From the NCBI GenBank assembly GCA_963666365.2, contig CAXXNF010000001.1:736001-800000 (forward strand): 64,000 nt of DNA, given 5' to 3'. This DNA is from Syntrophales bacterium (GTDB taxonomy: Bacteria; Desulfobacterota; Syntrophia; Syntrophales; UBA2210). A program made the position numbers and the translations under genes. The notes beneath the pieces are model-generated. The model saw only the letters and a program-made list of their open reading frames with translations, did no database searches and was not told the origin of the DNA. Below, piece after piece: positions 1 to 64,000 of the stretch. Each line of letters begins with the position of its first letter. Positions within the stretch are counted from its first letter, which is position 1.

Positions 1-1138
1 TGCCCCGGCCATATTTGCGCTTGTTCATCTCCCGGTCTTTTCTGAGCGCCTCGTAGAAGCGGGGATCTTGGACCAAGTTCCCCTTGCCTTCCGGAATGTC
101 GTACGTCGCCAACAGGCAATCGTCGTGGAATATCCGCATGCATCTGTCCTTGACCCGTAAAATCAGATGCTTCCCCACCACGGTATGGGGCACTACATAA
201 CTGTTGCCTTCGAAACGGACCAGGCAGTCCTTGCTGACCTTGCGGTACACGCGGTACGACGTATCGAAAGGGCGGGAAGGCAACGCCTGTAAATGAGGAA
301 GTTCGCGGGCGAAACGGCACGCTACGACTTCATGGGTGGTGCCGTGCACACGCTCGTCTTTCATTGCAATCCATTGCTGAAGATCTCGATTGGCCGTTGT
401 GAGACACACATATCCGTACCCCCTCCAGAACCCTTCACGGATGAAATGGTAGGGCCGCTCGACTTTTCCCTTCACCCAGGCGGCATAGGCGGGGGCAACC
501 GCCGGTTTGAACCCATTATGCAGCGCAAAGGCCATCAGCGTGTCGTTGAATCGATCTTTGCCGGCCAGTTTCCCGATGAACACGTTTCTCATGCGATCGT
601 AAAGTATCTCCGCCGGGATGCCCCCGAAATGTTCGAAGGCGCGAATATGACAATCGAGAAAGGTGGGCAGGTCGCATCGCTCAATGAATTCGCCATACAG
701 TTTTCTGGAGTATCCCAGAATCATTGAAAACAGATAGAGCTTCTTGACGCTCCCGTCGGCATTGGCAACCTGGAATTCACCAAAATCCACCTGCGCCTGA
801 AAGCCCGGCTCCGTCTCAAACCGCATATAGGCCACGCGCTGTTGTTCCGCTTTGAGCTGATGCACCTGCCTTTTCACGATTTCATAACTTCCGGTAAATC
901 CCATTGCACGGAGCCGATCATAGAGCAGGGTGGCCCTGTACTCGCCGTCTTCCTCCAACCATGCCGCAATATTGTCCCTATAGGGATCTACGAGACTCTT
1001 GCGCTTCGCCTTCTCTCTCGTAACTCCCTGATCCCCTTGATTCTCTATATACTTCTTCACCGTGTTCCTGCTGATCCCCAGCTTCCGTGAAATGTGCCTC
1101 TGGCTCAGTCCTCTTCTCTGTAATAACAATATGTCCAA
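1..1138 (-). CDS. istA: IS21-family transposase IstA (3' end outside the window; absent from the ORF track)
   Basis: Manual translation from TTG at 1138 (AAGGAG 6 nt upstream) gives an HTH (GLSQRHISRKLGISRNTVKKY), RFETEPGFQAQVDFG, FGGIPAEILYDRM and KGKVERP, all IstA/rve motifs. Confidence 0.92.
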   Translation of the reverse strand, partial: MDILLLQRRGLSQRHISRKLGISRNTVKKYIENQGDQGVTREKAKRKSLVDPYRDNIAAWLEEDGEYRATLLYDRLRAMGFTGSYEIVKRQVHQLKAEQQRVAYMRFETEPGFQAQVDFGEFQVANADGSVKKLYLFSMILGYSRKLYGEFIERCDLPTFLDCHIRAFEHFGGIPAEILYDRMRNVFIGKLAGKDRFNDTLMAFALHNGFKPAVAPAYAAWVKGKVERPYHFIREGFWRGYGYVCLTTANRDLQQWIAMKDERVHGTTHEVVACRFARELPHLQALPSRPFDTSYRVYRKVSKDCLVRFEGNSYVVPHTVVGKHLILRVKDRCMRIFHDDCLLATYDIPEGKGNLVQDPRFYEALRKDREMNKRKYGRG

Positions 1139-1282
1139 AACGGTCTCCTTTTTTTCAAATCAGCCACCTCGATTACTCTGAGATAAATAACCATACTTTA
1201 CTCATTCATCTCATTAACTCCACCTCTAAGTGGCTCACTTTTAAACGACCATTTTTGGCTCAGTTTATCACGACCATGAACA
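1..1282 (-). mobile_element. IS21-family insertion sequence, left end plus 5' part of istA; runs off the window
   Basis: On the minus strand the element begins TGTTCATGGTCGTGATAAACTGAGCCAAAAATGGTCGTTTAAAAGTGAGCCA. This is a TG terminus with a tandemly repeated TGGTCG..AAA.TGAGCCA motif, typical of IS21 ends, directly upstream of istA. Confidence 0.85.
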
Positions 1283-1283
1283 G

Positions 1284-1631
1284 CACGATGATCTCGAAGC
1301 AGCGCTGAGAGAAGCGGGAAGCAAAAAAGCGCGGAAGGATGTGAAGCGCCGTCAGGATTTATCCGAGAGGTCGTTTGCCTGGTCAACGAGATATGGGTAT
1401 AAGAGAGCGAGATGGCGAAATTTGTGGCGTATGGAGATTCAAGACTTTCTTATTGCCGCCGTCCAGAATATTGCTATCCTGATGCGGCAGTCCACGGGAA
1501 AGATGTCAAAGAGCAATGTTCGGACAGGAGAAATGCATCGGGACGATGCAAAATATTTACAAATAGTTGTTATTATTAATATATTTAAAGTCTTTTTCGG
1601 TATCGGTCATGTTTCGCCGAGCCCTGATTGA
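1284..1631 (+). pseudogene. C-terminal fragment of an IS1182-family transposase, cut by the IS21 insertion
   Basis: The frame is open from the IS21 boundary: HDDLEAALREAGSKKARKDVKRRQDLSERSFA..YGYKRARWRNLWRMEIQDFLIAAVQNI, resembling the DDE_Tnp_1_6 C-terminus. Confidence 0.7.
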
Positions 1632-1666
1632 CGGACGTGCAACAATTTCTCCTGGACTCTTCTATA

Positions 1667-3378
1667 CCTAAAATCCCGTTCAAAATATAACTATGCCGGT
1701 GGGCTGACCTCAAAACTTTCCATGATCAACCGTTGAGGTTTTGTTATTTCTGTAAGCATATGACCGTACTTGCCGGAAAAGCGGATCTGGGTAAGGGTTT
1801 CCATCTCCATAAGCAACTCCCGCACGGTGAGCGTTTCCGTCAGTTTCGTTTCCCTCATTTTCTTGCGCAGGGCACTCATGAGAATGAGCGCGATAAACTG
1901 AACGAAGAGCCGACCGTCCATGGCCGGGGAGCTATGAATGCGAAGACGTTTCATGTCCAGGTGGTTTTTCAGGTCATCAAAACATTTTTCTACGGCATCC
2001 TTGTTACGATACACCATAAGCGCCTGAATGGGATCCTTGATATCGTTGGTCAGCAGCGCATAAAACCCGGCATACCGGTTGCGGTGGTTCTCGATGGCTT
2101 CATGGTTGAAAAGCACGCGTCGGCCGCGCACCGGGGTCTCCTTGACGTTGAAAAATGTGGCGTAGGCTTCTTCATGGCCGCTGATGACCAGTCCTTTCTC
2201 CAGCTCTTCCTTGTAGTCCAAGAGTTCTTCGGTGAACCCGTCGGCGTCCGACGCCGCGGCATGGGCGTTGTAGTAGATGTGAAGATAGCAGCGTGTGCGC
2301 TCTTCTCCCCAGGGATAACGCCTGGTGTGCACATAGAGCGTCTCGCCGTCGATCTTGCGGTACCCCTCGGGATTTTGAATGTGCTGGCGGGCCTCGTCAA
2401 TCGCATTGCGGACCCAGGTGGGACGGCCGGGAACGGCCAGGATGAACTTGTCTTTGGCATCAAGCAGGTCGTCAACATTCTTTTTGCTGTAGAACCCCCG
2501 GTCCAGGACAAGATGCAGTTTCGGCGCTTCGAGATATCCGAAGATCTCCAGAAAGTAATGCAGGGTGGCTACGTCGCTTACGTTGCCGGGCAATCGATTG
2601 AAATAGAGGGGCACCTGGCTTTTCTGACCGAAGAGCAGGGCCAGATTGATCTGTTTCAGCTTCTCGCCGTCCCGGTTGTAGCCATATTTGAGATACTCGT
2701 TGAGGGTCCCATAGGAGGAAACGGAGGTAATATCGTAGCAGAGGTAGTCGTGCTCTGCCATCTTCCGGCCCCATTCCTTGAAGAAGGTCTTCTGCCCGTC
2801 AGCGCTCAGGCTTTTCAGAATGTCACTGATGCGCTGGCTGCTGAGGGATCTTCCGTAGGGATGATCATGGTTCTTGCTCCAGGCTTCACAGTAACTCAAG
2901 GGGCCTCCCCGCACGGCGATGTAGTAGGCCATGCACAAAATCTGCCGCCAGGTCTCGGGGAAGGCCTTCCTGAGCACCCTGTCCAGCGCCAGCTCGTCCA
3001 CCACGCGGTCAAGGATCACCGCTGGTCCCACCACCTTCGTGTCGGCTGTGACGGCGGGATCACGGACCGCAGCTTGCTCGGGAGTCAGCCGCTTCGAGGG
3101 AATGAACTCCCCCGTGTCTGGATCGAGCTTACCGATGCATACCTGTCTGTTGCGGGGTTGTTTCTTTTCCTTGTCCCATGCGGACGTGGCTTCATAAACG
3201 TAAGTGACACCAGTGTTCTTGTTCTTGTGGTAGGCACGATATCCCATGGAACACCTCCCTGATACGTAGTTACAAATATAACTACAATTCGGGGGTATTT
3301 GCAAGGAAAAAATTGCCTTAGGCTCCATTTTTATTGAATTTATTTGCTCCATAGTTATAATCTGGACGGGATTTTAGG
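1667..3378 (-). mobile_element. Complete IS1634-family insertion sequence
   Basis: 29-bp terminal inverted repeats (CCTAAAATCCCGTTCAAAATATAACTATG at 1667-1695 vs reverse complement of 3350-3378; 26/29 identical) with direct repeat TTCTATA at 1660-1666 and 3379-3385. Confidence 0.9.
1691..3247 (-). CDS. IS1634-family DDE transposase
   Basis: Motifs YDITSVSSY, YGYNRDG, LVLDRGFYS and YRNKDAVEKCFDDLKN. Likely start is ATG 3247 (MGYRAY) behind GGAGG. The stop lies within the inverted repeat. Confidence 0.9.
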   Translation of the reverse strand: MGYRAYHKNKNTGVTYVYEATSAWDKEKKQPRNRQVCIGKLDPDTGEFIPSKRLTPEQAAVRDPAVTADTKVVGPAVILDRVVDELALDRVLRKAFPETWRQILCMAYYIAVRGGPLSYCEAWSKNHDHPYGRSLSSQRISDILKSLSADGQKTFFKEWGRKMAEHDYLCYDITSVSSYGTLNEYLKYGYNRDGEKLKQINLALLFGQKSQVPLYFNRLPGNVSDVATLHYFLEIFGYLEAPKLHLVLDRGFYSKKNVDDLLDAKDKFILAVPGRPTWVRNAIDEARQHIQNPEGYRKIDGETLYVHTRRYPWGEERTRCYLHIYYNAHAAASDADGFTEELLDYKEELEKGLVISGHEEAYATFFNVKETPVRGRRVLFNHEAIENHRNRYAGFYALLTNDIKDPIQALMVYRNKDAVEKCFDDLKNHLDMKRLRIHSSPAMDGRLFVQFIALILMSALRKKMRETKLTETLTVRELLMEMETLTQIRFSGKYGHMLTEITKPQRLIMESFEVSPPA

Positions 3379-3385
3379 TTCTATA

Positions 3386-3435
3386 GGGATATGGGAGTGT
3401 CTGTATTTTTAAAAAAATCATTTGGGCAACAGGCC
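3386..3435 (+). mobile_element. Probable right end of the interrupted IS1182-like element
   Basis: Sequence resumes after the IS1634 target duplication and ends TTTGGGCAACAGGCC, an IS1182-like terminus. The partner end is outside the window. Confidence 0.4.
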
Positions 3436-3459
3436 GTCAACGACTGACCCCATTTTCCC

Positions 3460-4173
3460 CTATTCTTTTTTGTTGTCCGACCTCGTTTTTTCTTTAGCAG
3501 TTATTCCGTTTTTAATCCTGCCTTTACGCGTAAATACTTGATTTAATAATTCCTGTACTCTTTTACGATCTTCATTATTATATTCTATTTTTATTCCATC
3601 AGCCGCTATAACAGCAGTTAATTCATTACTAATAAATCTATACGGTATATTTTCTTTATTCATTAACTCTAAAAAATAATCTTTATCATCAGATAATTGG
3701 AAACTTATTGAAGGATTTTCATTTTTAAAACCAATCTTTTTATTAACTTGGCTAATAATTTCTTGCACTTTATCATCGTACTTATATTCCCACGTAACGT
3801 AATCATGCCCCTGTGCATCTAATTTCTTAATTTTATAGGGTATATTAGCATTGTCAAGAAGTCGTAAAAACAATGCCTGGTGCTCTGGGATATAGTAGGA
3901 AGTATTTGGTAGTTTTTGAGAATGCAACTGCTCTACCTTTTTAATAATTCTAAATACCTCTACTTCATCCTTATACTTATAAAACAAATATCCATCCTCA
4001 CTTACTCGATGGGCAATATTACTATTTGAAAGTTCCTCAATAATATCCTTCTGAATCTCATTTGGGCTGTATTTCACTGCCCTATTCAATTGCTCATCTG
4101 AAGTATTGAAGTAAATTATTAATACTAAAACCATGCAGATGAAAGTAAGAACAATAATTACTTTCCTTTTCAT
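3460..4173 (-). CDS. Membrane-anchored hypothetical protein with three internal repeats; candidate RHS immunity protein
   Basis: AT-rich 237-aa ORF whose ATG abuts the RHS stop (TAAATG). N-terminal basic plus hydrophobic anchor MKRKVIIVLTFICMVLVLIIYF. Confidence 0.75.
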   Translation of the reverse strand: MKRKVIIVLTFICMVLVLIIYFNTSDEQLNRAVKYSPNEIQKDIIEELSNSNIAHRVSEDGYLFYKYKDEVEVFRIIKKVEQLHSQKLPNTSYYIPEHQALFLRLLDNANIPYKIKKLDAQGHDYVTWEYKYDDKVQEIISQVNKKIGFKNENPSISFQLSDDKDYFLELMNKENIPYRFISNELTAVIAADGIKIEYNNEDRKRVQELLNQVFTRKGRIKNGITAKEKTRSDNKKE

Positions 4174-7100
4174 TTAATTATAATCCCTTCTATCTTGATA
4201 AATAGCAGGCAGTGGAAATTGGATTAGGTGCCTTACTGTTGAATCTAATTCATTTAGAGGAACTGTAAGTTGGTAATCTTCTATCGGTCCATACCAAACG
4301 AATTGATCTCTATGATACGGATTTTGATTCACATTCACTGACCAGTACTCAGTTCCTATCCTTATGTCACTTTTTATCCTCAGTCGTTGAAGTGTTCCCA
4401 AATCGTATTTGTAATAAGAATCATACACAGCAAATTGAGGATCGATATATATTGCTCTTTCAATGCTACCAGGTAATGCTACTGTTCTCTTGCCTGGCAA
4501 GCATAGAATATCTAAAATATTTTTCACAAATGCTAGTACTCCATCTGGCTCAAAATTGACACGGATACGGTACACTCCCGTCTCTAAATTTTCAGCATGA
4601 GGCCCATCATAAATAACATTATCATTTTTAATAATCTCGATGTGTTTATCAATTTGCAATTTATCAATTTGTAAGTTTAACCCACTATCAAAAACCATCG
4701 TATCATCTTGTTTTTCTTGATACTCATCATTCCAATATAAGGACTGATATTCGTTTACCGCCGTCAACCCCGCCGGATCCAGGTACCTCAACGGATTATT
4801 CCTCACGTAGGCATAAAGGTTCAACCCGTCCATGTAGCCTGCCGGGTCGCGCTGCATAAAGCGGCCCAGTTTTGCCGAGTACATGCGGTTCCGGTAGTAC
4901 CAGAGTCCTGATTCGCCATCCCAACGCCTGCCTGTGTAGCCGTAGGGATTATCGACTGTACTTTCACTGATCGTCACTCCCTGGCCATCAAGGATCGTCA
5001 TCAGGCCGAAGGCGGTATATTTGTAAGTCTCGACGCTGTTCCCGTTCTCATCAATCAGGGCCGTCACGCTGTACTGCCGGTCTTTAAGGTAGTAGTAACG
5101 GTTCCCTGCATTGTCTTCCATCATGATCGGGTCGTCGATGTAGATGCCATAAACAAAGGACCGCTGGAATTGGCCATCCTCGTATTCCTCGATCACCTGG
5201 CCGCCGTTGTAAATGTAGGCGGTCGTTTGACCCGCATATGATTTAGTTACGCGCCGGTTCAGGGCATCGTACCTGTATGTCGCAATGGCGATGCCATCCG
5301 AGGTTTTGACCGCAACCAGCCGATTTGCCCAGTCGTACTCGTAGGTCTTAGCGCCATCTGAAGTCATGTTGCCCCTTGCGTCATAGCCCGGGGTCATGCC
5401 CGTAACATTTGAATATTCGTTCACCTCGTTCGGAACCCGCTCTTCCGGACTGCCGTTCTGATTCGTATAGGTCCAGTTTCCCACGGGATCATGCTGCCAT
5501 TGCACGGTATCTGCAGTTCCTTTCTGTTCAAATGTCAGACGGTTCAGATCGTCGTAGCCGTATTGTTTTTCGTATTGTTCCGTCGCAAGGGTGGGCGTCG
5601 TGGAGATCGCCCGTTCAATAGCTTCTGAAAATATGTTGCCCATGCCGTCATAGACTGTTTCCATACTGTAAAGGGTAGTGTTGTTAATGTCCGCATAGAT
5701 CCGATTCCCTTCCATGCCCCGGTCATTATAGGAAAGACTCTCTTCTATCCCGTTGCCCAATGTCATGGCGGCAACGCGGCCGTTCAGGTTGTAGGCAAAG
5801 CCAGCGATATTGTTTTGGGATTGGTCCTTGATCGAATCGGGAAGGTTGAGGCCGTTGTATGTGCGGTGAACCACAAATCCTCCCGCATGGGGGTATGCAA
5901 GGTCTTCCAGGTTCCCGTTTGCATCATAAAATTTTTCAATCCGTTTCCCGTCCTGCACCTCGGCCGTCACTTGATTGAATGCATTATACTCAAATTCCAC
6001 TGAGTGAGTTCCATTGCCTTGATTATAATCCTCTGCCAGGGTCATTCTGGAAAGCGAGTCATACTCAAAATGCCGGGCTTCCTGATTATTCACATATACA
6101 TCCGCAAGACGATTCATACCGTCATACGATTTGGCGACGGCGCTCCCGTCGGGACGGGTTTCCTGAACCATGTTGCCTGCCTCGTCATAATCATAGGTTG
6201 TCACATCGCCTGCCGCATCTTCCACGCCCACGGGACGGTTCATGGCGTCGCAATAGGTGCGTGTCTCTTTACCGCGGGGATCGATCACTGATATCAAATT
6301 ACCGTTCGCATCGTAGCGCCATGCCGTTGTGTGTTCCAATGCATCGACGGTCCTGATACGGCGCTTGGCGCCGTCGTAAAAATGTTTTGTCACTCCACCC
6401 TCTTGATCCGTCTCCATAACCAGGTTGCCAACCAAATCGTATGCGTAATTAATGCAATTGCCCGCGGGATCACATTCGGCAGTCTTTCGGCCTAGTGCAT
6501 CGTATTCGAATAGCCACTCTCGCCCTTCGGCGTCTTTTCGCTTTTTTAGCAGATTGCGTGAATCATATTCGAAGGACTCCTCTGCTATTTTTGTATCATC
6601 ACTCTCGTATACTTCGATTTTCGTCTTATTTCCGTTTTTGTCATAATGATAATAAATATAATTTTGTTTGGGTTTGATTATTTTTTTAAGCCTGCCTAAC
6701 GGATCATACTGGTATTGATAGGTCCGAGCGCCGGTGACGCCATAGTCGAGAGTCTTGGCAACAGGACGGTTCAGGGTATCATATTCATAGTGCGTTACGA
6801 TAGGAATGTCGCCGCTCCCATCCTTCAAGGTTCGTATTTCATCGGTCAGGTTGCCGTTGGCATCGTAGAGATAGCTGGTGGTGGCGCCTTCCGCATCCGT
6901 AATGCTTGTCTTCCGGTTGGCCGCATCATAGGTGCAAATCGTCGTATTGCCCCTTTTATCTTCTTTCGCCACGAGGTTTCCGTTCCCGTCACAACTATAG
7001 AAGATGGAGTTCTGGTAAGGATCCATCTCCTCGATGAGCCGGTTCATCCCGTCATAGAAGTATCGGAATACGTTGCCGTTTTTATCTGTTTTTCTGATCA

Positions 7101-10100
7101 GGTTGCCAGCTTCGTCGTAGTCGAAGTATTCGCTGCTTCCGAGGGAATCGATCTTTTCGATGACCTGTGCCCCTGAAACGATGTCCCGGGCCGTATCGTA
7201 GACGTTTTCCATAACGGCGCCGTCGGCCGTGACTGTTCTCAGAAGTTTACGGTTTATATCATACTCGAAAGTCGTCTCATTGCCCAACGCATCGATCACC
7301 GCCGTTTTCTGATTGTAGTTGTCATACTCGTAGGTTGTCGTGAACCCGGCCGGATCTGTTTTGCTTATCAGATTGCCATACTCATCGTAAGTGAAGTATG
7401 TCACTTTTCCGTTCTTGTCACTGTAGTAGTAAATATTTCCGGAAGAGTTGAACGCTTTATATGTCGAGGTGTACTCATATCCGTAATCGATATAGTAATT
7501 ATTGCCGTATGAATCGTAGGAAAGAGTCGTTATGTTGCCGAGCGCATCGGTTATTGTCGTCGGACTTCCTTTGTCATTGTAGGCAAGCGATGTGGTGATG
7601 AGTTTCGGATCGGTAACGGAAATTGGCTTGTTGATCGTGGTGTCGTATACATAGGTCCAGGCTTCCCCCAGTGCATTGGTTTTTGAAGTCATGTTCCGGT
7701 TTGCATCGTACGTAAAGACGGTGGTATTTCCGTTCGCATCGGTATGGGAGATAACATTGTGGTTGTCGTCATAGTCGCTGCACTCGATCGTCCCGTTTTC
7801 ATTGGTCACTCGGATCACGTCATGCGAGTCATTCCAGAAAATCTTACGGTAATAGCCCTTTTCGTTCCAGGTCTCGGCATAGCGGTTGAATCGGCTGTAC
7901 TGGAAGTTGAAGGTATCTCCTTTGGCGTTGGTGTGATAGGCGACCGTATCGTTCTTGTAGTATCCGATTTCCAGATAGTCCCCTTTGGGGAGGATGTACC
8001 TGCGCATGTTGTGGTTGTTCGACGCGGTTTCCTCATTCTTTAGATACTGATACTCGGTGGTGTTTTCTTCCAGATCAACAAAAAACCGTAGATCGTCGCC
8101 ATTACCGTAGGCATCCACGTTATAGTAGTAATAACAAGATCGCCCCGTGAAATCGGTCACGCATTCAATCTTTCCCCGAGGATTGTAGGCAAAGGTCAAT
8201 GTGCGGTTAAGAGAATCCTTTATTGCCGATAACCGATCCGGATGCGCCGCATTGTTATATTCAAAAGACAGCGAATTGCCATAGGAATCTTCCTTCTTCA
8301 CCAACAACCCATCGACGCTGAACCGATACTTAATCATTGATTTAAAGGCGATCTCAAAGGTACTGTCGGCATTTTTTACGAGCCTGAAGGTAGTGCCGGC
8401 CGGATAGGTATAGCTTCCATCTATAGCCACGGTGCAATAATGGGGTGCAAGATCCTCATCAAGATACACGACATCGCCATTATCCAGCAGAATCAACTTA
8501 TCCGCATGATTCCAGGCCCACCCGTAACCAAATGGTCCATTGTAGATGAGCTTGCTCATATATTTTCTTTTCACGGAGAGATCAAAACCACGGGATTTAA
8601 TTTGTATGTCTGGCTGCTCTTCCTGGTAGAATTCGCCGGTAACGAGATCGACGGGATCGCCCCAGGGCGACTGCAGGGCTTCCACATTTTGATTTTCCAT
8701 ATCCATTTTCGCAATGTTTGTGCAATCCTCAATCCCGTGTATATTCAGCATATTTTCATACAGATCTAAAATTTCCATATCATTATAAAAGATGCCTTCG
8801 CCATTGACAATTTCAACGGGTTCAGCCTCATAGCTTGAATCATAAAAATAATCATTTCCTAATAGATTGGTATAATCGGGGAAATACAAATCATTCCCGG
8901 CCCCTCCGCCGTTATCGCCGCCAAAATTATAAGAATCGTAATCGGGTCCGTTGCTTATAAAAAGATACCTGTCAATCCCGTTGCAGGAGACAGTCTGCAC
9001 GGGAGTCGTCACTGTGGCCCCTCTTTGCAGTTCCGAAGTTATTGCACCAACGGCCTCTAATTCTGCTAAGGTACGCGTACCATTTTCGTCATAATCATAA
9101 AAATGCGGGATCGAATTCACCTGATTCACATCCGTCAGCTCGACGACCTGAATCCCCTGCTCCCGGGCAAGCATGAGTCCCTTTACCGTGCTCAGGCTCG
9201 GAGTGTCCTGCCAATCCTCAAAAATACGCGCTTCATTATAAGAGGAAGGATACATGACGAGATCACGAAAAAAACGATTGAGAGGATCGTCCCAACAAAT
9301 CTTTTTATAATCCATTATCTTTATCATCTTTATCGGCCATCCGGTGTTTACGTCAGGGATTTCGGTTAATTCAGCCTTATAAAAATTCCCAAACGATTGG
9401 ACATCTATATTCCACCGGGGGTGTATAAAAAATTTGGACTCGTCATCGAAAGAAAATGAACCGGGGGACACATAGATCATGGTTGGGAAAAAAGACCAGG
9501 AAAAGCCTCCATGGAGCAATCCGGTCGCTTTCACGACCGCTTCCCGATGCCGCAGGAGGTATGTCTCCGCCAAAATCGCCCCGGCGCGCCCCAAAAATGC
9601 TTCCCGCATACTCCCCAGTAATGTACCGGAGGCAGACGCTTGAAGAGAGGAAACGGTTTCAAGACCTTGTTTTAATTTTGTGACAGTTTTTTCAGATGCG
9701 GCGAGCGGATCGAAGGCCAATGTCATAAAAGTTCCGGCTTTTCTTGCCGGCCTGGGACAAAATGCATTGTTATTGTGATCAGGCCAATTACAGCCGGGCA
9801 CAAAAGATTCATTGGATGAAATAGGCTGCCCGTCTGGATCCTGTTTTTCACCATCAACCATCAGAACAGGTTTGAGTTGGGCTACTGCCGCCAAATCGCC
9901 ACCACTGAAGGTCGCATGAATTCCTGAGATTCCTCCATACCATGTGATCAGATCTGCATCATTTTGAGTCGCAGGAATAAAGTCAAGGCAAAGGCGCTTC
10001 CCGGCAATTTCCGGAAGATGGAAGGTTTGTTGCACTAGAGGGTTCGTGTAACTGGTATCACTCAGGCGATATATGGAGAACGTTATGTGGACACGATCAT

Positions 10101-10965
10101 CATTCCCGATAACCTGTAAATCTTCTTTATTCAAATTATAATTGAAGGAAAAAGGTAAATTACCCGGCAGGATAGATGACAGTCGTTTCTCTACATTTTC
10201 TTCATAACCTAGATCGGCCAATGTTTTACCAGGATGATTTGAGTTCAGGTAAGTCTGAATCTGTTCTTCATAACATTCAAGGGCATTCTTTTGATAATCA
10301 ACCTCGCCTGCTTTTACCGACCAGTCGCTGTTGAACCCGAGATATCCCTTAAAGTCGAAGCCGACATCTGCGGGAATGTTCCAGCCTGGAGGGGTGGCCC
10401 AGACGTTTTGGTCCTGTGTCTCTATCAGTGTTACCGGGAAAAGGTCGATTCCTTGCCCATACCGGATTCTTTTATACCATGGCGCCAGGGGAACCCAGCC
10501 TTTTCCCTTGTCTCCACCGTCATCAATCCCTCGATAATTTACCAGTGAAACCCAGGCAATCGCATACGTGCCGCAATAGACAACTGAGCCGCTTCCATCA
10601 AGAAAGGTCATTTTTACATAACGAGCCGGAATATTTGATATACGGAGAAGAGTTATAATGAACGAGGAAATATCCCAACTGTTACCCTTCCTGGTGAGAT
10701 ATGTTCCGTAAGCACCCAACCGCGAATAATCATATCCATCTTCATATGCTATATTTTCATAGACCCAGTTATAAATCTTGACGGGATCATTTTCCAATTC
10801 CGCAGCCAGCGCTTCAAGTTCCGGGGTAAATTGGCACTCTAGGGTTTCCTGAGTATCGGCAGCATCAGGAGGCAAAAAGGCGAAGACCATTGACGGCATG
10901 AGACATATTACTAATAGAAGCGCCACGATTGATACCATTTGTGCATGCAGAAAAAGTTTCCTCAT
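4174..10965 (-). CDS. RHS/YD-repeat protein: signal peptide, transglutaminase-like domain, DUF6531-like region, RHS core and variable C-terminal tip
   Basis: Many YD repeats (YDANGNL, YDALGR); DPVDLVTGEF; core end YGYTGRRWDGESGLWYYRNRMY..GRFMQRDP..NPLRYLDPAGL; N-terminal IYNWVYENIAY..LLRISNIPARYV. Confidence 0.93.
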   Translation of the reverse strand: MRKLFLHAQMVSIVALLLVICLMPSMVFAFLPPDAADTQETLECQFTPELEALAAELENDPVKIYNWVYENIAYEDGYDYSRLGAYGTYLTRKGNSWDISSFIITLLRISNIPARYVKMTFLDGSGSVVYCGTYAIAWVSLVNYRGIDDGGDKGKGWVPLAPWYKRIRYGQGIDLFPVTLIETQDQNVWATPPGWNIPADVGFDFKGYLGFNSDWSVKAGEVDYQKNALECYEEQIQTYLNSNHPGKTLADLGYEENVEKRLSSILPGNLPFSFNYNLNKEDLQVIGNDDRVHITFSIYRLSDTSYTNPLVQQTFHLPEIAGKRLCLDFIPATQNDADLITWYGGISGIHATFSGGDLAAVAQLKPVLMVDGEKQDPDGQPISSNESFVPGCNWPDHNNNAFCPRPARKAGTFMTLAFDPLAASEKTVTKLKQGLETVSSLQASASGTLLGSMREAFLGRAGAILAETYLLRHREAVVKATGLLHGGFSWSFFPTMIYVSPGSFSFDDESKFFIHPRWNIDVQSFGNFYKAELTEIPDVNTGWPIKMIKIMDYKKICWDDPLNRFFRDLVMYPSSYNEARIFEDWQDTPSLSTVKGLMLAREQGIQVVELTDVNQVNSIPHFYDYDENGTRTLAELEAVGAITSELQRGATVTTPVQTVSCNGIDRYLFISNGPDYDSYNFGGDNGGGAGNDLYFPDYTNLLGNDYFYDSSYEAEPVEIVNGEGIFYNDMEILDLYENMLNIHGIEDCTNIAKMDMENQNVEALQSPWGDPVDLVTGEFYQEEQPDIQIKSRGFDLSVKRKYMSKLIYNGPFGYGWAWNHADKLILLDNGDVVYLDEDLAPHYCTVAIDGSYTYPAGTTFRLVKNADSTFEIAFKSMIKYRFSVDGLLVKKEDSYGNSLSFEYNNAAHPDRLSAIKDSLNRTLTFAYNPRGKIECVTDFTGRSCYYYYNVDAYGNGDDLRFFVDLEENTTEYQYLKNEETASNNHNMRRYILPKGDYLEIGYYKNDTVAYHTNAKGDTFNFQYSRFNRYAETWNEKGYYRKIFWNDSHDVIRVTNENGTIECSDYDDNHNVISHTDANGNTTVFTYDANRNMTSKTNALGEAWTYVYDTTINKPISVTDPKLITTSLAYNDKGSPTTITDALGNITTLSYDSYGNNYYIDYGYEYTSTYKAFNSSGNIYYYSDKNGKVTYFTYDEYGNLISKTDPAGFTTTYEYDNYNQKTAVIDALGNETTFEYDINRKLLRTVTADGAVMENVYDTARDIVSGAQVIEKIDSLGSSEYFDYDEAGNLIRKTDKNGNVFRYFYDGMNRLIEEMDPYQNSIFYSCDGNGNLVAKEDKRGNTTICTYDAANRKTSITDAEGATTSYLYDANGNLTDEIRTLKDGSGDIPIVTHYEYDTLNRPVAKTLDYGVTGARTYQYQYDPLGRLKKIIKPKQNYIYYHYDKNGNKTKIEVYESDDTKIAEESFEYDSRNLLKKRKDAEGREWLFEYDALGRKTAECDPAGNCINYAYDLVGNLVMETDQEGGVTKHFYDGAKRRIRTVDALEHTTAWRYDANGNLISVIDPRGKETRTYCDAMNRPVGVEDAAGDVTTYDYDEAGNMVQETRPDGSAVAKSYDGMNRLADVYVNNQEARHFEYDSLSRMTLAEDYNQGNGTHSVEFEYNAFNQVTAEVQDGKRIEKFYDANGNLEDLAYPHAGGFVVHRTYNGLNLPDSIKDQSQNNIAGFAYNLNGRVAAMTLGNGIEESLSYNDRGMEGNRIYADINNTTLYSMETVYDGMGNIFSEAIERAISTTPTLATEQYEKQYGYDDLNRLTFEQKGTADTVQWQHDPVGNWTYTNQNGSPEERVPNEVNEYSNVTGMTPGYDARGNMTSDGAKTYEYDWANRLVAVKTSDGIAIATYRYDALNRRVTKSYAGQTTAYIYNGGQVIEEYEDGQFQRSFVYGIYIDDPIMMEDNAGNRYYYLKDRQYSVTALIDENGNSVETYKYTAFGLMTILDGQGVTISESTVDNPYGYTGRRWDGESGLWYYRNRMYSAKLGRFMQRDPAGYMDGLNLYAYVRNNPLRYLDPAGLTAVNEYQSLYWNDEYQEKQDDTMVFDSGLNLQIDKLQIDKHIEIIKNDNVIYDGPHAENLETGVYRIRVNFEPDGVLAFVKNILDILCLPGKRTVALPGSIERAIYIDPQFAVYDSYYKYDLGTLQRLRIKSDIRIGTEYWSVNVNQNPYHRDQFVWYGPIEDYQLTVPLNELDSTVRHLIQFPLPAIYQDRRDYN

Positions 10966-11054
10966 CGCTTACCTCTTCGTGATGTTATTGGTTTTGATCA
11001 TTTTTTAAAGATAACTTCTTATATTCTCATTGGTTTGTAGATGATGTTATTTAA

Positions 11055-14000
11055 TCAAATTGCCGACAAAAGGGCTTCGAGGCAAAGGCTCGTCACATAA
11101 GAGTCATTGTTCCAACTGCCGTTTAAATCTTGATGAGCGATCAAGTAATTGCAGGCATAATTTTTTTCATAATGATCGAGATCGATGATCCATGAATATA
11201 AAGACAATAGCTCGTTATCACTTAATGGAGGATCGGGATTCATCATGGCGCTTACTATGTCTGCCGGTCCCTCTGTTACTAAATATTTAATCCACAAAAG
11301 CACTGCTGCGGTATCAATCAAAGAGGTCGCAGAGTTTACTGCCTCCTCGCTGCAATAGTATATCTCCGTAGCGGTTACTTCGTGCTTTTGATTTGCTATC
11401 CATGCATCAATACCTGTTAACGCCGAGAGTACCACATTTCCTATCAGCCCGGAAACCAGTGAAGTAACATATACACTGGGGGCATCGCCGGGCATCCAGC
11501 CGTAACAGTCTGGTTCGGTGCTTTCCAATATATTTTGGACCATATTGAACCGGAAATAATCAGTATGTTCAATATCCCGTGAAGTACACTTAAGGGCCAT
11601 CGATGCCAGAACCGTATCGATCGGATCCGGGGCAAAATGTATCTGCGTTCCCCATACCCGGGTCGGTAGAGGATCGGAATCCGGAATATGGACATTATGT
11701 AGCTGACCCATCGACTGCAATCGATAGACAAAGTCATCTACACTCTGCCCGTATTTGTGGAGTGTTAAAATCTTTCTTGCCAAATAGTCGTTGTTATCTG
11801 CAGGGGCTCCCCTTAAGTAGAGGAGGGCCTGTCGCAGGGCAGGGCTGATTGACCCAGTTACCTTGAATGCATTCAGCGCCTGACTGGTACTGAGCAGCCT
11901 TCTGCTCTCTTTTTCATCCCAGTATCCCTTCTTGTTCTGAGTCATCTCCAGATAGGCCCTTGCTCTTGCGATTGCCTCATTACAAGTCTGTGCTGGGCTG
12001 GCTGCGTCTATAGAAACACTGACCAGTTCAGATAGAGGGCTTTCGATGCCGCCATCGGTTACATAGGTAGCGCCATACCAGTACGTGACACCAGCCACTG
12101 CAGTCCCATCAGAAAAGCTGGTTCCGGCTAAAGGGTTCTGAGATATTCGCAGACGTGACGGTGGCGCATAGCCGCCCTGATGGCTCTTGTTCAGGATTTC
12201 ACGGTCGAAATCGCTTATGCATCGGTAGATATAATAGCCGGTAACAGTAGCGCCAGTGTAATCCTCAGGAGTCGTCCAAGTAAGGTCGACCTGGTGCGTT
12301 TGTTCGTTGTATATGGACGCAATGATGGCAGCCAGCCACTCCGGCTGTCTTTCACCAACCAAATATATTTCGCTCTTGATATTTTCCCTGTTTCCGGCTG
12401 CATCCAACGCAAAAAACTGAAGATTGGTGCACTTATCAATCACCAGTTGAATAGGTCCTTTAAAGGCAATGGTGTTCGGGGCACCCTCATAGGGCGGATC
12501 GCCATTCGTTGAATAGCAGATTGTAGCATCTTCTGAGCAGGACAGTTCCACCGTCAAGGGAGGCGAATATTCTCCCGAGGCGACGCTCGCCGTGGTAACA
12601 GGTACGGTCGTGTCGGCCGTAAAAAGGAAATCGTAGGTGTTCGTATTTCCGGTAGTGTCCAAAACATTGAGGGTGTAGTGATATTCCTTCCCGTCTATGG
12701 GGGATGTTATCGTTAATATAACCGCACTTGGCGTTACCGTTGCCTGGCTCGTGATATCTAAGCCATCCCCATCTCGGAGCGTTACCGAGGAAATTCCGGC
12801 GCCGCCGTCAGGGAGATTAATCGTGAACGTTATCTCTCCCGACCCGCCATCGTCCGATTTTACAAGTGATCCATAGCCTGGAGTGCTGTTGCTCAGGGTA
12901 ACGGGTACGGTGATGCTGTCCGACGCACTGCCGTATTGACCGATCGACGATATAGTATAGGTCATGGTCTCTTCCGGCGTGACGACCGCCGAGCCCGTTC
13001 CGTTGGGCCCGACTGTCCCCACATCCTGATCAATGGTAGTTGAGGTAGCATTGACGGACGACCATGTCAGCGTGGCGGACTCACCTTTAGTGAGTACCTG
13101 CGGTACAGCTTCCAGACTGGCAACGGGATGATAATAGGGCGATTCGGGCGGCAGAAAGCCGGCGCTTCCGATTCGGTAGAGGAGATCGCTCTGATTCTGG
13201 CTTCGCGCAATCCCCTTCGATATCCGAATTTCGTCGATATAGCCTTTGAAATAATTCCCCCCATATTGGTCTACTCCGATCCTCAGGTCACGGTCTCCAT
13301 AACTAAGAGGGGAAACGGTGGTATATGCATACGTTTGATATATATTAGAACCATTTAAGTATATTCTAAAAAGACACATCATGCGGTAATAGTCAAGGCG
13401 GAACAAACCTACACGTTCAATTGTTAGATGTCCCAGCGCACTATGAGCAATCGTGGGGCAGATTCCACTCTGCACAAGAGTAACTGCATATTGAAATAAT
13501 CCAAAACTGTAAATACCACTAGACGGCTCATAGAATGCTTTGATTTCAAACCCATCAGGATAGTATCGATTTCCCTTGCTTATAAGACACCTTGCCGAAG
13601 TATCGTCATCAGAGCGAAACCATAAATCAATTGTGTAATTGAATGCACTAGGAGAACTCATATCACCAATAAAATCAAAGTCGGATGAATAGGGTATTCT
13701 TAGGCAATCTCCCTGCCCATCAAAATAGATCGAACTATGTCCATACTTTGCCTTGGTAGTCGAATGGTGCACATCGCCATACTTATATATCGGATGTCCC
13801 TTTATATCAGTAAATGCGGTGCTGCCCTCCGTGTTATCGGAATGAATAAGAAGTTTTGTGTAAGAATCGAGAACCGGCGCTGTTACGTATACTGTTTCGG
13901 AGTCTTGACCCGGCGGATCTGTATCCGCAGCTGTTAGACTGTAGGTAGTTGTGGCTGAGGGATAAATGAGAGCAGTTCCTGATGCTTCTGCTGATGACCC

Positions 14001-15137
14001 TTGCCCGGGTTCTTCCTCCGGCCCGATAGCGGGGTCCGCAGGTTGGATATAGCATACTTCGGAATTGGTGGCGCTCCAGATCAACCTAGCAGGCCCGCCT
14101 GATCGGGCATTGCTGCACCTGAGATTCACGGCAGGAATAAGTTTAACCTCTACGCTCTCCGTTGCCGTACCGCCGGGGCCTCGTGCCGTAATTGTGTATG
14201 TAGTTGGCTCTGTTATCGATACCGTATGCGAACCGCTGGCATCGACTTCGCCGATTCCAGGTTCGATTGAACATGAAGTTGCATTTGTTGCGCACCATGT
14301 CAGGGTTGCCGAACCACCTGATGACACAGCTTCCGGGTACACAGCCATGTTCACCGTCGGCGGCAGTTTCACCATCACCGATGCGGTTGTCGTGCCACCG
14401 AGGCCTGTCGCGGTTATTTCATAGATAGTATTTTCCATAGGGGCAACATTTATTGTTCCGCCTGAAACAGGGGTCAATGCTGTAGTTCCGTTAATAGCGG
14501 GTTGAATTGAGCATGACTGGGCATTTGCAGTATTCCAACTGAGTTCAGCCGAACCGCCAGGCTGAATGATTTCCGGATTGGCGTTAAGAGTGACAGTGGG
14601 AACAACTGAAACTGTTGCTGAGGCTGTCGCCGTTTCGCCGGAGGCACAAGTTGCTGTTATTGTGTAAGTCGTATTGAATGTTGGCGAAACTGCTTTACCA
14701 CCGATCATTCCAACGGCACCTATGCCATGATCTATATCGCAAGACGCGGCATTTTCGCTTGTCCACTTTAATAGCGCCGATTCTCCTGGTTGAATAGCTG
14801 ACGGTTCGGCGTTAAGGGTAACGGTGGGCGGGGGAAGGGAAAGAACTGTGACGGTTACACTTCCCAATTGACTGGTGCAATAGTTCCAATCTATTCCTTC
14901 TGCTATATATGTTGTGGTTTGCAAAGGAGTTACAACTTCTGAACCATTAGTCGCACGAACGCCAAGAGGATAGATGAAGAATAACAAATAACTATTGGGA
15001 TAGTTCCAAGTTATTGTAGCAGATTCACCAGCGTAAATAGTTATGGAGCTGGCACTTATGCCTGCAACAGCACTGTAGGGGAAAAAAAAGAATAAAAATA
15101 GTACCAAGAAAAAACCTGATATCTCTTTTCTAGTCAT
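11055..15137 (-). CDS. Large exported multidomain protein: Ig/PKD-like repeats, LamG-like jelly roll, Fn3-associated/Fn3 domains and a C-terminal prenyltransferase/squalene-cyclase-like helical barrel
   Basis: Signal peptide ending YSAVA; six G(E/G)SA.L.W...P..TTTY.ITA repeats; TKLLIH..SIYFDG..FKGYIDEIRISKGIAR; ATICYSTNG..FFALDAAGNRE; QW-like motifs YLEMTQNKKGYW and YLIAHQDLNGSW. Confidence 0.85.
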   Translation of the reverse strand: MTRKEISGFFLVLFLFFFFPYSAVAGISASSITIYAGESATITWNYPNSYLLFFIYPLGVRATNGSEVVTPLQTTTYIAEGIDWNYCTSQLGSVTVTVLSLPPPTVTLNAEPSAIQPGESALLKWTSENAASCDIDHGIGAVGMIGGKAVSPTFNTTYTITATCASGETATASATVSVVPTVTLNANPEIIQPGGSAELSWNTANAQSCSIQPAINGTTALTPVSGGTINVAPMENTIYEITATGLGGTTTASVMVKLPPTVNMAVYPEAVSSGGSATLTWCATNATSCSIEPGIGEVDASGSHTVSITEPTTYTITARGPGGTATESVEVKLIPAVNLRCSNARSGGPARLIWSATNSEVCYIQPADPAIGPEEEPGQGSSAEASGTALIYPSATTTYSLTAADTDPPGQDSETVYVTAPVLDSYTKLLIHSDNTEGSTAFTDIKGHPIYKYGDVHHSTTKAKYGHSSIYFDGQGDCLRIPYSSDFDFIGDMSSPSAFNYTIDLWFRSDDDTSARCLISKGNRYYPDGFEIKAFYEPSSGIYSFGLFQYAVTLVQSGICPTIAHSALGHLTIERVGLFRLDYYRMMCLFRIYLNGSNIYQTYAYTTVSPLSYGDRDLRIGVDQYGGNYFKGYIDEIRISKGIARSQNQSDLLYRIGSAGFLPPESPYYHPVASLEAVPQVLTKGESATLTWSSVNATSTTIDQDVGTVGPNGTGSAVVTPEETMTYTISSIGQYGSASDSITVPVTLSNSTPGYGSLVKSDDGGSGEITFTINLPDGGAGISSVTLRDGDGLDITSQATVTPSAVILTITSPIDGKEYHYTLNVLDTTGNTNTYDFLFTADTTVPVTTASVASGEYSPPLTVELSCSEDATICYSTNGDPPYEGAPNTIAFKGPIQLVIDKCTNLQFFALDAAGNRENIKSEIYLVGERQPEWLAAIIASIYNEQTHQVDLTWTTPEDYTGATVTGYYIYRCISDFDREILNKSHQGGYAPPSRLRISQNPLAGTSFSDGTAVAGVTYWYGATYVTDGGIESPLSELVSVSIDAASPAQTCNEAIARARAYLEMTQNKKGYWDEKESRRLLSTSQALNAFKVTGSISPALRQALLYLRGAPADNNDYLARKILTLHKYGQSVDDFVYRLQSMGQLHNVHIPDSDPLPTRVWGTQIHFAPDPIDTVLASMALKCTSRDIEHTDYFRFNMVQNILESTEPDCYGWMPGDAPSVYVTSLVSGLIGNVVLSALTGIDAWIANQKHEVTATEIYYCSEEAVNSATSLIDTAAVLLWIKYLVTEGPADIVSAMMNPDPPLSDNELLSLYSWIIDLDHYEKNYACNYLIAHQDLNGSWNNDSYVTSLCLEALLSAI

Positions 15138-15557
15138 GAACGTCCCCTTTGTGAATGAGTTGAACTATCTTTTTTCTCTAATTATATTATTGTACCATGA
15201 CACACTAACACGGCATCTTTATTAAAAATTCCAAACCATTACTTTAAATTTTCTTGATTTTTTGGTCTTAGCAAAAGAAGTGTCGGCGTAACAGTCTCAA
15301 GGAGATCTGTTAGATAGGTATAGGAATGAATTATTTAAAAGCCCTTTCTTTTTACCACAAAAACCTTCACGTTGAAATACTAGAAAAATACGTGTAAAAT
15401 ACCTTTATTTCCAAGTAGTCAAATGTTCGATATATTCATCTTAGCTTATTGATTTTTGAGCGACATAACTCCAAAATTGATATTTAAGTCCCTTTTCGGG
15501 TTACAATCGAAATCGCCTGCGCATAGCAAAAATAATCAATAGGGAGGGAGGAGAAAG

Positions 15558-16643
15558 GTGTTTAAAAAAGCGGTATTCCCGGGCAAATATATTCAGGGCA
15601 CAGGGGCGCTGGGAGAGTTGCCGGCACTGATTGCACTCTTCGGCACGAAGGCGCTGATACTTGCATCTCCCACAGTGATGAAAACGGTCGTTCCTGCCTG
15701 TGGCATTGAGGGACGGGCAGACTCAGTCCTCACCGAAACATTCCGGGGGGAGTGCTGCGAAAAGGAATTGTCGCGTCTGGAAGACGTGATCGACCGGCAC
15801 CGCATCGATGTCATGATCGGCATGGGGGGTGGCAAAACCATCGACACGGCAAAAATCGCCGCGGACCGGGCGCATGTCCCCGTAATCATCGTTCCCACCA
15901 TCGCCTCCACCGACGCACCCTGCAGCGGCTGTGCGGTGGTCTACTCCGCAAACGGCGTTCACGAGCGGGAATACTACCAGCGGTCGAATCCCGCCGCCGT
16001 CCTGGTGGATACTGCTATCATTGCCGCGGCGCCCGCCCGTTTCCTGGTGGCGGGCATGGGCGACGCTCTGGCGACATGGTTCGAGGCCGAATCCTGCCGG
16101 CGTACGCAATCGAAGAACGAATGCGGCGGTCTAAGCACCATGGCGGGACTGCATCTCGCCAGACTCTGTTACGATACACTGCTGGCTTACGGGACGGCGG
16201 CAAAACTCGCCTGTGAGCATCATGTGGTAACTCCCGCCCTGGAGCGTATTGTGGAAGCGAACATCCTGCTGAGTGGAATCGGGTTTGAAAGTTCCGGCCT
16301 CGCGGCGGCCCACGCCATCCATAACGGCTTGACCGCCCTCGAAGAAACCAACGCCTACTACCACGGCGAAAAGGTAGCCTTCGGCGTGCTGGCAGGACTC
16401 CATCTTACTGATGCGCCTCCGGAACTCTCTGAAACCGTGTTCACTTTCTGCAAGGAAACGGGATTGCCGACCACACTGGCGAACATCGGATTAGACAACG
16501 AGGACCGGCTCAGGCTTATGAAGGCGGCGGAAAAGACCTGCGCGCCCGGCGCAGCCATTCATCACGAAGCGGGAACCATAACCCCCGAAAGAGTGCTCCA
16601 CGCCATGATCACAGCGGATGCAATGGGGCAAAAGACGAAGTAA
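15558..16643 (+). CDS. gldA: Glycerol dehydrogenase (iron-containing ADH family)
   Basis: PGKYIQG, GMGGGKTIDTAK, VPTIASTDAPCS, GMGDALATWFEA, GLAAAHAIHNGLT, HGEKVAFG; GTG start behind GGAGG. Confidence 0.93.
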   Translation: MFKKAVFPGKYIQGTGALGELPALIALFGTKALILASPTVMKTVVPACGIEGRADSVLTETFRGECCEKELSRLEDVIDRHRIDVMIGMGGGKTIDTAKIAADRAHVPVIIVPTIASTDAPCSGCAVVYSANGVHEREYYQRSNPAAVLVDTAIIAAAPARFLVAGMGDALATWFEAESCRRTQSKNECGGLSTMAGLHLARLCYDTLLAYGTAAKLACEHHVVTPALERIVEANILLSGIGFESSGLAAAHAIHNGLTALEETNAYYHGEKVAFGVLAGLHLTDAPPELSETVFTFCKETGLPTTLANIGLDNEDRLRLMKAAEKTCAPGAAIHHEAGTITPERVLHAMITADAMGQKTK

Positions 16644-16729
16644 GCCAAAAACATTACCTGTTGCACTTATTGCACCTTGATCGCATACATGGTAGTTTGT
16701 TGTTATTGTCAGATGCAACGGGGGAAACC

Positions 16730-17566
16730 ATGCAGCGACTCACCGTCATAAAAACGGTGGCATCGGGCGATCCGAAGGGCGTCGTCGAATTTCTGGCGGA
16801 GGCTTCCGGTCTTTCCAGAATGCGGATCAAGGACGCCATGAAAAAGGGAGCGCTCCGGCGCACCAGGAAGGGGGGAAAGGCAACCCGGCTTCGTAAAGCG
16901 ACTGCATCGCTTCACCCGGGGGATCGCATAGAATTTTACTACGATGAGGCCCTTCTTGCCACAATTCCCCCGCAGGCGGCCTTGGTGCATGACGAAGGGC
17001 ACTACTCGGTCTGGAATAAGCCGGCGGGCCTGCTCACCCAGGGCACGCGCTACGGCGACCACTGTGCGCTTCTCCGTCAGGCGGAACAGTACTTCGTCCC
17101 ACGCCGCGAGGTCTATCCCGTCCACCGTCTCGACCGCGAGGCCTCGGGACTGGTTCTGATCGCCCACAGCAGCCGGGCTGCCACCAAACTCTCGGAGCTT
17201 TTTCGACAGGGGCAAGTGGATAAGATATACCGTGCCGAAGTGCGGGGCAATCTAATGGAAACGAAACCTGAGGGGATAATCGACACTCCGCTCGAAGGTA
17301 AAGAGGCTCGCACCGAATACCGGGTGCTCCGCTATCGGGAGGACACCGATACCACCATCGTCGAAGTGAGGATCGGCACGGGCCGCTTTCACCAGATCCG
17401 CCGCCATTTCGACGGCATCGGCTTTCCCGTTATGGGCGATCCCCGCTATGGCAAGGGAAATAAAAACACCGACGGCCTCAAGCTTTCGGCCACAGAACTC
17501 CGCTTTACCTGTCCCTTCAATAACCGGGCAATGGAGTTTTCATCACAGATTGCGCACAAACTGTGA
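16730..17566 (+). CDS. RluA-family pseudouridine synthase
   Basis: NKPAGL, catalytic VHRLDREASGL, TGRFHQIRRH, GDPRYG. ATG 16730 chosen as start. Confidence 0.92.
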   Translation: MQRLTVIKTVASGDPKGVVEFLAEASGLSRMRIKDAMKKGALRRTRKGGKATRLRKATASLHPGDRIEFYYDEALLATIPPQAALVHDEGHYSVWNKPAGLLTQGTRYGDHCALLRQAEQYFVPRREVYPVHRLDREASGLVLIAHSSRAATKLSELFRQGQVDKIYRAEVRGNLMETKPEGIIDTPLEGKEARTEYRVLRYREDTDTTIVEVRIGTGRFHQIRRHFDGIGFPVMGDPRYGKGNKNTDGLKLSATELRFTCPFNNRAMEFSSQIAHKL

Positions 17567-17608
17567 TCTTTTTCACACAAGACTGTTTCTCCTAGTTGTC
17601 CATTTCTG

Positions 17609-17636
17609 TTGACAGTAATTTTACAATGCATATATT
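17609..17636 (+). promoter_or_regulatory. Putative sigma70 promoter for the MORN/dockerin gene
   Basis: TTGACA-16 nt-TATATT in an AT-rich intergenic region. Confidence 0.45.
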
Positions 17637-17841
17637 AATGATAATTATTGACTTTGATACTTGGGTAATTGTGCATACTCACACCCTGTTCTTGTCATCC
17701 CATACTCAAAACAACCCTCAATGATTACATTGTTTTACGTCAAAGGGGATGGTCGATTCCGAGAACCGCATCCGTTGTGGATTACCCTTCCCTTGCCCCA
17801 GAAAGAAAAGCGCGCCATTACCGTTCTTCAGGAGACTTGCG

Positions 17842-20800
17842 ATGAAGCTGAAAAAAATAACCCTGGTGGTTTCTCTCGTTTTTGTTTTTTTACTGCCGCT
17901 GGCAATACCTGCTTATGCTGAAGATTACACCATAGAAGTAATAAAGGAGTACTACGACGACGGTGTAACTGTATCAGTGGAATATGAGGCATATCGCACC
18001 CTAGGAGGCAGTTACATAAGGCATGGATACTACAAGACCTTCTATTCGGATAGCACGCCAGAAATCGTCGGTCGGTATTATGAAGACAAGAAGGATGGAA
18101 GCTGGACCCGCTACTTTGCAAATGGGAAAAAATCCTTTGAGGGTTCTTATAAAAATGGCCTCGAAGAGGGCACCCACACCTATTGGTGGTCCGACGGGAC
18201 CAAAGCCTCCGAAGGCGCCTATTCGGCGGGCCTTGAGATAGGAATTCATAGGGAGTGGTATTTCGATGGTCAAATTGAGCGGCAGATCGGCTACAGCAAC
18301 GGAATTTACCAAGGGACCTGGACAGAATGGTACGAAGACGGCCAGATGAAATTTCAGGGAGAATACCGAAACGGCAAGGAAGAGGGAATACACCGGTATT
18401 GGTACGACACCGGATATATCTCGTATGAAACCTCTCATAAAGAAGGGGTATCTCACGGTCTCTGGACTAAGTGGTACAATTACGGCAATCAGATGGAGTG
18501 GCAGGAATCGTTCAGCAACGGCATTGAATGCGGAACCTTCAGGATGTGGAGTTCCTACGGCGAACTGCTCTATGAGGTACCCACCGGTATCTCCTGCAGC
18601 GCGTACGAGGTAAAGGAGGATCCCTATCCCGATCCCGAGGTGGTCCCCAAGGAGCTTCGCGGATATGTGCGCGATTGGACAACCGGGACGCCTCTCAAAG
18701 GGGCATCGCTTCAGGCAGGGGATTATCAGACCACCACCGATGCGGAAGGCTTTTACCGCCTCGAGCTGGGAGAGACGGATGTCTATACCGTCACCTGCTC
18801 CAATGAAGGCTACTACAGCCGCACCTCCACCTTCGATCTTACCGGCTACGACTACAAAACGGTCAACTGCAAGCTGAAACCGGTCCTGGATGTCTCTATT
18901 CCGGCCATTACCGACGTCACCTCGAAATACGGCAACACCTTTCTCTCGGGACTCACGGTGATGAACGAATACACGGTCTCGGTGGACTGGAGGGGAGAGC
19001 CGGGCACAGTGAAGTTCGAATTGAACGGCACGGTCTACCAGTCACCGGGAACGGCCACCGGCGCGACGCGCACTTTCAACATGGGAACCGATTTTATCGC
19101 GGGGACGGGCGCCAGGACCAATATGCTCAAGATCACCGCCTACAACGCTGCCGGTGGCGAATCGATACCGGCGGTCCTTCGGCCCCTGGTAGTTCCCATA
19201 CCGGGATGGGCCACCGACCTGGGCTCCTTCGGGAAAATCAAGCCCGACAAGGGACTGCTTGTCTATACCCTGGATGCCTCCTGGCCCTCGGAACCTATCA
19301 AGATTCAGATAGACGAGGAAACGTTGGGCTCCACCTTGTGGACCGCCTGGAACCTGGTGCCCATCGTAGGGGGAAGAGTTTTCGGCATCCCGCCGACCCA
19401 GACAATTCTGGCGGTGGAAGCAAAAACGGACGGTTCCGGAAGCGTGCTGCTGGGAGGATCGACGGGTTTCAAAGCGGCAGGGCAGGAAATCACCGGAAAA
19501 ATCGGCGGCAAGGGAAATCTGGAATACAAGATCGGCGAGGGCTTTGCGTGGAAGGGAGCAAGCCTTGTCCTGGGAACCGAAGGAACGATAAAGAAGGAAG
19601 TCGGGCCTGTCACCCTTATCCCCGCTTTGGAAAAGACCGTTTCTCTTCCAGTAATAGGAAGACCCCTCAAATGGTTCAACGAGAAGGCCAAAATCGAGGG
19701 AACCGTCAAGATCGGCGGCGAGCTCGACCTTCAGGTAATCAGCGAAACAGGAAAACTGGGCTTTCATAAAACGGAGGGAACGCTTACCGACGAAGTAGGA
19801 GTGGGACTGTCATGTGGGGTTTCAAAGCTCAAAACCGAGGTGTCGGGAGGGGGCACGGCAAAGATCACCTGGCAATTCCCTGCCGACCCCGGCTATCTCA
19901 AGCAACTGGAGTCGGAAATTAAGGCAAAAATAAGTATCACCACCTGGCTTTTCACAAAAGATTTTGAAGCGTCCCAGCCCTTCAGCTACCCGGAATCGGC
20001 TTCGGCATCGTCACTTTTAAAAAGCCCCGAATCGGCAACGCTCGATCTTTCCGATTTCAAACCGGTTTCCCGGGATTTCCTGAACAGCGCCTCCTACAGC
20101 CGATTCCTGCCCGAAAGCGGCAGAGCGCCCATGAGCGTTGAAACACAGGCCCTCATCGCCGAGGGGATTCTGGTCCAGAATGTCTACCCCTATTCGGAAC
20201 CGGTGATTGCAGAACATGACGGAAAGCTGGGAATCGCCTATGTCTACTTCGACCCCGCCGACACAACGCTTCAAGCAACGGAAATCTATTTTACCTACTA
20301 CAACGGCGAGACCTACAGCGAACCACATCCAATAAAGAATGACAGCCAGGCCGAATTTGCCCCGACGCTTGCCTTCGATCAGGACGGAAAGATCGTGGCA
20401 GCATGGGAACGTGTCAGGAATGAAAACTTTACAGGGGAAACCATTTTGGAAATGGCCCAAAATCTCGAGATCGTCTTCTCAGTTTTCGACCCCTCCACTG
20501 GCCAATGGACAGAACCGCTTCCCCTTACCGACAACAGCTACCTCGACCACAGTCCCATGGTGAAAAGGGGGACCGACGGAAGCCTTCTTCTTATGTGGCA
20601 AAGCAACGAAGGGGGAGAACTGATCGGAACAAGCGACTCCCCTTCCCGCCTGCACTATGCACTCTGGAACGGCACACACTTCGGCGCGGCACAGACAATC
20701 TCACAGTCATTCCAGGATTGTATCAGTTTTTCCGCTGCCTACAGGGGACCCGATGCCATTGTCGCCTATGCGAGGGATATGGATGGAGACCTGAGCACGG

Positions 20801-22446
20801 ATCAGGATCAGGAGCTTTTTTATCTTTCCTTTGACGGTTCCCTCTGGAGTGTGCCGGTCCGGCTCACCGACGATGAGATTCCGGACGTGAATCCACGCGT
20901 TCTCTACCGAACGGACGGCATTGCCGAACTCATCTGGCTGAAGGGGACCTCGATCACAAGGCTTGACGACTGGACGTCGGGCGCATACGAAACCATTCGG
21001 GACGGGAGTGTCTCGGTCACTTTTACCGATTTTGCCGTCACTGCCGACTCCCAGGATCGCCTGCTTGTGCTCTGGCAGGACCGGGACGAAAAAGGTTCCG
21101 ATCTCTTCTTCAGTCTCTACGACCGGGAAGCCGGTCTGTGGAGCGGAGATCTGAGGCTTACCGACGACAATATAATGGAAAAGGATTTTTCCGTACTTTT
21201 TTCAGCGGATGGAAAGCTTCACGCGGTCTATAACGGTGAAAATCTCGATACATCCGCAACTGATCTCTATCATAGCATATACGAACTGTCGCAGAATCTG
21301 ACATTACCGGCAGCGGGTCTGCGGGTGGAGCCGGCAAATCCGTCGCCGGGCGAATCGGTCACCCTTGTCGTCACCGTGGAAAACAGCGGAGACATCGCCC
21401 TGGCCGGCGTGGGGGTGAATTTTTACCTCGGCGACCCCAATGCATCGGGACAGCTCATAGGCGCCGCCACCGTCACACCCACACCGCTTGCGGCGGGAAA
21501 ATCGGGCGAAGCCTCCCTTGCCTGGACGGTACCGTCCTCAGGGGAACAGATAACGGTGTATGCCATGATTGATCCCGATGGGCTGATTGCTGAGGCGGAC
21601 GAAACTGATAACCTCGTCTCTCTTTCCGTAGTCAACCCTGATCTGGTGGCCATCCAGTGCCGCCTCGAGGAACAGGCGGATGGATCGGTAAATGTGATTG
21701 CAGTGGTCGACAATGCCGGCGAAGCGGCCGCTGACGATGTGGAAATACTGTATCGGGCCAACGGCGTCGATGTGGCCCTGCGCAGTGTGCCTAGAATACT
21801 GCCGGGCGCCCGGGTCGAAGTAATGTACACAATGTGGCGCAACATAGATTTTTCGGGCCTGCAATCGTTGATGGAAATCGCTGTCGATCCGGAAAATACA
21901 ATTACGGAGGCAAATAAAGATAACAATACCGCTTTCGCCTCGATTTCACAGATATCCCTCTCCACTGCAAGTGAAGATTTTGGCGGCATTGCTGTCGGCA
22001 CTCAGTCTCGCCAGCACACTTTGGTAATTACCAACACAGGGGTCTCGGCCATAACGCTCGGCACCATTACCATTACGGGGGATAAGGCGGCATTCTTCAC
22101 CATTCTGAACGATGCCCTGTCGGGCGTTACCCTCGAGCCGGGCGAAAGCGGAACTATCGATGTTTCCTTTTCCGCGCTCGAATCGGGAGCACAGAGTGCA
22201 TCTCTCATCATCCCCTGTGAAGGAACAGAAACCGACACCATCGCTATACCTCTCGCAGCAACAGGCATTGTAAAGGGGGATGTGAACGGCGACGGGACAG
22301 TCGATATTTCGGATCTCATTGCAGTACTCGCACTACTGACTGACGGCACAGGGAACGTTGTGTACACCGCCGCCGACAGCAACGGTGACGGCAGGATCGG
22401 CAGCGCCGAGGCCATATTCATTCTTCAGGCCTTGTCGGGAAATTAA
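17842..22446 (+). CDS. Large exported protein: MORN-variant repeats, carboxypeptidase-regulatory-like domain, beta-rich/propeller-like core, CARDB x2, choice-of-anchor-D-like Ig domain and C-terminal dockerin-like motif
   Basis: Signal peptide MKLKKITLVVSLVFVFLLPLAIPAYA behind GGAG; eight ~24-aa G.W..WY.DG repeats; IDPDGLIAEADETDN and VDPENTITEANKDNN (CARDB); tail GDVNGDGTVDISDLI..ADSNGDGRIGSAEAIFILQ. Confidence 0.85.
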   Translation: MKLKKITLVVSLVFVFLLPLAIPAYAEDYTIEVIKEYYDDGVTVSVEYEAYRTLGGSYIRHGYYKTFYSDSTPEIVGRYYEDKKDGSWTRYFANGKKSFEGSYKNGLEEGTHTYWWSDGTKASEGAYSAGLEIGIHREWYFDGQIERQIGYSNGIYQGTWTEWYEDGQMKFQGEYRNGKEEGIHRYWYDTGYISYETSHKEGVSHGLWTKWYNYGNQMEWQESFSNGIECGTFRMWSSYGELLYEVPTGISCSAYEVKEDPYPDPEVVPKELRGYVRDWTTGTPLKGASLQAGDYQTTTDAEGFYRLELGETDVYTVTCSNEGYYSRTSTFDLTGYDYKTVNCKLKPVLDVSIPAITDVTSKYGNTFLSGLTVMNEYTVSVDWRGEPGTVKFELNGTVYQSPGTATGATRTFNMGTDFIAGTGARTNMLKITAYNAAGGESIPAVLRPLVVPIPGWATDLGSFGKIKPDKGLLVYTLDASWPSEPIKIQIDEETLGSTLWTAWNLVPIVGGRVFGIPPTQTILAVEAKTDGSGSVLLGGSTGFKAAGQEITGKIGGKGNLEYKIGEGFAWKGASLVLGTEGTIKKEVGPVTLIPALEKTVSLPVIGRPLKWFNEKAKIEGTVKIGGELDLQVISETGKLGFHKTEGTLTDEVGVGLSCGVSKLKTEVSGGGTAKITWQFPADPGYLKQLESEIKAKISITTWLFTKDFEASQPFSYPESASASSLLKSPESATLDLSDFKPVSRDFLNSASYSRFLPESGRAPMSVETQALIAEGILVQNVYPYSEPVIAEHDGKLGIAYVYFDPADTTLQATEIYFTYYNGETYSEPHPIKNDSQAEFAPTLAFDQDGKIVAAWERVRNENFTGETILEMAQNLEIVFSVFDPSTGQWTEPLPLTDNSYLDHSPMVKRGTDGSLLLMWQSNEGGELIGTSDSPSRLHYALWNGTHFGAAQTISQSFQDCISFSAAYRGPDAIVAYARDMDGDLSTDQDQELFYLSFDGSLWSVPVRLTDDEIPDVNPRVLYRTDGIAELIWLKGTSITRLDDWTSGAYETIRDGSVSVTFTDFAVTADSQDRLLVLWQDRDEKGSDLFFSLYDREAGLWSGDLRLTDDNIMEKDFSVLFSADGKLHAVYNGENLDTSATDLYHSIYELSQNLTLPAAGLRVEPANPSPGESVTLVVTVENSGDIALAGVGVNFYLGDPNASGQLIGAATVTPTPLAAGKSGEASLAWTVPSSGEQITVYAMIDPDGLIAEADETDNLVSLSVVNPDLVAIQCRLEEQADGSVNVIAVVDNAGEAAADDVEILYRANGVDVALRSVPRILPGARVEVMYTMWRNIDFSGLQSLMEIAVDPENTITEANKDNNTAFASISQISLSTASEDFGGIAVGTQSRQHTLVITNTGVSAITLGTITITGDKAAFFTILNDALSGVTLEPGESGTIDVSFSALESGAQSASLIIPCEGTETDTIAIPLAATGIVKGDVNGDGTVDISDLIAVLALLTDGTGNVVYTAADSNGDGRIGSAEAIFILQALSGN

Positions 22447-22469
22447 TAATGATGGACTCGCAAGAAGTC

Positions 22470-22750
22470 ACAGTCCACTCCCTTGGCGGGAGGTGATGAA
22501 GGGGATGGGTATGTTCAACTACCTGTAATAACGTTACTTATAACCCTCACCCTAACCCCTCTCCCCTCAGAGGCTGTGTCATAATAGGTACACAGAGAGG
22601 AGGGGCCTTCGCGGAGGGTATGAAATCCCCCCTGCCACCCCTTTGTTAAAGGGGGGATTTTTAAGGAATAACAAATAGATGCCAAGACGCAGAGAAAAAC
22701 AATTTTTATTTCCTCTTGTCCTCAGCGCCCCTGCGCCTCTGCGCGAAATT
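22470..22750. repeat. Cluster of REP-like palindromes from several families between convergent genes
   Basis: ACCCTCACCCTAACCCCTCTCCC, AATCCCCCC..GGGGGGATT and CCTCAGCGCCCCTGCGCCTCTGCGCGAAA. The first motif recurs at 56339 and the last at 34752 and 37428. Confidence 0.6.
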
Positions 22751-22840
22751 CTGTTTTTTCCAGTACGCTGCCCAAAAAACGGTGAGTTACTTTCCATTAT
22801 AATGCCGATCCGTCGGTATATGGAGTTTTTTACGAAACTA

Positions 22841-23344
22841 TCAAAATTCCCCTATCAGCACTTCCGGAAGGGGAATGCGATCCGACGACTGGCTGCGGTC
22901 AGCGGGATGCCCCACGGCAAGCACCGCCATCAGTTCCAGATTCCCCGGTGCATCGAGAAGACTGCAGACCTCTTCGGCCCTGTTCAATATTTCACCGAGC
23001 CATACAGCGCCCAGGCCCAGGGCATGGGCGGCAAGGAGCATATTCTGAAGACAGGCGCCCATGGCCTGGTGATCCTTGGTCTCGTGATACATGGCCCTTC
23101 GATCCAGAAATACGGCAATGCAGGCGGGCGCCTTTTCTATGACGGCACGGTACTTCGTCAGCACCGAAAGCCGTCGGCGCATGGCGACATCGGCAACTAT
23201 CACAAAGCGCCAGGGCTGATTATTGAGCCCCGACGGCGCCCAGGTTCCCGCCTTTATAATCTCCAGAAGATCATTTCTGGTCACGGGAGTTTCAGTAAAG
23301 TTCCGCACACTTCGCCTGGAATAGAGTCCCTCGATAAGTTCCAC
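22841..23344 (-). CDS. Nitroreductase family protein
   Basis: SRRSVRNF, WAPSGLNNQPWRF, QNMLLAAHALGLGAVW; GTG start behind AGGAG. Confidence 0.92.
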   Translation of the reverse strand: MELIEGLYSRRSVRNFTETPVTRNDLLEIIKAGTWAPSGLNNQPWRFVIVADVAMRRRLSVLTKYRAVIEKAPACIAVFLDRRAMYHETKDHQAMGACLQNMLLAAHALGLGAVWLGEILNRAEEVCSLLDAPGNLELMAVLAVGHPADRSQSSDRIPLPEVLIGEF

Positions 23345-23366
23345 CGGTTCTCTCCTGTTCCTTGTG

Positions 23367-24188
23367 TTACTTTGTATCCGCCTGGTGCAGATGGACATCG
23401 GTCTGGGGGAACGGAATGGCAATGCCCTCGGCATCGAAGGCGTTTTTCATATTTTCGATCAGATCAAACCGAATCGGCCAGTAGTCGGTCCCCTTCACCC
23501 AGGGGCGCACGGCGATATTGACGCTGCTGTCGGCGAGCTCCAGTACGCCGATAGTCGGCGCCGGCGCCGCGAGAATGCGTGTTTCGGCCGCAAGCACCCG
23601 TCCTATCACCTCCCTGACCTTTTTGAGATCGTCGCTGTAACTGACGCCGAAGACCAGATCAAGCCGGCGATCCGGTTTTGCGGAGTAATTGATGATGTTG
23701 TCCGACGTGAGCTTCGCATTGGGAACAATAATCGTCCTGTTATCGGGGGTTTTCAGCTGCGAGGTGAACATCTGAATCGACTCCACGGTACCCGCCGTTC
23801 CTGCGCCTTCAATGTAGTCTCCCGCCTTGAAGGGGCGAAAGATGATAATCAGTATGCCGGCGGCAAAATTCGCCAGTGATCCCTGCAGGGCCAGACCTAC
23901 GGCCAGACCGGCGGCGCCGATGATGGCGATGAAGGAGGTCGTCTGCACGCCGAGCTGATTGAGGGCAGCAATAATAATCACCAGAAGAAGGAGGGTGTAG
24001 AGCAGATGCCCTACAAAGGTAATCAGCATGGTTTCCACGCCCCGTTTTGTCATCATCTTCTCGGTCAGGTTCGTAAGAAATCGCGCAATCCACCGTCCCA
24101 CCACGAAAATAATGATGGCCGCGATGATTCGAAGCCCGTACAGGGCCGCCCATTCCTGCAATGTTACCCACACCGCCGATGAATCCAT
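23367..24188 (-). CDS. mscS: Small-conductance mechanosensitive channel MscS
   Basis: GAAGLAVGLALQGSLANFAAG, FRPFKAGDYIE, IVPNAKL, GIAIPFPQ. Confidence 0.93.
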   Translation of the reverse strand: MDSSAVWVTLQEWAALYGLRIIAAIIIFVVGRWIARFLTNLTEKMMTKRGVETMLITFVGHLLYTLLLLVIIIAALNQLGVQTTSFIAIIGAAGLAVGLALQGSLANFAAGILIIIFRPFKAGDYIEGAGTAGTVESIQMFTSQLKTPDNRTIIVPNAKLTSDNIINYSAKPDRRLDLVFGVSYSDDLKKVREVIGRVLAAETRILAAPAPTIGVLELADSSVNIAVRPWVKGTDYWPIRFDLIENMKNAFDAEGIAIPFPQTDVHLHQADTK

Positions 24189-24418
24189 AGTCCATTCTCC
24201 TTTTCGTTCAGTATAAAGTGCTATGTTACCGGCAAACACCCTCTTGCAATCCCCGCTTTCACACAAAATAGCCGAACCTGTAAAAATTATCAAGCAAATG
24301 ATTCTGCAAAGTTACAGCGCAGGAGAAGCGACAGGCGATTTGATGTACCTGCACGAATGTGATACAAAAAGGTTGTTCTGTTACCGTAACCGTTCAGTCA
24401 CGACCCCTGGAGGCATTC

Positions 24419-26060
24419 ATGAGGAAAATTCTCATTCTGTGGATATATGTTGCCCTCATATGGGCCGTTCCTCTTCAGGTGTATGGGTCCGGCGACAGCA
24501 CCGCCGGCGCCCTGACGGAAAAGATTCGCGAGAAGATGCGCACTCCCCGGAGTTTCTGCATCCGCGAAGGTCTTGCATGTCCTTCGTTGCTGACCCGTTT
24601 TTACGCTGCACGGAAGTATCGTCCCGCCTGGTGTGCCGGTCCGGGGCTCAATGCCGAAGCGCTCGATCTCATCGCCTCCATAGGGAAGGCGCCCGAGGTG
24701 GGACTGAGGCCGGCGGACTATCATCTGGATGCCATCGAAACCCTGGTCCAAAAGGTATCGAAGGACCCGGCGGCAGGCGCCGATCTGGATCTTGTGCTCA
24801 CCGATTCCTTTTTTATCTATGCGTCCCATTTACAAGCGGGGCGCATCGACCCTGAAACCATCCACCCCCAATGGAGCGGCCATACGAGAAGACTCAATCT
24901 GACTCGAACCCTCGAGAGCGCCCTTGCCAGAGGCGCCGTCGCTGAATCGCTTGGCCGGCTTCACCCCCCTCATTCCGAATACGCCCGGCTTCAACAGGCC
25001 CTTGGCTTCTACCGCGCCATCGCACAAAAAGGGGGATGGGAATTTATCCCTCGCGGCACAATGCTGAGGAAGGGTGACCGGGACAGACGGGTGGCGCTTT
25101 TACGCCGTCACCTGGAAATGACGGGAGATCTGATCGAGTCAAGGAGTGAAGATACACTTCTGTTAGATGCTGCGCTGCAACGGGCCCTGATGAAATACCA
25201 GCAGCGCCATAACCTCAGGATCGACGGTATTCTGGGGCCCGAATCCACACATCGCCTCAACGTTCCGGTGGAAGGGCTCATCGGCGCCATTGAATTGAAT
25301 ATGGAGCGCTGGCGCTGGCTCCCTCACAATCTGGGGACACGATACATTCGCGTCAATATCGCCGATTTCAGCCTCGATGTAATGGAAAAGGACGAACCGG
25401 TCCTCTCCATGAAGATCGTCGCGGGAAAGAGCTACCGCAAGACTCCCGTATTCAGCAGTAATATGACCTACCTTGTGATCAATCCCTTCTGGAATGTCCC
25501 CACCATCATCGCAGTAGAGGATATACTTCCGCTGCTGCCCCGAAACCCGGCCTACCTGGCCAAGCAGAAGATCAAGGTCTATGAGAGCTGGGATGACAAT
25601 ATGCCCGAAATAGATCCGGGGCGCATCAAGTGGAACAGGCTCGACAGGGACACATTCCCCTATTATTTCAGACAGGCGCCGGGACCGGATAATCCGCTGG
25701 GACGCATTAAATTCATGTTTCCCAACAGATTCGACGTCTACCTTCACGATACGCCCCCACCGGGACCTTTTCAACCGGACAATGCGCGACTTCAGTTCCG
25801 GCTGCATCCGCATAGAAAAACCGCTTGACCTCGCCGCCTACGTACTTCAGGAAGATGAGCGCTGGAATCGTCATGCCATCGAGGAGGCCATGCAATCGGA
25901 AATCACGCAGACGGTGCCGCTGCCCCGCTCCATACCGGTCCACATACTCTACATGACCGCCTGGACCGATCGGGAAGGTCGGACCCACTTCCGTCGCGAC
26001 ACCTATGAGCGGGACATCGTACTCCATGCCGCGCTCATGAAAAAGCCGCCTCCCCTGTGA
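24419..26060 (+). CDS. Murein L,D-transpeptidase YcbB/LdtD-like, with an apparent +1 frameshift
   Basis: PG-binding DGILGPE, LNMERWRW, NPFWNVP, PGPDNPLGRIKFMFPN. Removing one C from the C5 run at 25754-25758 gives LHDTPHRDLFNRTMRDFSSGCIR and joins the two ORFs. Confidence 0.85.
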
Positions 26061-26194
26061 CCCCGACGGGCTTCACTCATTGCGCATGATAAACTTGCTT
26101 GTTTTCATCACCCCTTTTCTGCTATAAGACTTCCGATTGTCTGCAGAGGGAAATTAAATACATACACTGTTCATAAGGAGGCAGACGCCGTTCC

Positions 26195-26758
26195 ATGACC
26201 ATTTTTCAGCACCATATGAACCGCCGCTCCTTTCTCGGATGGACCCTTTCGCTTGCCGTTACCTCTCAGATTCCGTTCAAGGCCTTGGGCGCGCCCGCGC
26301 CCGTGCAACCACCGGCAGAACGCTCGCTCTATCTCTTTCACAGATGTACCCATGAGCACTTCAAGGGGGTCTACTGGGCTGAAGGAGCCTACCTCCCCGA
26401 GTCATTGAAAGCCATTAACACGCTCCTTCGCGATTATCGGACGGGCGAAATCAAACCTATCGACAATGGATTGCTCGACCTGCTCTATATGATTCAGATG
26501 CATGGATCAAAGAAAGATCCCCTCCATATCTTCTCGGGGTATCGATCCCGCCGTACCAACAATCTGCTCAGAAAGAAAAACCGCGTAGTCGCCCGCAACA
26601 GTTTTCATCTGAGGGGAATGGCAGCCGATATAACCATGCCTCAGGTTCCCCTGAAGACTTTGAGAAAAATCGCCTCTCAGATAAAGGCCGGCGGCGTCGG
26701 ATACTATCCGCGGTCCCGGTTTATTCACGTCGATACGGGGCCGGTCCGCTTCTGGTAG
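26195..26758 (+). CDS. YcbK/MepK-like (DUF882, peptidase M15) Tat-exported protein
   Basis: Twin-arginine RRSFL; LRDYRTGE, SGYRS, SFHLRGMAADI, GGVGYYPRSRFIHVDTGPVRFW; adjacent to a ycbB-like gene. Confidence 0.9.
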   Translation: MTIFQHHMNRRSFLGWTLSLAVTSQIPFKALGAPAPVQPPAERSLYLFHRCTHEHFKGVYWAEGAYLPESLKAINTLLRDYRTGEIKPIDNGLLDLLYMIQMHGSKKDPLHIFSGYRSRRTNNLLRKKNRVVARNSFHLRGMAADITMPQVPLKTLRKIASQIKAGGVGYYPRSRFIHVDTGPVRFW

Positions 26759-26931
26759 GGTCTGCATTTTTAGAAGACTTTTTCCTTGACATTTAAAAAG
26801 AATAAGTATTCTATTATGTTCTCTTGTTACATCACTTTTCACATAGATGTTCGCCCGGGGAGCAGACTCCGCGGGTGAAAATAGGGGGGGAGTGGGACAG
26901 TGCCGGCATATGAGGAAAGGAGGGACATTTG

Positions 26932-27134
26932 TTGGCTGAAGGGGTAGTAAAATGGTTTAGCGATAAAAAAGGATATGGATTTATCGAGGGGGGAAAACGG
27001 TCAGGATCTTTTTGTTCATTTTTCCTTCATAAACTCACCGGGATTCAAGACTCTCTCCGAGGGGGATCAGGTTACCTTTGAAATCGAAGATGGGGATCGA
27101 GGACCGGTCGCAAAAAAACGTAACAAAGTGTTAG
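26932..27134 (+). CDS. Cold-shock domain protein with two apparent +1 homopolymer frameshifts
   Basis: TTG start: [18 protein letters not shown]. Removing one G (run 26988-26993) gives [28 protein letters not shown]; removing one A near 27112-27118 gives GPVAKNVTKC-stop. Confidence 0.85.
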
Positions 27135-27254
27135 TGCAATCTCTTTCCTGCCTGTAGTGCACTCATGCAGGAAAGCTCATTTCGTGTAAGGCGACGCATC
27201 GCCGCATATGCTGCGTCCCCTCATTGCAGACCCTCCCGGATTGCACCCCGTGAT

Positions 27255-27287
27255 AAGGCGGGAAATTTTATTCCCGCCTTTTTCTTT
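27255..27287 (+). terminator. Intrinsic terminator between convergent csp and gspE
   Basis: AAGGCGGGAA-ATTTTA-TTCCCGCCTT followed by a T-rich tract. Confidence 0.65.
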
Positions 27288-28971
27288 ATATCCGGGTCAC
27301 CCTGAAAACCTCTTCGATGGTGGTAAGTCCCTGGAGCACTTTTCCGGCGCCGTCCTGCACCAGGGTGACCATCCCCGCCTTGACCGCCTGGCGCCGTATC
27401 TGGTTTGAATCGGAAGTGGTAAGCATCAATTTTTTCAGCTCGTCGTCGCAGAGCATCATTTCGAAGATGGCGCTTCGGCCTCGAAAGCCCGTGTTCATGC
27501 AGGCGGAGCAGCCGATGCTGCGATACACCGTGGGCCTCTCCCTTTCAAAAGATCCGAGCCCTATTTTCTTCAGCGACTGTTCATCGGGCACATAGGACTC
27601 TTTGCAGACGGGGCAGAGGACCCTGACGAGCCGCTGTGCAATAACAGCGATCACCGACGATGACACGAGAAAGGGTTCAATCTCCATATCGATGATGCGG
27701 GTGATCGCGCTGGCGGCGTCATTGGTATGCAGCGTGGAAAACACAAGGTGTCCCGTCAGCGACGATTGAATGGCGATTTCCGCCGTTTCTTTATCCCGGA
27801 CTTCTCCTACAAGGATCACATCGGGGTCCTGTCGGACAATGGAACGAAGCCCCCGGGCGAAGGTGAGATCGATTTTGGGGTTCACCTGAATCTGCCCGAT
27901 GCCCTCCATCTGATATTCCACGGGATCTTCAATGGTGATAATGTTGATCTCCGGTTTGTTGATGGTCGAAAGCGCCGCATAGAGCGTGGTCGATTTTCCG
28001 CTTCCCGTCGGTCCCGTGACGAGAATGATTCCGTGGGGCGATGAAATGAGATCGGTAAAGAGCGCCAGCCTCTGATCGTCCAGTCCCAGGTCCTTCAGCT
28101 CGAAGACCATCCCCGTCTTGTCGAGCAGGCGCAAGACCACCCGCTCGCCGAAGGAGGTGGGGATGACCGATACGCGGATATCGATGGATTTGTCGCCGAT
28201 CTTTATGTCGATTCTGCCGTCCTGGGGAAGCCGCTTTTCGGCAATATTTAATTTTGCCATCACCTTCACCCGGGATACCAGCGACGACTGAATCCGTTTG
28301 GGCAGGTTGAGAATGTTGTAGAGGATGCCGTCAATGCGGTATCGGACAATTAATGAATTATGGTAGGGCTCTATATGGATGTCGCTGGCCCGCTCCTTGA
28401 CGGCCCGCGACAGCATGACATTTACCAGCTTGACAAGGGGCGCGTCGCTGGTGTCGTCGAGCAGATCCGCCGTTTCCTCGATCTCGGAGATGATGCTGTC
28501 GGGAGATTCCTCGTTGATATCCTGTATGAACTCGTCGGCCGATTCGCCACCCTGATCGTAGGCGTGATTGATGGCCGAGAGTATCGCCACCTGGGGCGCC
28601 AGCACCACCGGCGCGTCGTCCCAGTTCAACAGATGGCGCAGATCGTCGATGGGTTGAAAATCGGACGGGTCGAGGACGGCGATATATCTGCCCTCCGGAG
28701 TGTCCAGGGGAATCATTTTGTGTCGTTTCAGATACTGAATGGACACCTTTCTGGTAAAGTCGACCTTTACATCCCCCAGGGGAAGTTCATGGCGGAGAGG
28801 AATGTCGAGCCGCCGGCTCACGGCCTCGAGAAAATCGGCCTCGGAGAGGCTCTTTCGCGCAAGCAGCGCCTCGGCGACGCCGCCGCCGTGGTCGCGCCGC
28901 AGCTCCTTCGCCTCTTCAATCAGGGCATCGAGCAGTTTCCCGGTATTTTTTGAATCGGCCGCTTCCGCCAT
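27286..28971 (-). CDS. gspE: Type II secretion ATPase GspE
   Basis: ASDIHIEP, Walker A GPTGSGKSTT, TIEDPVE, RQDPDVILVGE, TGHLVFSTLHTNDA, Zn motifs CPVC and CSAC. Confidence 0.95.
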   Translation of the reverse strand: MAEAADSKNTGKLLDALIEEAKELRRDHGGGVAEALLARKSLSEADFLEAVSRRLDIPLRHELPLGDVKVDFTRKVSIQYLKRHKMIPLDTPEGRYIAVLDPSDFQPIDDLRHLLNWDDAPVVLAPQVAILSAINHAYDQGGESADEFIQDINEESPDSIISEIEETADLLDDTSDAPLVKLVNVMLSRAVKERASDIHIEPYHNSLIVRYRIDGILYNILNLPKRIQSSLVSRVKVMAKLNIAEKRLPQDGRIDIKIGDKSIDIRVSVIPTSFGERVVLRLLDKTGMVFELKDLGLDDQRLALFTDLISSPHGIILVTGPTGSGKSTTLYAALSTINKPEINIITIEDPVEYQMEGIGQIQVNPKIDLTFARGLRSIVRQDPDVILVGEVRDKETAEIAIQSSLTGHLVFSTLHTNDAASAITRIIDMEIEPFLVSSSVIAVIAQRLVRVLCPVCKESYVPDEQSLKKIGLGSFERERPTVYRSIGCSACMNTGFRGRSAIFEMMLCDDELKKLMLTTSDSNQIRRQAVKAGMVTLVQDGAGKVLQGLTTIEEVFRVTRI

Positions 28972-28976
28972 ATATG

Positions 28977-31175
28977 CTAGTTGCCCTCTCTCTTGCGCCG
29001 CAACGACTTGATCACCCCTTCTTCCAGCGTATCGATTCCCTCCTTTTTGCCTTCGTAGATCGCCTTCGCCTCGGTGGGATTTTCCACGATGTGGGGAGTC
29101 AGAAATATAAATAGATTCCGCTTCTCCTTGCTCTCCGTTTCGTACTTGAAGAGCCACCCCAGAAAGGGGATGTTCCCCAGACAGGGCACCTGGTAGGTGG
29201 TGTTGGTGATGTCGTCGCCGATGAGGCCGCCGATGACGATCGTATTGTTGTCCTTGACGGTCACCGTTGTTTTCGCGGTCCGCTTCAGCGTCGTCGGTCG
29301 ATAGGCCACGCTCTCGCCCGAAGAGACCACCTTGGTGATCTCCTGGTAGATGTTGAGCCTTACGAAGCGCTCTTCGCTGATCTGGGGCGTCAGCCGCAGC
29401 GTCACGCCCACATCCTTGTACTCGTAGGAACTGTAATCTATATTAATCGAAGAGGTTTCAGATCTGGTCTGATAGGGAATGTTTTCACCCACATAGATCT
29501 CCGCTTCCTCGTTGTCCAGCGTCATGAGCTGGGGCGTGGAGAGAATATGAACGTCCTGGTCCTTCTGATAGGCCTGAAAGACGGCGCCCAGATTGGGGAA
29601 CAGGAAATCGCCGATCTTGATCGTCTCTCCCAGCACCCCCAGCGAAAATCCCTGGGGAAAACTGACTACACCCGTCTTATCAGGTGCAGGAATGATGCTG
29701 CCGCCTCTGAACCCTCCTCCATAGACCTTGGTGCGGCCGTCACTGGAGCTGATATAATCCCCGCCGGTCCATTCCACCCCCATATCGAAGTTCTTGGTTA
29801 TGTTGACTTCCATGATAAGCGCCTCGATGTAGACCATGGGACGGGGAATATCGAGTTTTTTGATCACCTCCTCGAGGACGAGATAATCGTCACGGTCGGC
29901 GGTAATGATAAGGGAATTGGTCGCCTTGTCGGAAACGACATTCACGTTTTTCGACACCACCGGCGCCGTTCCCTTTTCGGTCGCCGCCTTTTCATCCTTT
30001 TTCGAGGGAAGGTTCATGAGTACCTTCGTCAGCTCCTCGGCATCGGCGTTCTGCAGGCGGTAGACCCGGATTTTATCCTCCCCCCGGGGAATTTCCCTGT
30101 CCAGGAGGCTCAACAGCTGCTTGATCCGTTCCGTGTCGTTCTCGCTGGCCAGGACAATGAGCGAGTTCGTTCGTTCGTCCGCCACCAGCTTGACGGGCGG
30201 TTCGATTGATCCCTTCTGATCCTTGGCCGTTTTCTGAAATATCTGACCGAGCGATTTGGTGACCTCGGAAGCCGACGCATATTTGAGCGGAAGCACCGCA
30301 ATTTGTTCCTCGATGCCCTCGATATCGAGGGCGCCGATGATAATGAGCAGCCGCTTGATATTGGAGAGCAGATCGGTCACCACCATCATTCCCGTGGGCG
30401 GGTAGGAAAGAATCACGCTTTCCCTGGACACCAGCGGGGTCAGCACCTTTTTCATCTCATTGGGGCTCGCATACTTCAGAGAGATAATCTGTGTCACCAC
30501 CCGGTCTTCCGGGGTAATCGCCTCTTCCCTGATGCGGGTCTCCACGTTTTTTTCCCTGGCGTCCTTGGTGGGGACAATCTTCGTGATGTCCCCGGCGTCG
30601 ACCACGGTATAGCCGTGCACCTCCAGCACCGATTCGAAGACCTTGTAGGCCTCGCTGACGGAGATCTTCCGGGGAGAAATAATGGTCACGTTCCCCTTCA
30701 CGGCCTTGTCCACGACAAAGTTTTTCCCCGCAAGCTCGCTCATAAATTTAATGAAGACGCGGATATCCACATCATCGAAATCGATGGTCACATACTGCTC
30801 TTCCTTCGGGGAAACCCCCGCCTTTTCATCGGCCGTTTTTTGCACGTTCTTGACATCGGCGTCGGCCGGTCCCTTCGGCGCCGGGGATGTCGCAGCCTGC
30901 GCGATTGGCGGCGCCGGAGGCGCCGCTGGCCTTGCTGCGGGCGGCCTGGCCGGCGCTGACGGCCGCGGCGGCGGCGCCATGGGGCGCACAGTCCTGCCGG
31001 GAGATGGGGCTGGTTGTGCCGCCGGCGCGACAGGCGCGTTTTTCTGCGTCGTGGTCACAACGGCGTCATCTCCCGTCACCCGCGCCGCTTCTCCCGTTCC
31101 CGCACACACAAGCAGGGCGATAGACAGCACTACGCCATAGAACAACAAATTTTTTCTCGTCACGTTCCTCACCAA
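28977..31175 (-). CDS. gspD: Type II secretion secretin GspD with a Pro/Ala-rich N-terminal extension
   Basis: VTIDFDDVDIR..NFVVDKAVKGNVTIISP (N0), ADERTNSLIV, LDIPRPMVYIEALIMEV, LSTPQLMTLDNEEA, VPCLGNIPFLGWLF. Confidence 0.95.
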   Translation of the reverse strand: MVRNVTRKNLLFYGVVLSIALLVCAGTGEAARVTGDDAVVTTTQKNAPVAPAAQPAPSPGRTVRPMAPPPRPSAPARPPAARPAAPPAPPIAQAATSPAPKGPADADVKNVQKTADEKAGVSPKEEQYVTIDFDDVDIRVFIKFMSELAGKNFVVDKAVKGNVTIISPRKISVSEAYKVFESVLEVHGYTVVDAGDITKIVPTKDAREKNVETRIREEAITPEDRVVTQIISLKYASPNEMKKVLTPLVSRESVILSYPPTGMMVVTDLLSNIKRLLIIIGALDIEGIEEQIAVLPLKYASASEVTKSLGQIFQKTAKDQKGSIEPPVKLVADERTNSLIVLASENDTERIKQLLSLLDREIPRGEDKIRVYRLQNADAEELTKVLMNLPSKKDEKAATEKGTAPVVSKNVNVVSDKATNSLIITADRDDYLVLEEVIKKLDIPRPMVYIEALIMEVNITKNFDMGVEWTGGDYISSSDGRTKVYGGGFRGGSIIPAPDKTGVVSFPQGFSLGVLGETIKIGDFLFPNLGAVFQAYQKDQDVHILSTPQLMTLDNEEAEIYVGENIPYQTRSETSSINIDYSSYEYKDVGVTLRLTPQISEERFVRLNIYQEITKVVSSGESVAYRPTTLKRTAKTTVTVKDNNTIVIGGLIGDDITNTTYQVPCLGNIPFLGWLFKYETESKEKRNLFIFLTPHIVENPTEAKAIYEGKKEGIDTLEEGVIKSLRRKREGN

Positions 31176-31192
31176 AGGGGCTCCTTACCGCA

Positions 31193-31882
31193 TTAATGCG
31201 CTGATCTTAACTCCATAAGCGCGCGAAATTGATCTGTCCCGCGCAATCCCTCCAAGTCTCTATCATTTTTTGCCCAGTTTTTCACATCATTATTCAAACG
31301 CAGCGCTTTTTCAAGATATTCCAGCCCTTTTACCCTGTTCCCTTCGCGGGAGTAGAGACAGGCCAGATTATAGTAGGGATCAACATAGTCCATTTTATGG
31401 GCGATCGCCCGTTCAAAATGCGTCCGCGCACGGTCCATGTCCTTCTTTGCAAGAAATATCACCCCCAGGTTGTTGAGCGCAGCCGCGTGAGAGGGCGCTT
31501 CTTTCAGGATGTGCCCGTAGATGTCTTCGGCCTTATCGAGGAGTCCTTCTTTTTGATACCGCAGGGCCTCGCCATATAAGGCGCCGAGGGCAGGGACTTT
31601 GTCCGCCTTCCCTTTCTGTGCCTCCCCTCCGGGTCCCGTGGAAAGGGTGTGCGTCTTCAACGCCCTCCTGTCATCCTCTTTCGCACCACCGGGCATTTCT
31701 TCTTTCAGGAGCCATGCCCCGGCAAAAATAATTAGAATCAGCGCCGAGACCAGCAGTGCCGGCCGCAGCAGACGGCGGCGGACGGCTGCACGCTCCGGCG
31801 CCCCTATCACGCCGCCGTAGTGGGCATAAAGACTGTCTTTTTCCTGCTGTGCCTTTTTTAATGCATCGTGAATATGGCTCAC
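31193..31882 (-). CDS. ExeB/GspB-like membrane protein with a TPR domain
   Basis: N-terminus SHIHDALKKAQQEK resembles GspB starts; one TM segment; TPRs ALNNLGVIF and YYNLACLY; GTG start overlaps the exeA stop. Confidence 0.75.
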   Translation of the reverse strand: MSHIHDALKKAQQEKDSLYAHYGGVIGAPERAAVRRRLLRPALLVSALILIIFAGAWLLKEEMPGGAKEDDRRALKTHTLSTGPGGEAQKGKADKVPALGALYGEALRYQKEGLLDKAEDIYGHILKEAPSHAAALNNLGVIFLAKKDMDRARTHFERAIAHKMDYVDPYYNLACLYSREGNRVKGLEYLEKALRLNNDVKNWAKNDRDLEGLRGTDQFRALMELRSAH

Positions 31883-32842
31883 GACCACCCCCGCAGGAAG
31901 ATGAATGAAAGCCCCTCACGAATCGTGTCGTACAATGCGGTGTAGACAAGAATGCCCAGAAGCACTGCAAGAACCGCGAGCAGCATCAGTATGTCCCTGC
32001 GCTTCGTAAAACCCTCTTCCCCAAGATAGCCGGGGCCGATATCGGCAATTGCTTTATGGAGCGCCTTTTTTCCAACCACTGCGCTGTTTTCGGCATAGGC
32101 GATAAGAAGCGCCCGGTCGCAGATCACATTGATGCGTCGGGGGTTCCCCCTTGAGTATTTATAGATAATGCCATGGACCGCGCCGCTGAACCGCACATGG
32201 TTCGCGTTTTTGCAGGCCACCGTCATGCGATGAGAAATATAGGCGGCGACCTGTTCTTTCCCCAGGGGCGTCAGTTCGTATCGAACGGCAATCCTTTCGT
32301 TGAGCTGCCTGAGCGAGGGCGCCTTCAGTATGTCCTTCAGTTCCGGCTGTCCCATCAGTACGATCTGCAGAAGCTTTTCTTTCTCCGTCTCCAGATTGGA
32401 GAGCATGCGTATCTGTTCCATGACCGGCGGCGAAAGATTCTGCGCCTCATCGATTACCAGAAGCGCATTTCGCCCGGCGGCGAAGTTCTTGAGAAGAAAC
32501 CTGTTCAGGGCATCGAGATAGCGTTTTTTTTGTGGGCCTCCCCCGCCCTACCTTCACCTGGAACTCCTGGCCGATCATGGCCAGCAGTTCCACGGCGGAC
32601 ACGGCGGGGTTGAAGATTAACGCCGTATCGACGTCGGAATCGAGCGTTGCCAGCAGGGATCGGCATATGGTGGTCTTGCCCGTGCCGATGCCCCCGGTAA
32701 TCACGATAAATCCCTTCCGCTCCTTGATGCCGTATATGAGGTGGTTCAGTGCGTCGCGATGCTGAGGGCTCAGGTAGAAGTACCGCGGATCGGGAGTGAG
32801 GTTGAAGGGATTTTCTTTCAGGCCGAAAAATGCCGTGTACAT
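31879..32842 (-). CDS. ExeA/GspA-family AAA ATPase with an apparent +1 frameshift
   Basis: MYTAFFGLKENPFNLTPDP, Walker A GGIGTGKTT. Removing one base from the T8 run at 32524-32531 gives YLDALNRFLL..LLVIDEAQNL and joins LLQIVLMGQPEL..GNPRRINVICDRAL. Confidence 0.88.
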
Positions 32843-32848
32843 GAGAAC

Positions 32849-33704
32849 TTACTCTCTGAAGGTATACTGGAGGGTTTCCGGCCGTCCCCGTCGCTTGATA
32901 TTGAGGGTAATCTCGGAACCCGACTCAAGCTTGCCGTACATTTCAAGCACGTCTTTGGGAGTTCCCAGGGGGCTCGCCGTTTACCCCCTGAATGACATCA
33001 CCGTTCTGCAGGCCCATTTGCTGAAAAAGACTGTCCGGTGCAATCCTGCTGACCATGAAGCCATCGGGTTTCCCCCCCGAGAAATAAGGGCGGACCCGCA
33101 CTTGTGTCATTATTTTGCTCACGTCCTCCAGGGCCTCGTCAATCACGTCCTTGTCGACGGTGATTTTCTTGGGCGGACCGGAAGCAACCGCCTGTTGCGC
33201 CGTCCTTTGAACGGGGGCGCCGTCCTTCTTTTTTTCTTCCATGGCGAGAAATTCATCCTTATCGCCGACCCGAAGCACTACGCGTGTGCGCATGATCTTT
33301 TTCAAAGTAGCCCCGGCCAGAACATCACCTTCTCGAAAAAGACCTTGTTTCTTCTTCCCCTCCTCTTCAATAACCGCATAATCGTACTCGCCGCTCCCCG
33401 CGACCGTCCCCAGCAGAGTCAGCTTCAACTTTGTCGGCTCAAGTTCTTCCACGTTGATGGGCTTCTCTTCCTGCATCTCCTCCTTTTTCACCGAGCCGAA
33501 GAGATTTCTGGCGGTAATTACGGCGTAGGCCTCCAGGGGCTCCTGCGTCGAAATCCGCACCGCCGCACCCTTTTCGATCACTTTCTCCTGTTTCGCGACA
33601 GTCACAAAGCGGGCGCAGACCGCTTTGTAGAACATATCCACCGCCAGGTAGGAAATTACCGCAATCGAGGCGAGGATTATCACTGTGCGATAGAGGGGTT
33701 TCAT
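32849..33704 (-). CDS. gspC: Type II secretion protein GspC (HR plus PDZ) with an apparent +1 frameshift near the 3' end
   Basis: TM, RNLFG, LTLLGTV, PDZ GLQNGDVIQGVNG. Removing one base from the run at 32968-32972 restores EPLGTPKDVLEMYGKL..LNIKRRGRPETLQYTFRE-stop. Confidence 0.88.
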
Positions 33705-34531
33705 TACATTTTCCTTATCCGGATTGCGGAATCAGCGGCGGTCCCCCCCACGGTAAGGGGAATCTTTTTATTGTTCAGCGCGGGAACCGTCACATGTCCC
33801 TTCAGGGCGATTCTGGTCTTCGCGGCGCTGCGGTCCAGATATATGCTCCCGTCCAATTCGCCCGACATCTCCCTGCCGACCATGGTGAGCGCGGTTATTT
33901 TGAAGGTTCGCGACTTCAAATCCCCTCTCATGTCAACGCGATCGAAGGACACCCGATCGAAACCGAGTTCGTTGTCCATAAGCTCCAAAGCACCGCCGAA
34001 AAGCACTCCTTCAACGCGTCCCGTCCCATCGATCAACTTGCCCGGTTCTCCTCGGAAATCGCCCGTTCCTTTCAGAGCGCCTTCGATTCTCCTCCCCATG
34101 ACAGACTGAATCCATTCGCATGTGCCGAGGGCGATGCCCTGAACCGCGCCGTCAACGGAAAGGGCGCCTTTCAGTGAAAACCGTTTTTCCATCGCAACAT
34201 GTGCCGCAAGGGTTCCGCCATAGGCCTTGCCTTCGGCGGCAAATGCTGCTCGACCACGAAGCACATCCGAAAAATCAGGCATTACATCAACCGTATCGAT
34301 GACAACGGGGCCATCCGGTTTTCCGGCGAAGACAATGCGGCATCCTTCAAGGTGAATCCCCGAAGGAAAAACGAGCCGTGCCTCGTCAACGGTGAGTCTG
34401 GCGTCCATATGCGTTGCAGCGGAGGATTCCAGGAAGTTCTTCAGCAGTTCGGGGGGAAAAAGCCAGAAGAGAAACCACACCGTGACTGCGAGTCCGTAAC
34501 AGGCATAGCCGATTCCCTTTTTAACACTCAT
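33704..34531 (-). CDS. gspN: Type II secretion protein GspN (deltaproteobacterial type)
   Basis: N-terminal TM ending FLFWLFP, beta-rich body, stop overlapping the gspC start. Confidence 0.75.
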   Translation of the reverse strand: MSVKKGIGYACYGLAVTVWFLFWLFPPELLKNFLESSAATHMDARLTVDEARLVFPSGIHLEGCRIVFAGKPDGPVVIDTVDVMPDFSDVLRGRAAFAAEGKAYGGTLAAHVAMEKRFSLKGALSVDGAVQGIALGTCEWIQSVMGRRIEGALKGTGDFRGEPGKLIDGTGRVEGVLFGGALELMDNELGFDRVSFDRVDMRGDLKSRTFKITALTMVGREMSGELDGSIYLDRSAAKTRIALKGHVTVPALNNKKIPLTVGGTAADSAIRIRKM

Positions 34532-34534
34532 GGT

Positions 34535-34682
34535 GAGACCTTTGCATAATTCCCTTTTCTGTCATTCCGGGCTTGACCCGGAATCCAGAAAGTGCGTGAA
34601 AAAACTGGATACCTCCCGGACTTGATCCGGGACCTGCCGGTATGACGAAATTGATGATTCTATGAGATTGTGCAAAGATCCC
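34535..34682. mobile_element. 148-bp MITE with IS5-like ends carrying GTCATTCC-type palindromes
   Basis: Ends GAGACCTTTGCATAAT and ATTGTGCAAAGATCCC form an imperfect inverted repeat; flanking direct repeat ATGGT (34530-34534 and 34683-34687); internal GTCATTCCGGGCTTGACCCGGAATCCAG. Confidence 0.65.
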
Positions 34683-34798
34683 ATGGTGTCGATCCCCGCA
34701 CTTTTTTCCTCCCGCGTAGAGGTCAAAAAGATCGTTACTTCTTCTCTTTCCCTTTGCGCCTCTGCGTCTCTGCGCGAAACTGCCTTTTATATCCCCGA

Positions 34799-37186
34799 TC
34801 ATCTGATTCCTGCGGTTTGCTGCAGAAGAATGACGGCATCGGAATGACCGAGAACGCCGTCGCCGGACACATCGAGCCTGTCATAGGACTGACCGTCGGA
34901 GAGGGGCAGACGGACAAGGAGGCGCACCACCTCGATCGCCTCGGCAAGTCCCAGGACTTTCGTGCCCGAAAGATCGATATTCAGAAGTGCGGCGATCGTT
35001 TCGGTCGACACATCCGCATCGGGACAGGTCACGGTAATCCAGTAGCTGTCGCTTACGCCCGGTTCGTAAGGATAGTGTGCACCTGTCCTGCTGAGTGACG
35101 CGTCTATGAGGTACACTGAAGACGCAAAGGTTTCATTGATGGTGGTATTCTCAGATTCCAGGTCCTTGACCACATTCCCTTCGGTATCACGAACAGTTAT
35201 GTAAAACGCCTGATTGGCATAGCCGTTGTAGCCGGAAATGGTGGTGGCCCCGTCAAGAATCACCCGGTGCTGCTGCACCTCGTCCTGGGCTTTGAAAACA
35301 CCGGCGATCTGGAATTCGGTCCCGAAGGCGACTTCCTGATCCGACACCATGGCCACAAAGGATTTTTCCACTGCCCTGCCCCCTGCTTCCGCTCTTACTA
35401 TAATCGTGCTCGCCTGACCCACTCCCGCGGCCCGGGGCGTCACCGTCAGCAGATTGCCCGCGAGCGACGCCGTCACTACCAGTGCATTGGTTGACCGTAC
35501 CTTCAGCGTCAGGTCATCGCCGTTTCTGTCCCGCGCATCGACAAGGATCGTCTGTGCCTCGCCCGTGGCGCCGTTCAGTAAAAGGTCTTCAAAGGCGTTA
35601 AATATCTGGGGGGGTCTGTCCAGCGACTGGTCGACGGCGGCCTTTTCCTCCGGCGTCATCGTTTCCGTGGCAATCGTCACCTCATAGGCGTTGAACCCGT
35701 CGACAAGGGGCCAGGCGCTCGTCCCGTACTGGAGCGAAATGGCAAGCCTGTAGAGACCGGGAGGAAGATCGGAGAGGGTCTTGGTCCTTGCGGTGCTTTC
35801 GTCTTCAGAGCCGTCAAAGGACAAGCCGTCCACCACGGCGCCGTCCAGCGCGTTGGTCACAATAACAAAAAATGCCACATTGCTGTATCCCCGAAATGCG
35901 GTGATGCTGGTCGCCCCTTTCAGATAGACCTCGTAGCGGTCCGCGTCGGCGGCGCTGTCGAAATTTCCCGTGGCCACATTCCCTTCCATGAGGTCGCCCT
36001 CTTCATGGTTGACCCAGCAGTCGCCGGCGGCGGCACTGCAGGGAACTACATGGGTATACATCTCAAGGTCTGGAGTAAAGCTGTAGCCGCCGGCCACGAC
36101 ATTTCTATCGAGAAAGTAGAAATCGTCATCGGTGCCGCCCCAGCCCATGTTGAGGTGAATCTTTGGCCCCTCAGGATAGTCGGTATAGCCGTCGGCAACG
36201 ACCATGTGCTGGCCGATGAAGGAAAGGAGCACCGGCCGCTCCAGGTCGATTTCTCCCTTCAACTCCTGAAAAAAGGCGGTCTCTCCGACATCGCTTTTTG
36301 CCGTCTTTGCGATCGACGAGGAATAGCCGAAATTTTCCTGCATCACGTTGATGTGGGGCAGGGCCGAGGACGTCAGTGCCTCACTGAAGGCCGTTTCATT
36401 CGCTATGGCAAGGTCCCTGATGAGGAGGGCGATTTCATCGGCCTGGTATTCCGGCGTGGTTCCGGTAATGACATCGGGCATGGTGCTCCATGTGTAGGGT
36501 CGATCGAGGATCGCCTCGAGAAGCTGACCGTTCCATGTATGGGACACAGCGCCGGCGCCGCGGGCGGGATAGCCGTGATAGCGCATGAGCTGGGCCATGG
36601 CCACGTTGACGCACCCCGCCACCGCCCGCTTGCCGTTATCGAGCAGGGGAAGAAATTTGTTGTAGGGATTGCCCTGGTTCCACTTCGTGGTAAGCAGCCA
36701 TTGCCCCGGCGTGTAGGCAAGGGGCACTTTCACCAGGTGGTAGTTGAGAAGAAAATCCCAGCGCACCGCCGTTTCGCTCGCCGCGGCCGTCAGCGCAGTT
36801 TTGAGATCCGCCGCCGCCCGGGCATGGTATTCCATTTCGTGGAAGAGGTATTCTCTATACCAGTCGGGAAGGTCTTCAAAGGGGCGCGTCAAGGAATAGG
36901 CCTTGACGGGCGTGAACTGACGGGAGCGGGCGATAAGGACGTAGCCTCCTCCGTTGAGATGGGCGAGAAAGGCCGTTTCTATGGGCGCAATGGTCGGGTC
37001 CAGGGCATTTCCGGATATCATTTCCACGGAGGCAATCTCTTTCCCGCTCTTTACATAGGAAAGGAAATTTTCTACGACCCTTCGACAGTCGTCTTCACCG
37101 AGGGCGGCAGCGGAAGTGCCTGGAAACAAGAAAAATGCTGCACACAGGGCAATAAAACAGCACACTGTCTTACACTTCATTTTCAT
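34799..37186 (-). CDS. Exported C10-family (streptopain-like) cysteine protease with prodomain and C-terminal dockerin-like motif
   Basis: Signal peptide; LLTTKWNQGNPYN, AGCVNVAMAQLMRYH (Cys), QHMVVADGY (His), HLNMGWGG; tail DVSGDGVLGHSDAVILLQQTAGIR. Confidence 0.9.
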   Translation of the reverse strand: MKMKCKTVCCFIALCAAFFLFPGTSAAALGEDDCRRVVENFLSYVKSGKEIASVEMISGNALDPTIAPIETAFLAHLNGGGYVLIARSRQFTPVKAYSLTRPFEDLPDWYREYLFHEMEYHARAAADLKTALTAAASETAVRWDFLLNYHLVKVPLAYTPGQWLLTTKWNQGNPYNKFLPLLDNGKRAVAGCVNVAMAQLMRYHGYPARGAGAVSHTWNGQLLEAILDRPYTWSTMPDVITGTTPEYQADEIALLIRDLAIANETAFSEALTSSALPHINVMQENFGYSSSIAKTAKSDVGETAFFQELKGEIDLERPVLLSFIGQHMVVADGYTDYPEGPKIHLNMGWGGTDDDFYFLDRNVVAGGYSFTPDLEMYTHVVPCSAAAGDCWVNHEEGDLMEGNVATGNFDSAADADRYEVYLKGATSITAFRGYSNVAFFVIVTNALDGAVVDGLSFDGSEDESTARTKTLSDLPPGLYRLAISLQYGTSAWPLVDGFNAYEVTIATETMTPEEKAAVDQSLDRPPQIFNAFEDLLLNGATGEAQTILVDARDRNGDDLTLKVRSTNALVVTASLAGNLLTVTPRAAGVGQASTIIVRAEAGGRAVEKSFVAMVSDQEVAFGTEFQIAGVFKAQDEVQQHRVILDGATTISGYNGYANQAFYITVRDTEGNVVKDLESENTTINETFASSVYLIDASLSRTGAHYPYEPGVSDSYWITVTCPDADVSTETIAALLNIDLSGTKVLGLAEAIEVVRLLVRLPLSDGQSYDRLDVSGDGVLGHSDAVILLQQTAGIR

Positions 37187-37427
37187 AGGAGCGACCTTTC
37201 TTTCCTTTGTACTTTATTCTTGATTAAGCGTTGTATCGTATATATTCTCCTGTAAAATAGCAAGCCATAAATAATGCGCCCTTTCCAATTATATGATCAA
37301 ATTCACAGTGTTCTCCCGCACTTTGGAAGTGACCTTCGGAACGTAATCTGATACAAGAAGATAAATAGCGACATCTTCATAAAACGCGCCGCTTCCTGGG
37401 CAGAGTGCAGGGAAAAAGAACATATTT

Positions 37428-37606
37428 TCGCGCAGAGACGCAAAGAACGCGGGGAATTTATGGAATATAACAAGTCGTTCTCTGCGAACTCGGCGTCTCT
37501 GCGGGAGACAAAAAAAAGAAAAGCATCTCGCGCAGGGGCGCTGAGGCGCTGAGGAAAAGAGAAAATAAACAGGCATCCTCTGCGGTCCCTGCGCCTCTGC
37601 GGGAGC
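37428..37606. repeat. Two hairpin units of the CGCAGAGACGC / GCGTCTCTGCG repeat family
   Basis: TCGCGCAGAGACGCAAAG...GGCGTCTCTGCGGGAGA and TCGCGCAGGGGCGCTGAGG...CCTGCGCCTCTGCGGGAG; related copies at 22720-22748 and 34752-34779. Confidence 0.65.
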
Positions 37607-37736
37607 ACATGAATCAGTTGCTTAGAAACGCCGCCATGCCGACCGGGTCGGCATTGTAATGGCACGCAGAGTCTCTGGTACAACAGATATGAAGACACAG
37701 ATGTCAGGACACATTGCAATCAGGAAAACCGGTCCG

Positions 37737-40136
37737 ATGGAGCGCATGCGCACCTGTGTCGCCGTGTCCATGGTGCTTGTTTTTATTGGAGTGTCCGCCC
37801 CTTTTCCCGCCAGGACTCTCGCTTCACCGAATAAAGACCTGTCGGTCTGCCCGCACTATTACATTGAACTTTTCGAGGGTCTCCTGTCGCTGAATGTACG
37901 AGAGGCCGATCCTGTATGCCTGTTGAAGGCAATCGCCGGCGAGACCGGCATCGATCTTTCTATCGATCCCGCTCTCAAGGGCACGGTGACGCTCAGGGCC
38001 GAAAAAGAGCCCCTGGAAAGGGTGTTACAGAAAATCTGCGCAAACCGGGCAGTGGTGTTTTCATACGACAAAGAAAACAATCGCTATTCCATCGTCCGTC
38101 TCGGCGCCTTCGTCTCGGAAGAACCGGCAAAGACGGACGGCGACATTCACGCACCACGGCATGAAGCGACTGAAGACCGGCAGCCTGAGGGGGCCTCGCC
38201 TCCCTCTCACGCCGCCTCCGCGACCGGCGGCATCGATGGTGACGCGAGGGTCGGTCCCGCACTGTCATCGCTCCCGTCCGATCTCGACCGTAAAGGACGC
38301 CCCCGTTACAAAGAGCGGGAGCTGTTGATCCGGTTCAAGGAGGGGACATCAAGGGAACACATCGAGGCGCTCACGCAATCGCTGCAGGTCATTTCGGCAA
38401 AAAAAATATATCGTGGGAAATTTTACAAGGTGGTGCTCCCCCGGCACATTGCTGAAGCACAGGCGATCGAACGCTGCGAGAAGTCCGGCATTGTCGATAT
38501 GGTCGAGCGAAACGCCCTGCGCTACCCCCTGACGACCGCCCCAAACGATCCCCGCTACGCTGAACAGTGGGCCCTGCCGATGATCTCTCTTCCCGAGGCT
38601 TGGGACGTTACGCAGGGAAATTCCTCTATTGTGGTCGCATTGATCGATACGGGGGTGGATTACCTGCACCCCGATCTGTCGCACTGCATCTGGATCAATG
38701 ACGCAGAGGCGACGGGCATCGCCGGTGTCGATGACGACGGAAACGGCTTCGTCGATGATATTCGGGGATGGGATTTTGCGGGAACGGAATCGGCGATAGA
38801 CGACTCCGATGCCGACCCCATGGACGGTTCCGATCACGGCACCCACATGGCGGGCATCGTTGCCGCCGCGGCCGATAACGGCATCGGCATATGCGGTGTG
38901 GCGCCCGGGGTGCGCATCATGCCGTTGAAAGTGCTTGCCGACAAGAGCGGCTACATGGCCGCAGATGACATCATAGAGGCCCTTGCCTACGCCGCCGATA
39001 TGGGGGTGCACATTGTTAATTGCAGTTTCGGAGGGGACGAATCACGAAGCGAGTACCATGCCTTTTCCGATCTGGGACAGGCAGGAATTTTAGCCGTATG
39101 CGCAGCAGGCAACGAAGGTCCCTACTATGCCACGAACCCCGTCTATCCCGCAGGCTATGACCTGGACAATATCATTTCGGTGGCGGCGTCGAAACGTGAC
39201 GACACCCTTGCCTCTTATTCCTGCTACGGTCTGCCCCATGTCGATCTGATGGCGCCCGGAGACCACATACTTTCCACCGTGCCCAGCACCCTGGGCTATA
39301 CCGAGGCGTCCATCACCGTCGGGACCTCTCCCGAGTCATCATCCTACGAGGCCGCCGCCCTTGAATATGCCGGGACCACCGATGAGGCGGGCATAACGGC
39401 GCCTCTCTATTTCTGCGGCAAAGGCAATGCAGCGGATTTCCCCCCGGTGGCGGGCGCCTTTATCGCGCTCATTGAGCGGGGAGATCTCTACTTTTATGAA
39501 AAAACCTCCCATGCCCTGGATCACGGCGCGGTGGCGGTGATCATCTACAACGATAAAACCGACGCCTTCGACGACTGGACCCTCGATCCTCCCCCCTCGG
39601 GCACACCCTGGCCCCCCGTCGTGGGCACTTCACGGGAGAGCGGATTGGCCGTCAGGGCGGCGCTGGAAAATGCCGCCTCACCGCTTTCGGCAACGGTCTA
39701 CAACATTCCCGTCGACACACCGGTCGGCTACGACACTATGAGCGGCACCTCCATGGCGACGCCCCACGTATCGGGGGTTGCGGCACTTCTCCTGTCGGTG
39801 AAACCGGAGCTCACCTATCAGCAGCTCAAGGCGGCGATCCTCGATACCGTTGACGCCAGTGACACCCTCTCGGACAAACTGGTCGCAGGCGGTCGGTTGA
39901 ATGCCCGCGCCGCCCTCCGTTCCGTGTTCGACACCACCGGCGATGTGTCCGGAAACAATGTACAGGGACTGGAGGATGCCATACTGGCGCTTCAGATAGT
40001 GACAGGGGTCGTCCCCGCGGATATACGCACCACCTACGTCAATTCTGAAGACGACATCGGCGGAAACGGCGTCATCGGCCTGGAAGAGGCGGTGTACATC
40101 CTTCAGAAAATAGCGAATACCACCACTCATCATTGA
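37737..40136 (+). CDS. Exported S8 subtilase with an N-terminal STN/secretin-N0-like domain, PA domain and C-terminal dockerin-like motif (start uncertain, 37659-37746)
   Basis: Catalytic motifs VALIDTG (D), HGTHMAG (H), AAGN (N), SGTSMATPHV (S); PA domain IALIERG..GAVAVIIYN; tail GDVSGNNVQGLEDAILALQ..DIGGNGVIGLEEAVYILQ. Confidence 0.92.
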   Translation: MERMRTCVAVSMVLVFIGVSAPFPARTLASPNKDLSVCPHYYIELFEGLLSLNVREADPVCLLKAIAGETGIDLSIDPALKGTVTLRAEKEPLERVLQKICANRAVVFSYDKENNRYSIVRLGAFVSEEPAKTDGDIHAPRHEATEDRQPEGASPPSHAASATGGIDGDARVGPALSSLPSDLDRKGRPRYKERELLIRFKEGTSREHIEALTQSLQVISAKKIYRGKFYKVVLPRHIAEAQAIERCEKSGIVDMVERNALRYPLTTAPNDPRYAEQWALPMISLPEAWDVTQGNSSIVVALIDTGVDYLHPDLSHCIWINDAEATGIAGVDDDGNGFVDDIRGWDFAGTESAIDDSDADPMDGSDHGTHMAGIVAAAADNGIGICGVAPGVRIMPLKVLADKSGYMAADDIIEALAYAADMGVHIVNCSFGGDESRSEYHAFSDLGQAGILAVCAAGNEGPYYATNPVYPAGYDLDNIISVAASKRDDTLASYSCYGLPHVDLMAPGDHILSTVPSTLGYTEASITVGTSPESSSYEAAALEYAGTTDEAGITAPLYFCGKGNAADFPPVAGAFIALIERGDLYFYEKTSHALDHGAVAVIIYNDKTDAFDDWTLDPPPSGTPWPPVVGTSRESGLAVRAALENAASPLSATVYNIPVDTPVGYDTMSGTSMATPHVSGVAALLLSVKPELTYQQLKAAILDTVDASDTLSDKLVAGGRLNARAALRSVFDTTGDVSGNNVQGLEDAILALQIVTGVVPADIRTTYVNSEDDIGGNGVIGLEEAVYILQKIANTTTHH

Positions 40137-40154
40137 AGTACAGCATGTATCGTT

Positions 40155-40721
40155 TCAGTTTTTTGCCGCTTTGTCCTGCCCTCCCTCCGCGGTATAGGTC
40201 ACCAGTTGTATCAGGACGGACAGATAGCCAATCCCTTCTTTGCTCTGTTTGATGGACAGCCTCTTCACCGCCACCAGATTTGATGGGGATTCAACGCGAT
40301 GAAGGTACTCCACCAACTGGTCCAGCGTGATTTTTTCAAGTTTCATTTCCACCGACGATTCGCGATAGGGCCCTTCGTCCTTTGAAGCGGAGGGCTTCAT
40401 ATAGGTGATGTTTGCTTTAATTCCCGCGTTGCCCGCCTCTTTTTCAAGAAAGGAAAAAAGCGTAAATTCCTTTGTCCTTTGGGCAAGGGCTCTCTGTATC
40501 TGCCCCGAATCGGTCTTCAGGGAGCGGTACTGGGCGGCCAGAAGCGAGAGTTCTTTCAGATTTTTCTCACTCTGGACAATGGAATGCTTCACCCGGTCAC
40601 GGGCGTCAAAAAAAGGGAAAAGAATGAACTGCACCACCACAAAGACAACAATCGCCGCAATGCCGGCCATGAGAGAGTAACGCTCCCGCTTGTTCAATTT
40701 CAGTTTTATGCCCATCTTCAT
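40155..40721 (-). CDS. gspM: Type II secretion protein GspM
   Basis: LNKRER followed by a TM and coiled coil, then VEMKLEKITLDQLVEYL; ATGA overlap with gspL. Confidence 0.85.
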   Translation of the reverse strand: MKMGIKLKLNKRERYSLMAGIAAIVVFVVVQFILFPFFDARDRVKHSIVQSEKNLKELSLLAAQYRSLKTDSGQIQRALAQRTKEFTLFSFLEKEAGNAGIKANITYMKPSASKDEGPYRESSVEMKLEKITLDQLVEYLHRVESPSNLVAVKRLSIKQSKEGIGYLSVLIQLVTYTAEGGQDKAAKN

Positions 40722-42250
40722 TGTGCCGGCTCCATCTTGAGATCGAAACTCACCCGTCCGCCCGTTTTCATAAGTTTGGCCGAGCTGATCGTCACGCTCT
40801 TAAAGGCGCGCCCCTTATCCAGGGCACTCTTTATCGAATCAACTGTATTGAAATTGTCCGTTTCTCCTTTAATCCGGATCCCATCTTCGTCATAGGTTAA
40901 ACTTGTGACAAGAAAATCCACCGATTCAGGCACAAGCCGGGACATATCTCTCAGCAGTGAAAGCACCATCGCCTCTGCGCTGAACGTCCCCCGGCCACCC
41001 CCGGCCTTTCGTACCTCGTCGATTTTGTTTTTCATTTGCTGGATCGGATCGACTACCCGCGTCACCCCGGGGAGGGTGGTCGTGAACACGGTCCTGATCT
41101 CCTCTTTGGCTTCTTCAAGTTGTTGCAGATCGTACCGGTAATCGAGATAGAAATTCGCACAGAGCAACACCAGTATCACCGCAGCAAGCGATCCCGCCCA
41201 GGTCAGTTCCCTTCGGATCCACTCGTAGGCGCCTCCGGCATCGGCGCCTTCCGGCAGGAAATTAAAACCGGCGCTCCCCCTCGCTTCTCTAATCGCCATG
41301 GCCAAGGCCTGGTTCATCAGGAGTGGTTCCCATGGCCTCTCCAGGGCTTGTTTAACCTGGACGGCGCTTTTTTCAGCAATATCGAAATCGTATACGGGCA
41401 CATCGAGCGTTCCCTCGATCTCCTCGCGAAGGGGTTGAAAGAGGGCGCCGCCGCCGGTCACATAGACCAGCGAAAGAGGCCCTTCCAGGTCTCCCCGGAA
41501 TGAAAGGAGCTGTATGGTCTCTTTCACCTGGCGGGAAAAATTTTTTGTGAGGACCCGCACCTCCTCACGACAGCCTTCGATGTCCCCTGCTCTTTTTTTT
41601 TGCTCAGCCTCGAGGGGATCGATGTCGAGCGCCCGGGCCATCGTTTCTGTCACCCGATCCCCCCCGAAGGGGAACGTACGAATATGGGCGATGCGCTTTT
41701 CAAACAAAATGATGCACTCTGTCTGTAAGGCCCCGATATCGAGAAGAACCGCACACTCCTCTCCTCCATCGGCAGCGATAAGCCAGGCGGCCACCGGCGT
41801 CACACCCGCATCGACGGCGATGATATCGCCTGATAAACCTGATAAAAGCCTCATCCTCTCATCAACCACGCTGCGGGGGACAGCCCCGGCCAGAAGACCG
41901 GATCCGCCCGAAGCGTCAGCGGTCAGATAGTCCACAACGGCGCTATCCACAGGAAAAGGAACCGATTGCTCCAGTTCGAAAGGAAGGGTCTGACGAATTT
42001 TTTTTCTGTCCCTAAAGGGAAGGTACACCGTTCGAAACGAACACTGCCTGAGCGGAAGGGCGGTTACCAGATCGCTTCCGTGAAACCCCTCCCGTTGCAA
42101 CACCGCTGCAAGCGCCCCTTCAACTCCTCCCGCATCGTCAATATCAACCATCACGGCATCGACGATCTGGTATCCCTTCAGTCCGGCCGATACCGAAACC
42201 GCCTTGACGGATCGTTCACTAATATCAATTCCTGTTATTTTTTCCGGCAT
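40718..42250 (-). CDS. gspL: Type II secretion protein GspL (PilM-like actin fold fused to a PilN-like domain)
   Basis: GIDISERSVKAV, LPFELEQSVPF, LLDIGA, PFGGDRVT, VYVTGGGA, TM, IKGETDNFNTVD. Confidence 0.88.
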   Translation of the reverse strand: MPEKITGIDISERSVKAVSVSAGLKGYQIVDAVMVDIDDAGGVEGALAAVLQREGFHGSDLVTALPLRQCSFRTVYLPFRDRKKIRQTLPFELEQSVPFPVDSAVVDYLTADASGGSGLLAGAVPRSVVDERMRLLSGLSGDIIAVDAGVTPVAAWLIAADGGEECAVLLDIGALQTECIILFEKRIAHIRTFPFGGDRVTETMARALDIDPLEAEQKKRAGDIEGCREEVRVLTKNFSRQVKETIQLLSFRGDLEGPLSLVYVTGGGALFQPLREEIEGTLDVPVYDFDIAEKSAVQVKQALERPWEPLLMNQALAMAIREARGSAGFNFLPEGADAGGAYEWIRRELTWAGSLAAVILVLLCANFYLDYRYDLQQLEEAKEEIRTVFTTTLPGVTRVVDPIQQMKNKIDEVRKAGGGRGTFSAEAMVLSLLRDMSRLVPESVDFLVTSLTYDEDGIRIKGETDNFNTVDSIKSALDKGRAFKSVTISSAKLMKTGGRVSFDLKMEPAQ

Positions 42251-42273
42251 TCCGCTCTTTTCTCTCTCTGTTG

Positions 42274-43260
42274 TCAGTTGACCTTCCACATTGATATCAC
42301 TGGCATTTTACCCGCAGACTCCCCTCGTTCCACTATTGCCGTAATCGTGCGCATCATGTTCCCCCTTCGACCCGTCGACTGAATCTCGAAGACGCTGCTT
42401 TTTACCGAGAGTACATCAGGGTCGATGTGGATATCGGTCATACCGGTAATGTTTTTATACCATGAGGGGTTCGACAGTTCACCTTTATTATCTTCACTCC
42501 TTCGGTATGCGTCCATGTCAAGGGCCATTTCATCGGTGATCTCTCCCGACATCGCCCTTAACACCGGCAGAGGCGCCGTATTGATATTAATTTTACCGGT
42601 TCCGAACACGGACAGATAGGGCGCAATTCCCATCCGGCCTTCGACGCCGTAGAGGATTCCTCGCGTAATCCCCTTGACCATCAGCAGTTCATCCACGCAA
42701 TCCAGGGGGGCGTTTTTGCAGGCATAGGGAGTATCAAGTCCCTTGTACCAGTTGTTCTCAGCGCCGAATCCGGTAATTTCGTCATCGCCGTCGATCCAGT
42801 CTTTGATCGCATCCACGATATCGTTGGCCGCCTCCTCGTTCAGGCCGAAGTCGGGCAACGTGAGCAACCGGATAAAGATTTCCCGTATGCTGTCGTTAAA
42901 ATTATTCTCCACCGTCAGCTTGTTGACCGGTATCTTACCCGATTCGTCTGAGATCTTCAGCTCAAAAAAACCGCTGTCAAAGAGAGATTCCGACTGCAGG
43001 CTCAATTCCTGTGCTTTCGCCCAGTCATCGAGAAAGGAATCCACCAAGGCATCATCCTCTTTCAGCGCGCTCCGCCCTATATAGACTCCTGATTTGGCAA
43101 CATATTGAAGGGTCACGCCGTCGCGAATGTTGGCGGCCTCATAGACCTGCAATCGCGAAGCCCGGTTGAGTTCCAGTGTAATCGCCACAATCAGGGCGAC
43201 AATACACATCACCAGAATCAGGGCGATACCCCTTTCTCTTTTCTTCAGAGGCTTTACCAT
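42274..43260 (-). CDS. gspK: Type II secretion minor pseudopilin GspK
   Basis: ERGIALILV prepilin site, DESGKIPVN, AIKDWIDGD, ELLMVKGIT, KININTA. Confidence 0.93.
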   Translation of the reverse strand: MVKPLKKRERGIALILVMCIVALIVAITLELNRASRLQVYEAANIRDGVTLQYVAKSGVYIGRSALKEDDALVDSFLDDWAKAQELSLQSESLFDSGFFELKISDESGKIPVNKLTVENNFNDSIREIFIRLLTLPDFGLNEEAANDIVDAIKDWIDGDDEITGFGAENNWYKGLDTPYACKNAPLDCVDELLMVKGITRGILYGVEGRMGIAPYLSVFGTGKININTAPLPVLRAMSGEITDEMALDMDAYRRSEDNKGELSNPSWYKNITGMTDIHIDPDVLSVKSSVFEIQSTGRRGNMMRTITAIVERGESAGKMPVISMWKVN

Positions 43261-43458
43261 ACGTGCTCCCGCTGAACGGTGGAGTGCTTCCCCGAAGGGT
43301 TCAAATCCGCCCGGCCCCTATTATCAGGGCCCGTACAGGCTCCCTATGCCGCAGTCACCCCTGCCCGTGCGTCCTGGATGCATCAGATCGGGGGAGGATC
43401 GGATGTTAGATGGAAGCAATATATCATATTTGTCCACACTGCAGCAACATCGTCAACT

Positions 43459-43485
43459 CCTCAGGGAGCACAGGCCTCCCTGAGG
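43459..43485. promoter_or_regulatory. Perfect 10-bp inverted repeat between divergent gspK and PEPCK-like genes
   Basis: CCTCAGGGAG-CACAGGC-CTCCCTGAGG; function unknown. Confidence 0.35.
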
Positions 43486-43624
43486 GACGGCATTTTTTCA
43501 TTGAAAGGATCATTTTTTTAAATCGGGCCTTACCATTATGAAAATGATGATTATTTTATAGTCATGCGCCAAGAAAGGTTATGGCTTGAATTTTGGCCTG
43601 ATCCCCATCGCAAGGAGAACGTGC

Positions 43625-45298
43625 ATGACAAATTATTTTAAGAAGGCAGTCCTGAAGATTTATGACGACGCCAAAAAGGAAGGGCGACTGATCGAAGGGA
43701 AATCACTCTACGAACTCAAGGAAATCGCCCTGCGGCAGGAAGGGGTGATTCAGACCAACCTCGGATCCGTTGCCGCCGATTCCGAGCCGATGTCCCGTTC
43801 GGCCCCCCATACGAAAAACAACGTGGACGATATTTTCGGTGAAGAGGAAGAGGCGCTGGCGGCAAAGGCGATAGACTACCTGTCCCGGGAAAAGATCGTT
43901 TCCCTCGACACAATCGTCGGCGACGGCCGGGACGGGATCACGGCCCGGTTTATCATGCCCGTTGCCTATACGCAACTCGCCTACGGATTGAAGCTCCTTT
44001 TCGAGGATACACCGGCGGCGCGGGTCGTGGAAAATCCGACCTACACGATACTCTACTTTACCGACGAATCCTTCGAGTCGAACAAGTTCAAGAAGCTGCT
44101 CGACAAGGACATAGAGGTCCGGCTCTGGATGGGGGATGCCCGGGGGGAACAGGTCAAGATCTGTCGCAACACCATCTATCTCGGGGAGGCAAAAAAAGGG
44201 GTGTTTCAGTTCGAGGGCTGGCGGGTCAAGAAGATCGATCGCCAAGGCATCTTTCTCCACTGTGGTGCGAGAAGGGATCACCTCTGGATCTACGATCTCG
44301 AATCGGAACGACCCGAACTGCTTGAGCGCGTTACCGGCGTCTCCGGACTGACGGCCACGGGAAAGACCACCACGCTCTGCCGGAGGCTGGCGAAACTCCC
44401 CAGGGAAACGTCGGAAATGCTCGGCGACGACGGAGGAACTATCGGCATGGACGGCAGTTATGCCGCTTTTGAACAGGGAGGGGTGTACATCAAAACGGAA
44501 GGGCTTGACGAGAGCCAGCCGGAGATTCTCAGAGCAGCGCTCTCCGCCGACGCGTTCCTCGAAAATGTCGCCATTTCTCGGTATCCCTACACGCCCGATT
44601 TCAAGGACACCAGCAAGACGGGAAACGGCCGCGCCGTGGTGCGGCGTGATCATCTGGGCATTGCCAGCAAGGGTCTGCGTGCCGACCGGCTTGATTATAT
44701 TATCATCCTTACGCGCAATCCCCTTGCCAATGTGATATCGAAACTCACGCCGGAGCAGGCGACGATGCAGTTCATTTACGGCGAGTCCATAGAAAGCACC
44801 GGCGGGAACCCCGATGAGGCGGGGAAATTCAAGCGTGCCGTCTTCCTCGATCCCTTTCTTGTCGGCGACAGGCTGGAGCATGCCATGCTGTTTTACGAAA
44901 TAATCAAGAGAAACCGCATCAAGTGCTACCTGTCCAACACGGGAACGATCGGCGAAGAGGACATGAAAGTATCTCTGCGACAATCACTCGCGTCCTACAG
45001 CGATATACTGCGGGTGCAGCTCCGTTTCGGTTCCGATCCCGATCATCTGGGGTACCATTATCCGATCAAGAGCGACCGGGCCAATATGGACCTGATGAAC
45101 GCCTATCCCAGGTTCGCCGACAAAGGATCGCTTACCCGCAAGGTCGTCGATTTCCTGAGAGGCCGGCGGATCTTCCTGGAGGAGTTTGAATCGAAGTGGG
45201 GTCCCATTCCCGAAAACATACGGGAATCGCTTCCCTACCACGACGACCAGATAGACATCTCCTACCTGGAAAAAGAGTATCTCGGCTATATAGAGTAA
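43625..45298 (+). CDS. Phosphoenolpyruvate carboxykinase (ATP)-like protein
   Basis: YLGEAKKG, FLHCGA, P-loop SGLTATGKTT, LGDDG, FEQGGVYIKT, LENV, TGNGRA. Confidence 0.8.
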   Translation: MTNYFKKAVLKIYDDAKKEGRLIEGKSLYELKEIALRQEGVIQTNLGSVAADSEPMSRSAPHTKNNVDDIFGEEEEALAAKAIDYLSREKIVSLDTIVGDGRDGITARFIMPVAYTQLAYGLKLLFEDTPAARVVENPTYTILYFTDESFESNKFKKLLDKDIEVRLWMGDARGEQVKICRNTIYLGEAKKGVFQFEGWRVKKIDRQGIFLHCGARRDHLWIYDLESERPELLERVTGVSGLTATGKTTTLCRRLAKLPRETSEMLGDDGGTIGMDGSYAAFEQGGVYIKTEGLDESQPEILRAALSADAFLENVAISRYPYTPDFKDTSKTGNGRAVVRRDHLGIASKGLRADRLDYIIILTRNPLANVISKLTPEQATMQFIYGESIESTGGNPDEAGKFKRAVFLDPFLVGDRLEHAMLFYEIIKRNRIKCYLSNTGTIGEEDMKVSLRQSLASYSDILRVQLRFGSDPDHLGYHYPIKSDRANMDLMNAYPRFADKGSLTRKVVDFLRGRRIFLEEFESKWGPIPENIRESLPYHDDQIDISYLEKEYLGYIE

Positions 45299-45302
45299 CC
45301 GC

Positions 45303-45336
45303 AAGGGGGGAGGATTGTGCGCCCTCTCCCCTTTTT
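45303..45336 (+). terminator. Probable intrinsic terminator after the PEPCK-like gene
   Basis: AAGGGGGGAGG-loop-CCTCTCCCCTT followed by Ts. Confidence 0.5.
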
Positions 45337-45400
45337 CAACTCTTGCCGCTTTCCTTCATATATGCTACACATCTCGGCAGATGCGTTTCGGGAGGTCATC

Positions 45401-45820
45401 GTGAAGTCCTATCGCAAAGAACTCTGGTTTAATGTCCCCTCACGTCGGGGATTCATCAACATCACGCCGCAGGTCGACGAATGCCTGAGCGAAAGCGGAA
45501 TCAGCGAAGGACTGGCACTTGTCAATACGATGCATATTACCGCATCCGTCTTCATCAATGATGATGAACCGGGCCTGCATCGGGATTACGAGCGATGGCT
45601 GGAGACGCTTGCTCCTCACGAACCGCTGTCGCAGTATCAGCACAATCGCACCGGAGAAGACAACGGCGACGCTCATCTGAAACGGCAGGTCATGGGTAGA
45701 GAGGTGGTTGTGGCGGTAACGGAGGGAAGGCTTGATTTCGGCCCCTGGGAGCAAATATTCTATGGCGAGTTCGATGGAAGAAGACGAAAACGGGTGCTGG
45801 TGAAAATAATCGGAGAATAA
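45401..45820 (+). CDS. yjbQ: YjbQ/UPF0047 family protein
   Basis: [40 protein letters not shown] start behind GGAGG. Confidence 0.92.
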
Positions 45821-45855
45821 CATTTCGGATTCCGGGGCAGTATGAAAGAGGATGT

Positions 45856-46224
45856 ATGATGGCGGCTAAAATAGTCCTTGTCGTTGAAGACGACATGATC
45901 AACAGAAGACTGATCAAAAAAATTCTCCAGCCGCTTCAGTGTACCGTCATTGAAGCGGAGAATGCCGAGGAAGGCATCGCACTGGCGAGGGAACAGGTAC
46001 CGGACCTTATTCTTATGGATATCGTGATGCCCGGCATGGACGGCTGGACTGCGGCGACCATACTCAAAGAAAATCCGGCATTGCGCGACATCCCCCTCTA
46101 TGCCCTCTCCGGCTATTCCGCCGATGAACTCGAGGAGAAAGTAAAGGAAACAGGCTGCACCGGCTTTATCACAAAACCCTTCAACATCCAGACATTCAGG
46201 GAAATCGTCTCACAGCACCTTTAG
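45856..46224 (+). CDS. Single-domain response regulator (DivK/CheY-like)
   Basis: VLVVEDD, PDLILMDIVMPGMDG, FITKPF. Confidence 0.92.
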   Translation: MMAAKIVLVVEDDMINRRLIKKILQPLQCTVIEAENAEEGIALAREQVPDLILMDIVMPGMDGWTAATILKENPALRDIPLYALSGYSADELEEKVKETGCTGFITKPFNIQTFREIVSQHL

Positions 46225-47355
46225 TTATTCCATAAGGAAGGGATGGGGCAGAAGCGATGAGATCATTACGGTGGTGTACCCCCCATTCCCATTGTCGAGC
46301 ACGGCCAGCGTTTCCCGGCCGAATTCATAGAGAAGCTGTCGTTCGTCCGCGGCCGGTACGCCGATTTTGTCGCCGGGGAGATGGCAGAGAACAGCCTTGA
46401 AATGGGTTTCGCCTTCCGAAACGGCCTTGCAGACGGCCACCTTCACGGCGCTCGTCGTATAACTGAAAAGCGCGCTTTCAACATTGCAGCCCGTGTAGAT
46501 GTTTCCCGACGCGGTAAGAACCGCGGCACCCACCTGATAGTTCGAATAGGGGGCATAGGCAAGAAAGGACGCATCCCGCGCCTTTCTGTGCATCCGGTCG
46601 ATTTCTTCCTGCGAAAGTTCTGTCACAAACCACTTCCGATACATGCGGTCATAGGCGCCGTCGCCGGTGATTCTGCGCATTCCCTCGTTCACGACGGCAA
46701 GAAGCTCGGAATCATGGGCTCTGACGACATGGTATATCGAGGACACCAGAAGCGGCGTGCTCACCGGAAATATGCCGGTCAGATTGTGGCGGTCGATATT
46801 AAAAAAGGCGGTTTTTTCGGAACCGGCGAAGGCGTCGGCCTCACCCCGTGCGACGGCGATCAGTGCATCCGCCTCCGTTTCGTACAATACGGGGGTTACT
46901 CCTCGTTTCTCCAGGATTTTTTGATAGAGTGATCCCCGCTGCGTGGCAACGGTTTTTGTAGTGTTTTTCAGATCGTTGAGAGACCGCACATCCCCTTTCT
47001 TCGTTGAAAAGAGCGTGGTTTTGAAATCACACAGCGGTATATCGGGAAAGGCAAACAGCGCTGTCCGTTCAGGCGTTTTTGCCATGCCCGAGGTAATGTG
47101 CACATCTCCTTTTTTCAGCGCCTCCTGGACATCGGCCCACTGCATGGGTTGATATCGTATGGTGATTTCTTTCCCCTTTACCACGGCCTGAAGCACCTCC
47201 ACATCAAAGCCGACGGGCGTCCCGTCCTTGACGTAGGTGTGAGGGGGGTAATCCTCATCAAAGGCGTAAATAATTTCCCGACCGGCATCTGCACTTTCAA
47301 TAACAGAGAAAAAAAACAGGCCGACCAAAAAGAACAGCGGAGCGATTTTTTTCAT
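46225..47355 (-). CDS. Family-3 solute-binding protein fused to a degenerate cytidine-deaminase-like domain
   Basis: Signal peptide; DEDYPP, GFDVEV, ITGDGAYDRMYRKW; then AYAPYSNYQVGAAVL..YTGCNVE..LLPHPF. Confidence 0.88.
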   Translation of the reverse strand: MKKIAPLFFLVGLFFFSVIESADAGREIIYAFDEDYPPHTYVKDGTPVGFDVEVLQAVVKGKEITIRYQPMQWADVQEALKKGDVHITSGMAKTPERTALFAFPDIPLCDFKTTLFSTKKGDVRSLNDLKNTTKTVATQRGSLYQKILEKRGVTPVLYETEADALIAVARGEADAFAGSEKTAFFNIDRHNLTGIFPVSTPLLVSSIYHVVRAHDSELLAVVNEGMRRITGDGAYDRMYRKWFVTELSQEEIDRMHRKARDASFLAYAPYSNYQVGAAVLTASGNIYTGCNVESALFSYTTSAVKVAVCKAVSEGETHFKAVLCHLPGDKIGVPAADERQLLYEFGRETLAVLDNGNGGYTTVMISSLLPHPFLME

Positions 47356-47375
47356 TATAGTACCCTTTCCTCAAG

Positions 47376-47466
47376 TAGGGACACTTCCCTATTTTTTGAC
47401 CATGCCGCACACGAAATACTGAGATATATTATATAGATATAAACCAAAAATAGGGAAGTGTCCCCT
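47376..47466. repeat. REPIN-like element, copy A (two inverted REP hairpins)
   Basis: TAGGGACACTTCCCTATTTTTTGACCATGC...ATATAGATATAAACCAAAAATAGGGAAGTGTCCC. Confidence 0.85.
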
Positions 47467-47700
47467 TAATCACAGCGCAGTATAAGAAAGTCCCCGGTGA
47501 GTGTCAAAATTAAAATAATGAAATCTGAAAGAAACAGTCTTCTTGGCAGCAAGGCAGTGCATCAAGTGTACTGCCGTTCAAAAACCATAAAAACGAGAGG
47601 GTTGATTTTGGCAATCATACCTGTTTAAATATTTTTACGCATGCCGGCGCCGCTTTCTTCGAAGCACACAGCCGACATTCAAAAAAAGGGGGGGCTAACC

Positions 47701-50700
47701 ATGATGGTACAGGGGGGATGTAAAAAAATTTTTAAAGTAATACAGGTCCTTTTCCTTACGGCAGTGTGGATGGCTGTAACCTTCGGATCGATGAGCCTTT
47801 CGGCGGCAGCGGAAAGGACGGCAGAGACACATCCTCAGGCGCGCTGTGCTGCAACGATCCATTCATCTCAATTGGTCCCGCTTTCTTCCGCTGCGCGGGA
47901 CCCCCTCGAGAATTGCATTGAAACGTTTTATATCGAAGACAACACACTGACTGCGGACGGAACGGAAGCCTCCTATTCAAAATTATGGCTCAAGTTCATC
48001 TGCCCCGGCGACCTTTGGTTCGACATACTCTATGAAGGGACGGTGTGTAACGACGTCGATAAGGTTGGAGGGTACATACAGGAGCCGGGGACCTCTATCA
48101 CCGAGGATACGCTTTGTTATGTGTATTACAAGGCCCCTGCGCTTGCACCGACCGAAGAGCTTTCCGGCACCATGGAGCTGATGCTTCGCGTGACCCATGA
48201 GCAAAGCGGACAGAGCAAAACAATCCCGGTCTACATCGAAATCGGCGAGTATATACCGCCTGTGACTTCCAACATCAGAATTTCCAGCGACGCCGCCTAC
48301 GTGGAATACGGAACCTCCTTCACCGCGAACATTGCGGTCTATAAAGACGGGGCGGTGGACAGAGAGACCCATAGCCTCCACATCACCAGCGAGCCGGCGG
48401 AATTCGGTTTTGAAGGAAACATTGAGGTAGTAGGCGGACAAACGTCCCTTGATTTTCAGGCGGGAAACAAAACCCTGGTGGATCTGATCGACGAGGAGGT
48501 TTTGAGTGATCTTCTCACCTATGACCGAATCACGATCACGGCGGTGGATAATGCCACCGGCGACAGTGCCACGTACAGTATTCCGCTGGGAAAACCCCTC
48601 AGCGTGTTCCTTGATCCCTATTATGACTCCGACATACACGCCATACTACCGGCGGATTCACATTTTCCCGTCAGAATTCTGGCCATTGTGGGGGGAAGCA
48701 GGGACGATCCCCGATGGGACCAGGGAGAAAACACAAAACAGAACCGGGAAGTTGCGATTGAACTCGTCAATGAAAGCGATTCCACCATGCCGTCATCGGG
48801 GACTCTGAACCAGGGAACACATGTCCCTGCAAAGACATACCACACCGATGAGTACGGGATAACATCAGACGCGGTCTATTATTATTACCATCTCTATGGA
48901 TACCATCTGGGCTGTCCCACCGGCACGATTCAGTGTCCGCAGTATGACAGAATCGTCGTCGAGGACAGTCTCACCGCTGTAGAAAAAACGGCCTCCGTTG
49001 CCACCGGCCTGCTTCTTGAGGTGAAGGACATTGCACACGCGGAACAGCCCAGCGGGGTGCTGCAAACCCCTGTGGCGATAAAGACCCGACTTTCTTCGCT
49101 CTTTTATCCCGATCTCGATCTTGAAGCGTTCAGTTCCCGTTTTGTCAGTCCTGAGGGAGGCGGTTATGAATATGGCATCAAGATGGAGATCAACTGGATA
49201 AACCAGCCGGAAAAGCTGGGATGGTGGGGGTATATTAAGAGTAAATTATCCGGGTCCAGTTCGACTGCCACCGCATATAACGGCGCCTGCGCCATTGACG
49301 AGAACGGGACGCTTATCGCCCGGGAGCAACCGGCAATTGAAGTGGGGGGACTGAATCTGCCCGGCATCACGATTAAAGAAACGGGCGCCTATTTTTTCAC
49401 GGTAAACTTCACACCGGTCGACCTTATAAGCGGAACCGAGTTTGAAGGCCCGGCGGAATTCGTGGGAAATAAAAGATATTGTTTCGGACTTGCCGTAAGC
49501 GATGCAAACGCTCCTTACATACAATTCATCGCCTGTGCACTGAATCCGGACAGCCACAAGGAAAAGGTTTTCCTGGAAATTGCCAAAAGGCTGGCCGCTC
49601 CCGGTGTAGTTTTCAAAAGACTGTTGCCCCTTGCCGATATCGCCTGCAAGCTTCAAAGCGGCCAGATGCGCGATGCCATGCTTGCCGCCGGGGCCTTTGT
49701 CGCCGGTGAAACGCTGAATATTATCGACAAAAGTTACGACATGTCTCTGTCCGAACGTGAGAAGGAGCTTCTGGAGCTTGCCCTGAAAACCAACCAGATT
49801 GCCGATTACCAGAGCTTTCTCGAAGCATTGCTGCCGGATGTGCGTGTTCCCTATTCAGCGGCGGATGACAATCTTGATGGTATATCCGAAGCGGAATTTC
49901 AGGACATGTTGAGTGCTTTTGTCGAAGGAATCCTGGGCGAAAATATCGCGGGAAAGCGGATCATCTCGGTCTTCGGCGCCAACAGCGCCGATGTTTTCGA
50001 TAATGCTGGGATTCACGCCCTTTCTGTAGACGACATAGGCGACGATCTCTCCAACCTGGGCGACATGATGACGGTTACAGCGGGGAATGTTGCCGTGTTC
50101 ATCGTTGACAATGACAAACATTACACACTGACCATAGAAAACGGAACCGATGCGGATATTCGCATCGACGATTCGGGCACACCCGATTATACCCTCTACT
50201 CTTTCGGCGCCGGTTCTTTCGCCACTGCCTCCCTGGAAGTTACGCCCGGCAACGACAATCCGGTGCGCGTCGACTATCAGGGGGACGGCACTGTCGATAA
50301 AGACCTGTGGCCCCTGGGGCATGTGGTGGAAGAACCGCGATTTACGGCCATCACCATATCGCCGCCCTCCGCCTTTATATTCCCCGGGGAGACGCAGCAA
50401 TTTACGGCGACGGCACGGGACCAATTCGGCAATGAAATGTCGGGCATTACGTTCGAGTGGTCAAGCAGCAACCCGGAGGCGGGCACGGTCGATATGACCG
50501 GATTATTCACGGCGATTACGGAAGGAGAAACTGTCGTGACGGCGACAAGCGGAGCCTGTGCCCGGGACGCGAAGATAAGCATACTCACCGCCCGGGAATG
50601 GGTGCGGCTCCTCGGCTCGCCGGGTTCCGAAGAAGGGCGGGATGTGGCCGTTGATTCGAACGGCAATGTGTACGTCGTCGGTACCACATGGGGAAACCTG

Positions 50701-51900
50701 GATGGCAACGTGAATAAGGGAGAATGTGATCTGTGTATCGTCAAGTACGATCCACAAGGGAACAGGCAGTGGACGAAGGTGCTCGGCACTTCGGGGCAAG
50801 ACTGCGGTGAAGGGATTGCCGTGGACGGGCAGAACAACCTGTACGTGACCGGGTGGACCTCGGGAGATCTGGACGGCAATGTCAATCCCGGCTATTGTTC
50901 TATTTTCTTGGCGAAATACGATACTGAGGGCACTGCACAATGGAGCAGGATCGTCGGTAATCAGGCCGGTAATTTTGCTCAGAATCTCGCCGTGGATGGA
51001 CAGGGCAATGTGTATGTGACCGGGTGGAGTTATGGAATCCTCGACGGCATTACTGCCGACAATGATGATATTTTCATTATGAAATTCGATGCATCCGGCA
51101 CGAGGCAGTGGACAAGGCTGCTCGGGTCTTCGGGTTATGATTTCGGTTTGGCCGTTGCCGTGGACGCAACCGGCAACAGCTATCTTACCGGATGTGTACA
51201 GGGGGCCATGGATGGGAACCCTTACGCAGGAGCATATGATGTCTTCGTGGCGAAGTACGATACTGAAGGCAACAAGCAGTGGACGAAGACCCTCGGAACC
51301 GCCGACGAAGACCGGGGGGAAGGCATTGCAGTGGATGCGGCGGGAAACAGTTACATAACCGGCTATACCCGCGGCGATCTGGATGGAAATACCTGTGCCG
51401 GCAGTGCAGATATTTTTGTGGCGAAGTACGACGGGGCGGGCAACAAGCTGTGGACGAAGCTCTTCGGCAGTACGGGCTATGATGCAGGCAATGATATAGC
51501 TGAGGACGGCGCGGGCAATGTATACGTCACCGGAATAACCTACACCGATTACACTGAATATATCTTTCTGACAAAGTACGATTCCTCAGGGGCGGTGCAG
51601 TGGGCGAGGCGTCTCGGTTCCCGGGGCTACGAGTACGGCACCGGAATCGCCTGTGTTTCCGGTAACAATTTTTATGTGACCGGCGCAACCGATGGGGACC
51701 TGGGCGGGAATGTCAATGGGGGAAGTTATGATGTTTTTGTCTGGCACCTTGATTACTCCAAGGACGGTATTGCCCTTGAAACGGTCATCCGGATACTGCA
51801 TGCGCTGACCGGTACGAACCCTGGCTCAATTCCCCTTGCCGCCGACGCAAGTGGAGAGGGAACAGTAGGCCTGGAAGACGCCATATATTTCCTCAAATAG
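47701..51900 (+). CDS. Large exported protein: unknown N-terminal region, Big_2 Ig domain, 7-bladed SBBP beta-propeller and a (possibly truncated) dockerin-like tail
   Basis: Signal-like N-terminus; GETQQFTATARDQFGN..WSSSNPEAGTVD..GLFTA; seven W...LG....D....AVD..GN.YVTG repeats; tail ADASGEGTVGLEDAIYFLK. Confidence 0.87.
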   Translation: MMVQGGCKKIFKVIQVLFLTAVWMAVTFGSMSLSAAAERTAETHPQARCAATIHSSQLVPLSSAARDPLENCIETFYIEDNTLTADGTEASYSKLWLKFICPGDLWFDILYEGTVCNDVDKVGGYIQEPGTSITEDTLCYVYYKAPALAPTEELSGTMELMLRVTHEQSGQSKTIPVYIEIGEYIPPVTSNIRISSDAAYVEYGTSFTANIAVYKDGAVDRETHSLHITSEPAEFGFEGNIEVVGGQTSLDFQAGNKTLVDLIDEEVLSDLLTYDRITITAVDNATGDSATYSIPLGKPLSVFLDPYYDSDIHAILPADSHFPVRILAIVGGSRDDPRWDQGENTKQNREVAIELVNESDSTMPSSGTLNQGTHVPAKTYHTDEYGITSDAVYYYYHLYGYHLGCPTGTIQCPQYDRIVVEDSLTAVEKTASVATGLLLEVKDIAHAEQPSGVLQTPVAIKTRLSSLFYPDLDLEAFSSRFVSPEGGGYEYGIKMEINWINQPEKLGWWGYIKSKLSGSSSTATAYNGACAIDENGTLIAREQPAIEVGGLNLPGITIKETGAYFFTVNFTPVDLISGTEFEGPAEFVGNKRYCFGLAVSDANAPYIQFIACALNPDSHKEKVFLEIAKRLAAPGVVFKRLLPLADIACKLQSGQMRDAMLAAGAFVAGETLNIIDKSYDMSLSEREKELLELALKTNQIADYQSFLEALLPDVRVPYSAADDNLDGISEAEFQDMLSAFVEGILGENIAGKRIISVFGANSADVFDNAGIHALSVDDIGDDLSNLGDMMTVTAGNVAVFIVDNDKHYTLTIENGTDADIRIDDSGTPDYTLYSFGAGSFATASLEVTPGNDNPVRVDYQGDGTVDKDLWPLGHVVEEPRFTAITISPPSAFIFPGETQQFTATARDQFGNEMSGITFEWSSSNPEAGTVDMTGLFTAITEGETVVTATSGACARDAKISILTAREWVRLLGSPGSEEGRDVAVDSNGNVYVVGTTWGNLDGNVNKGECDLCIVKYDPQGNRQWTKVLGTSGQDCGEGIAVDGQNNLYVTGWTSGDLDGNVNPGYCSIFLAKYDTEGTAQWSRIVGNQAGNFAQNLAVDGQGNVYVTGWSYGILDGITADNDDIFIMKFDASGTRQWTRLLGSSGYDFGLAVAVDATGNSYLTGCVQGAMDGNPYAGAYDVFVAKYDTEGNKQWTKTLGTADEDRGEGIAVDAAGNSYITGYTRGDLDGNTCAGSADIFVAKYDGAGNKLWTKLFGSTGYDAGNDIAEDGAGNVYVTGITYTDYTEYIFLTKYDSSGAVQWARRLGSRGYEYGTGIACVSGNNFYVTGATDGDLGGNVNGGSYDVFVWHLDYSKDGIALETVIRILHALTGTNPGSIPLAADASGEGTVGLEDAIYFLK

Positions 51901-51989
51901 GGACACTTCCCTATTTTTTGACCATGCTGCACGCAAAAATGCTAAATCATATTATATAGATATAAACCATAAATAGGGAAGTGTCCCTA
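51898..51989. repeat. REPIN-like element, copy B
   Basis: TAGGGACACTTCCCTATTTTTTGACCATGC...ATATAGATATAAACCATAAATAGGGAAGTGTCCCTA; same orientation as copy A with a similar spacer. Confidence 0.85.
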
Positions 51990-54125
51990 TTTAATGATCA
52001 GGGCGTCGGCGACACATACGCCCGTGGGATATACCATGAGCGGGTTGATGTCCAATTCCTTGATGTCGTCGGCGAAATCGACGGCAAGCTGCGATACTTT
52101 CAGGATTACATCGATCAGTGCATTGATATCGGCGGCCGGTTTGCCCCGGAGGCCCTGAAACACCGGAAACGCCTTGAGCTCTCGGATCATCTCTTCCGCA
52201 TCGCCGGCGGCGAGGGGGGCTACGCGGAATGATGCATCCTGAAGGACCTCGACGAATATGCCCCCCAGGCCGAACATGAGACAGGGACCGAAGACGGGGT
52301 CGCGGGTGACGCCCACAATAACCTCCAGGCCTTCCGGGAGCATTTCCTGCACCAGCACCCCGGAGATCACGGCCTCAGGGGCATGGGCCCTGACGTTGTC
52401 CATAATACGGGCATAGGCCTTCCGCACCTCCGCCTCTGCAGGGAGGGCAAGCATGATGCCCCCCGCTTCCGTTTTGTGGGGAATATCGGCAGACTGCACC
52501 TTCAGCACCACGGGGAAACCGATACGGTGTGCGCAGGCAGCGGCCTCGTCGGCGGAGTGAGCCAGCTCCTCTCTGGTGACAGGAATACCGTAGGCAGCGA
52601 GCGCCCGCTTTGCCTCATACTCGGTAAGTTCTGTAGTGGATCGCAGTATGGAGTGCGCCTTTTTCTTCGCGTCAGAGCGGATGTCCGGACCTTGGCCGGC
52701 CTCCAGGAAGGCTTTTCGCTTTTCCCCGTAGCGGACCAGCGAGGCTACTGCCTTTGCCGCATCCGACGCTTCCCGGATGATCGGGATTCCCTCCTTTTGA
52801 AATCGAGCGACCATTTCCTGCGACTGCGGCGAGGGGTCGTCCCACACAGGATAGAGAATCAGCGGTTTTGAGGTGGCACGGTAGAGCTTCAGCGTTTCAT
52901 CGATCAGCGTCGGTTCCGTATAGCTCATAAACACGCCCGGGGCGAAGACGATGTCGATCGCATCATCGTCGAAGATCGCCTGGAGGCACTTCACGTAAAG
53001 ATCCTGATCGGTCATGATTGCGGCAGTCATGTCAACGGGATTGCGCGCTGAGCCGTAGAAGGGGATGATCGCTCTTATTTTTTCCTGTGTCGATAATGGC
53101 AGTTCCGGAACATCAAGGCCGAATTTTTCGCACTGATCGGCCATATCCACGCCGGGGCCGCCGGAGTCCGTCAGAATCGCCGCGTTTCGTCCCTTCGGCA
53201 TCCGTCCGCATTGGTATACCCGGGCAAAGGCGGTGAAATCACGCAGTTCTTCAATACGAACAATGCCCATCTGTCGGAAGAAGGCATCGTAGATCCTGTC
53301 ATTACCCGCCAGGGACCCCGTATGGGATGCGGCCGCCCGCGTACCCGCCCCGGTCTTTCCGACTTTCTTGACCATGATCGGCTTTCCCGCCCGCAGGGCC
53401 GCTTCCGCCGCCTGCCTGAATTTCAATCCGTCCTTGGCGCCTTCGAGGTAGACGCCGAAAAGGCCTGTTCCCTTGTCCTGTACAAGATGGGAGATGAAAT
53501 CGAAAAATTGCAGATCCGCCTCGTTCCCCACGCTGATGAAGGCGCTGAAGTCTACCCCGTCCTGAAGCGCCTGCATAAAGGTCTTTTCACCGAAGGCGCC
53601 GCTCTGGGTTGCAAAGGCAAGGGTACCGGGTTTTTCAAACTCCACCTCCATAACATCCGAAAAAGAGGCCATGACCGCATTGCGGAAATAGATAAATCCC
53701 AGACAGTTAGGTCCCAGAATCCGCATGCCGCTCTGTCGCGCAATCGCGGCGATTTCCTGTTGCAGGGCCTTTCCCTCGGCACCTACTTCGGCAAAGCCCG
53801 AGGTGAAAACCACGGCCGCCTTCACCCCCTTTTCAGCGCACTGCCTCAGGGCGTCACGGGTTCCTTCGAGGGGAACGGCAATCACGGCAAGGTCGATTTC
53901 CCCGGGCACGGCCTCGACGGAGGGATAGCAGGCCAGTCCCGCCACATCCTGATACCGGGGATTTATCGGGTAGATGGAACCGGAATACTTTTTCTTCAGC
54001 AGCGCGGCAATGGGCCGGCCGCTCAACTTGCTCATGTTGGCGGAGGCGCCGATGATCGCAATCGAGCGGGGATTGAAAAAAAAATCCATCCCGGAGAGGT
54101 GTGCGTCGTTATTCTGTGAATTCAT
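51987..54125 (-). CDS. Acetate/acyl-CoA ligase (ADP-forming), alpha-beta fusion
   Basis: FNPRSIAIIGAS, RILGPNCLG, SVGNEAD, phospho-His ASHTGSLAG, ATP-grasp HKTEAGGI, ELDINPL. Confidence 0.92.
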   Translation of the reverse strand: MNSQNNDAHLSGMDFFFNPRSIAIIGASANMSKLSGRPIAALLKKKYSGSIYPINPRYQDVAGLACYPSVEAVPGEIDLAVIAVPLEGTRDALRQCAEKGVKAAVVFTSGFAEVGAEGKALQQEIAAIARQSGMRILGPNCLGFIYFRNAVMASFSDVMEVEFEKPGTLAFATQSGAFGEKTFMQALQDGVDFSAFISVGNEADLQFFDFISHLVQDKGTGLFGVYLEGAKDGLKFRQAAEAALRAGKPIMVKKVGKTGAGTRAAASHTGSLAGNDRIYDAFFRQMGIVRIEELRDFTAFARVYQCGRMPKGRNAAILTDSGGPGVDMADQCEKFGLDVPELPLSTQEKIRAIIPFYGSARNPVDMTAAIMTDQDLYVKCLQAIFDDDAIDIVFAPGVFMSYTEPTLIDETLKLYRATSKPLILYPVWDDPSPQSQEMVARFQKEGIPIIREASDAAKAVASLVRYGEKRKAFLEAGQGPDIRSDAKKKAHSILRSTTELTEYEAKRALAAYGIPVTREELAHSADEAAACAHRIGFPVVLKVQSADIPHKTEAGGIMLALPAEAEVRKAYARIMDNVRAHAPEAVISGVLVQEMLPEGLEVIVGVTRDPVFGPCLMFGLGGIFVEVLQDASFRVAPLAAGDAEEMIRELKAFPVFQGLRGKPAADINALIDVILKVSQLAVDFADDIKELDINPLMVYPTGVCVADALIIK

Positions 54126-54343
54126 CCTGTTCCTTTCTCACATTCCGCAATTATTTTTGATCTCTTGTGCATGATGCCCAAGGGGAGTATATGAGGGAGG
54201 GAAATTCCCTGTCAAGTTGATTCTCAGGTGTGCGTCACCTTGACAGGACTGTGTCCCTTCCCTATACTTCGGAGGATGGAACATCCCCTCGGAACAGAAA
54301 ATAACGGAAGCGGATCGGCGGATGCCGGGAAAGGTGTCATTGT

Positions 54344-57300
54344 ATGACGTGGCTGGGAATGTGCGTTGGAGCCTCAACACTCTCAATGGTTGAGATCGTC
54401 TCCGAATCCAACCGCAGACCGTCGGTATCTAGGGTGTATACAGAACCGCATCACGGCAATCCCCAGGACCTGTTTATGCGGACGATGGAGGGGGTAGAAC
54501 CGGACCGCTATGCAGGCATCGCCCTTACGGGGAGATCCTTCCGCCACAGCGTGAATCTTTCCTCCATTTCCGAACCGGAAGCGGTTGAAGAGTCACTGCG
54601 CTATGTCAACGGCCCTGGCCGGCCCGTGCAGGCCGTGGTCAGTGCCGGCGGCGAGACCTTTATCCTCTATGTGCTTGGAAAAGACAGCCAGATTTCTTCG
54701 ATCCAGGCGGGCAACAAATGCGCCTCAGGAACGGGGGAATTTTTTCTTCAGCAGATTCGAAGGATGGGCCTTTCGGTCGACGAAGCCGTCGCCATGGCCG
54801 CCCGTGAAGATCCCTATCGAGTGTCGGGCCGATGCAGCGTGTTCTGCAAAAGCGATTGCACCCACGCGCTGAACAAGGGCATTCCCAAGGGACGTGTCGC
54901 CGGGGGGCTCTGCAGAATGATGGCGGCCAAAGTGCTGGAAATCATCAAACAGGTCCCCAAACGGGATATTATGATCATAGGCGGGTGCGCCAGAAATTCC
55001 GTCATGATGGACTGTCTGAAAGGAGAAATAGAACATCTCCGGATCCCCGAAGAGGCGCCCTACTTCGAAGCCCTGGGGGCCGCCCTCTGGGCCTCGACCC
55101 ATGAGACGCTCCCCTTTCCCTCTCAGGCGCATCTTCTGAATGGAAAGGGAAGTCTCTTTTACCGTCTTCCCCCTCTCGCCGAGGCGGAGTCGATGGTCGA
55201 ATTCCGGGAGAGTGCCCCTGGGCAGGCGCAACCGGGCGATCGCTGCATCCTGGGTCTGGACGTGGGATCGACGACAACAAAGGCGGTGCTTGTGCGCGCT
55301 GCAGACAACAAGATCCTTGCCTCCATCTATCTGCGCACCGAGGGTGATCCAGTGGGGGCATCCCGGCGATGCTATGGCGCACTTGTCGAGGACTTGGACG
55401 ATGTGGCCGACAGGGTGAAGATTGTCGGACTGGGGGTCACGGGATCGGGACGGCAGATCGCCGGCCTTCACTCCATGACGGAGGGCGTGATCAACGAAAT
55501 TATCGCCCATGCAACAGGTGCGCTCCATTTTGACGAAGAGGTCGATACGATCTTCGAAATCGGCGGACAGGATGCCAAGTACACCTCCATTACCAACGGC
55601 GTCGCCTCGGACTATGCGATGAATGAGGCCTGCAGCGCCGGCACCGGATCGTTCCTGGAAGAAGCGGCCCACGAAACGCTGGATGTGGGAATGGAAGAAA
55701 TTGCGGATCACGCCCTGCGGGGAAGTTCTCCCCCCAATTTCAACGACCAGTGTGCGGCCTTTATCAGCAGCGACATAAAGAATGCCTTTAATGAAGGGAT
55801 CGGCCGGGACGATATTCTGGCCGGCCTCGTCTATTCCATCTGCATGAACTACACCAATCGTGTCCGCGGGAACAGACCGGCGGGGCGCAAGATCTTCATG
55901 CAGGGCGGCGTCTGCTATAACCGCGCCGTGCCCCTCGCAATGGCGACTCTTACGGGGAAGCCCATCGTCGTGCCCCCTGAGCCTGGATTGATCGGCGCCC
56001 TGGGCGTTGCCCTGGAAATCAAACGGCGCATGGCCCTGGGATTCATGAAGGAACAGTCCTTTTCCCTGAAAGCGCTGCGCGACCGCGCCATCGACTACGG
56101 AAAGCCCTTCATCTGCGACGGCGGCAAGGAGAAGTGCGACCGCAAATGCGAGATCGCCCGCATCAGGCTTGAAGGAAAGACCTACCCCTTCGGCGGCGCC
56201 TGCAACCGCTGGTACAATCTTCGCAGTAATATCCGGGTGGATGCCGAGTCCCTGAATCGGGTGGGTCACTTCGAAAAATGTGTGTTTGAGCATGGGACGC
56301 AACAACACAGGACTCCCTGTTCTATTAATGGGGACGCTCCCTCTCCCTTGAAGGGAGAGGGTTGGGGTGAGGGTGGAAAAAACAGCAAGTCCGGCACACG
56401 CCTTCCGTGTGCGGAAGAAGACGGAATAAGCACCGCCGCGCCGACTATCGGCATCAACAAGTCCTTTCAGGTCAATACCTATTTCCCTCTCTATGCTCAC
56501 TTTTTTACCCGCCTCGGCTACAGGGTGATTCTTGCAAAAGAGGCCCGTGAGGAAGGCATGGATCGCAAGAGCGCCCCCTTCTGCTATCCCGCCGAGATTG
56601 CCCACGGTTATTTTTTCGACCTTCTGGAGTGCAATCCCGACTGGCTCTTTCTTCCCATGGTGCGGGCCGATTTTGTGCAGGGAGGATTGAAGGAGGGAAT
56701 CAACTGTCCGCTTTCGCAGGGCGAGCCCTTTTACCTGGCATCGGCCTTTAAGGACCACCGGGTATACAAAAGATTAAAAACCGAGGGGAGGATTCTCGAT
56801 CCCGTCATTGATTTCTCAAAGGGGATCGAGCATGCCGAGACTGCCTTCATCGGCATGGCGCGCATGCTCGGGAAGGGGCGGAAAGAGGGGCGAAGCGCCT
56901 TCCGCCAGGCCCTTTCAATTCAAAAGGAAATCTTCCGGTCCATGGAAGAAGAAGGGCGCGAATGCCTGGCTCGTCTCGAAAAGCACCCCGACGATTTCGC
57001 CGTGGTGATCTTCGGAAGATCCTACAACGCCTTCGTGTCCGAAGCCAACATGGGCATTCCGAACAAATTCGCCTCCCGGGGGATCGAGGTGATTCCCCTG
57101 CCCTATCTTCCCATGACTGAACCGGTCGGCGACGACGATATGTACTGGTCCGCGGGGCAGCGCATCCTCAAGGGGGCGCGGCTTGCAGCAAAACACCGCC
57201 AGCTCTTCGGCTGCTATATCACCAATTTTTCCTGCGGTCCCGATTCCTTCCTTGTGGGTTATTTCAGGGACATCATGGAAAAAAAACCGTCGCTTACCCT

Positions 57301-58774
57301 GGAACTTGACAGCCATGTGGCCGATGCGGGTCTGGAAACGCGCATCGAGGCCTTCCTCGATATCGTCAGACGCCATCGTGAGCTGGAAGGCCGGGTGCAC
57401 GTCGCGGCATCCCGGGAAACCTTCACTCCCGCCACGGTGACGGGCGATCACGGCCGGCCGCGGTTTATCGATTCACAGGGGCGGTCATATGCGCTTTCCG
57501 ACGACAGAGTACATGTCCTTTTCCCCTCCATGTGCCGTTTTATTTCGGAGATCGGTTCCGCCGCTTTCCGGGGATTCGGGGTGCGCTCCTCAGCGCTTCC
57601 TCCCGCCGATGATGAAGTGCTCAAGATAGGAAGGGGCCACACCTCCTGCAAGGAATGTCTTCCCCTGCTCCTTACCACCGGGGGGCTTCTGCACTACCTC
57701 GACACAGGGAAGGCCGGTGATGAAAAACTGATCTATTTCATGCCCACGGCTTCGGGACCCTGTCGCTTCGGACAATACTCCCGTTTTCTGTCGGGTTTGA
57801 TTACAAAGCTTCGCATAGAGGACGTGGCGCTTTTCTCGCTTTCCGCGGAAAACAGCTATGCCGGTTTCGGCGGAGAGGGACTTTCGGCGGTGCTCTGGCA
57901 GGGCGTGCTGCTCGCCGACATATTCGAAGAGATCTACTCCGTCCTGCTGACCAATGCCGCCGATACAGGATCTGCCGTTCATGTGTTCGAAGAGTGCTGG
58001 CGAAGGATCATCATGACTGTGGAGAATCCTGCCGAGCGCGACCGCCTGCCGCGGATTCTCGAATCGATCGCCGGCCGGTTGAAGAGCATCCCCGTGGTGC
58101 GTTCACTGCAGGATACGCCCGTCATTCTTCTGGCGGGAGAAATATACGTCCGCCACGACGACCTTTCCCGGCAGTACATCGTGGAAGAGCTTGCAGCCAG
58201 AGGATTTGCCACCAAGGTCGCGTCCCTTGCCGAATGGATTTACTATACCGGATGGTGTGTGCGACGGGGAGTGGCGACGGGGACCCATGGACTGCGCGAA
58301 AGACTGGCCCTTCGCTTCAGAACGGCCTATATGAAAAAGCAGGAAAAAATCATACGGGGGGCGTTAGCCGCGTCGGGACTCTGTTCGTCCGTCTGCGAGG
58401 ACGTCGATCACGTACTGTCCCATACCACCCACCTGATGAAACCCGAGCTGGTGGGCGAGGCCATATTGACCATCGGAACCTCGATCAATGAAGTGCTCGA
58501 TCGATACTGCGGCGTGATCGCCATCGGTCCCTTCGGATGCATGCCCAACCGACTGGCTGAAGCGGTGCTTTCACGAGAAATGAACAGGGAAGGTAAACTG
58601 GCCGCCGGCGCCAACGGCGCCCTGCTGAAGACAGGGGGAGATGCGATAGAAACCCTCCCCTTTATGGCTATTGAAAGCGACGGCAACCGCTTTCCCCAGA
58701 TCATCACCGCCCGCCTTGAGGCCTTTACCCTCCAGGCCTCCAGACTCCACCACCTGATGGGGACACTTCCCTAA
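54344..58774 (+). CDS. Acyl-CoA dehydratase activase-related fusion (two BadF/BcrA-D ATPase domains plus DUF2229-like regions)
   Basis: KCASGTGEF, RCSVFCKSD, GLDVGSTTTK, EIGGQDAK, MNEACSAGTGSFL, TNFSCGPDSF, CKECLP, GPCRFGQY, GPFGCMP. Confidence 0.9.
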   Translation: MTWLGMCVGASTLSMVEIVSESNRRPSVSRVYTEPHHGNPQDLFMRTMEGVEPDRYAGIALTGRSFRHSVNLSSISEPEAVEESLRYVNGPGRPVQAVVSAGGETFILYVLGKDSQISSIQAGNKCASGTGEFFLQQIRRMGLSVDEAVAMAAREDPYRVSGRCSVFCKSDCTHALNKGIPKGRVAGGLCRMMAAKVLEIIKQVPKRDIMIIGGCARNSVMMDCLKGEIEHLRIPEEAPYFEALGAALWASTHETLPFPSQAHLLNGKGSLFYRLPPLAEAESMVEFRESAPGQAQPGDRCILGLDVGSTTTKAVLVRAADNKILASIYLRTEGDPVGASRRCYGALVEDLDDVADRVKIVGLGVTGSGRQIAGLHSMTEGVINEIIAHATGALHFDEEVDTIFEIGGQDAKYTSITNGVASDYAMNEACSAGTGSFLEEAAHETLDVGMEEIADHALRGSSPPNFNDQCAAFISSDIKNAFNEGIGRDDILAGLVYSICMNYTNRVRGNRPAGRKIFMQGGVCYNRAVPLAMATLTGKPIVVPPEPGLIGALGVALEIKRRMALGFMKEQSFSLKALRDRAIDYGKPFICDGGKEKCDRKCEIARIRLEGKTYPFGGACNRWYNLRSNIRVDAESLNRVGHFEKCVFEHGTQQHRTPCSINGDAPSPLKGEGWGEGGKNSKSGTRLPCAEEDGISTAAPTIGINKSFQVNTYFPLYAHFFTRLGYRVILAKEAREEGMDRKSAPFCYPAEIAHGYFFDLLECNPDWLFLPMVRADFVQGGLKEGINCPLSQGEPFYLASAFKDHRVYKRLKTEGRILDPVIDFSKGIEHAETAFIGMARMLGKGRKEGRSAFRQALSIQKEIFRSMEEEGRECLARLEKHPDDFAVVIFGRSYNAFVSEANMGIPNKFASRGIEVIPLPYLPMTEPVGDDDMYWSAGQRILKGARLAAKHRQLFGCYITNFSCGPDSFLVGYFRDIMEKKPSLTLELDSHVADAGLETRIEAFLDIVRRHRELEGRVHVAASRETFTPATVTGDHGRPRFIDSQGRSYALSDDRVHVLFPSMCRFISEIGSAAFRGFGVRSSALPPADDEVLKIGRGHTSCKECLPLLLTTGGLLHYLDTGKAGDEKLIYFMPTASGPCRFGQYSRFLSGLITKLRIEDVALFSLSAENSYAGFGGEGLSAVLWQGVLLADIFEEIYSVLLTNAADTGSAVHVFEECWRRIIMTVENPAERDRLPRILESIAGRLKSIPVVRSLQDTPVILLAGEIYVRHDDLSRQYIVEELAARGFATKVASLAEWIYYTGWCVRRGVATGTHGLRERLALRFRTAYMKKQEKIIRGALAASGLCSSVCEDVDHVLSHTTHLMKPELVGEAILTIGTSINEVLDRYCGVIAIGPFGCMPNRLAEAVLSREMNREGKLAAGANGALLKTGGDAIETLPFMAIESDGNRFPQIITARLEAFTLQASRLHHLMGTLP
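56339..56374. repeat. REP-like palindrome embedded in-frame in the activase gene
   Basis: CCCTCTCCC-TTGAA-GGGAGAGGG-TTGGGGTGAGGGT translates as PSPLKGEGWGEG; its reverse complement resembles 22543-22565. Confidence 0.75.
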
Positions 58775-58780
58775 TTTTGG
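58758..58780. repeat. Single REP hairpin left of the RAYT gene
   Basis: TGGGGACACTTCCCTAATTTTGG, which encodes the final GTLP-stop of the activase. Confidence 0.75.
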
Positions 58781-58805
58781 CGCGTATCTATATATTATAA
58801 CTCAG

Positions 58806-59483
58806 CTATTTCGCTTTTCTTGATTTTTTTCTACGTTCTCTTATAAGCGGTCTTCCTCTTTTCATTGGATGTAGGGAACGGCCCAGATATTGTTCCAGTG
58901 CGGCAACGAATGATTCAGACCCGAGAGGTCTGCCTGACGATGTGGATTTTCTGATCAGTTCATAACTACCCCTGTCTTCATCTCCGGTAATATTTTTAAA
59001 GTCTTGCATGTACGAATGCAACCAAGCCGGGCGTGTTACAATTTCATTCGGTGTACCTGCACTTGACCACTTGTAATCGGACGCTCGTGCCGCTAGATCT
59101 GCGCGCACAGGATTTTCTTCAATGTAGCCGATGACAGTGAGTAGATACTTTTCACTGTCTACAACCGCGGAAAAAAAGCGATTTTGCCAGAGGCGCCCAC
59201 TCCTTCCATATTCTTGATTTATATACCGAGTGTATACGAGGTTCGTCGCCCCGATTCCTCTGGCGAGCGATTCTTCCCTTTTCGGGACTGCGAGCAGATG
59301 CACATGATTAGGCATCAGGCAATAGGCCCAGATTTGAAATTCCCACTTCCGGCTGTAATAACCGAGAGTTTCAAGGTAAAAGCGCCTGTCTTCATTTCGA
59401 AAGAAAACCTGCTCGCGGTTGTTTCCCCTTTGAGTAATGTGGTGGGGATAATCGACTGCACAAATGCGGGCAATTCTCGGCAT
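58806..59483 (-). CDS. REP-associated tyrosine transposase (RAYT; Y1 HUH)
   Basis: MPRIAR..HHITQRGNNR, YCLMPNHVHLL (HUH), GRLWQNRF, YIEENPVRA, YKWSS. Confidence 0.92.
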   Translation of the reverse strand: MPRIARICAVDYPHHITQRGNNREQVFFRNEDRRFYLETLGYYSRKWEFQIWAYCLMPNHVHLLAVPKREESLARGIGATNLVYTRYINQEYGRSGRLWQNRFFSAVVDSEKYLLTVIGYIEENPVRADLAARASDYKWSSAGTPNEIVTRPAWLHSYMQDFKNITGDEDRGSYELIRKSTSSGRPLGSESFVAALEQYLGRSLHPMKRGRPLIRERRKKSRKAK

Positions 59484-59569
59484 GACCAACACCTCCGTTC
59501 TAAAATGTAGTACAGGGAAGAGGAGAGGTGTCGGTTTTACGCGGATAAAAAGTGCGGTACTCCCTGCGA

Positions 59570-59665
59570 TAGGGACATTTCCCTATTTAGTGCCTGCTTA
59601 TTTAAAAGTGGCAATTCATTATACTGTTCAATAAGTTACAGTGCAAAAATAGGGAAGTGTCCCTA
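59570..59665. repeat. REPIN-like element, copy C, upstream of the RAYT gene
   Basis: TAGGGACATTTCCCTATTT...AAAAATAGGGAAGTGTCCCTA; spacer differs from copies A and B. Confidence 0.85.
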
Positions 59666-60457
59666 TTTGAAGTTCGGTTTTCTGCGTTCTTTCTGGGCGC
59701 GGACTCCTTCAAGGACATCGTCGCTTTTGAACACGGGATCGCCGATTTCCGCCTCGCGCTTGAGGGCGTCTACAATGGACATGCCCCGGGTTTCACGGGC
59801 GAGCCTCACCATGCCCCGTACCGCCCGAGGGCCGTTTGCGGCGATCGTTCCCGCCAGCTCCAGGGCCGCATCCATAAGACGGTCGCGCGGGACGAGGCGG
59901 TTGAGAAATCCCCATTCATACAGCTGGGCCGCCGTGAAGTTCTCCGCCGTAAGGATCACTTCGAGGGCCCGTGTGGCGCCGATCTGTCGGGGAAGAAACA
60001 CGTTGGAACCGCTCATGGGCATGATGCCCAGCTTCGCCTCCCGCATCTGGAAAAGGGCGTCCTCCGAGGCCACGCGCAACTCGCAGGCCATGGCCAGTTC
60101 AAATCCCCCGGTGATACAGTAGCCGTGAATTGCGGCGATTACGGGCCGGTCCAGTTCCTTGTATTTGAGAAGCGATTTTCCGAATCCCTCTTCCGAGGCA
60201 AGCCACTTTTCGGCCTCCGTGACGGGGGTTCTGCTTCCGTTCAGGATCGGGATGGAGGTTTTCAGGTCCATACCGGAGCAGAAGATATCAGGCAGGGCGG
60301 AATAGAGGACAACGACCCTGACATCGTGATCATCCTGACATTCCGTCCAGATGCGATAGAGATCCAGAAGGGCGGCGGGACTGAAGGCGTTTTTCGTCTC
60401 CGGGATATTCAGTCCCACCAGCGCAATGTGATCTTTCTTTTCAAAATTGATGCCCAT
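59663..60457 (-). CDS. Enoyl-CoA hydratase/isomerase (crotonase family)
   Basis: FCSGMDL, PVIAAIHGYCITGGFELAMAC, EAKLGIMP, ERRKPNFK. Confidence 0.93.
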   Translation of the reverse strand: MGINFEKKDHIALVGLNIPETKNAFSPAALLDLYRIWTECQDDHDVRVVVLYSALPDIFCSGMDLKTSIPILNGSRTPVTEAEKWLASEEGFGKSLLKYKELDRPVIAAIHGYCITGGFELAMACELRVASEDALFQMREAKLGIMPMSGSNVFLPRQIGATRALEVILTAENFTAAQLYEWGFLNRLVPRDRLMDAALELAGTIAANGPRAVRGMVRLARETRGMSIVDALKREAEIGDPVFKSDDVLEGVRAQKERRKPNFK

Positions 60458-60615
60458 GGTGCCTCCTCGCCACTCCATTTTTATTTCTTGTGCCGCCTAT
60501 AAATATAAATGTCAAGAAAATAGGCCCGTCACCGGTTCTTGAATGTTGAACTTTGTCCGCGTTATATGATAGCGTTATGCACCTTAATAATAATTGTTTG
60601 CAGGCGAGTCTTCCC

Positions 60616-61845
60616 ATGGCCGTATACGAGTACCGGGCGCTCAGCAGTTCGGGCAAAACACTGAAGGGCATTATTGATGCCGAGAGTATGTTCGCGGCGC
60701 GAAGAAAGCTCAGGGAACGGGATGCCTATCCCGTGGAACTGAAGGAAACGTCGGCCCGCGAGGAGCAAGCCGTCCAGACAAAGCGGACCCTGGGAAGCTA
60801 CTTCAAGCAGGTGAGCCAGAGCGAGGTGACCACCATGACGAGGCAGCTTGCCACACTTCTCGGCGCCGGCCTTCCCCTCGTCTCGTCGCTGACCGCCCTG
60901 GTCACGCAGACATCGAACCAGCACCTGAAAAAGACCCTGGCGCAGATCAAGGAAGATGTAAACGAGGGAAACAGCCTTGCCCAGAGTTTATCGCACTACG
61001 GGCGGATCTTTCCCCCCTTTTATGTCAATATGGTCCGTGCCGGCGAGGCTTCGGGCGCGCTCGACATTGTTCTGGAGCGGCTGGCTGACTTTAACGAAAA
61101 GCAGCGGGCGCTGAGGGGGAAAATCCGGGCGGCCCTCACCTATCCCCTCTTCATGTTCTTTATCGGCGGCATGGTCCTCTTTGTGCTCATGGGGTTTATC
61201 GTCCCCAAGATTACCGGCATATTTGCAGAAATGCACCAGACGCTTCCGGCCATCACCCTTTTTCTCATTGCCGTAAGCGGACTGATCAAGTCTTTTTGGC
61301 TGGTGTGTATCATTTTTATGATTGCGCTCTTCGTGACGCTTCGCTATCTGTTTACCAAAACGAAGAGGGGGCAGTACCTGTGGGATCGAATCAAACTTTC
61401 CGTTCCATTCATCGGGTCGCTGATGCACAAGCTGGCTGTCGCCCGTTTCAGCAGGACTCTGGGCACCCTCCTGGGAAGCGGGGTGCCCCTCCTTACCGCC
61501 CTCTCCATTGTGAAAAACGTCGTCGATAACCGGCTCATCGCCGACGCCATCGGAGATGCGGCAAAGGACGTGGAGGAAGGGGGAAGCCTTTCGGCGACTC
61601 TTTCACGGAGCAATCTCTTCCCCCCTCTGGTGATACAAATGATCGCCGTCGGTGAGCAAAGCGGGGCGCTGGAAGCCATGCTGGCGAAAATAGCCGATGG
61701 ATACGAGACGGAGGCCGAATCGAGCATCATGCAGATCATGTCACTGCTTGAACCTATGATGATCCTCATAATGGGGTTTTTTGCAGGATTCGTGGTGATA
61801 TCCATACTGCTTCCCATTTTTGAGATGAATCAACTAGTGCGATGA
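60616..61845 (+). CDS. gspF: Type II secretion inner-membrane protein GspF
   Basis: MAVYEYRAL, TRQLATLLGAGLPL, MVRAGEASG, ALTYP, GEQSG, LLEP. Confidence 0.95.
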   Translation: MAVYEYRALSSSGKTLKGIIDAESMFAARRKLRERDAYPVELKETSAREEQAVQTKRTLGSYFKQVSQSEVTTMTRQLATLLGAGLPLVSSLTALVTQTSNQHLKKTLAQIKEDVNEGNSLAQSLSHYGRIFPPFYVNMVRAGEASGALDIVLERLADFNEKQRALRGKIRAALTYPLFMFFIGGMVLFVLMGFIVPKITGIFAEMHQTLPAITLFLIAVSGLIKSFWLVCIIFMIALFVTLRYLFTKTKRGQYLWDRIKLSVPFIGSLMHKLAVARFSRTLGTLLGSGVPLLTALSIVKNVVDNRLIADAIGDAAKDVEEGGSLSATLSRSNLFPPLVIQMIAVGEQSGALEAMLAKIADGYETEAESSIMQIMSLLEPMMILIMGFFAGFVVISILLPIFEMNQLVR

Positions 61846-61864
61846 ATTATATCAGGAGAACAAA

Positions 61865-62305
61865 ATGAAAAGAAACTACGGCGCAGAGGGTTTCACGCTC
61901 ATCGAGCTGATGGTGGTCATTGTGATTATCGGCATTCTTGCCGGTCTTATTGTACCCCGTATCATGGGAAGGCCCGACGAGGCACGACAGGCAAAGGCAC
62001 GCATGCAGATCGAAAGCCTCGAAACGGCGCTGAAACTGTATCGCCTGGACAATGGAAGTTATCCTACAACGGAACAGGGGCTGCAGGCGCTGGTCGAGGC
62101 GCCTGAGGTGGGAGAGCTTGCAAAAAAGTGGCGCGAGGGCGGCTATCTGGAAAAGGGGAAGGTGCCCAGGGATCCATGGGATAATGAATTTGTCTATCTC
62201 TGCCCGGGCGCCAACGGTGATTTCGATCTCCTCTCCTACGGCGCCGACGGCGAGCAGGGGGGCGAAGGGAAAAACAAGGACATCACCAACTGGGACAGTG
62301 AATAA
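61865..62305 (+). CDS. gspG: Major pseudopilin GspG
   Basis: GFTLIELMVVIVIIGILA, YRLDNGSYPTTEQGLQAL, DPWDNEFVY, SYGADG, DITNW. Confidence 0.96.
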   Translation: MKRNYGAEGFTLIELMVVIVIIGILAGLIVPRIMGRPDEARQAKARMQIESLETALKLYRLDNGSYPTTEQGLQALVEAPEVGELAKKWREGGYLEKGKVPRDPWDNEFVYLCPGANGDFDLLSYGADGEQGGEGKNKDITNWDSE

Positions 62306-62798
62306 CAGAGGCTTCACCCTTATCGAGATCAGTGTCGTCGTGGCCCTGATAGGGTTGATGTTGTCGATCACCGTTCCCACGGTGCGCGATGCCCTGCTGA
62401 CGGACGGGCTGAAAAAAACGGCCAACTATATCATCAACAGCGCCGGAGAGCTTCGGAACAACGCCCTTCGCGAACAGGTGGATTATATTTTACATATCGA
62501 CATAGGCAGCGGGTGCTTCTGGACCAGCAGCGCTGACATGACACCGGAGGCCAAAGCGGAATCCAGGGAAAAGGCCTACTGTGTGCCCCCGGGCGTGAAA
62601 ATCGCCGATTTCTACCGATTCGGTCGGGAAAAGGTCTTCGAGGGAGAGGTGACGATAGGATTTTTCAAGGGTGGGTACCTGGAACCGGCGGTCCTGCATC
62701 TTTCCGAAGGCGTCCGTGCATTCACCGTGGTCTTTGAACCCTTCCTACACAAAGTGACACTCTATGACAGCTACAGAGATATTGAAGCGAAAAACTGA
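62298..62798 (+). CDS. gspH: Minor pseudopilin, GspH-like
   Basis: GTG start overlapping the gspG end; RGFTLIEISVVVALIGLM prepilin motif. Confidence 0.75.
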   Translation: MNNRGFTLIEISVVVALIGLMLSITVPTVRDALLTDGLKKTANYIINSAGELRNNALREQVDYILHIDIGSGCFWTSSADMTPEAKAESREKAYCVPPGVKIADFYRFGREKVFEGEVTIGFFKGGYLEPAVLHLSEGVRAFTVVFEPFLHKVTLYDSYRDIEAKN

Positions 62799-62810
62799 AA
62801 AAAGGAGCAC

Positions 62811-63767
62811 TTGATGAGCGCAAAAGATTTCCCCGCAAAGAGATGGTGGTTCGCCCTTTCCTTTTTTGTCGTCATGTCTGTACTTCCGGCGGTGCGGCAC
62901 GGGGTCGAGGCGGCGGGAAAACCCTGCGGGGAACCGGAACGCACCGATGCATCAGTGGTTGCCCGTTTCGACGGCAGGGTCGTCACGACGAAAGATTTCG
63001 AAACCCGCGTGTCCCACATTGCGTCCCGTCCTGACAAATCTATGAGCGAGCTCGATCAGAAGCGGGGCGCCTTGGAAACGCTGCTGCGCACCTCCCTCTT
63101 CGCCTTGGAGGCAAAGGAGAAAAAGTTCGATCAGGACGAGGCTGTGCGAAAAATGATCCAAGAGGCCGAGGAGGCCATTCTGGCCAACGAGTTCGTAAAA
63201 CGCGTGGCTGCGGAAGACAGGAAGGTGACCGATGAAGAGATTGGAGCGTACTATCGGACCCATGAACAAGAATTTACCCGGTCACCCATGGTGCGTGCCC
63301 GCCACATAATGATAGGCGTCGATCGCTCGGCGCCCCCGGAGAAAATCAGCGCGGCCCGGTCAAAGGCGCAGACCGCCAGGCAGGAACTTTCGGCAGGAGC
63401 GGACTTCATTGATGTGGCAAGAAAATATTCCGACGACGGCGCTACGAAACACCGGGGCGGCGACCTGGGCTATATTACGGAAGGGAGAATGGGCCAGGAG
63501 TTTTTTAATGCCGCCTACGCACTCACACCGGGGGAGTTGAGTGAACCCGTACAAACGGAACAGGGTTTTCACATCATCAAGCTGGAAACGCGAAGAGAGG
63601 GACATCTGCTGCCCCTTGCCTCCGTAAGCGGGCGCATCCGTTCACAGCTTGCCGCCGACAAGGAAAAAAAGACGACCGACAGGCTATATGAAACGTTGAA
63701 AGAAAAGTATCACGTTGATATTCTTGAAGATAACCTCAAACGGGCAAAACTGAAAAAAAGCGGCTGA
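62811..63767 (+). CDS. Exported parvulin/PpiC-type peptidyl-prolyl isomerase (SurA/PrsA-like foldase)
   Basis: Signal peptide; VRARHIMI, ARKYSDD, GGDLG, SEPVQTEQGFHIIKL. Confidence 0.92.
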   Translation: MMSAKDFPAKRWWFALSFFVVMSVLPAVRHGVEAAGKPCGEPERTDASVVARFDGRVVTTKDFETRVSHIASRPDKSMSELDQKRGALETLLRTSLFALEAKEKKFDQDEAVRKMIQEAEEAILANEFVKRVAAEDRKVTDEEIGAYYRTHEQEFTRSPMVRARHIMIGVDRSAPPEKISAARSKAQTARQELSAGADFIDVARKYSDDGATKHRGGDLGYITEGRMGQEFFNAAYALTPGELSEPVQTEQGFHIIKLETRREGHLLPLASVSGRIRSQLAADKEKKTTDRLYETLKEKYHVDILEDNLKRAKLKKSG

Positions 63768-63846
63768 CGATAGTACCTACGTCCCGGTCCGGGACGCACT
63801 ATAAGGTCGCTTCGTCGCCTCATGCCTTGCACTGACATAATAGCCT

Positions 63847-64000
63847 GGCATTGCGAGCAACCGCAGGGAGCGCGGCAATCTCACCTGCAGACTCCTCAGT
63901 GTGGGCGACCACAGGGAGTGTGGCAATCTCGCCAGCCGGTTCGTCAGTGCGAACGAAGGCTGGGAACGCGGTAATCTCACCTGCTTATTCGTCATACCGG
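63847..64000. repeat. Degenerate tandem REP-like units with 48-bp period, running off the window
   Basis: Units start at 63847, 63895, 63943 and apparently 63991, each roughly (G/C)TCA.TGCG...GG(C/T)AATCTC (36 bp) plus 12 bp. Confidence 0.65.

Follow-up and report, generated by a model that had tools for sequence, protein, structure and literature searches.

A genome-wide C-terminal dockerin and two cohesins: a probable export-and-display system linked to type II secretion in a Syntrophales bacterium

Why do four exported proteins with unrelated bodies, encoded among the genes of a type II secretion system (T2SS), carry the same motif at their C-terminal end? The window analyzed here is a 64,000-nucleotide stretch of the genome of a Syntrophales bacterium (GCA_963666365.2, contig CAXXNF010000001.1, positions 736,001–800,000). 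A preliminary description had reported four open reading frames (ORFs) ending in a duplicated loop-helix motif. Profile matches recovered the motif close to where it had been described, and domain matches bore out the four unrelated bodies (CARDB/MORN_2/CarboxypepD; Peptidase_C10; Peptidase_S8 with PA; SBBP with Big_2). The tagged genes and their tags are:

17749..22446, plus strand: exported MORN/CarboxypepD/CARDB/Ig protein with a C-terminal dockerin tag (likely start 17842; Dockerin_1 30.6 bits against a cut-off of 22.9)
22261..22443, plus strand: dockerin tag of the MORN/CARDB protein (profile match)
34799..37186, minus strand: exported C10 cysteine protease with a C-terminal dockerin tag (same position before gspN in genome G001)
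34802..34990, minus strand: dockerin tag of the C10 protease (profile match)
37659..40136, plus strand: exported S8 protease with an N-terminal STN/secretin-N0-like domain and a C-terminal dockerin tag
39927..40118, plus strand: dockerin tag of the S8 protease (profile match)
47641..51900, plus strand: exported SBBP beta-propeller/Big_2 protein with a C-terminal dockerin tag
51730..51897, plus strand: dockerin tag of the SBBP protein (profile match)

The secretion genes of the window are:

27286..28971, minus strand: gspE, the T2SS ATPase (TIGR02533, 684 bits, over cut-off; start taken from the G001 orthologue)
28977..31175, minus strand: gspD secretin (TIGR02517, 530 bits, over cut-off)
31193..31888, minus strand: TPR protein that occupies the gspB position and is conserved among related gsp operons
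31879..32842, minus strand: gspA/ExeA-like AAA ATPase, split (one-base insertion near 32524, absent from two related strains)
32858..33704, minus strand: gspC with a PDZ domain, frame ending early (one-base insertion near 32968, absent from two related strains)
33704..34531, minus strand: gspN (TIGR04411, over cut-off)
40155..43260, minus strand: gspK, gspL and gspM
60553..62798, plus strand: gspF, gspG and gspH
62811..63767, plus strand: periplasmic foldase of the PpiC type, which recurs in these gsp loci

The split arrangement into blocks NCABDE, KLM and FGH, as proposed earlier, was confirmed, except that the "B" is a TPR protein without a GspB family match and that gspA lies in two ORFs. 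The core set gspC to gspM is present with a secretin and an ATPase of the T2SS type. GspD, E, K, L, N, and I score over their NCBIfam cut-offs and GspC just under (149.5 against 150); GspF, G, and M were identified by Pfam, and GspH and J by their prepilin motif and position. Among the closest sequencing runs, one showed no difference at the gspC insertion (32968) at a depth of 2, and the gspA insertion (32524) was uncovered.

The tag is a type-I-like dockerin, as the earlier idea of a dockerin-like tail had it. Its best PDB sequence match is the dockerin 2y3n_B (E 8.5e-10). The ten best Foldseek rows of its model, none of them at E ≤ 0.001, are all dockerin chains (TM 0.61–0.72). The alignment and the model (pLDDT 84; helices at 18–28 and 55–65) both display two loop-helix repeats in tandem with a short linker between them, although the first loop is absent from 11 of the 49 copies in the genome. 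We compared the calcium-ligand positions of dockerin loops (1, 3, 5, 9, and 12) in 32 aligned tags. Loop 1 has Asp at position 1 and Asp/Glu at position 12 in 31/32 tags each; loop 2 has Asp at position 1 in 27/32 and Glu/Asp at position 12 in all 32, but Gly at position 9 in 25/32. Calmodulin-type EF-hands also match the tag profile. The Pfam Dockerin_1 (PF00404) cut-off is passed by 13 of the 49 tagged ORFs, and by one alone of the four window tails whose comparison with this model had been suggested. Neither the tag nor the cohesin CohS described below could be placed in an existing NCBIfam family: the best match of the tag, with a cellobiosidase model, reached E 0.0007 and that of CohS E 0.07, both weak. 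NF041540 (GC-type dockerin anchor) and NF041770 (CFI-box-CTERM) resemble the tag in that each describes a dockerin-like or sorting tail shared by unrelated proteins at their C-terminal end. The former matches only 4/32 tags (best E 0.026) and was rejected as its identity; the latter describes a candidate anchor protein, not the tag.

The tag profile, iterated from the four window tails, was searched against the 38,126 six-frame ORFs of the genome with reversed ORFs as a control. It matched 49 ORFs at E ≤ 1e-3, four of them those of the window, while the best reversed match reached E 2.7; the tag is thus not a product of chance. A signal-peptide-like stretch is found in 43/49 tagged ORFs against 365/1188 in the background, and the tag lies within 10 residues of the C-terminal end in 41/49. 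Its placement beside the gsp blocks holds in part: the gsp region harbors seven tagged ORFs where 0.93 would be expected, but the other 42 lie elsewhere, so that a tag restricted to this region is rejected. The cargo is mostly adhesin-like rather than proteolytic. In the 44 of 49 tagged ORFs that were scanned, part of them at E ≤ 1e-8, only three have a protease catalytic domain and none has a glycoside hydrolase catalytic domain of the kind expected in the dockerin-bearing carbohydrate-active enzymes of a cellulosome. A multi-cohesin scaffoldin is likewise missing from the genome, which encodes two single-cohesin proteins only. The protease-centred analogue of the cellulosome envisaged at the outset was therefore abandoned.

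As the preliminary description stated, the window encodes no cohesin; two are found a short way past its right end, at 9 and 27 kb. These two proteins, which we named CohS and CohN, are the only matches of the genome-wide cohesin search and have one domain each; the gene order there is CFI-tailed protein, CohN, CohS, gspI, gspJ. CohS consists of a single cohesin with a signal peptide only, anchorless, and its gene stands beside gspI. In CohN, the cohesin heads a stalk protein, encoded near a CFI-box-like anchor protein. CohS passes the PF00963 cut-off and its model has a type I cohesin fold (pLDDT 95.7; Foldseek 6kgc_A, TM 0.87, E 1e-11). Near-invariant residues fall on strands 3, 5, 6, and 8, which were assigned by means of the DSSP string and the known topology rather than from coordinates; strands 8-3-6-5 form the dockerin-binding face of cohesins. 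In the ESM Atlas, CohS led to unnamed or cohesin clusters.

According to ESMFold2, CohS and the tag may form a complex: the score was 0.48 against 0.02 for the best control, with a partner pLDDT of at least 70 and contacts agreeing at 100% between runs, which weakly supports binding. The mark used was reached by 116/157 solved complexes and 2/215 mismatches; scores at the mark but not above 0.60 comprise only 18 of the 157 solved complexes, yet both mismatches. The score may also reflect memory of solved cohesin-dockerin pairs. A fusion of CohS to a Gsp protein was sought among 7,999 scored candidates, and the 17 longer CohS relatives offered no case, which is weak evidence. One protein of 465 residues (P0131) ends in a CohS-like domain.

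Among the 151 genomes of the order, 16 have both the tag and CohS, six the tag only, one CohS only, and 128 neither; the single CohS genome that lacks tags has a broken cohS. The counts are not independent, given the relatedness of these genomes and the fragmented state of many of them. The co-occurrence spans several genera containing both states. CohS is single-copy in 17/17 CohS genomes, all of which have GspD (100/151 overall), and the 13 genomes with at least seven tags all have CohS and GspD. Outside the order, CohS occurs in 5/5 tag-rich genomes, with no strong match in the other 395; one match with an internal stop (G059, E 2e-8) was left out of this count. Some of the records with CohS bear the names Desulfonema magnum and Desulfosediminicola flagellatus, which raises the possibility of cultured hosts. 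One C-terminal module on many unrelated exported proteins, together with one single-copy co-occurring factor, is the make-up of a C-terminal sorting-signal system in the style of T9SS-CTD or PEP-CTERM. The S8 protease combining STN domain and tag is itself recurrent, being present in 7/10 CohS-positive genomes and in 0/5 without intact CohS.

Gene order points the same way in part. cohS directly follows gspE in G014, G031, and G037, and it is absent from the gsp operons in three genomes without tags, G017, G023, and G007. Of 71 CohS loci retrieved from GTDB, 23 have a T2SS gene in the examined flank, 18 of them within 600 bases (next to gspE, gspD, gspF, gspG, or gspH). The figure of 23 is a strict count: of 28 loci at first taken as gsp-linked, five had only a weak PilB/GspE-type ATPase match and were left out. 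In the other 48 of the 71, including 17 of the 28 loci with at least 5 kb on both sides, none was found. In G076 and G396, CohS and the gsp operon are on different contigs. The proposed link between tag and T2SS stands on gene order and co-occurrence. The earlier suggestion that the tag could be a T2SS sorting signal gains a candidate receptor in CohS, but a few tags (1–5) are also carried by three genomes without a GspD match (G033, G533, and G547). G465 has four tags and an intact gsp operon without CohS. The T2SS itself can do without tag and CohS, both of which are missing from most genomes that have it. A GspD tree showed four label changes, which fits repeated loss and does not prove direction; it was built by a quick method from 23 rows biased to CohS-positive loci, three duplicate rows being omitted.

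The tag also occurs on small adaptors. All 12 small YD-plus-tag genes follow a large untagged YD/Rhs-type (YD-bearing) gene, while three of the eight YD-rich ORFs of the genome have no adjoining adaptor. A small dockerin-plus-proline-run gene gave a CzcI-like lead in the ESM Atlas (0.86, below threshold).

Taken together, our results probably describe a cohesin-dockerin export-and-display system, in which a dockerin label is read by T2SS-linked cohesins. The tail would be used as an address label across the genome. As their sequences suggest, tagged proteins would take the Sec route through the inner membrane and reach their fold in the periplasm, the tail binding calcium there. The tail would then bind CohS, a single-copy anchorless cohesin and accessory gene product of the T2SS locus, a step for which the predicted complex gives weak support. 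CohS might present or escort the cargo to the T2SS; if so, unrelated proteins would share one recognition surface. Outside the cell, the tail could pass to CohN, whose stalk would be held by a CFI-box-type anchor and is apparently fused to an anchor in some relatives. Untagged YD/Rhs-type proteins would receive the tail in trans from their small YD-plus-dockerin partners. That CohS is a T2SS cargo receptor, acting before or during secretion, seems to us nearly an even prospect. Cohesin-dockerin binding is usually very tight, and thus fits a recycled shuttle poorly. A complete scheme, rather unlikely to hold in full, would go further: the pair would be a portable T2SS signal, with the dockerin as signal, CohS as dedicated periplasmic receptor, the STN-domain S8 protease maturing or releasing cargo, CohN displaying it on the CFI-box anchor, and the YD-dockerin adaptor licensing YD/Rhs proteins in trans. 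In this scheme, the small dockerin-plus-proline-run gene might act as a sensor of the system and adjust expression of the anchor operon.

Part of the same evidence could be explained by display only. Cargo would then be exported by ordinary conformational T2SS signals and docked by its tag on CohN/CFI-box anchors after secretion, CohS would be secreted as a cap or adaptor, and the linkage of the genes would come from co-regulation (crp) and from their being inherited together as one island. Dockerins are known for docking, and CohN is single-copy in 12/151 genomes of the order, all 12 tag-positive, with membrane-anchor-like tails in L082, L083, and L087 (the CFI motif being over cut-off only in L082). 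Many cohS loci have as neighbors not gsp genes but the CohN cluster or tagged genes (a tagged gene flanks 20/71), and G033 retains CohN and four tags without CohS, GspD, or GspK. On the other side, a single anchorless cohesin alone cannot tether, CohS is found at several different places within gsp operons, and of the 22 genomes of the order that carry tags, 10 gave no CohN match and six no CohS match. We hold display only to be possible but rather doubtful.

It is quite improbable, in our view, that CohS is a periplasmic shield that makes no contact with the secretion machine and covers the hydrophobic face of the dockerin against premature CohN capture or aggregation. An anchorless protein with only a signal peptide and an invariant binding face would suit this role, as would a cohS broken where tags are gone and lying apart from gsp in several genomes that do not belong to the order; yet some genomes with CohS gave no CohN match, and up to 49 cargoes would need abundant CohS, whereas the tight coupling to gspE suggests machine-level amounts. 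Least convincing, and very improbable, is a tail that serves generically for calcium binding or self-pairing and owes its spread to domain shuffling, with cohesins and gsp genes hitchhiking on the same island. The Gly at position 9, the missing first loops, the EF-hand matches and some few-tag genomes without CohS agree with it. It is countered by the distribution of tag and CohS within several genera (16/6/1/128) and outside the order, by the broken cohS of a tagless genome, and by the YD adaptors.

This system shares features with several known ones. Type IX secretion uses a C-terminal domain on its cargo, the PorV shuttle, and the PorU protease. It works like the tag system in having one folded C-terminal tag, many unrelated cargoes, one dedicated receptor, and a tagged protease among the core genes; machine and folds are different, and we claim no homology. 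The type I cohesin-dockerin pairs of clostridial cellulosomes (PDB 6kgc, 4dh2, 1ohz; dockerin of 2y3n) have the same folds, the duplicated calcium loop-helix, and many cargoes with one C-terminal dockerin. Here, in contrast, the host is Gram-negative, no multi-cohesin scaffoldin or glycoside hydrolase cargo (44 scanned) was found, and the main cohesin has no anchor and is linked to gsp genes. Murali et al. (2023, PMC10553843) listed cohesin, dockerin, CARDB, and S8 proteins among the putative adhesins of syntrophic sulfate reducers of the same phylum and reported high expression for some of them; the main text of that work never mentions "type II secretion", and the parts available to us contain no genome-wide tag, stand-alone cohesin, or YD adaptor. 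The "Planctosome" of freshwater Planctomycetes, likewise diderm bacteria, has been hypothesized as a cohesin-dockerin complex that is non-cellulolytic and includes peptidases (PMC6461901). It differs by its lamin-tail anchor protein and protease-centred make-up, and the sections consulted propose no link to a secretion system. T2SS cargo recruitment has been called elusive, relying on composite conformational signals over distant loops (PMC7949064). The complete Gsp set with PDZ-bearing GspC considered there is found here too; unlike such scattered signals, the tag would be a single portable module with a candidate receptor.

Our literature search (dockerin with T2SS or Desulfobacterota, Rhs/YD repeat, stand-alone cohesin in the periplasm, CFI-box-CTERM; most subscription papers lie outside its coverage) found no paper on this system. 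With a tag of about 60 residues and a named candidate receptor, CohS, T2SS cargo selection becomes directly testable. If the tag serves as a signal, it would provide a portable handle by which folded proteins could be secreted and, should the portable-signal reading be true, the T2SS would have a transplantable signal readable from sequence. Even if the tag serves display only, it defines a surface-protein system of syntrophic and sulfate-reducing bacteria, apparently undescribed so far, and would make their secretomes readable from sequence.

The four exported proteins of the preliminary description (MORN/CARDB, C10 protease, S8 protease and SBBP) are present with the bodies and tails it gave them, and the gsp genes it named in the window are confirmed. 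Starting from the four tails, an iterated profile detected the tag, a type-I-like C-terminal dockerin of about 60 residues, in 49 of the 38,126 ORFs of the source genome at E<=1e-3 (G000; 4.0 Mb, two contigs; window at G000:C1:736001-800000); the best E among reversed ORFs was 2.7. Seven tagged ORFs lie in the gsp region, where 0.93 are expected, and the remaining 42 elsewhere in the genome. The tag forms the extreme C-terminal end in 41/49, and a hydrophobicity heuristic assigns a signal-peptide-like N-terminus to 43/49, against 365/1188 of the long ORFs used as background.

The closest solved relative of the tag is a dockerin, and its predicted model contains both dockerin helices. The best ten Foldseek rows for this model are all dockerin chains, none reaching E 0.001, and 13/49 tagged ORFs pass the Pfam Dockerin_1 cut-off. 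Glycine occupies position 9 of the second loop in 25/32 aligned copies, and 11/49 copies lack the first loop. Most of the 44 tagged bodies scanned consist of Ig-like repeats, beta-helices, propellers, Lcl, PKD, Fn3 and YD repeats; there are three proteases (C10, S8, C1) and no glycoside hydrolase. A second, more classical dockerin type, scoring poorly against the tag profile, occurs at L055:3540-5609, L062:196-1020, L067:11021-12631 and in L044, sometimes in fusion with a cohesin; it is possibly a second specificity class within the anchor cluster.

We located gspI and gspJ 27 kb past the window end, so the whole locus spans about 65 kb.

Features past the window (coordinates on G000:C1, loci L003 and L004)
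800483-805042 (-), 1519-aa Ig-stalk protein with C-terminal CFI-box-like motif (compare NCBIfam NF041770 and NF041763), membrane helix and basic tail; candidate anchor
805093-806631 (-), 512-aa exported protein of no known family
806714-809722 (-), CohN, cohesin with Ig stalk
809802-810620 (-), STN-domain protein
810713-811114 (-; L003:12713-13114), small degenerate-dockerin gene
811423-816402 (-), large tagged protein 1
816868-825405 (-), large tagged protein 2
825954-826640 (-), Crp/Fnr regulator
826658-827161 (-), CohS, single cohesin
827455-827853 (+), gspI
828241-828933 (+), gspJ

In the assembly, gspA and gspC both contain a one-base insertion, possibly an assembly error, that is absent from two related strains of other studies. 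An L,D-transpeptidase frame (window 24359-26060, +), followed by a DUF882 peptidase, is likewise broken near 25754 by the insertion of one base not present in two related strains. The stretch from the C10 gene to gspN, window 34531-34790, holds a multicopy repeat of about 140 bases with 47 genome matches of at least 40 bases (blastn), missing at the same place in two related strains; the 93-aa ORF there is probably a product of this repeat. Window 46225-47355 (-) encodes a family-3 solute-binding domain fused to a cytidine-deaminase-like domain.

The preliminary description saw no cohesin in the window, and indeed the two Pfam cohesin matches of the genome both lie just past it. CohN forms the N-terminal domain of a 1002-aa stalk built of Ig repeats. 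In its cluster, the CFI-tailed protein reaches 15.3 bits, short of the NF041763 cut-off of 15.9, and its equivalents at the same place in genomes G014 and G031 exceed the NF041770 cut-off. CohS, divergent from gspI, consists of a signal peptide and one cohesin domain, and nearly all its relatives share this layout, with at most a low-complexity tail. Its modelled fold is that of a type I cohesin. The near-invariant positions fall on strands 3, 5, 6 and 8, which form the established dockerin-binding face of cohesins. A CohS-tag co-fold scored 0.48 against 0.02 for the best control, with partner pLDDT of at least 70 and contacts fully agreeing between runs; passes this low are wrong more often than they are right, save where the pairing was already likely. 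This model hints at CohS-tag binding, and its score may echo solved cohesin-dockerin pairs.

Among 151 genomes of the order, G000 included, 22 carry the tag and 17 carry CohS, the latter never in more than one copy (that of G015 being a short piece only). Sixteen have both, 6 the tag only, 1 CohS only and 128 neither, these counts coming from kin genomes that are not independent, which makes the Fisher values computed for them too strong. In the sole CohS-only genome, G534, cohS is interrupted by an in-frame stop as well as a frameshift, and no tag was found at E<=0.01. GspD is matched in 17/17 CohS genomes versus 100/151 overall, and the 12 CohN genomes are all tag-positive. Six genera (g9, g10, g17, g19, g27, g303) each contain members with and without the tag-CohS pair, and the association is therefore not one event. 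Elsewhere in the phylum, 27/400 genomes match the tag profile, and the set of five with at least 9 matches coincides with the set of five that match CohS strongly. These carry 10-41 tags and all match GspD (in two pieces in G369) and GspK, the latter having a base rate of 228/401. All 13 genomes with at least 7 tags have CohS and GspD.

Some genomes speak against the link between tag, CohS and T2SS. G465 combines 4 tags with an intact gsp operon, no CohS being found; G033, G533 and G547 carry 1-5 tags without a GspD match, G033 also lacking GspK and retaining CohN. No CohS match was found in G483, G172 and G332 (2-6 tags), nor a Pfam cohesin match in G025 (one tag), and G504 shows a divergent cohesin plus a tagged gene directly after gspE.

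Gene order also connects CohS with the T2SS. cohS is directly 3' of gspE in G014 (1-base gap), G031 (stop and start overlapping) and G037, whereas the gsp operons of three tagless genomes (G017, G023, G007) lack it. Its distance to gspD is about 2 kb in G448, G459, G475, G486, G493, G502 and G524, and it adjoins gspI in G350. Among 71 GTDB CohS loci, which overlap in part (same DNA) with the separately counted genomes, 23 have a T2SS gene in the examined flank, 18 of them within 600 bases and at different genes; 48 have none there, including 17/28 with long flanks. In G076 and G396, cohS and gsp are on separate contigs. At L109, L110, L115, L120 and L126, cohS sits beside a PilB/GspE-like ATPase and cyclic-nucleotide-binding proteins, not a canonical gsp operon. 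At L143 (G544:C3:28001-48000) a CohN/CFI cluster adjoins the second, divergent gspG-gspD-gspE set of that genome. CohS in records titled Gammaproteobacteria (L084) and Roizmanbacteria (L124) may reflect binning errors; L084 looks identical to L086 across most of the compared part.

The S8 protease begins with an STN/secretin-N0-like domain that it shares with the STN protein (809802-810620). Its N-terminal part, searched with one query protein, is found in 7/10 CohS-positive genomes and 0/5 without intact CohS. It is probably a core member of the system rather than random cargo; a role in maturation would be speculation. Another 585-aa protein with this STN-like domain is encoded at G000:C1:299509-301266 (-). 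Upstream of the CohN cluster, the small gene at 810713-811114 encodes a signal peptide, a degenerate dockerin, about 50 residues of spacer and, at the C-terminus, a run of prolines that nearly all full-length relatives seen retain; the run mostly has three prolines, and Arg or Lys often comes next. This layout resembles that of monitoring or arrest peptides (10.1101/2023.09.02.556018). The ESM Atlas lead for it, CzcI-like at 0.86, is below the bar.

The tag may also be supplied in trans. Five small genes of G000 code for a signal peptide with one or two YD repeats and the tag, and each lies immediately 3' of an untagged YD-rich gene of 1550-1880 aa. Twenty loci, chosen mostly for containing short tagged ORFs, yielded seven further adaptors (G014, G483, two in G502, G547, G459, G031), 7/7 preceded by an untagged YD-bearing gene; the G459 partner has 770 aa and two YD motif matches only. 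The adaptor of G547, its only tag, is near-identical to one in G502. The adaptor may complete the YD sheet of its large partner and supply the tag, which would thus be needed for export or placement of YD proteins. Three of the eight YD-rich genes of G000, including window 4174-10965, have no adjoining adaptor. The latter belongs to a region of lower GC adjoining transposases (window 4174-15137, -), with a 2263-aa signal-peptide transglutaminase/DUF6531/RHS protein, a small gene downstream and a 1360-aa LamG/Fn3 protein upstream, and neither tag nor adaptor.

Folds, co-occurrence, gene order and adaptor pairs are observed, and signal peptides are called by heuristic; the mechanism that we propose goes further. 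Tagged cargo would leave the cell through the T2SS, the established exit for folded, Sec-exported proteins that have no barrel of their own. The tag would bind CohS or CohN, and we infer the order of events in export and display. The role that we tentatively favour for CohS is that of a periplasmic receptor or escort, since it lacks an anchor, occurs as a single copy, is strongly conserved and coupled to gspE, and disappears along with the tags. Much of the same data is accounted for if the tag serves display only, working after secretion, which we consider plausible and less probable. A CohS acting as a passive shield would also cover much of these data and seems unlikely.

Cohesin and dockerin genes of syntrophic sulfate reducers have been recorded as adhesins (PMC10553843), and a protease-bearing "planctosome" has been proposed for Planctomycetes (PMC6461901). 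The searched text of PMC10553843 gives no T2SS link for these genes. In our literature search, no paper turned up that describes a stand-alone cohesin linked to gsp, a dockerin label used genome-wide in this phylum, or YD-dockerin adaptors. The system is a real and conserved variant of cohesin-dockerin use, tied to the T2SS, and seems not to have been described before.
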